Assembly (NCBI GenBank): GCA_053919585.1
Contig: CM132794.1
Length of the DNA: 64,000 nucleotides
Strand: one strand, 5' to 3'
From: Euprymna scolopes
Taxonomy: Eukaryota
Positions 1 to 64,000 of the stretch are shown here, piece by piece. The position numbers were made by a program, and so were the translations under genes. The notes under the pieces were generated by a model, which saw only the letters and a program-made list of their open reading frames with translations, searched no databases and was not told the origin of the DNA. Position 1 is the stretch's first letter. Every line of letters begins with the position of its first letter.

Positions 1-611
1 CGACCACTGACATTCATTAAGTAAGGTGACTTACTAGATTATTACTTGAATACCTTAGCTAAGATCACTCAGCTAGTTCAAATAAATATATCCCTTTCCT
101 GGGATATATCAGAATTATAAAGCTATCAGAAACATTATCAAGATAAAAACATTTACTTTCGGTTACAAAAAGGATAAATAAATGAAAAAGCAAGAAATTT
201 CCTGTGTGACACGTGTCATGAGAGTTAGTTCAAGAAACACAATAATGTGTAGTGTTTGCAGCAAATAGACCCATTACCAATGCACAGATATGGACCTTGA
301 ACAAGAAAGAGACTAACTTTCAAAAATATAATAAGTTATCAGATATAGCATTAGTCCAACCACAACCATCTGATTGTGGATAAGTAACTAATACACATTT
401 GGCACTGCATTACATCATCTGATTGATATATAAAAAAAAAACTGTACTTACAAGATTGCTCTCTAAAGAATTTCACCAAGCTCAAAGTATTTAATGTTTC
501 ACATCGTTTTTCAGTAATACATTTCTGCCACCTCATTTGCCATGTAAGGTCATCCACTGACCATAAGCCATTATGTGGAACATTTTATAATCACAACATG
601 GCAATATTAAA

Positions 612-779
612 NNNNNNNNNNNNNNNNNNNNNNNNNNNNNNNNNNNNNNNNNNNNNNNNNNNNNNNNNNNNNNNNNNNNNNNNNNNNNNNNNNNNNNNNN
701 NNNNNNNNNNNNNNNNNNNNNNNNNNNNNNNNNNNNNNNNNNNNNNNNNNNNNNNNNNNNNNNNNNNNNNNNNNNNNNN
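612..779. other. Assembly gap (N run)
   Basis: 168 consecutive N; ORFs spanning it are artefacts. Confidence 0.99.
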
Positions 780-789
780 GTATATAAAA

Positions 790-1560
790 GGTGGAGCAAA
801 TATGCCCATCTCAGAGACAATTTTATCAGGGAGATCATTTATGAATATCAGGAATAATAAAGGTCCAAGGATCGACCCAAGGTACACCCGCATTTATATC
901 ATATTGTTTTGATGCACGACCATCCAGGACAACTTGGATTCTTCTTTTATTTAAAAAGGATTTAATTATGTTAAGTATTCGTCCAGTAATACTATAGGAT
1001 CTGATTTTCATGAGAAGATCATCGTGCCATACCCTGTCAAAAGCCTTAGATATATCTAGGGCTACTGCTCTCCCCACTCCTGCCTTATCTAGTGCATGGT
1101 ATATACTTCACAGATTACAGTTAGAATATCTGCAGTAAAACAGGCTTGCCTGAATCCATATTAATGGTCGGACAGAAGTGTAACAACTGTAAGGTGGTAG
1201 ATTAGAGCTTTATTAATTATAGACTCAAATATTTTGGTGAAAAGAAGGAGAAGGTTAATGGGACAATAATTTCATGGGTCAGTTCTTTTGCCAGAATTCT
1301 TGTAAACTGGTACGACAGAAGCAGTTTATCAGGGAAACAAGATTTGTTAAGGCATTTGTTGAAAAGTTTGGAGAGAACTCGGGCAACCTCAGCTGAGCAT
1401 ATTTTAATAGTACAGCTGAGATGAGATCAGGTCTACATGCTTTGAAGTGTCTAGGTTTTTAGTGATATACTGTACTTGAGAAGGAGTCACATGAGTTATT
1501 TGCAAAACATGGCTAATCAGATTCATTAAAAGAGAAGAGTTTTTTTCTAACATAACTCAT
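790..1560 (-). mobile_element. Degenerate CR1/L2-group LINE reverse-transcriptase fragment
   Basis: Frameshifted RT motifs ALDISKAFDRVWH (835..1077), AGVP/GSILGPLLFLIFINDL and upstream VVPVYKNSG..NYCPINLL; stops and frameshifts; runs into the gap. Confidence 0.85.
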
Positions 1561-1711
1561 TTCTAAAACAGGAATATTTTAGCATGAATTTCATGTGATT
1601 AAAAAATAAGAGGTTCGTTGTCGATAACCTTTACAGATGATTCGGCGACGTCTTTAAGTTTCTCGAAAGAATTCACAACTATAGGCGGCATGGGAAATTG
1701 TTTATTTTCAA

Positions 1712-2203
1712 CTAGGGGGCGAATTTTGTGTGAATACTTAGGTATCCATTTCGCATAGTAAGAAAATATACCAAGGCACATTTTAACGAATTTGAATCCG
1801 AAGGAGGAGGCATTTGCAGAAGGAGTTTCAAACGCTCAGGATCAGGTTGGATAGTTCTGTCACAGATTTGGTATCCAAACAAATTGATAGAGCGAAGCAA
1901 AAACTTGGATTTTACTCGGTTTATTTTGAGGTTGTATATTAAAGCAGCCTTTAAGAAATGTTCCAAGTTAGCGTCATGCTCCTCTTGAGTTTCACCGCAA
2001 ATAGTAATATCATCAATGTAAGAAAAAGTTCCAAATAACTTATTTTCAGAAATAAAGGAATTTATAAATAGTTGAAAGGCAGAAACCCCATTAGTGACAC
2101 CCATGGGTATTCGTTTGAATTGATACAAACGATTTCCAGCTTGAAAAACCGTGTAGGGCCGATCTTCGGGACAAATTTCAATTTGGTAGTAAGCCTTAGA
2201 CAA
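1712..2203 (-). pseudogene. Gypsy reverse transcriptase core (frameshifted pol)
   Basis: YQFKRIPMGVTNGVSAFQ and FSYIDDITICG motifs; continues in another frame at 1599..1781. Confidence 0.9.
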
Positions 2204-3260
2204 ATTAATCGTACTAAAAATATGATACTAGGCAATTTGGTTTACGAGATCCTCAATCCGAGGCAAAGGGTACACGCCAAGTAGGATGGAACGGTTAATA
2301 GTTTGGGAAAAATCAACCACCAGTCGTTTCTTTCTATTAGGCGACAAAGTTATAACAATTTGAGCACGCCACGGTGAATAGCTGATTTCAATGACGTCGT
2401 CCTTAAGTAGTTGAAGAATTTCCTTTTCATTAAATCGGGCATCCTCCGCACGGTAGTTTTGGAATTTTGTAGCAATGGGTCTGCAATCAGGGGTCAGGTT
2501 AAAACAATTTTACAGGGGCACAACTGATTTTGGTTAGCGCGCAGATTTTTAAGGCATCCTGAGATCCAACCAAAAGAAATAGTGATGCCCTGGTGTAGTT
2601 TAAAAAACGGCACACCGAGTATAATGTCCATACAGGAGTCAGGAAGCACAGTAAGGTCAATTCCTTTATATTCACAACCATTGAAGAAAATGTTCTCGGT
2701 GCAATATTCAGACAGTTTAACGAAACGGCGGATAATGCCATAGAAATTACGGAGTTCCGTTTTAAAGTGGGCAGTCTCATTGTTTTGACAATGCAAGCAC
2801 TGATAAAATTATCAGAACTGCCGGTGTCTATAAGGGCAGTTAACCTTTTTCCTTTTAACTCCACAGTTTCGGTGATAGGAGGGCAACTATCACCACCTTT
2901 AGCGCGGGTCCCTATGATAGCAGAAGAAGAACGTGAATGTGTTGTTAGAGTAGAACGGCAAACTTTAGAAAAATGCTTGAGTTTACCACAGCTTCGACAT
3001 ACCTTATCGCGGGCAGGGCAAAGGTGGCGGTCATTCTTAAGGTGACGTCGCCCTCCACAGTTGTAGCACTTGCTGCGAACAGGAAGGGCAGCAGAGAACT
3101 GAGTCAAACTCCATTCGAGAATAAGTTGGAACAGAATTTTTAGAAATACAAGTGGCCTCCTCGGCAGAATTGGTCAGCACATTTTTAGTTCCTGTAGTAG
3201 AAGTAACAGCAACTGCTCCAATCTGGAAGGCATATGATTCCGCGCAAAAGTGAGCTTGTT

Positions 3261-3752
3261 CTAAAGCCCTAGCACATTGAGTAGCTTCTGTGAGAGAGTG
3301 TCTGTTTCAAGGAGCCTAGCACGTATCAATGAGGCCCGGAGACCATGAATTAATGCATCACGGACAGATTCATCCCTGTAAATGGTGGCCGTTATGTCTT
3401 TAAAACAACAGTCAGCGGCAAGTCGATTCAAGGCCTGAAGGTATTGGTCAACAGACTTGCTTTCTTGTTGCAACCGTGTGGAAAGCAGATGTCTACCGTG
3501 AATAACGCTTGGAGACTTGTTGTAAACGCCTTTCAATAATTCCACAGCATGTTCAAACCCAGAGCAACCTTCGATAACGTCAGCAACAGAGGAACCGATA
3601 TTTAAATAGAGAACTTCTAGCTTATCAGGGTTTAACGAAGCAATAGTTGATAAGTAGTAATTAAAGTTGCGGAACCATAATTTCCAAAGCTTGCTGGCCT
3701 GAGGGTCTGCCGAGGAAACATCAAATTTATCCAGGCGAATTATCTTCTCCAT
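3261..3752 (-). pseudogene. Gypsy gag N-terminal/capsid region
   Basis: ATG 14 nt after the putative PBS; QQESKSVDQYLQALNRLAADCCF..VRDALIHGL resembles Gypsy gag major-homology region; frameshifted before the zinc knuckles. Confidence 0.8.
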
Positions 3753-3782
3753 GAAAAAAATAAAAAAATTAGTTTGGTAAAT

Positions 3783-4020
3783 TGTGGTGTTTTATCATAG
3801 AACGGAAGACAAAGCAAAACCTCTTTACTAGGCTTTACCAAACTAATTTCACAGCCAATAATAAATGTAAGAGCAAATAATAAGCGTAAGAGAAAATATT
3901 AAAGAGCTGTTAGTAACGAAATGTTGAAGAAGAAAAAAACTCAGTCCTTTTAGAAAGGAAAAGGAACGTGTGCAAAATCACGTGCCGTAGAAACTTTTAC
4001 TTTAACGGAAATATAACACA
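3783..4020 (-). repeat. 5' LTR of the Mag-like Gypsy (~238 bp)
   Basis: TG..CA termini with imperfect terminal inverted repeat (tgtggtgtttt / aaatataacaca) directly upstream of gag; no partner LTR in the window to confirm the ends. Confidence 0.65.
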
Positions 4021-4431
4021 TGTATAAGAAGCATCCAATTCTGAAACATTAATATTAATGAAAGATGAAATATGCAAGTTGCTTCTCTTAGACTAGTAAT
4101 TCACTCTATGCAATAAAGGGGAAGTAACTCAGTAAAATAAAATAGACCCATAAACACACACAGAATTGTAAAAAAATGCAAAATAAATAAATAAAATAAA
4201 CAGAGAACTTTGTCATAGTAAAAAGATAATCCAAAATACTGACTGTACATGAAAAATGAATGGTACAACCAGCAACCAATATTTGCAGATTAAAAAAAAA
4301 TGGAAGTGTGAGCAACCTTAACAATTCACCTTATATTCCAGGTTGTTTGGTAATCTATAGTACCAGGGAAACTTGTGTAGAGCCTATTAAAATATGTAAT
4401 TTATTTAAATACTCTGTCAGTCCATCTCTTT

Positions 4432-4484
<53 letters not shown>
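4432..4484. repeat. (AT)n microsatellite
   Basis: Direct reading. Confidence 0.97.
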
Positions 4485-4486
<2 letters not shown>

Positions 4487-4520
4487 TATGATATATCATA
4501 TTATGCATTAAACTACCTTT

Positions 4521-4999
4521 TGTTGATGTTGCATGGCTAACAATTTATTCAGTTTGCAGGGCTTGATAAATAAAAAAACAAAACAGATTATCACAAAGTA
4601 AAAAATTAGTTTTGTACAGGATTCAAAGCTGTGCCTCAGACGTGGTGACACAGCAAACCAATTCCTTCACTTTTATTGTGTGACAACAGTCATGGATGAA
4701 CGCAACCAATAGGAAACGAAAAGGGGATCTATGCAAATTAAGACACAGCCGAATTTGAACATATAAAAAGCCAGTATTTCTTTCATTAACAAAGAGATTG
4801 TTTGTTGACTTGGAGTCGGTTGAACGTACGGTTAATTCGCATGTCAATAGGAAGAAATAAAGACAGATTTTCTATGAAATGAGAAGAGAAAAAGGATTGT
4901 CATTTTTTTTTGTGTGCCAAGAACGTTATAAGCTAAAGAAGAACACCTTTTTATTTTGCATGAACATTTAACAAGATTTGTCAGCTTAAAATTTCAACA
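4521..4999 (+). repeat. 5' LTR (TGTTGA..TCAACA) with CCAAT, octamer and TATA motifs
   Basis: 6-bp terminal inverted repeat; CCAAT 4706..4710, ATGCAAAT 4731..4738, TATAAAA 4762..4768; 4702..4999 aligns by eye to 11510..11834. Confidence 0.8.
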
Positions 5000-5723
5000 C
5001 TTAAAGCTATTTTGGCAAAAATACACTAAGCAGCAACATGGTGAAACCATTTACTGGCGAGGTAGATGTAGTAGCATGGCTGAAAAAGTTAAAGAAAAAA
5101 AGTAAAGATAGATGATGTGACAAGCCTACTGCCATTGTATCCGGAGGGGATGCATTGGCCCTCTACTTGGAAATGAGTGAAATTAACCAACTGCATATCA
5201 AGGGGATAAAGACTAGATTAAAGGTAAACCATGGTGAAAGGGGTTGGCGATTCAGGTGGACATTTACGCAAACAATATCAGATGGTTGGTTGGACTGGCT
5301 GGTTTTGAAGGAGACTAGAACAACTTGCTAAACTGTTTTTTGTCACAGGGTTCCCTGATGCCATTTCCATCGAACTCCAGCAGGTACCAAAAATTGAGAC
5401 CTTAACCATGGGAAACCTAATAGCAAGAGTAAGGGTGCTGACATCAACCAGGAACCAAAGTCTTCACGTGGTTGCAGCCATGAGTCCATCCAATGGTAAA
5501 TCTGCTGTTCCTACCGAGAAAAGCCCTAGCACAGGAGTAAACTGCCACAGATGGGGCCGCAAAGGTCACATAGCGAGAGATTACCAAAGATGTGAAACCC
5601 ATTGCTACCAATGCAGCACAGTTGGACAGTAGGCCCAGGACTGTTCGGGAAATGAACAAGGGGATGAGGCATAAGTGCCAGCCTACATGCAGCGCTCCCA
5701 GAGAGTGGCATCTACGTCAATGG

Positions 5724-5761
5724 GCTTCTTTGGCCTTTTGGTCAAGATCAAAGTGTAGTAT
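5724..5761 (+). ncRNA. U2: U2 snRNA 5' fragment (pseudogenic; stem-loop I plus branch-point recognition GTAGTA)
   Basis: gcttctttggccttttggtcaagatcaaagtgtagtat versus conserved U2 5' end ATCGCTTCTCGGCCTTTTGGCTAAGATCAA(A)GTGTAGTATCTGTTCTT; continues after the insertion at 8291..8310 (tcaaagtgtagtatctgttc). Confidence 0.9.
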
Positions 5762-7621
5762 TTGAAGATTTTGGCCAAGGTCCTGTCGAATCGGCTGCAG
5801 GTTGTTATCGACGAGTTGGTTGAACCAGAACAGAACTACGCTGTGAAGGGGAGATCGATTCAGAACAACTTGCACCTGATCCGCATGATCCTAGAGGGGG
5901 GAATAGATGACGACACGGAAGCCGCGCTGATAAACTTAGATCAGTCCAAAGCTTTCGATAGGGTCGACCATCGTTTCCTGGCATCTGTCTTAGAGGCCGC
6001 CGGTTTTAAACCGGACTTTTGCAAGTGGATCTCCATAATGTATCGACAGCCCATGGCTGTCGTGCAAGTCAACGGAAAGCGCTCGAAACCCTTTGTTATC
6101 TCTCGGTCGGTGCGTCAGGGTTGTCCGCTGTCGCCCCTGCTTTATGTCCTGGCTTTGGAGCCTCTTCTCCGCAAGCTGAGACATGGGGAGGCAAATTCGG
6201 CCCTGCGCGGAATGGCTCTGCCTGGCGGCTCAGCTGCCAAGGTATCCGCGTTCGCCGATGATGTCACGATCTTCGTGTCGGGCTTCAGAGACATTGAGGT
6301 CGTGTCGGAGGCACTCACACAGTACGAAAGAATTACAGGGGCCAAGATAAACCGCAACAAGTCGGTAGGACTGCGGTTGGGCGCATGGAGTGGCAACGCA
6401 AACCTCCCTGCGCCCTTCAGCTGGACAGATGGCCCGGTCCGGATCCTCGGCGTGTGGTTCGGACCGGGTCTCCAGCTTGACAAGAATTGGTTGGAGGTAC
6501 GGTCAAAGGTGGAGGCTGCAGTCAATTCGTGGCTTCCTAGGAAACTTTCCTTAAAGGGTAGAGCTGAGGCGTGCGCCACTTACGTCTTTCCTCTCATCCT
6601 TTACCGACTGGCCGTACTTCCCCTGCCTGCACAACACCTAAAAGCTCTTGTCGAACTCTTGTCCTCGCTCCTTTGGGACAGAGGAAGACACTGGGTGAGC
6701 AGACAGGTCTGTATTCAACGTCCGTGTGAGGGAGGCTTGGGAATGCCGGACTTGAAGTGTCATCGAGATGCTGAGAGGCCGGCCTTCCTGAGCCACTATA
6801 TGCAGGAGGACCAACCGTGGCACCCCGTGGTTACTGCCGCCTTCCCCGACCTCGTTCTCGACCCTTCTATCGAGAGCCGTCGCAGGCCGCGGGGAGAATC
6901 TGCCTACATGAAAGAGTGCCGAGCCGCGCTAAAACGACTACCAAGGTCCAGTGACCTTGTGACTGCTACCCGTAGGGAACTCCACAGAGATCTAGTGAAG
7001 GGGGCCGCTGACAACCCGCTATGCGCGCGTTTGGGGTGGCAGCAGAGTGAGATCCGCTCCGCGTGGAGCTGGGCGCCAGGTTCGAGTCATCTGAACAATT
7101 CGGAGTTCTCTCTGACCTGGCGATTGGCCCGAAATGCACTTCCACTCAACAACATACAATGCAGTTCTGGGTTTCTGGAGTCGCCTGATTGTCCCCGTTG
7201 TGGGACAACGGCTGTGGAAACTACGGATCACGCTTTCTTCGATTGCCGCGAACTCCGCCAGTACTGGTCGTATGTCAGTGGGGTGACGGCTCGCATAGAT
7301 CCTGAGCATCCTCGCCCAATTACTGTATTCAATGTTGTGGACAACGTGAGGCCGCCGTGGGACCGGGAAAGACAAATGGTCTACGTTACGATTCTGGCCG
7401 TGGCGAGAATGGTGATTTGGACGTCGCGTCTGCAAGGTTGCCGGGGGGTGTTGTCTTTTTCTGATCAAGATCTGATCGCGTTCTTTAAACACCAACTACG
7501 GGTGAAGATCAGATGTGATAGAAGAAGGCTGCATCGCGCGGCATTTGACAGAAGATGGATACATGTGGCAAGTCTGTGTGTACGAAGAGGAGCCAAATTT
7601 GAATACGTGTTCCCCGCCTAG
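5762..7621 (+). CDS. Tx1/L1 ORF2 C-terminal part: RT plus CCHC zinc finger (N-terminally truncated, no endonuclease)
   Basis: 619 uninterrupted codons; LDQSKAFDRVDH, VRQGCPLSPLLY, AFADD, EGGLGMPD, CPRC..ETTDHAFFDC; TTG start is just the truncation point. Confidence 0.9.
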   Translation: MKILAKVLSNRLQVVIDELVEPEQNYAVKGRSIQNNLHLIRMILEGGIDDDTEAALINLDQSKAFDRVDHRFLASVLEAAGFKPDFCKWISIMYRQPMAVVQVNGKRSKPFVISRSVRQGCPLSPLLYVLALEPLLRKLRHGEANSALRGMALPGGSAAKVSAFADDVTIFVSGFRDIEVVSEALTQYERITGAKINRNKSVGLRLGAWSGNANLPAPFSWTDGPVRILGVWFGPGLQLDKNWLEVRSKVEAAVNSWLPRKLSLKGRAEACATYVFPLILYRLAVLPLPAQHLKALVELLSSLLWDRGRHWVSRQVCIQRPCEGGLGMPDLKCHRDAERPAFLSHYMQEDQPWHPVVTAAFPDLVLDPSIESRRRPRGESAYMKECRAALKRLPRSSDLVTATRRELHRDLVKGAADNPLCARLGWQQSEIRSAWSWAPGSSHLNNSEFSLTWRLARNALPLNNIQCSSGFLESPDCPRCGTTAVETTDHAFFDCRELRQYWSYVSGVTARIDPEHPRPITVFNVVDNVRPPWDRERQMVYVTILAVARMVIWTSRLQGCRGVLSFSDQDLIAFFKHQLRVKIRCDRRRLHRAAFDRRWIHVASLCVRRGAKFEYVFPA

Positions 7622-8290
7622 GTGTGGAACGCGCAGTTCTGTAAAGTTAAATTAAACAAGTAGTCTCTCAGCTAGCTGAGTGTGTGTTCCATCCCTCCCC
7701 GATTAGGAAGCCTCCAAGATCCCCATCCCCTCTTACCTGCAATTTTTGTTTTCACCCCTTCCTCTAAATTTTACCCATCTTGGAGAAAAAGAAATACAAA
7801 CTAACCTCCATCCCTTACCCACAAAATTTTCTTTTCTCAATTCACCCCCATCTAGAGGGCATCCCCACCTAGAGACTGACCCGCAGAAGCGAGGTTCCTT
7901 TTACAAACCTAGTGGAACGGGCAGTCTATCAACTAGACGGGGTTGGGAGGGTCCTACTAATCACCTTTTGTTTTTTCTTCCCCCTCCCTCGACACAAATG
8001 AATTATTGTTACCATTTTATTGTTATCTTTTTTGTTTTTACACGTCAATAAAAAATGTTTTAAAAATTGGGAGTTACTAGGACGTCCCCAATATGAAAGG
8101 GTGAATGCGGTATTATGGTGAAAGAAGATACTAGCTGGGAGAAACTTTTGACTTTGTTTAGTTCTGGAGTGACAAGGATGACCAACGACCCCCAAAATCC
8201 CCCCTTTTGAGTTGGCCATGTGCCTAAGTTTTTTGTTCATCGTTGATTTTTTTTCTGTATTTTTTTAACATGAATAAAAGATTTAATATC
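5762..8290 (+). mobile_element. 5'-truncated Tx1/L1-clade non-LTR retrotransposon inserted in U2 sequence (Keno-like)
   Basis: Flanked by 14-bp direct repeat tcaaagtgtagtat (5748..5761 and 8291..8304); open RT ORF then ~670-bp 3' UTR ending AATAAAAGATTTAATATC; much higher GC than the surroundings. Confidence 0.9.
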
Positions 8291-8302
8291 TCAAAGTGTA
8301 GT

Positions 8303-9089
8303 ATCTGTTCCGGCAGATACTGCAAGCTATGACTAGCCATGACTAGCTATGACTAGCAAAGACCAGATGTGGGGGCAACCCCACATGCCTGACCTTTAAC
8401 CAGCTCCCATTTCCCACCGCTCGGGAGCTGGTCCCCTTTTTCCCTTCCCCCTCCCTTCACTCCTCACATTAAAAATTGGCCTTGTGCCTAATTTGCTCGG
8501 TGGGGGAGCAAATAAATACCATCTGTTCCGACAGATGCTGCACTTAAGATAATTTGTACCAGTCAATGGAGAGGAAACCCTCTATACTGGGACAATTATT
8601 ATTTTTGGTAACCAGAGTGCCCCCTTTTTGCCTACTTTTAGGGGAGCTGGTTTTAACCTCACATTAAAAACGGCCTTGTGCCTAATTTGCTCAGTGGGGG
8701 AGCAAATAAATACCATCTGTTCCGGCAGATACTGCAAGCTATGACTAGCCATGACTAGCTATGACTAGCAAAGACCAGATGTGGGGGCAACCCCACATGC
8801 CTGACCTTTAACCAGCTCCCATTTCCCACCGCTCGGGAGCTGGTCCCCTTTTTCCCTTCCCCCTCCCTTCACTCCTCACATTAAAAATCGGCCTTGTGCC
8901 TAATTTGCTCAGTGGGGGAGCAAATAAATACCATCTGTTCTTCAGATGCTGCACTTCATTTTCTTGTTCTCTTTCGGTGGAGGAGAAATCCTTCACGACT
9001 GAGACAACTTTTATTTTTGTACCTTTTCTCCACGTTAAAAAACGACCCTGGTGTCTAACTCTGTCCCGTGGGGAGGCATAGTAAATAGG
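8303..9089 (+). mobile_element. Head-to-tail array of four short structured non-coding units (A 8303..8520, B 8521..8714, C 8715..8932, D 8933..~9089), probably non-autonomous U2-targeted retroelements
   Basis: Each starts ATCTGTTC(n2-3)CAGAT(A/G)CTGCA and ends with a related ~60-nt hairpin tail plus TAAATA; A and C are 218 bp and differ at 2 positions; the middles of A, B and D differ. Confidence 0.7.
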
Positions 9090-10113
9090 TAGAATAATAG
9101 ATGTGAATCGATGTCAATCTTGGAAGACAGCAAAAGTGAACGTCTTGACTATTAGAGGCTCATCCTGTGGAAGAAAAGTAATCACTATTTCAACAAACGA
9201 TAGTGACTATGTTAGGATCGATGCTCTGGTAGTGCGTGGTAAACCACTGGGATTTGATCTGTTGTAAGGGATTGATGCAATAAGAGCATTGGGAGGTATC
9301 ATTGTTTGACCTATCGGTGCAGTCCGACCCGGTGTTGGGAAAATTTCCACATGTGCAGCTATCTCCATCAATGAACCAGATTTTACTGCTACGTTGACCA
9401 TCAAAAGTGAGCATGGATAGCAGCATGGAAATGGGCAGGTAGCCGCCCACCTGAAGGACTGCATAATGGTGTGCCAGAGTATTGAGTGGTGCAGAGCTTC
9501 GACCAGATTATGATTAAGAACTCTGGGCATGGATGAACAAGGGTTGGCTTGTGCCATACCCAGAAGACAAACACTCGGACCTCTGAAGGAATTAATTTTA
9601 TTGATGGCTGCGATACAGCAGAATAAGGTAAAGGTGCAACCAGTGATGGACTACTGCAAACTCAACAATCATGTAGATGCATTCACGGCAGATGCAGATG
9701 TTTGTGCTGCCAAGATGCAAGAGCCAAACATATCACTGCTTGACCTCCAGAGAGTTTATCTCCAAGTGTGAACCCATGAGACACTATGGTCACAACCCCA
9801 GGCAAACAACAAAAGAAATCACAAAAGGTAGTCTTTTTAGTAACATTAATTATTCAACGCTGTTACAGGTATAGTCTCAGTAAGGACATGAGCTAGGAGC
9901 TTTCATAAGCTTGGTAAATCAGACTGACTTCTGGGTGCAGGATTTTAATGGTTTAAATTAAGTTATTTCAGCCAGACCGTCAGATGAAATGTCGGACAGG
10001 CAGGTTGTCAACAAACTCTCCTCACCAACAAATTCTGCCAAACTGGCTAAAAACACACCTTTATATTATCTCTATAACTTCTAGTTTATGTTTATGCCCC
10101 CTTTTCTATTTTG

Positions 10114-10118
<5 letters not shown>

Positions 10119-10179
<61 letters not shown>
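10119..10179. repeat. (CT)n microsatellite
   Basis: Direct reading; lies in a ~0.7-kb non-Gypsy segment (~9793..10520) where the rest of RT/RNase H is expected. Confidence 0.97.
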
Positions 10180-10181
<2 letters not shown>

Positions 10182-11509
10182 CCTTTACCATCACTCGTGG
10201 GAGAGGTTTCCCAAAGACCATATGTATAAGGTAGGATAAGTGAATCGGTCATCATAGTTAACCCTCTTTCCAAAGTGATTTTATGGTCAATCCAATAATT
10301 AAACGCACTCAGCAGTTTACCTACTTGACTTGATTTTCTGGTGGTCCCTCAAATAAACCCCAATTGCCAAATTTTCCTTGCCTGGAAAATATGTTTTATG
10401 ATTTCCACTTAAGTCCTTCAACTATCCAGCTTGTGTAGGGGGTGGGTTCATTTTGATTATCTGTTAAGAAAACAGATTTATTCTTTTTATCATCATCATG
10501 CAACAAACAAGACAACCCAACATTGTCCAGTCCACAATCCTTGTCACAGTGTACATCCAGGAGTATGACACACCGCTTCTTTCGCCCAAAGAGTTTGTCC
10601 TGTGAAAACAAAAGCAGCAGTCAGATGAGCAATACAAACATGCGTGGAATTCCAATCAATAGATTCAGTGCCAGTTCACTGGGAGAAAGGAAAGCTGGAG
10701 GTGAACAGTGATTGACAATGGTTGGGAATGGACATTACCCACTATGGTGCTTACTATTTCCTTACTATCACGGATTGTGAGCTGTCACAGTTTCAATGTG
10801 GAGGCAATTAGCACGGCAGTACTCGGCAACTAAAATTCGCCAACTAGAAGTGTTTTTTTTAAACATGGCCTGCCTCGCAAACTACTGACAGATAACAACA
10901 CAGCTTTCCACAGCAAAAAATTCAGAACGTTTGCAGATGAATGGGTATGAACTTGAGATTTCGCTGTGCATATGCCCTGGCCAGGAATGGCATAGCAGAG
11001 CGATGCTATCACACTATGAAATGGATCGTGACTAGAATGCATTGCTCTGTATCAGAGGCAGTCTACTGGTACAATGTGATTCCAAAAGACGAGGAGTCAT
11101 CTTTGACCTTACCAGCCAATGCTATATACCGGTACGAGATCCAGGTGAAAGGAATCAATGTCATGCCATCAGTAGCAGGCCCCGAGTATAGCCCATACTA
11201 AATTGGAGATTATGTGTGGGTGAAGGCACCAGAGAATCATACCATGAGATTTGGCCAGGGTCGAGTAACTGAGATAATTAGTCCACAGTCTATCTTGGTG
11301 CATGGGATGCCCCGACATGTGAAGGACCTACATCCCTGATACAGTGTACTCTTGTCAGAAAAAGATTCCGACAGCACAACATCTTCGGGGAGCAAGTCAG
11401 AAAGTCTGATACCTGATGACGAAACAGACTCAGAAGATGGTCATGAGGCAGGAGTAGAAGACGCACACACTCCTGATGAAGCTCACGGTTCTGAAGAGAC
11501 CCCACAATT

Positions 11510-11834
11510 GCAACTGATAGGAAATGAGAAAGGTGACATATGCAAATTAAGATGCAGTCGAATTTGAGCCGAATATAAAAAAGGCGGTATTTCTTTCATT
11601 CGGGAGAAGATTGTTTGTTGACTCAGAGTCAGCTTAATATATGGTTAATCCGTGTGTCAGTGGGAAGAAAGAAAGACGAATTTTCTATGAACGGTGAAAT
11701 GGAAAAAGAAAAAGGATTATCATTTTTTTGTGTGTGCTGAGAACGTTGACACTAAAAACGAAAAACTGTTTTGTTTTTTGTTTTTTTGCATGAACATTTA
11801 ATTCGCAGTTTAAAGGAAAACTTTCATTTCAACA
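11510..11834 (+). repeat. 3' LTR, 5' part and polypurine tract deleted
   Basis: Homologous to 4702..4999, ends TTTCAACA; keeps ATGCAAAT (11540..11547) and TATAAAA (11574..11580). Confidence 0.82.
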
Positions 11835-14060
11835 CTTCATAATGTTCTTCAATATTTCTATTGTGAAGCGATACATTGAAATAAAATATAAGAAAAGGAG
11901 ATTATTGAAAAGTATATAATATAAATTAATAAAATTATAAAAAGATAAAAATAACAATCTTTATTTGCACTTTTAATAAAAAAATCTAAAAAATAAATAT
12001 TTTTATTTTATTTAAAATTTTATAAGAAATATATGTTTAGGAAATTATAAAAACAAATATTTCTTTAAATTTTAAAAATAAATTTTTATTTGAATTTATA
12101 AAATAAATATTTGTTTATGAAAGCATAAAAATAAAATCATTGAAATCAAAATAACAAATAATTTATAGGCGTGAGAGAAAAAAAAAGCGAAGGAATTGAT
12201 TTGCCTTGTCACTGCTTCCAGTAGCGTTACACCTGAAATTAGGAAGTATGTTAGCTGACTAAATTTTCATAGAAAGTCAAAATTCTACAAGTAAAAAAAA
12301 ATATATTATTATTTAAATTCAGAAATACATATACATACAATGCCGGCAAAAAGAAAGTCCGCATTTATAATTAAAAAAAAAAACAAAAAAACTTAAACTA
12401 GTATTAATCAGAGGATGAATATATTTAAAAAACACTAGTTTATAGATAAAAGCATCAGGTTACTAAAATGAAGTGGGAATCTATTAACAAAATGTATTTT
12501 ACATTACAAATGCGGTGAGGCTGATAGCTTTTTAATTTAGTGAGTCCTGGAACCAACAAATTTCATTTTAATGAAAGTTCCTGAAAGTTTTATGAGCCTC
12601 TCCCATTTAGCCCTAATGATCACCCTAGAAAAAGACAAGAAGAAACCAAAATTTAAAAATGTAATGAATAAGAAAATAGTTCTTATAGATGAATGACCTG
12701 TGTTTGAGGGCTATGACAATGCAGTTTGTGGGTTAACAGTCTATGTAGTAAAAAATAATGACAATATTGAAATAATTTCAATAATTTTCAATTATACATA
12801 TTTATTTATCAACATAGTGTGAGTTCAAGATGGTAGATGTGTGAATTTCCCAGAATGTTCGAGACTATAGCTCTTTGTCAGGGGATAAACTCCTCCTCAG
12901 TCCTTGGATATATTTTTTCTTCTACTTGAATCAAATAATAGTATGAATGTGAACCATCCTTTACACCCACGCAGAACAGCTTATGTGACCAGGATTCAAG
13001 AATATACATTTCAAAAGTATGATTTTGTTTTGGTGACAGCCTGTTCAGATGATGGATAAAAATGACTTTCTGAGCTAAGACTCCTTTTCGAGTCAAAAGA
13101 TGCATTTTCATTATCCTTGTCACAAAATTAAATGTTCAGTAGGTTATGTCGATTGTCCTTATTAAAATGATGAGCGAATAAATAAAAGAAAGACAGCAAA
13201 AAGAAAACAAGAGGTAAAAAAGAACCCACACTCCTAATGGATTGTCTGTGTGCATTGCAATGTATTGTTTGTTTGTTTTTAGGAAAATATTGATTTGCAT
13301 CTTGCGTTTGCATGAATTAGATTTTACAGAGTCCTTTTAGATTTTTATACATCTCTGATGGAGGACATAGCTATCAGCATTTCTGCAAATGAATATGTAG
13401 ATTTAAATTTTACAAGAAAAAAATAAAGTTAATTAATGGAGCATTAATATTTAAAAAATTCATAATTTTCATTTGATAACACATATCACTTTTCAAGCAG
13501 AGAATTCACTATTGAATTTCTGAACATGTTAAATATTTTAAAACTTAAAATATGTAAGAAATGTCCACTTGAAGCATTGTGTGTAGCAGAGAAATTATTA
13601 TATATTATTGAAAGTCTTCATAATGCAAATTTTAAATGTACTAATTGGAAATGTTAATGGTTTCTAACATTTTGAAAAAAATCTCCATCAAAAGAAAGTT
13701 AAGAATTGATATCGGAGACTCTTTATTCTTTTTTAATTTTGTTCCCATCTTTGAAGTTTAAATAATTGTGCCAATGACCAGAGAAATGGATAAAAATATC
13801 AACTTTCTGTCAGACCAAAACTATCCAATAACAGATTCATGGAATCCCCGCAAAATGATCTCTGATTATAATTTTTAATTCGCTTTTGATGAAGAGATTT
13901 TTTTTTTCTCCAAATATTGGAAATAAGATATATAAATAACCATTAACATCTAGATTATTTTTTTTACATTTGCATTGCCATATTTTTCAATAATATATAA
14001 TTTTTTATTGGTATTTGCTTTCAATTGTTTAATCAAATTCTTCTATATTCAATATTACAG

Positions 14061-17000
14061 CCACATCTGGAATAACTACAGCAACCTCTGCAAAACCTAC
14101 ATCTCTTTTTTCTACTTCTCAAGTTACAACTCCTATGATAACTTCTGTAATTTCTACTAGTACACATGCTTCTACTACTAGAAGGACACCTACTAGATTG
14201 GCAACGACATGGTCAGTTTCTACTCCTAGTCTAACCACATCAATAAAATCTTCTGAAGCAAGTTTAAGTTCATCTGTTTCAAAGAAAATAGAAAAAACGT
14301 CCAAAATATTCTCAACAAAATCAGTTTCAAGTGTTACGAAAACCTTTCTTCATAAAACATCTTCAGCAATGAAAAGTAGTACAATTCCGTCAGCTTCAAG
14401 AAAGACTTCCATTCATCCATCCACAACTATTCGAAGATATACAAACAAATCTACTATACCCCCCACGAAAACCATATCAATTTCAACAACATTAATCCCT
14501 ACTACCACAACACAATCAGTTCCAACAACAACACAAATCTCCACTCCAGAAACCACATATATTCCAACAATAACGCCAATGCTCACTACAACCACAGCAA
14601 AAACACAAACAGCACGATGCATCACTACAAAAATATTAATCCCTACAACCACAATAACCCCCAATTCAAGATCAATCTACACACCAACGACATCAATCCC
14701 TGCTAGATTGACATCAATCCTAACAAAAACAATACCCACAAAAGAAACTACATCAATTCCAACATCTGCAACCACTACACCAAAATCAATACCACCCACA
14801 ACAATTTCCAATATAAAAACGACATCAATTCCAACCACTTCAATAATTACTACAAAAGCCTCATCAATTCCAATCAGTACATCAATACATACTATCACAA
14901 CATCAATGACATCAATTCCAACAAAATCACTATTAAGTACAACATCAAAAGCCACTACAGCAATCATATCAAATCCTACCACAACATCAATTCCAACAGT
15001 CACATCAATAACATCACTCCCCACACCAAAAATATCATATCACACAATATCTATAACCACCTCACCAAAATCCATACTGAGAACCTCACTACAAACTACA
15101 ACATCAATACCTATTTCAGAAACGACATCAATTAAAACAACAAGAACATCAATACCTATTTCAAAACATAAAACAACTACCACACCAATACCTATTACTA
15201 AAACAGCAATTCTAACAACAACACTCCTTATGTCAACATTATCAACAACATGCATTCACCCAAGGTCAATTCTAAATACTACATCGACACTGGCAACAGA
15301 AACCACATCAATTCAAACATCAATCAATACCACTATGGCAAAAAGAATTCAAACAACATTTACTTCAATACCTACATCAATTCTTACTACTAAAACAACA
15401 TCATTGCCAACAACAACAACATCTACTACAACTATATCAATACCAATTAAAAAAACATCAATTCCAACAATAATTACATCAATACCAACAACTTCTATTC
15501 CAACAGCATCTACTATGACTACGTTGATACCAACATCAATAATAACAACAAAAGCATTAATCCCAACTACTACAACAATCTCTACTATAAAAACAACATC
15601 AATTCCAAGTACAACGATATCTACTACAACTACATCAATACCAACTACGATGATATCAATTACAAGAACAGCTACAGCAATAACGACAACTTATATTCCA
15701 ACAGTATCTACTATGACTACAGCGATACCAACATCAATAATAACGACAACATCCATTCCAACAACTACATCAATCCCTACCACAAAAACAACATCAATTA
15801 CAACAACACCTACAACAACTACATCAATACCTACTACACACACTACATCACATCCAACAACAACATCTACTAAAACTATATCAGTACAACCAACAGCGGC
15901 ATCAATTCAGACAACTACATTAATTCCTACTACTAAAACAACATCATTGCCAACAACAAGAACACCTACTACAACTATATCAATACCAACTACTACAACA
16001 TCAATTCCAACAACTATATCAATACCAACGACAACTTCTATTCCAACAACACCTACTATGACTACGTCGATACCAACATCAACACTACACACCTCAACAT
16101 CAATCCCAACAACTACATCAATCCCTTCTACAAAAACAACATCAATGCCAACAACAAAAACAACTTCTACTGCAACTACGTCAATACCAACTACTACAAC
16201 ATCAATTCCAACAACAACTACATCAACACCTACTATGACTACCTCGATTCCAACATCAACACTACACACTTCAACATCAATACCTACTACAAAAACAACA
16301 TCAATGCCAACAACAAAAACAACGTCTACTGCAGCTACCTCAATACCTACTACACACACCAGATCCATTCCAATGAAGACATCTGCTACAACTACATCGA
16401 TACCAGTAACAACTACATCAATCCTTACTACTAAAACAACATCATTTCCAACAACAACGACATCTACTACAACTATATCAATACCAACTACTACAACTTC
16501 AATTCCAACAACAACTATATCAATACCAACGACCACTTCTATTCCAACACCATCTACTATGACTACATCGATACCAACATCAATACTAACAACGACAACA
16601 TCCATTCCAACTACTACATCCCTCCCTACTACAAAAACATCAATTCCAGCAACTACATCTACTACAACATCAATACCTACTACACACACCACACCAATTC
16701 CAACAACATTTACTACAACTATATCAATACCAACTACAGCAGCATCAATTCTGACAAGTACATCAATTCCTACTACTAAAACAACATCATTGCCAACAAC
16801 TACGACATCTACTACCACTATATCAACACCAACTACTACAACATCAATTCCAACAACAACCATATCAATACCAACGACAACTTCTATTCCGACAACTACT
16901 ATGACTACCTCGATACCAACATCAACACTACACACCTCAACATCAATCCCAACAACTACATCAATCCCTACCACAAAAACAACATCAATGCAAACAACAA

Positions 17001-20000
17001 CTACTGCAACTACGTCAATATTTACTACACACACCACATCCATTCCAATGAAGACATCTGCTACAACTACAACTATATCAATACCAACTACTACAACATT
17101 AATTCCAACAACAACTATATCAATACCAACGACAACTTCTATTCCAACACCATCTACTATGACTACATCGATACCAACATCAATACTAACAACGACAACA
17201 TCCATTCCAACTACCACATCCCTCCCTACTACAAAAACATCAATTCCAGCAACTACATCTACTACAACATCAATACCTACTACACACACCACACCAATTC
17301 CAACAACATTTACTACAACTATATCAATACCAACTACAGCAGCATCAATTCTGACAAGTACATCAATTCCTACTACTAAAACAACATCATTGCCAACAAC
17401 TACGACATCTACTACCACTATATCAACACCAACTACTACAACATCAATTCCAACAACAACTATATCAATACCAACGACAACTTCTATTCCAACAACAACT
17501 ACTATGACTACCTCGATACCAACATCAACACTACACACCTCAACATCAATCACAACAACTACATCAATCCCTACCACAAAAACAACATCAATGCCAACAA
17601 CAACAACTACTGCAACTACGTCAATACCTACTACACACACCTCATCCATTCCAATGAAGACATCTGCTACAACTACAACTATATCAATACCAACTACTAC
17701 AACATCAATTCCAACAACAACTATATCAATACCAACGACAACTTCTATTCCAACAACATCTACTATGACTACCTCAATACCAACATCAATACTAACAACG
17801 ACAACATCCATTCCAACTACTACATCCCTCCCTACTACAAAAACATCAATTCCAGCAACTACATCTACTACAACATCAATACCTACTACACACACCACAT
17901 CAATTCCAACAACATTTACTACAACTATATCAATACCAACTACAGCAGCATCAATTCTGACAAGTACATCAATTCCTACTACTAAAACAACATCATTGCC
18001 AACAACTACGACATCTACTACAACTATATCAACACCAACAACTACAACATCAATTCCAACAGCAACTATATCAATACCAACGACAACTTCTATTCCAACA
18101 ACAACTACTATGACTACCTCGATACCAACATCAACACTACACACCTCAACATCAATCACAACAACTACATCAATCCCTACCACAAAAACAACATCAATGC
18201 CAACAACAACAAAAACAACTACTGCAACTATGTCAATACCTACTACACACACCACATCCATTCAAATGAAGACATCTGCTACAACTGCAACTATATCAAT
18301 ACCAACTACTACAACATCAATCCCAACAACAACTATATCAATACCAACGACAACTTCTATTCCAACAACATCTACTATGACTACATCGATACCAACATCA
18401 ATACTAACAACGACAATATCCATTCCGACTACTACGTCCATCCCTACTACAAAAACATCAATTCCAGCAACTACATCTACTACAAAATCAATACCTACTA
18501 CACACACCACATCAATTCCAACAACATTTACTACAACTATATCAATACCGACTACAGCAGCATCAATTCTGACGAGTACATCAATTCCTACTACTAAAAC
18601 AACATCATTGCCAACAACCACGACATCTACTACAACTATATCAATACCAACTACAACATCAATTCCAACAACAACTATATCAATACAAACGACAACTTCT
18701 ATTCCAACAACAACTACTATGACTACCTCGATACCAACATCAGCACTACACACCTCACCATCAATCCCGACAACTACATCAATCCCTACCACAAAAACAA
18801 CATCAATGCAAACAACAACTACTGCAACTACGTCAATACCTACTACACACACCACATCCATTCCAATGAAGACATCTGCTACAACTACAACTATATCAAT
18901 ACCAACTACTACAACATCAATTCCAACAACAACTATATCAATACCAACGACAACTTCTATTCCAACAACATCTACTATAACTATCTCAATACCAACATCA
19001 ATACTAACAACGACAACATCCATTCCAACTACTACATCCCTCCCTAATACAAAAACATCAATTCCAGCAACTACATCTACTACAACATCAATACCTACTA
19101 CACACACCACACCAATTCCAACAACATTTACTACACTTATATCAATACCAACTACAGCAGCATCAATTCTGACAAGTACATCAATTCCTACTACTAAAAC
19201 AACATCATTGCCAACAACTACGACATCTACTACCACTATATCAACACCAACTACTACAACATCAATTCCAACAACAACTATATCAATACCAACGACAACT
19301 TCTATTCCAACAACAACTACTATGACTACCTCGATACCAACATCAACACTACACACCTCAACATCAATCCCAACAACTACATCAATCCCTACTACAAAAA
19401 CATCAATGCCAACAACAACAAAAACAACTACTGCAACTATGTCAATACCTACTACACACACCACATCCCTTCCAATGAAGACATCTGCAACAACTGCAAC
19501 TATATCACTACCAACTACTACAACTTCAATTCCAACAACAACTATATCAATACCAACGACCACTTCTATTCCAACAACATCTACTATGACTACATCGATA
19601 CCAACATCAATACTAACAACGACAACATCCATTCCAACTACTACATCCATCCCTACTACAAAAACATCAATTCCAGCAACAACATCTACTACAACATCAA
19701 TACCTACTACATACACCACATCAATTCCGACAACATTTACTACAACTATATCAATACCCACTACAGCAGCATCAATTCTGACAAGTACATCAATTCCTAC
19801 TACTAAAACAACATCATTGCCAACAACTACGACATCTACTACAACTATATCAATACCAACTACTACAACATCAATTCCAACAACAACCATATCAATACCA
19901 ACGACAACTTCTATTCCGACAACTACTATGACTACCTCGATACCAACATCAACACTACACACCTCAACATCAATCCCAACAACTACATCAATGCAAACAA

Positions 20001-23000
20001 CAACAACAACTACTGCAACTACGTCAATACCTACTACAAAAACAACATCTATTCCAATGAAGACATCTGCTACAACTACAACTATATCAATACAAACTAC
20101 TACATCATCAATTACAACAACAACTATATCAATACCAACGACAACTTCTATTCCAACACCATCTACTATGACTACATCGATACCAACATCAATACTAACA
20201 ACGACAACATCCATTCCAACTACTACATCCCTCCCTACTACAAAAACATCAATTCCAGCAACTACATCTACTACAACATCAATACCTACTACACACACCA
20301 CACCAATTCCAACAACATTTACTACAACTATATCAATACCAACTACAGCAGCATCAATTCTGACAAGTACATCAATTCCTACTACTAAAACAACATCATT
20401 GCCAACAACTACGACATCTACTACCACTATATCAACACCAACTACTACAACATCAATTCCAACAACAACCATATCAATACCAACGACAACTTCTATTCCG
20501 ACAACTACTATGACTACCTCGATACCAACATCAACACTACACACCTCAACATCAATCCCAACAACTACATCAATCCCTACCACAAAAACAACATCAATGC
20601 AAACAACAACTACTGCAACTACGTCAATATTTACTACACACACCACATCCATTCCAATGAAGACATCTGCTACAACTACAACTATATCAATACCAACTAC
20701 TACAACATTAATTCCAACAACAACTATATCAATACCAACGACAACTTCTATTCCAACACCATCTACTATGACTACATCGATACCAACATCAATACTAACA
20801 ACGACAACATCCATTCCAACTACCACATCCCTCCCTACTACAAAAACATCAATTCCAGCAACTACATCTACTACAACATCAATACCTACTACACACACCA
20901 CACCAATTCCAACAACATTTACTACAACTATATCAATACCAACTACAGCAGCATCAATTCTGACAAGTACATCAATTCCTACTACTAAAACAACATCATT
21001 GCCAACAACTACGACATCTACTACCACTATATCAACACCAACTACTACAACATCAATTCCAACAACAACTATATCAATACCAACGACAACTTCTATTCCA
21101 ACAACAACTACTATGACTACCTCGATACCAACATCAACACTACACACCTCAACATCAATCACAACAACTACATCAATCCCTACCACAAAAACAACATCAA
21201 TGCCAACAACAACAACTACTGCAACTACGTCAATACCTACTACACACACCTCATCCATTCCAATGAAGACATCTGCTACAACTACAACTATATCAATACC
21301 AACTACTACAACATCAATTCCAACAACAACTATATCAATACCAACGACAACTTCTATTCCAACAACATCTACTATGACTACCTCAATACCAACATCAATA
21401 CTAACAACGACAACATCCATTCCAACTACTACATCCATCCCTACCACGCACACCACATCCATTACTACTAAACGAACATCATTGCGAACAACGACATATA
21501 CTACAACTATATCAATACCAACTACAACAACATCAATTCCAACAACAACTATATCAATACCAACGACAACTTCTATTCCAACAACATCTACTATTACTAC
21601 ATCGATACCAACATCAACACTACACACCTCAACATCAATCCCAACAACTACATCAATCCCTACTACAAAAACATCAATGCCAACAACAACAAAAACAACT
21701 ACTGCAACTATGTCAATACCTACTACACACACCACATCCCTTCCAATGAAGACATCTGCAACAACTGCAACTATATCAATACCAACTGCTACAACATCAA
21801 TCCCAACAACAACTATATCAATACCAACGACAACTTCTATTCCAACAACATCTACTATGACTACATCGATACCAACATCAATACTAACAACGACAATATC
21901 CATTCCGACTACTACGTCCATCCCTACTACAAAAACATCAATTCCAGCAACTACATCTACTACAACATCAATACCTACTACACACACCACATCAATTCCA
22001 ACAACATTTACTACAACTATATCAATACCCACTACAGCAGCATCAATTCTGACAAGTACATCAATTCCTACTACTAAAACAACATCATTGCCAACAACTA
22101 CGACATCTATTACAACTATATCAATACCAACTACTACAACATCAATTCCAACAACAACTATATCGATACCAACGACAACCTCTATTCCAACGACACCTAC
22201 TATTAGTACATCGATACCAACATCAACACTACACACCTCAACATCAATCCCAACAACTACATCAATGCCAACAACAACAACAACAACAACAACTACTGCA
22301 ACTACGTCAATACCTACTACAAAAACAACATCTATTCCAATGAAGACATCTGCTACAACAACAACTATATCAATACCAACGACAACTTCTATTCCAACAC
22401 CATCTACTATGACTACATCGATACCAACATCAATACTAACAACGACAACATCCATTCCAACTACTACATCCCTCCCTACTACAAAAACATCAATTCCAGC
22501 AACTACATCTACTACAACATCAATACCTACTACACACACCACACCAATTCCAACAACATTTACTACAACTATATCAATACCAACTACAGCAGCATCAATT
22601 CTGACAAGTACATCAATTCCTACTACTAAAACAACATCATTGCCAACAACTACGACATCTACTACCACTATATCAACACCAACTACTACAACATCAATTC
22701 CAACAACAACCATATCAATACCAACGACAACTTCTATTCCGACAACTACTATGACTACCTCGATACCAACATCAACACTACACACCTCAACATCAATCCC
22801 AACAACTACATCAATCCCTACCACAAAAACAACATCAATGCAAACAACAACTACTGCAACTACGTCAATATTTACTACACACACCACATCCATTCCAATG
22901 AAGACATCTGCTACAACTACAACTATATCAATACCAACTACTACAACATTAATTCCAACAACAACTATATCAATACCAACGACAACTTCTATTCCAACAC

Positions 23001-26000
23001 CATCTACTATGACTACATCGATACCAACATCAATACTAACAACGACAACATCCATTCCAACTACTACATCCATCCCTACCACGCACACCACATCCATTAC
23101 TACTAAACGAACATCATTGCGAACAACGACATATACTACAACTATATCAATACCAACTACAACAACATCAATTCCAACAACAACTATATCAATACCAACG
23201 ACAACTTCTATTCCAACAACATCTACTATTACTACATCGATACCAACATCAACACTACACACCTCAACATCAATCCCAACAACTACATCAATCCCTACTA
23301 CAAAAACATCAATGCCAACAACAACAAAAACAACTACTGCAACTATGTCAATACCTACTACACACACCACATCCCTTCCAATGAAGACATCTGCAACAAC
23401 TGCAACTATATCAATACCAACTGCTACAACATCAATCCCAACAACAACTATATCAATACCAACGACAACTTCTATTCCAACAACATCTACTATGACTACA
23501 TCGATACCAACATCAATACTAACAACGACAATATCCATTCCGACTACTACGTCCATCCCTACTACAAAAACATCAATTCCAGCAACTACATCTACTACAA
23601 CATCAATACCTACTACACACACCACATCAATTCCAACAACATTTACTACAACTATATCAATACCCACTACAGCAACATCAATTCTGACAAGTACATCAAT
23701 TCCTACTACTAAAACAACATCATTGCCAACAACTACGACATCTACTACAACTATATCAATACCAACTACTACAACATCAATTCCAACAACAACTATATCA
23801 ATACCAACGACAACCTCTATTCCAACGACACCTACTATTAGTACATCGATACCAACATCAACACTACACACCTCAACATCAATCCCAACAACTACATCAA
23901 TGCCAACAACAACAACAACAACAACAACTACTGCAACTACGTCAATACCTACTACAAAAACAACATCTATTCCAATGAAGACATCTGCTACAACAAGGAC
24001 TATATCAATACCAACGACAACTTCTATTCCAACACCATCTACTATGACTACATCGATACCAACATCAATACTAACAACGACAACATCCATTCCAACTACT
24101 ACATCCCTCCCTACTACAAAAACATCAATTCCAGCAACTACATCTACTACAACATCAATACCTACTACACACACCACACCAATTCCAACAACATTTACTA
24201 CAACTATATCAATACCAACTACAGCAGCATCAATTCTGACAAGTACATCAATTCCTACTACTAAAACAACATCATTGCCAACAACTACGACATCTACTAC
24301 CACTATATCAACACCAACTACTACAACATCAATTCCAACAACAACCATATCAATACCAACGACAACTTCTATTCCGACAACTACTATGACTACCTCGATA
24401 CCAACATCAACACTACACACCTCAACATCAATCCCAACAACTACATCAATCCCTACCACAAAAACAACATCAATGCAAACAACAACTACTGCAACTACGT
24501 CAATATTTACTACACACACCACATCCATTCCAATGAAGACATCTGCTACAACTACAACTATATCAATACCAACTACTACAACATTAATTCCAACAACAAC
24601 TATATCAATACCAACGACAACTTCTATTCCAACACCATCTACTATGACTACATCGATACCAACATCAATACTAACAACGACAACATCCATTCCAACTACC
24701 ACATCCCTCCCTACTACAAAAACATCAATTCCAGCAACTACATCTACTACAACATCAATACCTACTACACACACTACACCAATTCCAACAACATTTACTA
24801 CAACTATATCAATACCAACTACAGCAGCATCAATTCTGACAAGTACATCAATTCCTACTACTAAAACAACATCATTGCCAACAACTACGACATCTACTAC
24901 CACTATATCAACACCAACTACTACAACATCAATTCCAACAACAACTATATCAATACCAACGACAACTTCTATTCCAACAACAACTACTATGACTACCTCG
25001 ATACCAACATCAACACTACACACCTCAACATCAATCACAACAACTACATCAATCCCTACCACAAAAACAACATCAATGCCAACAACAACAACTACTGCAA
25101 CTACGTCAATACCTACTACACACACCTCATCCATTCCAATGAAGACATCTGCTACAACTACAACTATATCAATACCAACTACTACAACATCAATTCCAAC
25201 AACAACTATATCAATACCAACGACAACTTCTATTCCAACAACATCTACTATGACTACCTCAATACCAACATCAATACTAACAACGACAACATCCATTCCA
25301 ACTACTACATCCATCCCTACCACGCACACCACATCCATTACTACTAAACGAACATCATTGCGAACAACGACATATACTACAACTATATCAATACCAACTA
25401 CAACAACATCAATTCCAACAACAACTATATCAATACCAACGACAACTTCTATTCCAACAACATCTACTATTACTACATCGATACCAACATCAACACTACA
25501 CACCTCAACATCAATCCCAACAACTACATCAATCCCTACTACAAAAACATCAATGCCAACAACAACAAAAACAACTACTGCAACTATGTCAATACCTACT
25601 ACACACACCACATCCCTTCCAATGAAGACATCTGCAACAACTGCAACTATATCAATACCAACTGCTACAACATCAATCCCAACAACAACTATATCAATAC
25701 CAACGACAACTTCTATTCCAACAACATCTACTATGACTACATCGATACCAACATCAATACTAACAACGACAATATCCATTCCGACTACTACGTCCATCCC
25801 TACTACAAAAACATCAATTCCAGCAACTACATCTACTACAACATCAATACCTACTACACACACCACATCAATTCCAACAACATTTACTACAACTATATCA
25901 ATACCCACTACAGCAACATCAATTCTGACAAGTACATCAATTCCTACTACTAAAACAACATCATTGCCAACAACTACGACATCTACTACAACTATATCAA

Positions 26001-29000
26001 TACCAACTACTACAACATCAATTCCAACAACAACTATATCAATACCAACGACAACCTCTATTCAAACGACACCTACTATTAGTACATCGATACCAACATC
26101 AACACTACACACCTCAACATCAATCCCAACAACTACATCAATGCCAACAACAACAACAACAACAACAACTACTGCAACTACGTCAATACCTACTACAAAA
26201 ACAACATCTATTCCAATGAAGACATCTGCTACAACAACAACTATATCAATACCAACAACAACTTCTATTCCAACACCATCTACTATGACTACATCGATAC
26301 CAACATCAATACTAACAACGACAACATCCATTCCAACTACTACATCCCTCCCTACTACAAAAACATCAATTCCAGCAACTACATCTACTACAACATCAAT
26401 ACCTACTACACACACCACACCAATTCCAACAACATTTACTACAACTATATCAATACCAACTACAGCAGCATCAATTCTGACAAGTACATCAATTCCTACT
26501 ACTAAAACAACATCATTGCCAACAACTACGACAGCTACTACCACTATATCAACACCAACTACTACAACATCAATTCCAACAACAACCATAACAATACAAA
26601 CGACAACTTATATTCCGACAACTACTATGACTACCTCGATACCAACATCAACACTACACACCTCAACATCAATCCCAACAACTACATCAATCCCTACCAC
26701 AAAAACAACATCAATGCAAACAACAACTACTGCAACTACGTCAATACCTACTACACACACCACATCCATTCCAATGAAGACATCTGCTACAACTACAACT
26801 ATATCAATACCAACTACTACAACATCAATTCCAACAACAACTATATCAATACCAACGACAACTTCTATTCCAACAACATCTACTATAACTACCTCGATAC
26901 CAACATCAATACTAACAACGACAACATCCATTCCAACTACTACATCCCTCCCTACTACAAAAACATCAATTCCAGCAACTACATCAACTACAACATCAAT
27001 ACCTACTACACACACTACACCAATTCCAACAACATTTACTACACTTATATCAATACAAACTACAGCAGCATCAATTCTGACAAGTACATCAATTCCTACT
27101 ACTAAAACAACATCATTGCCAACAACTACGACATCTACTACAACTATATCAATACCAACTACTACAACATCAATTCCAACAACTATATCAATACCAACGA
27201 CAACTTCTATTCCAACAACAACTACTATGACTACCTCGATACCAACATCAACACTACACACCTCAACATCAATCACAACAACTACATCAATCCCTACCAA
27301 AAAAACAACATCAATGCCAACAACAAAAACAACTACTGCAACTATGTCAATACCTACTACACACACCACATCCATTCCAATGAAGACATCTGCTACAACT
27401 GCAACTATATCAATACCAACTACTACAACATCAATCCCAACAACAACTATATCAATACCAACGACAACTTCTATTCCAACAACATCTACTATGACTACAT
27501 CGATACCAACATCAATACTAACAACGACAATATCCATTCCGACTACTACGTCCATCCCTACTACAAAAACATCAATTCCAGCAACTACATCTACTACAAA
27601 ACCAATACCTACTACACACACCACATCAATTCCAACAACATTTACTACAACTATATCAATACCGACTACAGCAGCATCAATTCTGACGAGTACATCAATT
27701 CCTACTACTAAAACAACATCATTGCCAACAACCACGACATCTACTACAACTATATCAATACCAACTACTACAACATCAATTCCAACAACAACTATATCAA
27801 TACAAACGACAACTTCTATTCCAACAACAACTACTATGACTACCTCGATACCAACATCAGCACTACACACCTCACCATCAATCCCGACAACTACATCAAT
27901 CCCTACTACAAAAACAACATCAATGCAGACAACAACAACTACTGCAACCATGTCATTACCTACTACACACACCACATCCATTCCAATGGAGACAACTGCT
28001 ACAACTACAACTATATCAATACCAACTACTACAACATCAATTCCAACAACAACTATATCAATACCAACGACAACTCCTATTCCAACAACATCTACTATGA
28101 CTACCTCGATACCAACATCAATACTAACAACGACAACATCCATTTTAACTACTACATCCATCCCTACTAAAAAAACACCAATACCTACCACGCAAACCAC
28201 ATCCATTACTACTAAGCGAACATCATTGCGAACAACAACGACATATACTACAACTATATCAATACCAACTACAACAACATCAATTCCAACAACAACTATA
28301 TCAATACCAACGACAACTTCTATTCCAACAACATCTACTATTACTACATCGATACCAACATCAACACTACACACCTCAACATCAATCCCAACAACTACAT
28401 CAATCCCTACTACAAAAACATCAATGCCAACAACAACAAAAACAACTACTGCAACTACGTCAATACCTACTACACACACTACATCCATTCAAATGAAGAC
28501 ATCTGCTACAACTACAACTATATCAATACCAACTACTACAACTTCAATTCCAACAACAACTATATCAATACCAACGACAACTTCTATTCCAACAACATCT
28601 ACTATGACTACATCGATACCAACATCAATACTAACAACGACAACATCCATTCCAACTACTACATCCATCCCTACTACAAAAACATCAATTCCAGCAACAA
28701 CATCTACTGCAACATCAATACCTACTACACACACCACATCAATTCCGACAGCTTTTACTACAACTATATCAATACCAACTACAGCAGCATCAATTTTGAC
28801 AAGTACATCAATTCCTACTACTAAAACAACATCACTGCCAACAACTACGACATCTACTACAACTATATCAATACCAACTACTACAACATCAATTCCAACA
28901 ACACCTATATCAATACCAACGACAACTTCTATTCCAACAACACCTACTATGACTACCTCGATACCAACATCAACACTTCACACCTCAACATCAATCCCAA

Positions 29001-32000
29001 CAACTACATCAATCCCTACTATAAAAACATCAATGCCAACAACAACAACAACTACGGCACCTACGTCAATACCTACTACACACACCACATCCATTCCAAT
29101 GAAGACATCTTCTACAACTACAACAATATCAATACCAACTACTACAAAATCAATTCCAACGACAACTTCTATTCCAACAATATCTACTATTACTACATCG
29201 ATACCAACATCAACACTACACATCTCAACATCAATCCCAACAACTACATCAATCCCTACTACAAAAACAACATCGATGCCAACAACAACAACAACCTCTA
29301 CTGCAACTACATCAATACCTACTACACACCCCACATCAATTCCAACGAAGACATCTGTTACAACTATATCAATACCAGTAAGAACTACATCAATTCCTTC
29401 TACTAAAACATCAATGACAACAATAACGACATCTACTACAACTATATCAATACCAACTACAACACCATCAATTCCAACAACAACTATATCAATACCAAAA
29501 ACAACTTCTAGTCCAACAACATCTACTTTCACTACATCGATACTAACATCAATACTAACGACAATATCCATTCCAACTACTACATCTATCCCTACTACAA
29601 AAACATCAATTCCAAAAACAACATCTCCTACAACATCAATACCTACTACACACACCACATCAATTCCAACAACATTTACTACAACTATATCAATACCAAC
29701 TACAGCAGCATCAATTCTGACAAGTACATCAATTCCTACTTCTAAAACATCATTGCCAACAACTACGACATATACTACAACTATATCAATACCAACTACT
29801 ACAACATCAATTCCAACAACAACTATATCAATACCAACAAGAACTTCTATTCCAACAACATCTACTATGACTACCTCGATACCAACATCAACACAACATA
29901 CCGCAACATCAATCCCAACAACTACATCAATCCCTACCACAAAAACAACATCAATGCCAACAACAACAACTACGGCAACTACGTCAATACCTACTACACA
30001 CACCACATCAATTCCTATGAAGACATCTGCTACAACTGCAACTATATCAATACCAACTACTACAACATCAATTCCAACAACAATATCAATACCAACGACA
30101 ACTTCTATTCCAACAACATCTACTATGACTACATCGATACCAACTTCAATACTAACAACGACAACATCCATTCCAACTACTACATCCATCCCTACAACAA
30201 AAACATCAATTCCAGCAACAACATCTATTACAACATCAATACCTACTACACATACCACATCAATTCCGACAACATTTACTACAACTATATCAATACCAAC
30301 TACAGCAGCATCAATTCTGACAAGTACATCAATTCCTACATCTAAAACATCATTGCCAACAACTACGACATCTACTACAACTATATCAATACCAACTACT
30401 ACTACATCAATTCCAACAACAACTATATCAATACCAACGACAACTTCTATTCCAACAACTACTATGACTACCTCGATACCAACATCAACACAACATACCG
30501 CAACATCAATCCCAACTACTACATCAATCCCTACCACAAAAACAACATCAATGCCAACAACAACAACTACGGCAACTACGTCAATACCTACTACACACAC
30601 CACATCAATTCCTATGAAGACATCTGCTACAACTACAACTATATCAATACCAACTACTACAACATCAATTCCAACAACAATATCAATACCAACGACAACT
30701 TCTATTCCAACAACATCTACTATGACTACATCGATACCAACTTCAATACTAACAACGACAACATCCATTCCAACTACTACATCCATCCCTACAACAAAAA
30801 CATCAATTCCAGCAGCAACATCTATTACAACATCAATACCTACTACACACACCACATCAATTCCGACAACATTTACTACAACTATATCAATACCAACTAC
30901 AGCAGCATCAATTCTGACAAGTACATCAATTCCTACTTCTAAAACATCATTGCCAACAACTACGACATCTACTACAACTATATCAATAACAACTACTACT
31001 ACATCAATTCCAACAACAACTATATCAATACCAACGACAACTTCTATTCCAACAACAACTGCTATGACAACCTCGATACCAACATCAACACCACACACCT
31101 CAACATCAATCCCAACAACTACATCAATCCCTACCAGAAAAACAACATCAATGCCAACAACATTAACAAAAACTACTGAAACTATGTCAATACCTACTAC
31201 ACACACCACATCAATTCCAATAAAGACATCTGCTACAACTGCAACTATATCAATACCAACTACTACAACATCAATTCCAACAACAACTATATCAATACCA
31301 ACGACAACTTCTATTCCAACAAAAACTACTATGACAACCTCGATACCAACATCAACACTACACACCTCAACATCAATCCCAACAACTACATCAATCCCTA
31401 CTGCAAAAACAACATCAATGCCAACAACAACAACAACAACAACCTCTACTGCCACTACATCCATACCTACTACACACACCCCATCAATTCCAATAAAGAC
31501 ACCTGCTACAACTACATCGGTACCAGTAACAACTACATCAATTCCTACTACTAAAACAACATCATTGCCAACAACTACGACATCTAGTACAACTATATCA
31601 ATACCAACTACTACAACATCAATTCCAACAACAACTATATCAATACCAACGACAACTTCAATTCCAACAACATCTACTATGACTACATCGATTCCAACAT
31701 CAATACTAACAACGACAACATCGATTCCAACAACTACATCAATCCCTACTACACAAACAACATCAATTCCAACAACATCTACTCCAACAACATCAATACC
31801 TACCACACACACCACATCCATTACTACTAAACGAATATCATTGCCAACAACAATGACATCTACTACAACTATATCAATACCAACTACAACATCAATTCCA
31901 ACAACAACTATATCAATACCAACGACAACTTCTATTCAAACAACATCTACTATTACTACATCGATACCAACGTCAACACTACACACCTCAACATCAACCC

Positions 32001-35000
32001 CAACAACTACATCAATCACTACTACAAAAACAACATCAATGCCAACAACAACTACTGCAACTACGTCAATGCCTACTACACACACCACATCTATTCCAAT
32101 GAAGACATCTGCTACAACTACAACTATATCAATACGAACTACTACAACATCATTGACAACGAGAACTATATCAATACCAACGACAACTTCTATTCCAACA
32201 TCTACTATGACTACCTCGATACCAACATCAATACTAACAACGACAACATCTATTGCAACTACTACACCAATCCCTACTACAAAAACATCACTTCCAGCAA
32301 CAACATCTACTACAACATCAATACTTACTACACACACCACATCAATTCCGACAAAATTTACTACAACTATATCAATACCAACTACAGCAGCATCAATTCT
32401 TACAAGTACATCGATTCCTACTACTAAAACAAAATCATTGCCAACAACTACGACATCTACTACAACTATATCAATACCAACTACTACAACATCAATTCCA
32501 ACAACAACTATATCAATACCAACGACAACTTCTATTCCAACTCCAACTACTATGACTACCTCGATACCAACATCAACACTACACACCTCAACATCAATCC
32601 CAACAACTACATCAATCCCTACCACAAAAACATCAATGCCAACAACAACAACTACTGCAACTACGTCAATACCTACTACACACACCACATCCATTCCAAT
32701 CAAGACATCTGCTCAAACTGAAACTATATCAATACCAACTACAAAAACATCAATTCCAACAACTATATCAATACCAACGACAACTTCTATTCGAACTAAA
32801 TCTACTATGACTACATCGATTCCAACATCAATACTAACAATGACAACATCCATTCCAACAACTACCTCAATCCCTACCACACAAACAACATCAATTCCAA
32901 CAACATCTACTAAAACAACATCAATACCTTCCACACACGCCACATCCATTACTTCTAAACGAACATCATTGCCAACAACAACGATATCTACTACAACTAT
33001 ATCAATACCAACTACAACAACAGCATCAATTCCAACAACAACTATATTAATACCAACGACAACTTCTATTCCAACACCATCTACTATTACTACATCAATA
33101 CCAACATCCACACTACACACCTCAACATCAATCCCAACAACTACATCAATCCCTACTACAAAAACAACATCGATGCCAACAACAACAACAACCTTTACTG
33201 AAACTACATCAATACCTACTACACACATCGCATCAATTCCAATGAAGACATCTTCAACAACTATATCAATACCAGTAAGGACTACATCAATCCCTACTAC
33301 TAAAACAACATCATTGACAACAACAACATCTACTACAACTATATCAATACCACCTACTACAACATCAATTCCAACAACAACTATATCAATACCAACGACA
33401 ACTTCTATTCCAACAACATCTACTATGACTACATCGATACCAACATCAATACTAACAACAACATCTATTCCAACAACTACATCCATCCCTACTATAAAAA
33501 CATCAATTCCAGCAACATCTACTACAACATCAATATCTACTACACACGCCACATCAATTCCAACAACATTTACTACAACTATATCAATACCAACTACAGC
33601 AGCATCAATTCTGACAAGTACATCAATTCCTACTACTAAAACAACATCATTGCCAACAACTACGACATCTACTACAACTATATCAATACCAACTACTACA
33701 ACATCAATTCCAACAACAACTATATCAATACCAACGACAACTTCTATTCCAACAACACCTACTATTACTACCTCTATACCAACATCAACACTAAACACCT
33801 CAACATCAATCCCAACAACTACATCAATCCCTACTACAAAAACTACATCAATGCCAATAACAACAACAACTACGGCAACTACGTCAATACCTACTACACA
33901 ACCCACATCCATTCCAATAAAGACATCTGCTACAACTACAACTATATCAATACCAACTACTACAACATCAATTCCAACAACAACTATATCAATACCAACG
34001 ACAACTTCTATTCCAACAACATCTACTATGACTACCTCGATACAAACATCAATACTAACAACGACAACATCAATCCCAACAGCTTTATCAATCCCTACTA
34101 CAACAACAACATCAATGCCAACAACAACTACGGCAACTACGTCAATACCTACTACACACACCACATCCATTCCAATGAAGACATCTGCTACAACTACAAC
34201 TATATCAATACCAACTACTACAACATCAATCCCAACAACAACTCTATCAATACCAACGACAACTTCTATTCCAACAACATCTACTATGACTACATCGATA
34301 CCAACATCAATAATAACAACGACAACATCCACTCAAACAACTACATCCATCCCTACTACAAAAACAACATCAATGCCAACAACAACAACCTCCATTGCAA
34401 CTACATCAATACCTACTACACACACCACATCAATTCCAATAAAGACACCTGCTACAACTACATCGATACAAGTAACAACTACATCAATTCCTACTACAAA
34501 AACATCAATTCCAGCAACATCTACTACAATATCAATACCTACTACACACACCACATCAATTCCGACAAAATTTACTACAACTATATCAATACCAACTACA
34601 GCAGCATCAATTCTGACAAGTACATCAATTCCTACTACTAAAACAACATCATTGCCTACAACTACGACATCTACTACAACTATATCAATACCAACTACTA
34701 CAACATCAATTCCAACAACAACTATATCATTACCAACGACTTCTATTCCAACTACAACTACTATGACTACCTCGATACCAACATCAACACTACACACCTC
34801 AACATCAATCCCAACAACTACATCAATCCCTACCACAAAAACAACATCATTGCCAACAACAACAACAACTACTGCAACTACGTCAATACCTACTACACAC
34901 ACCACATCAATTCCAATGAAGACATCTGCTACAACTGCAACTATATCAATACCAACTACTACAACATCAATTCCAACAACTATATCACTACCCAAGACAA

Positions 35001-38000
35001 CCTCTATTCCAACAACAACTACTATGACAACATCGATACCAACATCAACACTATACACCTCAACATCAATCCCAACAACTACATCAATCCCTACTGCAAA
35101 AACAACATCAATGCCAACAACAACAACCTCCACTGCAACTACATCTATACCTAATACACACACCACATCAATTCCAATAAAGACACCTGCTACAACTACA
35201 TCGATACCAGTAACAACTACATCAATTCCTACTACTAAAACAACATCATTGCCAACAACTACGACATCTATTACAACTATATCAATACCAACTACTACAA
35301 CATCAATTCCAACAACAACTATATCAATACAAACGAGAACTTCTATTCCAACTACATCTACTATGACTACATCGATTCCAACATCAATACTAACAACGAC
35401 AACATCCATTCCAACAACGACATCAATCCCTACCACACAAACAACATCAATTCCAACAATATCTACTCAAACAATATCAATACCTACCACACACACCATA
35501 TCCATTACTACTAAACGAATATTATTGCCAACAACGACATCTACTACAACTATATCAATACCAACTACAACAACATCAATTCCAACAATAACTATATCAA
35601 TACCAACGACAACTTCTATTCCAATAACATCTACTATTACTAAATCGATACCAACGTCAACACTACACACCTCAACATCAACCCCAACAACTACATCAAT
35701 CACAACTACAAAAACAACATCAATGCCAACAACAACAACTACTGCAACTACGTCAATGCCTACTACACACACCACATCTATTCCAATGAAGACATCTGCT
35801 ACAACTACAACTATATCAATACCAACTACTACAACATCATTGATAACAACAACTATATCAATACCAACGACAACTTCTATTCCAACAACATCTACTATGA
35901 CTACCTCGATACCAACATCAATACTAACAACGACAAAATCCATTCCAACTACTAGATCCATCCCTACTACAAAAACATCAATTCCAGCAACAACATCTAC
36001 TACAACGTCAATACCTACTACACACACCACATCAATACCAACAACATTTACTACAACTATATCAATACCAACTACAGCAGCATCAATTCTGACAAGTACA
36101 TCAATTCCTACTACTAAAACAACATCATTGCAAACAACTACGACATCTACTACAACTATATCAATACCAACTACTACAACATCAATTCCTGCTACAACAA
36201 CTATATCAATACCAACGACAACTTCTATTCCAACTCCAACTACTATTACCTCGATACCAACATCAACACTACACACCTCAACATCAATCCCAACAACTAC
36301 ATCAATCCCTACCAAAAAAACAACATCAATGCCAACAACAACAACAACTACTGCAACTACATCATTGCCTACTACACACACCACATCAATTCCAATGAAG
36401 ACATCTGCTACAACTGCAACTATATCAATACCAACTACTACAACATCAATTCCAACAACTATATCAATACCAACGACAACTTCCATTCCAACAACAACTA
36501 CTATGACAACCTCGATACCAACATCAACACTACACACCTCAACATCAATCCCAACAACTACATCAATCCCTACTGCAAAAACAACATCAATGCCAACAAC
36601 AACAACAACAACCTCTGCTGCAACTACATCCATACCTACTACACAGACCACATCAATTCCAATAAAGACACCTGCTACAACTACATCGATACCAGTAACA
36701 ACTACATCAATTCCTACTACTAAAAAAACATCATTGCCAACAACTACGGCATCTACTACAACTATATCAATACCAACTACTACAACATCAATTCCAACAA
36801 AAACTATATCAATACAAACGAGAACTTCTATTCCAACTACATCTACTATGACTACATCGATTCCAACATCAATACTAACAACGACAACATCCATTCCAAC
36901 AACGACATCAATCCCTACCACACAAACAACATCAATTCCAACATCTACTCAAACAACATCAATACCTACCAAACACACCACATCCATTACTACTAAACGA
37001 ACATCATTGCCAACAACAACGACATCTACTACAACTATATCAATACCAACTACAACAACATCAATTCCAACAACAACTATATCATCACCAACGACATCTT
37101 CTATTCCAACAACATCTACTATTACTACATCGATACCAACGTCAACACTACACACCTCAACATCAACCCCAACAACTACATCAATCACTACTACAAAAAC
37201 AACATCAATGCCAACAACAACAACTACTGCAACTACGTCAATGCCTACTACACACACCACATCTATTCCAATGAAGACATCTGCTACAACTATATCAATA
37301 CCAACTACTACAACATCATTGACAACAACAACTATATCAATACCAACGACAACTTCTATTCCAACACCATCTACTATGACTACCTCGATATTAACATCAA
37401 TACTAACAACGACAAAATCCATTCCAACAACTACATCCATCCCTACTACAAAAACATCAATTCCAGCAACAACATCTACTACAACATCAATACCTACTAC
37501 ACACACCACATCAATTCCGACAAAATTTACAACTATATCAATACCAACTACAGCAGCATCAATTCTGACAAGTACATCAATTCCTACTACTAAAACAACA
37601 TCATTGCCAACAACTACGAGATCTACTACAACTATATCAATACCAACTACTACAACATCAATTCCAACAACAACAACTATATCAATACCAACGACAACTT
37701 CTATTCCAACTCCAACTACTATGACTACCTCGATACCAACATCAACACTACACACCTCAACATCAATCCCAACAACTACATCAATCCCTACCACAAAAAC
37801 AACATCAATGCCAACAACAACAGCAACTACTGCAACTACTTCAATACCTACTACACACACCACATCAATTCCAATGAAGACATCTGCTACAACTGCAACT
37901 ATATCAATACCAACTACTACAACATCAATTCCAACAACAACTATATCAATACCAACGACAACTTCTATTCCAACAACAACTACTATGACAACCTCGATAC

Positions 38001-41000
38001 CAATATCAACACTACACACCTCAACATCAATCCCAACAACTACATCAATCCCTACTGCAAAAACAACATCAATGCCAACAAAAACAACAACCTCTGCTGC
38101 AACTACATCCATACCTACTACACAGACCAAATCAATTCCAATAAAGACACCTGCTACTACATCGATACCACTAAAAACTACATCAATTTCTACTACTAAA
38201 AAACCATCATTGCCAAAAACTACGATATCTACTACAACTATATCAATACCAACTACTACAACATACATTCAAACAACAACTATATCAATACAAACGAGAA
38301 CTTCTATTCCAACTACATCTACTATGACTACATCGATTCCAACATCAATACAAACAACGACAACATCCAGTCCAACAACTACATCAATCCCTACCACACA
38401 AACAACATCAATTCAAAAAACATCTACTAAAACAACATCGATACCTTCCACACACGCCACATCCATTACTACTAAACGAACATCATTGCCAACAACAACG
38501 ACATCTACTACAACTATATCAATACCAACGAAAACTTCTATTCCAACATATGCTATTACTACATCAATATCAACATCCACACTACACACCTCAACATCAA
38601 TCCCAACAACTACATCAATCCCTACTACAAAAACAACATCGATGCCAACAAGAACAACACCAACCTTTACTGCAACTACATCAATACCTACTACACACAC
38701 CACATCAATTCCAATGAAGACATCTGCTACAAAAACACCGATACCAGTAACAACTACATCAATTCCTACTACTAAAACAACATCATTGCCAACAACAACC
38801 TCTACTGCAACATCAATACCTACTACACACACCACATCGATTCCAATGAGGAATTCTGCTACAACAACACCGATACCAGTAACAACTACATCAATTCCTA
38901 CTACTAAAACAACATCATTGCCAACAAGAACGACATCTACTACAACTATATCAATACCAACTACTACAACATCAATTCCAACAACAATTATATCATTAAC
39001 AACGACAACTTCTATTCCAAAATCATCAACTATGACTACATCGATACCAACATCAATACTAACAACGACAACATCAATTCCAACTACTACATCCATCCAT
39101 TCTACAAGTACATCAATTCCGGCAACAACATCTACGACAACATCAATACCTACTACACACACCACATCAATTCCAAAAACATTTACTACAACTATATCAA
39201 TACCAACTACAGCAGCATCAATTCTGACAAGTACATCAATTCTTACTACTAAAACAACATCATTGCCAACAACTACGACATCTACTACAACTATATCAAT
39301 ACCAACTACTACATCAATTCCAACAACAACTATATCAATACCAACGACAACTTCTATTACAACAACACCGACTATTACTACCTTGATACCAACATCAACA
39401 CTACACACCTCAACATCAATCCCAACTACTACATCAATCCCTACTACAAAAACATTATCAATGCCAACAACAACAACAACCTCTACTGCAACTACATCCA
39501 TACCTACTACACACACCACATCCATTCCAATAAAGACATCTACTACAACTACATCGATACCAGTAACAACTACATCATTGCCTACTACTAAAACAACATC
39601 ATTGCCAACAACAACGACATCTACTACAACTATATCAATACCAATTACTACAACATCAATTCCAACAACAACTATATCAATAACAACAACTTCCATTCCA
39701 ACAACATCTACTATGACTACATCGATACCAACATCAATACTAACAACGACAATATCCATTCCAACAACTACATCAATCCGTACCACAGCAACAACATCAA
39801 TTCCAACAACATCTACTACAACGCCATCAATACCTACTACACACACCAAATCCATTCCAATAACAACATCTACTAAAACTATATTAGTACCACCAACAGC
39901 GCCATCAATTCAGACAACAACTACATTAATTCCTACTACAAAACTAACATCATTGCCAACAACAACGACATCGAATACAACTATATCAATACCAACTACT
40001 ATAACATCAATTCCAACAACTATATCAATACCAACAACAACTTCTATTTCAACAACATCTACCATGACTCCATCGATGCCAACATCAATACTAATAACGA
40101 CAACATCCATTCCAACAACTACATCAATTCCTACAACACAATCATCAATTCCAACAACATCTACTACAACTATATCAATACCTACTACGCACACGACATC
40201 CATTCCACTAACAACATCTACTAAAACTATATCAGTACCACCAACAGCGGCATCAATTCAGACAACAACTACATCAAATCCTACTACTAAAACAACATCA
40301 TTGCCAAAAACATCTACTATGACTACATCGATACCAACATCAATACTAACAACGATAACATCCATTCGAACAACTACATCAATCTCTACAACAGAAACAA
40401 CATCTATTCCAAAAACAACGACATTTACTGCAACTACATCAATACCTACTACACACATCACATCAATTGCAACGCAGACATCTACTACAACTACATCCGT
40501 ATCAGCTACAACTACACCAATTCCTACTACTAAAACAACATCATTGCCAACATCTACTACAATAATATCAATACCAACTAAAACCACATCAGTTCCAACA
40601 ACAACTATATCAATACCAACTACAACATCAATTCCAACAACTATATCAATACCAACCACAACCTCTATTCCAACAACATCTATGACTACACCGATACCAA
40701 CATCAATACTAATAACGACAAGATACATTCCAACTACTACATCAATCCCTACTACACAAAAAACATCAACACAAGCAACACCTTCTACAACATCAATACC
40801 TACTACACACACTACACCAATTCCAACAACGACAACATCTGCTACAACTATATCAGTACCTACTATAGCAGCATCAATTAAGACAACTACATCAGTTCCT
40901 ACTACGAAAACCACATCATTGCAAACAACGACATCTACTACAACTATATCAATACCCCCTACTACAACATCAATTCCAACAACAACTATATCAATACCAA

Positions 41001-44000
41001 CGACATCTACTATGACTACATCGATACCAACATCAATACTAACAACGACAACATTCATTCCAACAATTACATCAATCACTACCACACAAAAAACATCAAT
41101 TCCAACAACATCTAATGCATCAATACCTACTACACATACCACATCGATTACTACTAAACAAACATCATTGCCAACAAGAACGACATCTACTACAACTATA
41201 TCAATACCAACTACTACAACATCAATTCCAACAACAACTATATCAATACCAACGACAACTTCTATTCCAACAACATCTACTATGACTACATCGATACCAA
41301 CATCAATACTAACAACAACAACATCTATTCCAATAACTACATCAATCCCTACTAAACAAACAACATCAATTCCAAAAACATCTACTAGAACTACATCAAT
41401 ACCTACTACACACACCACATTCATTCCAACAACAACATCTACTAAAACTATATCAGTACCACCAACAGCGGCATCAATTCAGACAACTACAATAAATCCT
41501 ACTACTAAACCAAAATCATTGCCAACAACAACGACATCTACTACAACTATATCAATACCAACTACTACAACATCAATTCCAACAACAACTATATCAATAC
41601 CAATGACAACTTCTATTCCAACAAAATCTACTATGACTACATCGATACCAACATCATTACTAACAACGACAACATCCATTCCAACTACTACATCCATCCC
41701 TACTACAAAAACACCTATTCCAGCAACAACATCTACTACAATATCAATACCTACTACACTAACCACATCAATTCCAACAACATTTACTACAACTATATCA
41801 ATACCAACTACAGCAGCATCAATGCTGACAAGTACATCAATTCCTACTACTAAAACAACATCATTTCCAACAATGACATCTACAACAACTAAATTAATAA
41901 AAACAACACCAACATCGATTCCAATAACCACTATGTCGATTACAATGACAACTTCTATTCCAACATCTACTATGACTACATCAATACCAACATCAATACG
42001 TACAATTCCAACAACTACATCAATCACTACTACAAAACCAACATCAATTCTAGCAACATCTACTACAATAACAGCAATACCTACTATACACACAACATCA
42101 ATTCCAACTACATCCGTTCCAGCTACAACTACATCAATCCCCACTACTAAAACAACATCATTTCCAACAACAACGACATCTACCACAACTATATCAATAC
42201 GAACTACTACTACATCAATTCCGACAACAACTATATCAGTACCAACGACAACTTCTATTCCAACAACATCTACTATGACTACATCGATACCAACATCAAT
42301 AATAATAACCACAACATCAATCCCAACAACTACATCAATCACTACTACATCATTCGCAACAACGACAACATCTACTACAATTCTGTCAGTACCAACTACA
42401 TCAAGACCAACAACAACCTCTTTTATAACTACATCGACACCATCATCAACACTAACAACATCAATTCCAACAATAACTGCATCCATACCTTCTTCAAGAA
42501 CATCAACTACAAGTACATCAATACCTACTAAAGCAACATCAATTCAGTCAACAACTACATTGATTCCAACTACAAAAACCATATCATTGCCTATAACGAC
42601 ATCTGTAACCATATCAATACCAACTGCAACAACATCAATTCCAACCGTAACTACATCAATGCCAACCACAACTTCTAGTCCAACAATATCGACTATAACT
42701 ACATCGATACCAACATCAATAATCAGAACATCAATTCCAAAAACTACATCCATACATACGTCAAAAACTACATCGATTCCAACAACCACATCTACTACAA
42801 CTACATCTATACCATCATCCTTATCCACAACGATCACATCAATACCAACAACCACATTAATACCTACTACATCACCAATTCCAACAACAAAAACATCAAT
42901 TCCTACAATAATTTCAATACATACTCCAAAACCAATATCAATTCCAACAACAGTTTCAACTACAACTATATGGATACCAACTATGACATCAATTCCAACA
43001 ACATCTATACAAACTATATCAATACCAACGACAGCATTATCCACTAGGAAAACATCACTTCCTACAACAACTACATCAATACTTACAACTTCTGTTCCAA
43101 CAAAAACAATTTCTACTACAACTACTTCTATACCAACATACATTCCCACAATAACTACATCAATAAATACTTCAAAGAGGTCATCAATATTTACAAAAAT
43201 AGAAACCACAATTACTTCGATACCAACGACAGCAAAACCCACTACAATTTCGATGCCAACAACTTTATCAATACCTTCTACACACACTACAATTATTCCA
43301 ACAACATTTACAATTACATCAATACCTACTACAGCATCAATTCAAACAACTACATCATTCCCTATTACCAAAACAACACCATTTTTAACAAGGACACCTA
43401 CATCAAGACCAACTATGACAACATCAGTTTCAGCAACTACATCAATTTCAGCAACTACATCAGTACCAACGACAATTTCTATTCCATCATATACTATGTC
43501 TTCATTAATACCAACATCAATATTAAAAACATCAATTCCAACAACTGCATCCACACCTACTAGAAAAACATCAATTCCAACAACAACATCTACTACAACT
43601 CCCTCAGTACATACTACAGCAACATCAATTCAGACAACTACATCAATTCCTACAACTAAAACAACATCATTGCCAACATCTACTACAATTATATTAATTC
43701 CAACAAGAACTACATCTATACGAATGACAACTTCTATTCCAACGACATCTACTATAACTACATCGATGCCAACATCAATACTAACGACAACATCAATTCC
43801 AACAACAACTACATCCACAACTACTACAATTCCAACAAGAACATCAACTACATCAATACCTACAACAGAAAAATCAATTCAGACAACAACTACATTAATT
43901 CTAACTACAAAAAGTATATCATTGCCTACAACAACGACATCTACAACAACTATATCTATGCCAACTACGACAACATCAATTCCAACAACAACTACATCAA

Positions 44001-47000
44001 TACCAACTTCTATCCCAACAACAATATCAACTATAACTACATCCATACCAACATCAATACTCACAACAACATCAAATCCAACAACTACATTCATACATAC
44101 TACAAAAACCACATCAATTCCAAGAATATTTACTACAACTACTATAACATCTGTTCCAACAACAATATCTATTAACACTACATCGATTCCAACATCAATA
44201 CTCACAACAACAATTTCAATTCCAACAAGTACATCAATACCTACCGCAAAATCAACTTCAATTCCAACAACAATATCTACTACATCTAGAGAAATCACTT
44301 CAATTTCAACACCACTAATACTTACTACAACATCGATTCAAACGACAACATGTATACCAACTACATCAATAACTTCATTACCCCTTACAACAACTTCCAT
44401 TCCAACAACAATATCAACCACAGCAATGTCAATACCCATTACAAAAACTACATCAATACCTACTATCACATCAATTCAAACATCTATACCAACTACATCA
44501 TCATTTTCTACTACAGAAACCACATCCATTTCAACAAAAACATCAATACTTACTACAAAAACAATATCTACTACAACCACAACGCCAACTTCACAAACAA
44601 CATCCATGCCAACAATAACTTCATCCATATATACAATTACATCAATACCTACAACAATTTCCATTCCAACAACAACGGTATCTACTACAAATACATCAGT
44701 ACAGACTCTGACCACATCAATTCCTACAATTACACAAATGCCTACTACACAAGCCACATCAATTCCAACAACAACTATTGCAACTACATCGATACCAACG
44801 ACATCAATACCAACTACGGCAACATCAATTCCAACAACTACATCAATACTTACAACAGAAACACCAATTTCAAAAACATCATCAATATCTACAACATTAA
44901 CTACCTCATTGCCCACTACAACATCAATTCCAACGACATCAATCTCTACAACATCAATAAAAACAACATCTATACCAACTTCATCAGCCACTACAACAAT
45001 CATGTCACTTCCGACAACACCAACATCAACTACCACATCAACATCTATAGCAACAACAATGATATCAACTACGACAGCAATACCCACTACACAAACTATA
45101 TCAATACCTACTACCACAACATCAATTCAAACAACAACGACCTCTACGCCAACTATATCAACTACAACAATTCTCACATCTCTACCTACTACAACCTATA
45201 TTCCAACATCTACTACAACCATATCAATACCAACAACATCAATACCCACTATGAGCATAACTGCATCAATCCCAAGTACATCAAAGCAATCTACGCCAAG
45301 GTCAGTTCCAACAAAAACTAAAGCAACACCTACTATAGAAACCACATCAATTCCGACAACATCAATTCCTACTACAAGAACATCAATCCAAACAACATCT
45401 ATATCAACTACATCATTACCAACAAGTATATCCAGGCTTACAAGACCAATACCAACTACATCTATTCCAACAACAATATCCACTACAACCACATCAATAC
45501 CAACGACATCAATAACCACTATGACAACATCAATTCCAACAATAATTACATCAATACCTATTATAGAAACCACATCAATTCCAAAAACAACACTAATTTC
45601 GACTTCATTAACATCAACCTCTATTATAGCATCAATTCAAACAACATCTATACCAACTACACCGAAAACATCAGTACTCACTACAACAACCATGCCCATT
45701 CCAACAACATCGCTACCTACCACTTCTATTCCAACAACAATATTCACTACAACCACATCAATACCAACTACTCACATTGCATCAACACCCACTACCACAA
45801 CGTTAATTCCAACAAGAATGACATCTATCCCTACCATATCAACCACTATCATTCCAACAACATCCCTTCCCACTACAATAACAACTTCCTTTCCAACATC
45901 TACATCGACATCAATACCCACTACAGAAATTATATTGGTCCCTACGACCATAATCACATCTATTCCAACATCAATCCCCACTACAACATCAATACCTATT
46001 ACAGAAACCACATCAATTCCAACTACATCAATACTTACTACAACATCAATTCCAACATCAATGCCCATTACATCAATTCCAACAACACTTTCTCCATCAA
46101 CAACTTCAATTCCTACTACTACTACTACATCAATTCAAACATCTATACCAACTACATTAGTCACCTCATTACCCACTACAAGAACCACGTCTATTCCAAC
46201 ATCAATACATACAACAACTTTCATTCCAACATCGGTATCTTCTACAACCACATCAATACCAATTACAGCTATACCCACAACACAACATACATCAATCCAT
46301 ACAACCATTACTACATCTATTCCAATAACATCTATCACACCAATGAGAAGATTAATTCCAACATCAGTACCTACTACAGAATCCACACTAATTCCAACCA
46401 CCACATCAATCCATATGACTACAGCAACATCAATTCCTACTACTTCAATATCAATTCTAAGAACATCATTACCCTCCCCAACAACATCATTACCCTCCCC
46501 AACAACATCAACCCCCACTAAACTGACCAGATCAATTCCTTCTACCAAAACCACCTCAATTCTCACATCAATTCCTTTTATAGTAACCACGTTGGTTTCC
46601 CCTACTACATCAACTCAAACAACATCAGTATCCTCCAGGAAAATCCCATCAATTCAATCAACATTTAAATCTACTAGAGAGACTACATCTATACTGAGAA
46701 CCACCTCAATCCCTATTATAACTACAACCTCAATTGTAATAACTTCAATTGCAACAACAATTACCACATGTATGTTAACAACTTCAATCCCCACTAGTAA
46801 AACTACATCAATTAAAACATCAATCCCAACAACTACAAAAACATCAATCCCTACTACCACAATCACATCAATTCCAACTACAACTATCACATCAATACCG
46901 ATTAAAACACCTACTTCAATTATAACCCCAATCACATCAATTTCAACATCAATAACTACTACAGAAACCACATCAATTCCAATGACAAGCACATTGATTA

Positions 47001-48080
47001 CTTCAATACCCACTACTACAGCTGTGTCAATTCCGACAACAACCACATCAATTTCAACAAAAACATCAACACTGACTTCAAAAACTACATCGATTTCAAC
47101 AACATCAACACCCAGTACAAGCACATCAATTCCCAAAACAACACCAATACAACCTAGAACAACCATTTCAATTCCAACAACATCAATACTTACTACGAAA
47201 CTCATAGCAATTCCAAGAAGAACGTCAATAATACCCACTATAACATCAATACCAGCTGCAACAACCACATCAATTCCACATAGAACAACAATACCCACTA
47301 CAGAAACCACACCAATGTCTATGACGAGCACATCACTACCTACAACTATCACTTCAATACCCACAACAATCACCACATCACTTCTGACAACTTCAATACC
47401 CACTACAGAAATCAAGTCAATTCCAACAACATCCATACCTACTAGAACAACAACCACATCAATACCCACGACAGAAACTGCATCATTCCTCACTCCCACA
47501 ACTTCAATAATGCAATCAATACCTACTCCAGAAACGTCATCATTACCTACTAGATTAATTCCAAGGACAACTTCAATTGTCACTACTACAAAATCCCCAT
47601 CAATACCTACTACAATGACCACATCAATACCAACAAGCATCTCAATACACACTACACCAACCACATCAATTTCAACACCCACATCAATACCCACAAGTCT
47701 TCATAGCATATCATCATTAGCAACTTATCATACTCCTTCCACTCATATAACAGTACCTTTTTCCAAATTTAGTACTACTACAACACCTTGTCTAACTAAT
47801 TCAACCAAAACTTTGTCCACTCTCATCTACTCTGCTGTAAGTAGGACTAAGACCACTCCTGTTAAATCCCATTCAGTAACACTAATTTCTCACCGTCGTT
47901 CATCTAACACCAAATCTTCTAAATTGACAAAACCTAATTATCCAACTGCCTCCATACCAACAACTGAAATCACTTCAACTTCATCTATGGCCACATCTGT
48001 AACTGCCACTTCTAAGCTTTCAACTCTAACACCTCTAACATCACGTTTAATTCCAACTTCAACTGCAGTTTGGTCCTCAG
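14061..48080 (+). CDS. Giant internal coding exon of a mucin-like protein (PTS / Thr-Ser-Ile-Pro O-glycosylation domain)
   Basis: ORF open from before 14135 to 48127; acceptor ..ttctatattcaatattacAG| at 14060 and donor tcctcaG|GTattg at 48081 coincide with the start and end of S/T-rich coding; length 34,020 = 3 x 11,340, phase 1 at both ends; no signal peptide at the annotated Met, so other exons are expected. Confidence 0.88.
16400..38500 (+). repeat. Coding tandem-repeat core: TTSIP-type micro-units inside a ~600-bp (~200 aa) unit, with higher-order duplications
   Basis: 16561 and 17161, and 20161 and 20761, repeat at exactly 600 bp; marker catccctaccacgcacacc recurs at 21436, 23071 and 25312; boundaries approximate. 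Confidence 0.9.
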
Positions 48081-48746
48081 GTATTGTGTCTGCTTTCAAT
48101 TTTCACAGAAAAATGCTCTTGACTTAGTCCTTAATATTGAGTTTGTTAATTTTATTTGTATTTAATCGATTTTATGTTTTTCACATTGTATATTTATAAA
48201 TTTTCCTTTGTTTATAAACCAATATGTATAATTCTTTGCAGCCGGGTAAATAGTATTAGATTATACCCAACACTTTACAATTTCACATTCTTTAGAATTC
48301 AATGTTTATATTTTTGTATCACATAGATAAAACAATGACAATTCTAAAGCTGCTAGTTTTGCACATCATTTTCATATCAATTTTTTCAAAAGGAGAAGCA
48401 ATGAGGAGTTAAATCATTTTATCACAAACTGTAGAGAATCATATTTGAAAACAGTTACTGTAATTTTGGATGCAACGTAACTTAAAATTTACAGTATTTC
48501 AGTTTTCTCTTGCTATCAACTGTTCATATTATTTTTTATTTAGTGAATTTATTCATATTATAGCCTTTAATTGGTTAATGTTTGACTGAAAATATTAAAA
48601 TCATTTAAAAGTGAAGTTGCTAGACAATTAACTCTTAGTGAATCTTATTTGTATAAATCAAGATGCCTGCATAAATAATTATATTGATGTGATTGGTAGC
48701 CATGTGTATTGTTTATAGCATGACTGCAATTGGTTTAGTTTTTCAG

Positions 48747-48784
48747 AGTGAACATGAGGAAAGATTCACTTATAGGATGCATAC
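48747..48784 (+). other. Candidate 38-nt exon
   Basis: tttagtttttcAG| ... |GTgagt consensus splice sites; not phase-compatible with direct joining to the giant exon (gives TGA). Confidence 0.3.
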
Positions 48785-48918
48785 GTGAGTAAATACATAA
48801 TAAAAATAATGAATTCAACCCCTAAAAAAATTAAATTAAAACCAACCATTGCTAAGCTCATGAATAAAATACTTGGGGAAATATTTACTTAAATCATTTC
48901 TATATAATATACGACATT

Positions 48919-49143
48919 AAAAAAAATCATCATTTTGCGACCATGGTTGAGATAATGGAGTTCGGTAAACTCCATCATCTTTTCATATGGCTGTTAATGT
49001 GTGTGCACGCCACCACTACACACATTGGGAAACAGGAAGACTGACCTGACCTTCCACCTGCATACAGCACCTTGATAATTCCAAATGGTCACTCATTTGG
49101 TACTGGCCAGGCTCAGCATTGGTTAAGTTTGGTGATCTGCAGA
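48919..49143 (-). mobile_element. 5S rRNA-derived SINE (SINE3-like), 5'-truncated and diverged
   Basis: 49060..49143 aligns by eye to antisense 5S rRNA (gcatacagcacc..ggtcactcat..gtactggccaggctc..gtgatctg); followed on the minus strand by a non-5S body, hairpin atggagtt-n5-aactccat (48955..48975) and a T-run. Confidence 0.7.
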
Positions 49144-49500
49144 TAATATTGTTAACATAATTATGCTGTATATAAATTTAATAATTAATATATTTAAAAA
49201 AAAAAATAGCCCAAATGTAAAGCTTTGTCTTTTTTCAATAAAGTGGTTTACATAACAATTATTTTAAAAAATTTGACTTATTTCATAAGTTTCTTAACTA
49301 TGTACTTTGGATCATCCTCACATATCTTGTTTTCTATTTTTTAACAACATAAAATTCTTTATTTCTATTCAAACCAAAATATTTTGATGAAAGACACGCA
49401 CACACACACATATTACCAACATTCACGTACAATTGTTTCATCTTTTTACTGGTATTTAAATATATAATAGTTATGTGTTATTTATCATCTTTTATACCAG

Positions 49501-49605
49501 CAGGGCCACACTTCAGAGCAAAAAAGTGCATAAAAACCGAAATATACACTGGTCACATCAACCTATGGACGGCCTTCAGAACCAACAATCTGCTAAATTT
49601 ACAAT
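49501..49605 (+). other. Candidate next exon of the mucin gene (105 nt)
   Basis: Pyrimidine tract + tandem cAGcAG acceptor, GTtaag donor, length divisible by 3, higher GC than the intron; open in phase 1 (AGPHFRAKKCIKTEIYTGHINLW..) and phase 2. Confidence 0.35.
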
Positions 49606-49612
49606 GTTAAGA

Positions 49613-49617
<5 letters not shown>

Positions 49618-49677
<60 letters not shown>

Positions 49678-49842
49678 CCTATCACATATTTCACATCATA
49701 TGACCATTTTCAGTGTATAATTTTTACAGTTAGAATACTACAAAATACACTTGCCTTTCATGTTTCTATTCTTTTTTTCAGTAATTGAAAATTGCGAATA
49801 TATTGGATTGTTTGTGTTAAAAGACTGTCTATAAGTTAATAT

Positions 49843-49917
<75 letters not shown>

Positions 49918-50226
49918 TTTTTTTTCTCCTGAAGAGTTACCTGCTGGTAGAAATAGATTAAAAGAAAATAAGACATGTTGAGAACTATTATATATTCAAA
50001 TACCAGTAATGGATTGAAACAATTGTACGCGAATATTGGTAATAAATCTGTAACCTTTTTGAAATGAGCATAAAAATGAGTGTCGGTTCTTCGTGAAGTG
50101 GTACATTATAATAAGTATTTATAGCTCTAATACTGCACCACTGAGCTATCTTAAAAAAAATTTTTATTTTCATCTATATTTGAACACTAAATTGGATAAA
50201 TTTTATTCCAGTTGGTTAAAATATAG

Positions 50227-50306
<80 letters not shown>

Positions 50307-50895
50307 AGACAAATAAATTTGTTACAGGAATTCAAGATCAACAATGATTAAGAGTATGATCGTTTTTAAGATAGTTGGAAACTATTTTTCCTTATTTTTT
50401 TATGATTTCATTAAAATATGTATCTTCTTACGAAGCTTTACAAGGTCATACAATCCTAAATTTAATTTAAAAGTGATAAAAATATAGCTATATTAAAAAT
50501 GATAACAATATCAACAATGGCGACAAATAATAATAATAATAATAATAATAACTAAAGGTAAATATTGTAGTGAAAGTTTAAATAAAATGATTAATGAAAA
50601 TGAAATATGGAGATGATATTAGTATTTATGCTATGAATTAAAATTTTTGAGTATTATTGTCGTTGATAAAATTAAAGAAAAAAAGAATAAGATAATAGTA
50701 CAATTAAATAAGAAACAGCCTCACTAATGCCAATCAAAGCAATGGTTATAAAGTTGCAACCAACAGTAATCAGTAGTAGTAAAGGTTGTAATTATATTGA
50801 ACTGTAATTAAAATTAAATAAAATGTAATGGATTTATCATAATACTAAAGATAAAACGGTTAAAAATAATAATAAAGACAAAAAATATTTTAAAG

Positions 50896-50966
<71 letters not shown>
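49618..50966. repeat. Cluster of microsatellites: (AT)n ~49618..49676, (CA)n(TA)n ~49843..49912, (AT)n ~50229..50302, (AAT)n ~50527..50550, (AT)n ~50905..50966
   Basis: Direct reading. Confidence 0.95.
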
Positions 50967-50968
<2 letters not shown>

Positions 50969-51050
50969 CTAATAAGTATTATAATAATAAAAGTAATAAA
51001 AAGTTATATAATAATGATTTTAATAATGCGATTAATAAAAATGTTGATAA

Positions 51051-51283
51051 NNNNNNNNNNNNNNNNNNNNNNNNNNNNNNNNNNNNNNNNNNNNNNNNNN
51101 NNNNNNNNNNNNNNNNNNNNNNNNNNNNNNNNNNNNNNNNNNNNNNNNNNNNNNNNNNNNNNNNNNNNNNNNNNNNNNNNNNNNNNNNNNNNNNNNNNNN
51201 NNNNNNNNNNNNNNNNNNNNNNNNNNNNNNNNNNNNNNNNNNNNNNNNNNNNNNNNNNNNNNNNNNNNNNNNNNNNNNNNNNN
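51051..51283. other. Assembly gap (N run)
   Basis: 233 consecutive N. Confidence 0.99.
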
Positions 51284-51556
51284 CTAATAATGTGATATGC
51301 ATATAATGGCAACATTTCCGTTAGTACCACTACTCGCCCTCATAAAAATAACAGTAATAATGACAAGATCTTATAATGTATGATTATGATAATATGAATG
51401 CAATGTGATTTGGAGTAATAGGGAGTAAGAAGATTAAAATTCTTAAGGTATTTGGGAGAGCCAAGAAATATGTATGAAGGTAATAATTATATATGACCTA
51501 TTTAAAGATCTGACAAAAAAAAAAGATTTCTTAGACAGTTAATGTTTCAGTGGACA

Positions 51557-53125
51557 CTACGTGATTTCAAAATTGCTATACTTGTATTTTGCCTTATGTT
51601 TGCATTGGAAAATCAGCTCTCTTTTAGCACTGATTACATTCTTGCGTTGAGAAGTTATTATCCTAACTGCCTCATATAAGCAGAGGTTACAAAATTTGGA
51701 TCCAGGGGTATATGATTTGAAATTTACTGATAATATCCCAATTGAGAAAACGATATTCTTAGATCTAAGTTTTTTTATAAGAATGCTTAAAGAAGTTCCT
51801 TGGTTACTACTTGGTTTTATATTATTAAATGATGATATGTGGTTAGAAATTCTCAGCTTTATTAAAGTGGAAGTGGATCCAATGTATGTGTATGTTTTGG
51901 GTGCGATCTCATTACTGTTGCTGGTGTTTTGAATTATATAGTTGTTATGGTCAGGGTAAGAATTGGATGGATTATTAGGGATATTGTTGTGGTTCGGGTC
52001 GTCAATATTATTATCATGGGAGTTGTCTGGCAAAGAACTATCACTATTTATATTGTTAGTGTTGTTATTTAGCAATTTTATTGCTAAAGACGGATCTTCA
52101 AGTTCATTGCTATTTGATTGTCCGATGCTTAGCAGTTGGGAAAATTAATAGTGGCAATTTGGATGGATTTAGATGGTATCTCCGTTATAGTACAGGAATA
52201 AATCACATCCTTATGTATACAGTTATTGTCAAGATCGCATTCACTCTTTTTGGCAATTACATTTGGTTTTATTGGCTAAAGGAAAAGGGATTACCTGGGC
52301 ATCTTTAATTTTTTTTGTTATTAGATGCTATAATTAGGCATTGTAGCTTAAGATATCTTGATGGAGATTTTATTAAGTAAAGTGCTGTATCTATGTGGGT
52401 ATAAAGATTTTTCAACAATATTGAAAAACTCCTTGGGGATATTAGTTTTTACATTAAAACTGAAATGAATATTTTTTCTCCTTATTCTTTTTTTTTAGGG
52501 CTAGGCTTATTTAGGTTAGATGGTTGATTGGTAGGATTGTGGATGGAGGTGTTAAAGTAATTATTGCTATCACATTCAATCTGATGATTTTTTTTTTTTT
52601 TTTACATTGAGACAGGTTATGCGTAATTAATGAGGGTAAACAGTGTTTCTTGGTTCTTACGGTTGTATTTTATGTTCTCTATATATCCTGAATTTCTTAG
52701 GATGTTGTTGTAGAACATGGAGTTTTGATCAAAAGTCTTTTTGTTGGCTGAGAGTCTACAGAATCTAGTAGAGATTGATGATATTATGGATTTAATAATT
52801 GAATGAGGGTGATTGGAAAACTTGTGAACATGTAAAAGTGTAAAATTTGGCTTATGGTAAGGACAATAAGTTTCAGAATTAAGGTTAAGTGAGATATCTA
52901 AGTTTTTCTGGTATGGTTAAACTGTATAGAGAGTCCAAAATTATAAAAGAAATCATGAAGTTTCTTGACAGCTTTATTAAATTCCCTAGGTCTGGCTCTT
53001 GTAGCAAAAAGGGCATTGTCTCTATATAGACCTCCTTGGATCTGTTTAAAATGTATCTTAAGCGCTTTTATAAGGAAAATCCCCACCAAGCCTGTCACTT
53101 GTGCAGAGTCCGAAGCATGCTCTGA
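51557..53125 (-). mobile_element. 5'-truncated degenerate Penelope-like element (RT C-terminus + GIY-YIG endonuclease; Naiad-type motifs)
   Basis: SDSAQVTGLVGIFLI and GLYRDNAL (LYRDD-type RT); CNC..CDLDNNC..VIY linker; YIGST..KLRISNHISSF, TSLS, CNLCLYE, KRELIFQCKH; many frameshifts. Confidence 0.85.
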
Positions 53126-53616
53126 AAGAAAGCGAGGTGTATACTTTGTGAATGTGAGCAGTAGAGGTTTTGGTGAGTAGAGGTGTGGTGAAGAAAGGAG
53201 TAGAGGGGGATGAAGGAAGAGGAGGAAGTATGATCCCGTGTAGTCAAGCTGTCGCAACGAGGAGGTATTGGTATTATTTTAACTTGGCAGTTGTTTATTG
53301 GCCCAAGTTTTCACTTTGATTTGAAGTAATATTATACCATCATTGCTGTTACTTCCCTACCTTAGGTCCTTATGGTTGTTATTTCTTTTCTGGTGGTGAA
53401 TTCATTATCCATCTATTTTATTGATAAGCTCTATTTATTTATTGATTTTATCCCTCACCTTTTTATCTGTTCATTTGTGTCTCGTTTTTAAATTATTTAT
53501 TTGTTTATTTATAAAATATATGTCCATATGGTCAAATTAACAGTCAGCGAAGAAATTTACAGACTTATATGATTTAAATAAAGATGGTATACAGGGAGTC
53601 ATATTTTCCACTCTAC

Positions 53617-56030
53617 TGTGGTGTCTGAAATAATTACACAGGCAAAGGTTTTCATATCTATATTATTATGGTGCTAAATGGTAATAAAACGAAAGGAACA
53701 CAGGACTTTTAGAAACAAACATGTATTCCCATATATTACAGGCAAGACGTGTTGAGCAATATCATTCCTCAACTGGAGGGCGTTTCCACACAACCTCCTT
53801 GGCCGCGTACCAATCACTGACTCCAGGCACCAGTACTCGTCATCAGAGGAAGTGACATCTTGAGGTAGTCCATTAATCCCATGGAGGGGCATTTCCAACT
53901 CCCCCTCCTCCCAAGCTTTTTGTTCGTAAAAGCTGTCAGTACCTCTTCCTTTTAAGGTTTACCATCAATGGCTCGGTAAACTTTCTCTTACGGAACGACC
54001 ACTGTAGTTCAGGTGTTGGTTGAGGAGGTTCAAGATCAAAAGTTTCGAAGACAGTGTCTATCGGCTCATCTTCCAATGATGGACTGTCGCTGGTTTCAAC
54101 TGATCGACATTTTCTTAGTTGGTTCTGGTGACGTATGTTAGTCCTTGGACGATATATACCATGTCACCGACTCTCTTAGTGATTGTACCCACCTCCCAGA
54201 ATGATGTATTGTTTTTATAACTTTTGAAAAACACTCTTTCACCTGACATGAAACGTTTACTGGGTACACAAGTGGTCACTAGTGGCCTTGACTGTTTGGG
54301 TAAGAGCTTGTCAAAAACAGATCTCACTTTCTGCGCAAACATCGTTTCTGCAAGTGAGACTGTTGTTGGTGTGTTCGAGTTGGGTGTAATCCTATACACG
54401 TGTAAAAATTGTTAAATGCTCCATCTGTTGGGGTCCCTTGAACCTTCTTCAGTGCTCTTTTAAAAGTGTCCATCAAGCGTTCCACTTGCCCATTCAACCA
54501 AGGATGGTATTGGGGAGTGGTGATATGAGTAACTTGGAACATATCACAAAAACTTTTGAACTCAGCAGACATAACCTGGGTTCCATTATCACTTACAATG
54601 CAATTGACTACACTGAAACGTGTGAACAGTTCATGTAAGAAATTTATAGTCCTTCAGTTGTCGGTCTTCTGCACCATCATACCTCAGGCCACTTGCTATA
54701 ACTATCGACTATGATTAAGTAATAATTGTCCTGGAGCAGACTCGCACAATCGGTGTGCACCCTAGACCATGGCTGGTCAGTCTTCGGCCAAGGTTTAAAC
54801 ATAATCGGCGGTGATTTATCTGCAAGAGCACAGCCTGTGCATGAGTTTATCCTCTGATTGATGTCCTCGTACATTTTAGGCCAGTAGACATAGCCCCTCA
54901 TCAAACTCTTCATACGATTTTTCCCAGGATGTCCTGTGTGAAAATCCCATAGAATTAGTTTTTAGAGACATTTAGGAATCACCACTTTTTCGCCATGTAG
55001 TAAAACCTCATCGCAAAGCGAAAATACTTCCGGAACATCGCTCTTTATGCAGATCTAATTTTTTTTATGTCACAGATGAAGTCATCCTTGTCAGCTTCCC
55101 TTTTCACCTCCGGTAGAGACACCGGGAGTTCTCTGATTGTGTTGCCCATCATCATTTTTATTTCCTCGTCCGTCTGAAGAGTGACAATGATGGAATCTTC
55201 AAACAGATCCCTTTTCAATGGTATCAGCCTAGATAGGCTATCCGCATGGCTAATTTGTTTTGAAGACAAGTACTCCAGGGTGAAATCATAATTCAGTAAT
55301 AATATATCCCATCTCAACAGTCTATTAGCTGTATATGTCGGTAAGCCTTTTTTGGAACTAAAAATCATAACGGCTTATGATCGGTCTGCAATGTAAATTT
55401 TCTACATGTAAATACCTATGAAACTTTGTCATAACGAATATAATACTCAAGGCTTCTTTTTTAATTTGAGAGTACTGTCTTTCGGCCTTTAATAGCATTC
55501 TAGATGCATGTGCGATTGGTTTCCTGGTACCATCAGACATTATATGAAGTATGCAAGCTCCCACACCAAATGAGCTTGCGTCACATGCTATTATTATTCT
55601 CAACCTTGGATCATAGGTTGTCAAAAAAAGATCTGAAGTTAACGTTTCTTTGATCTTCTCAAACGTCTTCTGGCAGTCTGGCGTCCAGTCCCAGGCTTTC
55701 TCTTTCTTTAGCAGTTCATTTAGTGGGGCGCGCAAATCATGCATATTCTTCATGAAAACTTGGTAGAAATTAATCAGGCTCAGAAAGTTTTGTAGTGCTT
55801 GCACGTTATTGGGAGCAGACATGTTCTTTATGGCTTCCACCCTCTCAGGATCGGAGTGTCTACCATCTTCATCAATAATGTGAAATAAGTAACGAATTTC
55901 CTTCATCAGTCACACTTTGCTTCTTTTATTTTCAAACTGAAACTTTGAATTCTTTCAAAAACTTCATGTATGTGTTTTGGTGCTCATCTGTGGATTTACT
56001 GACTATGACAATATCATCCAAGTAGGTGTC
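53617..56030 (-). mobile_element. 5'-truncated Ty3/Gypsy (Mag-like) pol remnant with PPT and 3' LTR (~53617..53899)
   Basis: YLDD at ~56015..56026; RNase H IACDASSFGVGA, YSQIKKEALSII; integrase HPG, MKSLMRGYVYWP, PWSRVHTD, IVDSYSKWPE, NGQVERLMDTFK; purine tract ggaggagggggag before the LTR; LTR ends ..CACCACA. Confidence 0.92.
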
Positions 56031-56410
56031 TATGTGTATGTTTGTATATCCAGTTAGATGTAAAAAAAAATACAAAACAAAACCTTCGAAGTTGATATAT
56101 TCTTAGTGTTGCACTGGATAAATAATATCTAAAATTTAAAAAAATATTCTCTGGGAGCGTTGGTTTTTCAGTGTTATTATGTATTAATTTAAAAAGAAAA
56201 TGCCTAGAGGAATCTATTATAGCAAGGAAAGTTGTCTGTGTATATGCCCAGTTAGAAAGATATGGGCTAGGCAAAGGAGAAAGAGGAGATTAGGTTGAGG
56301 GGGGGGTATAAAATGGGGTTGAAAGATAGAGATGGACAGAGAGGACGAAAAAAGTTTTAATAGAAATATTTACACATTTGCCTAGGCAACACCGAGTATC
56401 CCAGCTTGTA
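56030..56410 (+). mobile_element. Possible non-autonomous Helitron remnant
   Basis: gcctaggcaacaccgagtatcccagcttgt at ~56380..56409 resembles a CpG-decayed Helitron 3' hairpin + CTAG end; begins where the Gypsy is truncated. Confidence 0.3.
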
Positions 56411-56606
56411 CATTTATAAATCTTTCAAAAATATCTTTATGATTCAGTGAATCAAGGATTTGAAAAGATACAAAAAATGTAAAATAGAACACAAAAATGT
56501 AGGTATATATATATATATAAATCTTGCAACAGATATCTTCGTTATAAAATTCTATGTGTTGCGGATTTGGTAAAAGTAAATAAAAAATTAACTAAGAAAT
56601 GAGGAA

Positions 56607-59295
56607 TGTAGGGAAAAATTGTAGATATTGCGAAAATTATTTCCCTCAGAAACGCCCACGTGTCTGTGCACTTTATAAAGTCCAATTACATAAGAATAGA
56701 AAAAACTAAATAGTGGTGCTCAGTTAATTTTATGCTCAATGGCCACATATAAGTAACATTAATTCTCACCATTCATATGCAAATTCTATGGTCCTAGGCT
56801 GCATAAAAGTAATCAGTTTAAAGAATGAAGGTGTTTATTTGAAGAAGATGAGCCATGCATACATACTATGTTGAGGCATGGTGAATTATTACTTGACTCA
56901 ATACTTAAGGCCAAAGATGAAGAAAGCTACAAGCTATTTCAGGGATGAAGGGTAACATTTTTTATGTCTGATTCATTCAGGAGTTTAGTGTTGCTGCAGC
57001 TGATATGCCTGTTGTCGAGTAGATTGGAAATATGGAGCTTGTATGTGAGCCTTATGCTATGGATAATATTGAGCACATCCTGCAATTGCAAGTGGGAGCT
57101 CTAGCCATATACAGGCAACTTAGTTTGGAGCAGAAAGCAGACACAGAACAAATTAAGCAGGCGCTCATAACCACAGATGATACTGATACAGTTAATACCT
57201 ATGACCAGTTTGTTACTCGACAACTTCACCTAGATGAGATGGCAGACAAGTTTTCTGCTGAGTTGCAACACTTGGTCCAGTTCATTAGGGGATCATTGCC
57301 CAAATATTGGCTAACATATACATTCATCTCTGAACTACCAGAATATGTTAGACATCTACTACGTCTCATCCAAGACGGAAACAATGCGTGCAGAATAACT
57401 GTTGACCAGGGCATGAGCCATCATGACTGACAATGAAAGCCCTAAAGAATTGACTGCTGCTTCCATCAGGCAAACATCTTCAGAATCAAAAGCATGTGAT
57501 GACAGTAAAAAATATGTGTTCCTTTAAAAGCAGAAAGTAGTGGGAATTGTAGCAGTTAATGGAAAAGGTATCGGATGACTGAGGATACAGCAGAATACAG
57601 TTGGAGTTTTAGCAAGTTTTCAACATTGAAGCCTTAATTGTAAATAAACAGCTGTTGGATTTTGATTTACTCTTGATGATCAATGCAATCAGAGTGCTTG
57701 GTGGCGTTTATCTGATATAATTAGGCAAAGCACGTTTTGGAGGCCCGAACAAATGTGCTGCAATCTCAACTGATGATTCAGTCTTCAATGTGACATACAA
57801 TTGCAGTAACAAGGTATGGACTGCATCATGGAAATGAGTTAATGGTCATTCTCCCAACGAACTAACAGTGTGCAGGAATATGTGGTGCCTGATCATGCAA
57901 GGAATGCCTATGAGGATGAGCTCTTAAAGTGGTAGTAGAATGGATGGCTATTGCCATATCCCAAAGAAGAACTTAGCCCACTCTGGGATCTGATTCTCAT
58001 CATGGCAGTCATGCAAGAACAGAAGCAGAAAGTGCATCGGGTACTTGACTACCACAAATTAAACAATTTTGTGGATGTGTTCACTGCCAATGAAAAAGTG
58101 TGCATGCAAAAAATGAGAGAGTGGTAGAAATAATGAGTCAATGCTTTGCTTCTGGATCTGCGAAATGCATATCTTCAAATCCATGTTGATAAGGCACTGT
58201 GGCTGTTTCGAACAGTTATTTTTAGGGGCCCACTTCTGTCTTATGTGGTTGAAATATGGTGGCCACTGCACTGACCAGATGCAAGCACTGCCACCTAATA
58301 GTTGGAAAATGTTTTCCTTGAGTGAGGCCTATAAATGGAAATATTGTCTGACACTGACAGTGTCCACTGGTAAACTCTTTGGAAAATTTGCAAAGAATTA
58401 GCACATGTAGCTACAGTTTCGATATGCCTACTCACTGAGTGGACACAGGATTATAGAACAAAGTCATAGGACTGTTAAAACTATCAAGAACTGTTCAAAA
58501 TTACAGGTGGTCTACTAGCCCAACATCATCCCAAATGATGAACTTTCACCTTTCACAGAACTGGCTGATGCACTGCACAGATACCATGTCCTATTGCACA
58601 AACTAGAGGTGACCGAAAGGAGGCATAAAAAGGAGAGGGCATTTGGGTTAAAAACCCATGCAGCAAGTGCATGACAAAATATGGAATTGGACGCATTACT
58701 GAGGTGGTCAGCCAACAATCTGTGCAAATTAATAGGGTGCCTCATCACATTAAACAATTCCAATCAGTGATACAGATGCAACCATTAAGTGACAAAAGGG
58801 ATTCTGACGATAGTGAGTGTTTAATTTATTTGAAATCAAACTCACTAGACAATGATTCCAATATCAATAACTTCACAGCTGAGCAAGTATTTATTGAAAG
58901 TAAAACCATAGATGAAAGTATGCATGGGAATGAAGACTGCATCATTCCTCTTCAATGAAATACCTGACGGGCACTTACCCTGGCCTGTTTGTGATTATGA
59001 GATCAGATGTTGAAAAATTGTAGTAATGTTGAAAATGACTAACCTCAGAAACCTCCATGTTTCTGCAGGTTTTGTAAAGTCCAGTTACTAAACAGAAAAA
59101 CCAAAATGGCAATGCACAGCAAATTTCATACTAAACTGTCACACATAAGTAATGTAAATCTTCACTGTTAGTATACAAATTAGATGATACTGGGCTGAAA
59201 AAAGTAAGCCATTTAAAGAACAGGGCAGTTTGTTTGAAGAAGGCAAGCCATGGACACATACTACATTGACATGTGACAGATTATTTGGCTTAACA
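56607..59295 (+). mobile_element. Old internally deleted Ty3/Gypsy with both LTRs (~56607..56903 and ~59008..59295); same lineage as 4521..11834
   Basis: LTRs collinear but strongly diverged; gag remnant 57032..57430; LLDFDLLLMINAIRVLGG protease end; RT remnant KVHRVLDYHKLNNFVD, LLDLRNAYLQIHVD; integrase tail YGIGRITEVVSQQSVQINRVPHHIK. Confidence 0.85.
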
Positions 59296-59550
59296 CAAAA
59301 TCCAAAAGAGATGAAGAAAACTAGATTTTGTATTTATTATTATAAAGCCAGTTCTCTATTGATTATTGTATTGTACCCAATATACAGTAGTGATTTCAAA
59401 AGTTAAAATAAAAAATTTGACCTGGGTGCCATCAGCTAGAATTAAAACTAAAACATATAAATCTCCAACTTTACCCGTTAGTGTATGACATAAATTCATA
59501 CATATAGAGAAACTACAAAAAATAACGTTTAACCTATAACTTTTAATTAG

Positions 59551-60042
59551 CATTGGATGGGCTACATTCAGTATGGACTTCGAGACTGGCTGACAAACTG
59601 AAAAGGCAGTTCTTCAGAGCAGTGGTAGAGTCTGTCCTTGTTTACGGTGCTACAACCTGGACACTCACCAAAAGATTGGAAAGAAAACTAGATGGCACAT
59701 ACACCCGTATACTAAGAACAATATTAAATATATCTTGGCAAAATCATCCCACGAAGCAGCAACTTTATGGCAACCTACCTGCCATATCTATCACCATCAG
59801 AGAAAGACGCCTACGATTTGCCGGTCATTGTCTGAGGAGCAAGCATGAATTGGTGAGTGATGCATTGCTATGGACTCCACAACACGGACGTGCAAGCAGA
59901 GGACGACCTAGATCCACGTACATCCAACAAATAGCACACGACGCCAACTGTGAACCTGAAGATCTGAGGCAACTGATGGAAGACAGGAAACTCTGGAGAG
60001 GAAGAGTTGGTTCGGGCAAGGAGCCCGTCATGATGATGATGA
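59551..60042 (+). mobile_element. 5'-truncated RTE-group LINE 3' end with (TGA)n tail and 9-bp TSD
   Basis: FFRAVVESVLVYGATTWTL, RERRLRFAGHCLR, GRPRSTYI motifs; tail atgatgatgatga; tttaattag at 59542..59550 and 60043..60051. Confidence 0.9.
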
Positions 60043-60594
60043 TTTAATTAGGGCATACATACAAAAAAACGGGTATAATCACCTTCTGCCAGGCCAAGGT
60101 CAATGAGTTTTTTTTTCAATTTTGACCCCTTAATAACCAGCTAAAAAAAATCGAATGTGTTCCATGGGTTCAAATACCCATATTTCAAGTTTGTAGACCA
60201 AAAATTCAGAAAGGAGTTTGGTAGAACCTTTCTACATACAGAAACAGGCAAGGTCACTTTTATATATATTTTCAGATATATCTTAAAAACATGTGCATTT
60301 GCTAGTACTTTTTTATCCTAAATAATACTCAATTATGCACAGTGTAGAAAATATGCATAATTAGAACTGAGCATAATAGTAAAATGAAACCAATCATCCA
60401 ATAAGAAACCATAAAAAATGAATAATTAATTAAAGTTCGTTTTTCAAAAAATATGCAAATTAGTTAACTTTTATTTCGTCTCTTGTATATCCATGACTGA
60501 GTATATTAAGAAATTCGTTTTAATAATTTTTAAACAGAAAATGTAAGCTTTTAATATCAATGTAAGTGCGACAAAATACTCAAATTTAGATAGA

Positions 60595-61089
60595 TAGATA
60601 AATCTTGGAACAGGTATCTTGAATAAAGAATTTAGTGAGTTGCGATTTTTAAAAGAGGCGTGTAGAAAGTGAGGTAAAAAATAAGGTTATGGATATACCT
60701 GTATAAATTTTGCAACATATGAATATAGAATTAAGTGGGTTGAGGAATTCAAGATAGATGAACAAACATTAAATTTGAAAAGGATGATACAGGTCTTTAC
60801 GTGTAAAATCTTGCAATAGGCTTCTTGAATTTAAAATTTAGTTGGTTTATGATTTGAAGAGACGAATATAAAATAAAAGAGACAATGTGCATACATCTTC
60901 TAACAGCTATCTCTGATTTAGAATAGAGTGGCCGTTGGATTTCGAAAGAAACAAAAAAGTAAATTAGAAAATGAGGATGCAGATCTATATATGTATAAAT
61001 CTTTTAACAGGTATATTGAATATAGGATTAAGTGTGTTTCGGATTTGAAAAGAGATGAAGAAAAGTAAATTAGAAAATGAGGATGTAGG

Positions 61090-61090
<1 letters not shown>
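60595..61090. repeat. Degenerate ~100-bp tandem repeat (about 5 copies); related copies at ~56415..56606
   Basis: Recurring (t)ataaatcttgcaacaggtatcttgaata..gtgttgcggatttgaaaagag..aatgaggatg motif; followed by (AT)n ~61095..61132. Confidence 0.7.
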
Positions 61091-61134
<44 letters not shown>

Positions 61135-61909
61135 TTCAGAATAGTTTTTATTTAACAATCAGTTGTTATGGAAACGTGAGATTGTAGGTTTACAAAATAT
61201 TACTGGCAGTAATATTCTATAAGTTATCCCATCTAAACAGGAATTGCTCGATATGCAAGATAGAGCAAATAAATTAAATTGTAATTCAATGAATTTAAAA
61301 AAAAAACTCTCATTGAAATGAAATGAAGTGGTTGAGTTTCATATCAAAGAATTTTTATTATTCTAGGCAAGACAAAGAATGCTTTAGAAAATTAATCTCC
61401 TTAACCTATAGGGTTTCGATGTCTACCATCTCATCAGAGGAGAGAAAATATTAGCAAATATTTATAAAGGTATGCACCCTATTTGCTAAAGTCAGTGAGA
61501 CATGGAAAGTCAAAGTCAAAATAATAAATGTATCAGAAGTCCTGTAGCAGGAAGATTTGCAGAAAAAGGATATGAATGTTTTTTTTAGATCCAGCTTGCT
61601 TGGTAAAATCCATGTTATACGTTCTCTACATCCGTTTGGTAATAATGTCCAAGCTATATATTGGGTAATCCGCATAGCTGTGTAAATATCCGAATCGGGC
61701 AAGTGTTTGTATAAATTTGTTTGTGGGTCTAGCGATAATAATTCAAAGTCTGGTGGAAACCTTTTCATTAGAAGTCTATATTATTTTTAGTGGGGCGAAG
61801 TGTTAGGGAGAGTAGGTAGTGGTAAGTGGTAGGAAGTGGGGTGAAACATATGTGCATATTCATCCCCATGATGGTACGGTCCTTCACAAATTACTCCATG
61901 CAATCCCGA

Positions 61910-62222
61910 ACAATACTGTTGAATTGACACGCCACCAAACAATATCGTTGAATCGAAACTCCACTGAACAATATCGTTGAATCGACAAGTCATCAAAAAA
62001 TCTCATCAAATTGACCTGCCACTGATCAATATCATTGAATCGACGCACCACCAAACATCGTTGAACCGACACATCACCGAACAATATTGAATCAACACGC
62101 CACCAAACAATGTCATTGAATCGACACACCACCAAACACTATTGTCATCATCAACACGCCACCAAACAATATCATTGAATCGACATGTCATCAAACAGTC
62201 TCGTCGATTCGACACACCACGA
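61910..62222. repeat. 29-bp minisatellite, about 11 diverged copies
   Basis: Consensus acaatatcgttgaatcgacacgccaccaa in direct tandem, no spacers. Confidence 0.9.
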
Positions 62223-62244
62223 TACAAAATGCAATAATACAAGA

Positions 62245-64000
62245 CACGTTATCAGAGCAATTTTTTCAACCGCTCCCGAATGACTTATCGGCTTGTTTTT
62301 TATAGCTGTTGACCAAAACTAAATCATCGCTTTGGGGTAAAATAGATGTAGCTTATTTGTAGACTTGATTTGCAATCAAAAGACCCCAGGTTTACTTTTT
62401 GCTGCAGGTAGGCCAGACTCATATACTTATGTATTTTTGCGCATGCTCAGCACACTCCACCCTGATCTCAAGATCACACAAATGACAATGCTGGGCAGGC
62501 CATTTCCTCTTGGTATTTCGCTTTAAAGGTACAGGCTCAGGAACTTTCTCAGTGGTGCTTGCATCTACAGCATCATTAAACTCTTCCTGTTCTGGATCAT
62601 TGGGTGCATCATCTTCTGAGAAGCTTTCTTCATCTGGTTGTTCGTACAGCACTGGGGTTTCGTCATCTGATGAGGTGAGTTTGTCACTGATTATGCAATT
62701 ATGTCCGCATGCTGGGAGCACATCCTTTATGTGGCTTGGTGTTCTTTCAACTGAGATCGAGTGTTGGCTATTTAATTTTGTCAATGTTCCTGTGCCAAAC
62801 TGCGTTGTACATCTTCCTTGTAGATTCTTCACCCAAACCACATATTCCTCCTAGTATGGATTAGCAACTGTAGTGTCGAACACCATCACTTCATCAATAC
62901 CCTTGATACAGATCCTATAATTGTATAGCACATTCACAGATGCCGTCATTGCCGTGTTGTCATCCTTAGGTGTGACGTTGTGCCAGTACACTGCTTCTAA
63001 GACTGTGCACTTTGTTCTTGCTGCAATGTGCTTTATTGTGCGATGGGACCTCTTGATTATTCCATTTCCGGAGGGTACGTGGGTGCACTGAAATCAAATG
63101 TGTACGCACCCACATCTGTGACAAGTCAGCAAATTCTGATTCAAAGCAGAATCCTGTCGGTGCAACTGCCTCCAAATGGCAAAACAGTCTATCAACATCA
63201 AGTACAACTGAATGCCAAAATCTAGGGTTATAATCAGGATTCGGTTCTGGGGTTCGGGAAGGAGTGAGTCACTCTCTCGACAACAGCACGTTTCTCCCCT
63301 CTTCTTTTCCAATCGACCACACCTGGCCTCTCGCCACCAATGTCAGACCGCACAATCCGAACGTCAGCAATACAAAATTCTTTTCAAGAGAAGATGTTCA
63401 CGACTCTTTTCTCTCTGCTCCCCCAGGGAATTTTTCCCAGCTTTTATATCCTCCTATCTAGAAAAAAAAGGAAGAGACAGGAAAAAAAAATAGCTTCTCC
63501 CATCATGCCCTGCCTTCCCAAGATGCCCTTCATGTATACAAATGCGCTGGCTATCCTTTCCTTCTTCTTTCCCGAAGAGCGATGCAGATACGCCTGGTAC
63601 GTTTCTTTTTTTTTCTTCTTTTCTAACCATATACCCCACACAAAATGGATTATATCTATAGCAACTCTACTCCAGATTTCCGGGACATCAAGCTTACCTG
63701 GCTTCCAATTCACCGGAACCATTGCTTTTCACAACCATGCCTGTAGCAATGGAACTAGTGTCCACCCACACTGTAACATCTTCTCCACAGATACACCTTT
63801 CACTGGTTGCTCTCAAACAAATGTCTTCGATCATCCGTGCTAGAATAGGGATTCGCACTTCGTCATTTCATCCAGTTGTCATTCATCATATTTGCCCTTC
63901 ATTTTACAAACGCTGTAGCAATGCATAACCAGCCACACACCAGGAAATGACCAGTCAATTCCCTGCACACTGTAAATACAATTCAGCGAGTAAGTCTATT
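62245..64000 (-). mobile_element. Degenerate Ty3/Gypsy integrase region, PPT and 3' LTR; same lineage as 4521..11834; continues beyond the window
   Basis: WKPGKLDVPEIWSRVAIDIIHF / GIQLYLMLIDC..FAIWRQLHRQDS; VWVKNLQGRCTTQFGTG; gagatcagggtggag PPT at ~62454..62468; LTR left boundary uncertain. Confidence 0.85.
63221..63640. mobile_element. 420-bp solo-LTR-like insertion with 5-bp TSD inside the Gypsy integrase
   Basis: CAAAA at 63216..63220 and 63641..63645; termini tctagggttata / tataccccaca (imperfect TIR, TG mutated to TC); removal restores DIIHFGIQLY. Confidence 0.85.

What the first reader, a model, noticed from the sequence alone, without database searches (positions are those of the whole stretch)
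14061..48080. A single 34,020-bp coding exon
Seen: 11,340 codons with no stop, bounded by plausible AG/GT sites in phase 1-1. The many repeat-length indels all keep frame and no transposon interrupts it, although both flanks are dense with them. Known: the largest human coding exons (MUC16, TTN) are roughly 17-22 kb. Inference: an expressed, selected mucin-type domain of over 1 MDa before glycosylation, among the largest coding exons known. Symmetric phase would allow skipping.
Basis: partly seen in the sequence, partly recalled or inferred. Interest (0 to 1): 0.7.

Follow-up and report, generated by a model that had tools for sequence, protein, structure and literature searches.

The report
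Giant mucin exon in squid gene
The 34-kb stop-free stretch is a real protein-coding exon kept intact by selection, most likely the sugar-carrying middle of a nearly 1-Mb mucus-polymer gene of a cephalopod; it is a large example of a known kind, not a record.

Summary
The frame is open from 14033 to 48124 (11,364 codons, no stop). The other two + frames have 122 and 375 stops, and base composition predicts about 520. AG at 14059-60 and GT at 48081-82 give a 34,020-nt phase 1-1 exon. Two further phase-1 acceptors (exon start 14082 or 14124) are equally possible.

The product is T 44%, S 16%, I 14%, P 11%, with 5 Cys and no Asp, about 1.16 MDa. It is built from about 55 copies of a 200-residue unit.

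Selection is visible. All repeat offsets are multiples of 3. Among 205 distinct substitutions in 22 full units there is no nonsense change against 5.4 expected, and dN/dS is about 0.6.

New here is the gene context. On the same strand lie mucin-type D-domain exons 264-390 kb upstream (three C8, plus a VWD that matches D3 of MUC2/MUC5AC/MUC5B). A terminal cystine-knot exon lies 520 kb downstream. This is the layout of a gel-forming mucin.

Not shown: transcription, the splice junctions and the array length.

The size is not a record. Human MUC12 alleles and the Chironomus Balbiani ring genes equal or exceed it. This scan's own unchecked notes report exons of 47 kb or more elsewhere in this genome.

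The parts
14033..48124 (+). Stop-free reading frame (11,364 codons) between TAA 14030-32 and the stop at 48125-27
14061..48080 (+). Proposed giant PTS exon, 34,020 nt, phase 1-1. It encodes about 11,340 residues (T 44%, S 16%, I 14%, P 11%; 6,850 Ser+Thr; 5 Cys; 0 Asp; 1,163 kDa).
   Evidence: the junctions are predicted only, with no RNA evidence
14059..14123 (+). Acceptor zone with three phase-1 AG sites (exon start 14061, 14082 or 14124). The first two arise from a 21-nt duplication (TRF row 14056-14101).
48081..48086 (+). Predicted donor GTATTG after CAG. If it is not used, the frame ends 15 codons later at 48125.
14061..16060 (+). Non-repetitive Ser/Thr-rich head of the exon (25-mers 80-100% unique). 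666 codons with 0 stops against 35 expected.
16535..28000 (+). Homogenised core of the array. The units are about 600 nt (200 aa) and sit in higher-order repeats of 1,635, 2,241 and 3,876 nt. Few 25-mers are unique, and the longest exact internal repeat is 1,293 nt.
28001..44860 (+). Progressively diverged full and partial copies of the same 200-aa unit. Unit HMM scores fall from about 250 to under 20 bits.
44861..48080 (+). Degenerate, essentially unique tail of the PTS domain. Over 42062-48079 there are 2,006 codons with 0 stops against 97 expected.
5762..7618 (+). LINE-type reverse transcriptase remnant in the upstream intron (RVT_1, zf-RVT)
55361..55906 (-). LTR-retroelement RNase H remnant in the downstream intron

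Best explanation
The stretch is a genuine coding exon that selection keeps open. It encodes the central, heavily O-glycosylated Pro/Thr/Ser (mucin) domain of a secreted gel-forming-mucin-like protein. The gene would run about 943 kb on the + strand of contig C12. Its N-terminal D assemblies (VWD-C8 modules for multimerisation) lie at 145.635-145.760 Mb. The 34-kb PTS exon lies at 146.024-146.058 Mb. A terminal cystine-knot (CTCK) exon for tail-to-tail dimerisation lies at 146.578 Mb. The exon grew by unequal crossing-over of a 600-nt unit: young homogenised copies sit in the 5' centre and old diverged copies at the edges. Only in-frame, stop-free variants survived. Shown: the open frame, the composition, the repeat anatomy, the signs of selection, and the positions and identities of the D3-type VWD, the C8 exons and the CTCK exon. 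Inferred: that all these exons are on one transcript, the exact splice sites, expression, glycosylation and secretion.
For: Coding under selection:
- There are 0 stops in 11,364 codons, against 122 and 375 in the other + frames and about 520 expected from base composition.
- The unique, old ends alone give 0 against 35 and 0 against 97 expected.
- Composition depends on codon position: position 2 is 73% C, position 1 is 64% A, position 3 is 85% A/T.
- Every repeat offset is a multiple of 3.
- In 22 full units, 205 distinct substitutions split into 83 synonymous, 122 non-synonymous and 0 nonsense. The expectation is 59.7, 139.8 and 5.4.
- No transposon sits inside, while RT and RNase H remnants fill both flanks.
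- The array and both exon ends are single-locus in the 5.9-Gb genome.

Gene context:
- + strand C8 hits lie at C12:145635514, 145666194 and 145759699. + strand VWD hits lie at 145748106 and 145754233.
- The VWD exon matches MUC5AC 875-988, MUC5B 868-980, MUC2 838-951 and the start of the MUC2 D3 crystal construct, with E from 1e-14 to 4e-38.
- A + strand CTCK exon at C12:146577924-146578205 (E 5e-17 with a profile of six paralogous CTCK exons) has a clean acceptor and a TAA directly after the knot. It weakly matches the VWF CTCK domain and norrin.
- Genome-wide, eight loci with a D3-type VWD exon pair one-to-one with eight CTCK exons. Each pair shares contig and strand, with the CTCK 0.22-1.6 Mb downstream. 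Ours is 0.83 Mb.
- The CTCK exon has a phase-1 acceptor, which is compatible with the phase-1 donor at 48080.
Against: There is no RNA or read evidence of any kind, so transcription, the splice sites and inclusion of the exon are unproven. Linkage of the exon to the D-domain and CTCK exons rests only on order, strand and the one-to-one pairing. No exon was found in the 264 kb and 520 kb between them, and the +/-100 kb I could read shows only retroelement ORFs. No D4 (VWD/C8), VWC or CysD exon was detected between the PTS exon and the CTCK. Only one of the three expected N-terminal VWD domains was listed. No related protein was found in the protein collection, either with the unique head or with the array among proteins of 5,200-16,700 aa. 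The copy number in the assembly is unchecked.
Confidence: 0.68

Rival explanations
1. The exon is real and coding but belongs to a separate mucin-like gene, either nested in or lying beside a giant intron of the VWD...CTCK gene. That gene would have its own small, undetected signal-peptide and tail exons.
For: No exon physically links it to the D-domain or CTCK exons, and the gaps are 264 kb and 520 kb. If the donor at 48080 is not used, the frame stops 15 codons later and poly(A) signals follow from 48594 on. Weak candidate signal-peptide exons exist 27-31 kb upstream of the exon (window -14024 and -17136), but they are unsupported.
Against: The layout D3, then PTS, then CTCK on one strand is exactly that of gel-forming mucins. 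The eight-for-eight VWD/CTCK pairing shows that the mucin gene spans this position. Same-strand nested genes are rare (general knowledge). A strict scan for signal-peptide exons found nothing in 114 kb upstream.
Confidence: 0.17
2. The exon is real, but its length in this assembly is wrong (array expanded or collapsed), or it differs greatly between haplotypes. In that case '34,020 bp' is not a fixed property.
For: The 16.5-28 kb part is highly homogenised, with few unique 25-mers and higher-order repeats of 1.6-3.9 kb. Mucin VNTR exons are notoriously variable and error-prone in assemblies (PMC13345508). No reads could be laid.
Against: The longest exact internal repeat is only 1,293 nt, and copies differ by many substitutions and in-frame indels. 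Reads of 10-20 kb would therefore anchor uniquely. There is no N and no frame break. About half of the exon (28-48 kb) is largely unique sequence.
Confidence: 0.1
3. It is a non-coding A/C-rich satellite, or a dead former exon, whose unit happens to lack stops in one frame.
For: Amplifying a stop-free unit gives a long open frame without selection. No homologue, Pfam family or RNA evidence exists.
Against: The old, unique ends are also stop-free: 0 against 35 and 0 against 97 expected. Among independent substitutions there is no nonsense change against 5.4 expected, and synonymous changes are in excess. There is no 1- or 2-nt indel in 34 kb of A-rich sequence. Transposons are excluded in a transposon-dense region. 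Canonical splice sites sit at both ends of the frame.
Confidence: 0.04

Closest known systems
Vertebrate gel-forming mucins (MUC2, MUC5AC, MUC5B; MUC6 and MUC19 for the tail layout)
   Same: The order is the same: D assemblies, one very large central exon of tandem Thr/Ser/Pro repeats, then a C-terminal cystine knot. The upstream VWD exon matches their D3 VWD at E 1e-14 to 4e-38. Repeats are more degenerate at the array edges, as reported for human mucin VNTRs (PMC13345508).
   Different: The repeat has no sequence relation to theirs: a 200-aa unit built on a TTSIPTT-like motif with 14% Ile. No CysD, D4 or VWC exons were detected. The introns are hundreds of kb long, giving a gene of about 0.94 Mb. 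Lang et al. 2016 could not assign invertebrate mucin-like proteins to any vertebrate mucin family (PMC4948705).
Human tethered-mucin VNTR exons (MUC12, MUC4, MUC16)
   Same: A single coding exon of tens of kb made of in-frame tandem repeats. MUC12 alleles give proteins up to 23,080 aa and MUC4 alleles reach 27,843 bp (PMC13345508).
   Different: Those are membrane-tethered mucins with SEA/EGF/TM tails (my knowledge). Here the neighbours are VWD/C8 and CTCK exons.
Chironomus Balbiani ring genes BR1, BR2.1, BR2.2, BR6
   Same: Genes of about 40 kb with four introns and a tandem-repeat centre of about 35 kb that encode giant secretory proteins (PMC4192438). The exon scale is the same.
   Different: They are an unrelated protein family, with Cys-containing silk-like repeats (my knowledge). 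Those genes are compact with short introns, whereas this exon sits between very long introns.
Other giant PTS exons noted by this scan in the same genome (s1-268935, s1-268957, s1-288442)
   Same: Stop-free Thr/Ser-rich exons of 6 kb to over 47 kb in mucin-like genes of the same animal (AI notes, unchecked by me).
   Different: They are different loci with different repeats. A protein search of the genome with 500 aa of this array found close copies only inside this exon.

Membership tests
Mucin (PTS) domain | Long region dominated by Thr/Ser with Pro, in tandem repeats, poor in Cys and aromatic residues | tested here: met
   T 44%, S 16%, P 11% over 11,339 residues, with 5 Cys and about 55 unit-equivalents of 200 aa
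Mucin (PTS) domain | Dense O-glycosylation of the Ser/Thr | not testable with these tools
   There are 6,850 candidate Ser/Thr sites; this needs glycoproteomics
Mucin (PTS) domain | Encoded by one large uninterrupted exon that is transcribed | tested here: inconclusive
   The uninterrupted open frame and the flanking AG/GT are shown.
Gel-forming mucin (MUC2/MUC5/MUC6/MUC19 type) | N-terminal VWD-C8-TIL assemblies D1-D2-D'-D3 upstream of the PTS domain in the same protein | tested here: inconclusive
   Three C8 exons and one D3-type VWD (in two exons) lie on the same strand 264-390 kb upstream. The D1 and D2 VWD exons were not listed and TIL was not searched. A shared transcript is not shown.
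Gel-forming mucin (MUC2/MUC5/MUC6/MUC19 type) | C-terminal cystine knot (CTCK) ending the protein | tested here: inconclusive
   A CTCK exon with a stop directly after the knot lies 520 kb downstream on the same strand, with a compatible phase-1 acceptor. Its link to the exon is inferred from the eight-for-eight VWD/CTCK pairing.
Gel-forming mucin (MUC2/MUC5/MUC6/MUC19 type) | D4 assembly, VWC domains and CysD domains (present in MUC2/MUC5AC/MUC5B, absent in MUC6/MUC19-like tails; my knowledge) | tested here: not met
   No VWD, C8, VWC or Mucin2_WxxW hit lies on C12 + strand between 146.06 and 146.58 Mb. Sensitivity for short split exons is limited.
Tethered mucin (MUC1/4/12/16 type) | SEA or NIDO/AMOP/VWD plus EGF, transmembrane helix and cytoplasmic tail after the PTS domain | not tested
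The +100 kb that I read shows no such open frame of 100 codons or more.

The most novel reading that the evidence does not exclude
The exon is always included. The animal would then make a gel-forming mucin with a core of over 1.2 MDa from a gene of about 0.94 Mb, in which a 34-kb exon must be recognised between introns of hundreds of kb. Recognition might be helped by the exon's near-absence of G: 4% G, 5.7 GT per kb against 54 in the flanks, and only three GTAAG. That leaves almost no cryptic splice sites. It would make the locus a natural test case for how splicing copes with extreme exon and intron sizes together.
Probability: 0.15. Interest if true: 0.5.

Novelty: new member of a known kind. 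Interest (0 to 1): 0.3.

Why it matters
It adds a well-delimited invertebrate example to the short list of coding exons above 30 kb, and it places that exon in a recognisable gel-forming-mucin gene of a cephalopod, where mucus proteins are hardly described. The locus combines an extreme exon with extreme introns, which is useful for studying exon definition. The clean gradient from homogenised to degenerate repeats, all in frame, is a good substrate for studying how VNTR exons grow under a reading-frame constraint. It does not change what is known about mucins.

Tried and rejected
I stopped there, so read laying had no run ids. I therefore sent no letters of those two stretches to any search tool afterwards and worked beside them, using the mid-array 15401-43999 and other loci. 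Only local scripts read them.

2. Protein word searches found nothing at E <= 1e-3. I tried the unique head (446 aa) and residues 1-3000 of the array against proteins of 5,200-16,700 aa.

3. Pfam on the head and on 1,000 aa of the array found nothing. The ESM Atlas gave only chance-level hits of 0.77.

4. The signal-peptide exon scan of 114 kb upstream found nothing at strict settings. At loose settings it gave 13 unsupported candidates, which I did not use.

5. The +/-100 kb of flank shows only retroelement-like ORFs of 100 codons or more.

6. Pfam Cys_knot and VWC on the own genome missed the local CTCK. A profile of six paralogous CTCK exons found it.

7. CysD (PF13330) occurs only in another gene, at C12:144.73-144.76 Mb on the minus strand.

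8. G depletion as an adaptive device: rejected as shown evidence. Third codon positions carry G (7.2%) as often as C (7.7%), so the GT scarcity follows from amino-acid and AT-rich codon choice.

9. The long antisense ORFs (up to 2,548 aa) are mirror images of the low-complexity coding strand, not genes.

10. I did not run the big HMMER search. A low-complexity query would return compositional hits, and the claim does not rest on absence of relatives.

Exons were searched one by one by reference, and the joined step was left out.
Full report
WHAT IS THERE

The + strand frame that contains 14061 is open from 14033 to 48124, which is 11,364 codons. It lies between a TAA at 14030-32 and a stop at 48125-27. 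Inside 14061-48080 the other two + frames carry 122 and 375 stops. The minus frames carry 45, 1,280 and 2,186. Base composition alone predicts about 520 in-frame stops.

Two more AGs are also phase-1 acceptors: 14080-81, which comes from a 21-nt duplication of the first, and 14122-23, which sits behind the best pyrimidine tract. The start is therefore uncertain within 63 nt, but the phase is not. A consensus GTAAGT at 47837 is a phase-0 alternative donor. The PTS-like frame continues 81 codons beyond it, so 48080 is the better end. If no donor is used, the frame ends 15 codons later.

THE PRODUCT

The exon encodes 11,339 full codons with a mass of 1,163 kDa. The composition is T 44%, S 16%, I 14%, P 11%. 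There are 6,850 Ser+Thr, 5 Cys, no Asp, and 10 N-glycosylation sequons. Pfam finds nothing, as expected for a disordered mucin domain.

REPEAT ANATOMY

A profile of one 202-aa unit finds 74 full or partial copies, about 55 unit-equivalents, from residue 306 to about residue 11,220.

- The commonest repeat offsets are 600, 1,635, 2,241 and 606 nt. Higher-order periods run up to 3,876 nt.
- The region 16.5-28 kb is homogenised, with 0-26% unique 25-mers.
- From 28 kb onwards the copies diverge steadily.
- The head (14-16 kb) and the tail (42-48 kb) are 80-100% unique.
- This centre-young, edge-old pattern is what unequal crossing-over produces. It is also reported for human mucin VNTRs (PMC13345508).
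- The longest exact internal repeat is 1,293 nt, so long reads should resolve the array. That is an argument, not a test.

IS IT SELECTED CODING SEQUENCE OR A LUCKY SATELLITE?

Four observations argue for selection.

1. The unique, old ends are stop-free on their own: 666 codons with 0 stops against 35 expected, and 2,006 codons with 0 against 97 expected.
2. Every offset between repeated 25-mers (16,241 of 16,241), and 23,824 of 23,825 for 12-mers, is a multiple of 3. Not one 1- or 2-nt indel has survived in 34 kb of A-rich DNA.
3. In 22 full units I counted 205 distinct substitutions against the consensus: 83 synonymous, 122 non-synonymous and 0 nonsense. If changes fell at random with the observed spectrum, 59.7, 139.8 and 5.4 would be expected. 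That gives dN/dS of about 0.6, and P of about 0.005 for seeing no nonsense change.
4. No transposon interrupts the exon, while both flanks and the +/-100 kb around are filled with reverse-transcriptase, protease and RNase H remnants.

The array and both exon ends occur only at this locus in the 5.9-Gb genome. The next-best matches are 33-50% compositional look-alikes on C13 and C37.

WHICH GENE?

The window is C12:146010001-146074000, + strand. Searching the animal's own genome with mucin families placed three sets of exons on the same strand.

- C8 exons lie at 145,635,514, at 145,666,194 and at 145,759,699. A VWD split over 145,748,106-444 and 145,754,233-385 lies between the second and third.
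- The VWD exon, searched alone by reference, matches MUC5AC 875-988, MUC5B 868-980, MUC2 838-951 and the first residues of the MUC2 D3 crystal construct. It is therefore the D3 VWD, the module that directly precedes the PTS region in gel-forming mucins.
- Pfam's Cys_knot and VWC models found nothing downstream. A profile built from six paralogous cystine-knot exons of this genome (alignment A1) found a + strand exon at 146,577,924-146,578,205 with E 5e-17.
- That exon has a strong acceptor in phase 1, the full set of knot cysteines, and a TAA immediately after the knot. It is a terminal coding exon. It weakly matches the VWF CTCK domain and norrin.

Genome-wide, the eight loci with a D3-type VWD exon are C38:20.82, C12:134.34, C13:43.35, C12:145.75, C8:104.92, C25:32.29, C8:104.26 and C12:85.62 Mb. 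They pair one-to-one with the eight CTCK exons. Each pair is on the same contig and strand, with the CTCK 0.22-1.6 Mb downstream.

The pair 145.75 to 146.58 Mb (0.83 Mb) brackets the giant exon. The exon lies on the same strand, at the position where such proteins carry their PTS domain, and its phase-1 donor fits the phase-1 CTCK acceptor. I therefore read the exon as the central domain of a gel-forming-mucin-like gene of about 943 kb.

This reading is an inference from order, strand and pairing. I did not build or search a joined (spliced) model, and I have no transcript. No D4, VWC or CysD exon was detected between the PTS exon and the CTCK, which resembles the short MUC6/MUC19-type tails (my knowledge). 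The six CysD hits lie in another mucin gene at 144.73-144.76 Mb on the minus strand.

HOW IT MOST LIKELY WORKS

This paragraph is inferred from the established biology of gel-forming mucins. CTCK knots dimerise the chains tail to tail. The D assemblies multimerise them head to head. The 11,000-residue Thr/Ser/Pro rod is densely O-glycosylated, holds water and gives the gel its volume. The backbone is mildly basic (318 K, 89 R, 147 H, 28 E, 0 D).

The exon's G poverty (4% G; GT 5.7 per kb against 54 per kb in the flanks; three GTAAG) leaves few cryptic splice sites. However, third codon positions use G as often as C, so this is a by-product of composition, not a demonstrated adaptation.

WHAT COULD NOT BE DONE

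Transcription, the junctions, skipping and the array length therefore remain untested. Protein searches found no relative.

COMPARISON AND NOVELTY

- Long-read pangenome work gives human MUC12 proteins of 4,677-23,080 aa from one VNTR exon, called there the largest human coding exon. It gives MUC4 alleles up to 27,843 bp (PMC13345508).
- The Chironomus BR1/BR2.1/BR2.2/BR6 genes are about 40 kb with four introns and a repeat centre of about 35 kb (PMC4192438).
- Gel-forming-mucin-type proteins are widespread in invertebrates (PMC4948705).
- Earlier notes of this scan, which I did not check, report exons of at least 47 kb and of over 22,000 residues elsewhere in this genome. They call the animal a squid or cephalopod. 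The scan has therefore met this kind of exon before, on other DNA of this genome.

The finding is a real, large, well-behaved member of a known kind. The added value here is the quantified evidence for selection and the placement in a gel-forming-mucin gene of nearly 1 Mb.

Noticed in passing
G000 C12:144728507-144756718, minus strand (outside the window): Six Mucin2_WxxW (CysD) exons, one inside a 1,740-aa open frame. This is a second, different mucin gene 1.3 Mb upstream on the opposite strand, and these are the only CysD hits in the genome.
   Followed up: no
Genome-wide: C38:20.60-20.89, C12:134.05-134.37, C13:42.51-43.44, C8:104.35-104.94, C8:104.01-104.27, C25:31.68-32.32, C12:84.03-85.62 Mb: Seven further loci pair a D3-type VWD exon (with C8 exons) with one CTCK exon 0.22-1.6 Mb downstream on the same strand. 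The animal seems to have eight gel-forming-mucin/VWF-like genes of very large span.
   Followed up: partly
G000 C19:138.21-138.80 Mb (+), C19:99.02-99.17 Mb (-), C23:117.57-118.93 Mb (-): Dozens of regularly spaced VWD and C8 exons form FCGBP- or zonadhesin-like arrays of VWD-C8 units.
   Followed up: no
window 14056-14123: A 21-nt duplication copies the acceptor (TACAG), and a third AG follows a better pyrimidine tract. This gives three in-phase acceptors within 63 nt, so alternative 3' splice sites could add or drop 7 or 21 residues.
   Followed up: partly
window 18262-25908, minus strand: A 2,548-aa antisense ORF (Val/Gly/Asp/Ile-rich) and several others of 400-950 aa. They are mirror images of the low-complexity coding strand, not genes.
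   Followed up: yes
L019-L023, about window +114 kb to +158 kb: A tandem array of large units (spacing about 2.5-10 kb, mostly 5.5-6.5 kb), each carrying the same reverse-transcriptase-like ORF fragments on the minus strand. At least eight copies are present.
   Followed up: no
G000 C37:34441470-34448222 (+) and C13:114600332-114601522 (-): Other Thr-rich open frames (2,396 aa on C37; a broken one on C13) with 33-55% identity to this array. They are probably further PTS exons related only by composition.
   Followed up: no
window 5762-7618 (+): A 619-aa LINE reverse transcriptase ORF (RVT_1 plus zf-RVT) at GC 54%, much higher than its surroundings. Earlier notes describe it as a Tx1/L1-clade element at a U2 fragment.
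   Followed up: partly
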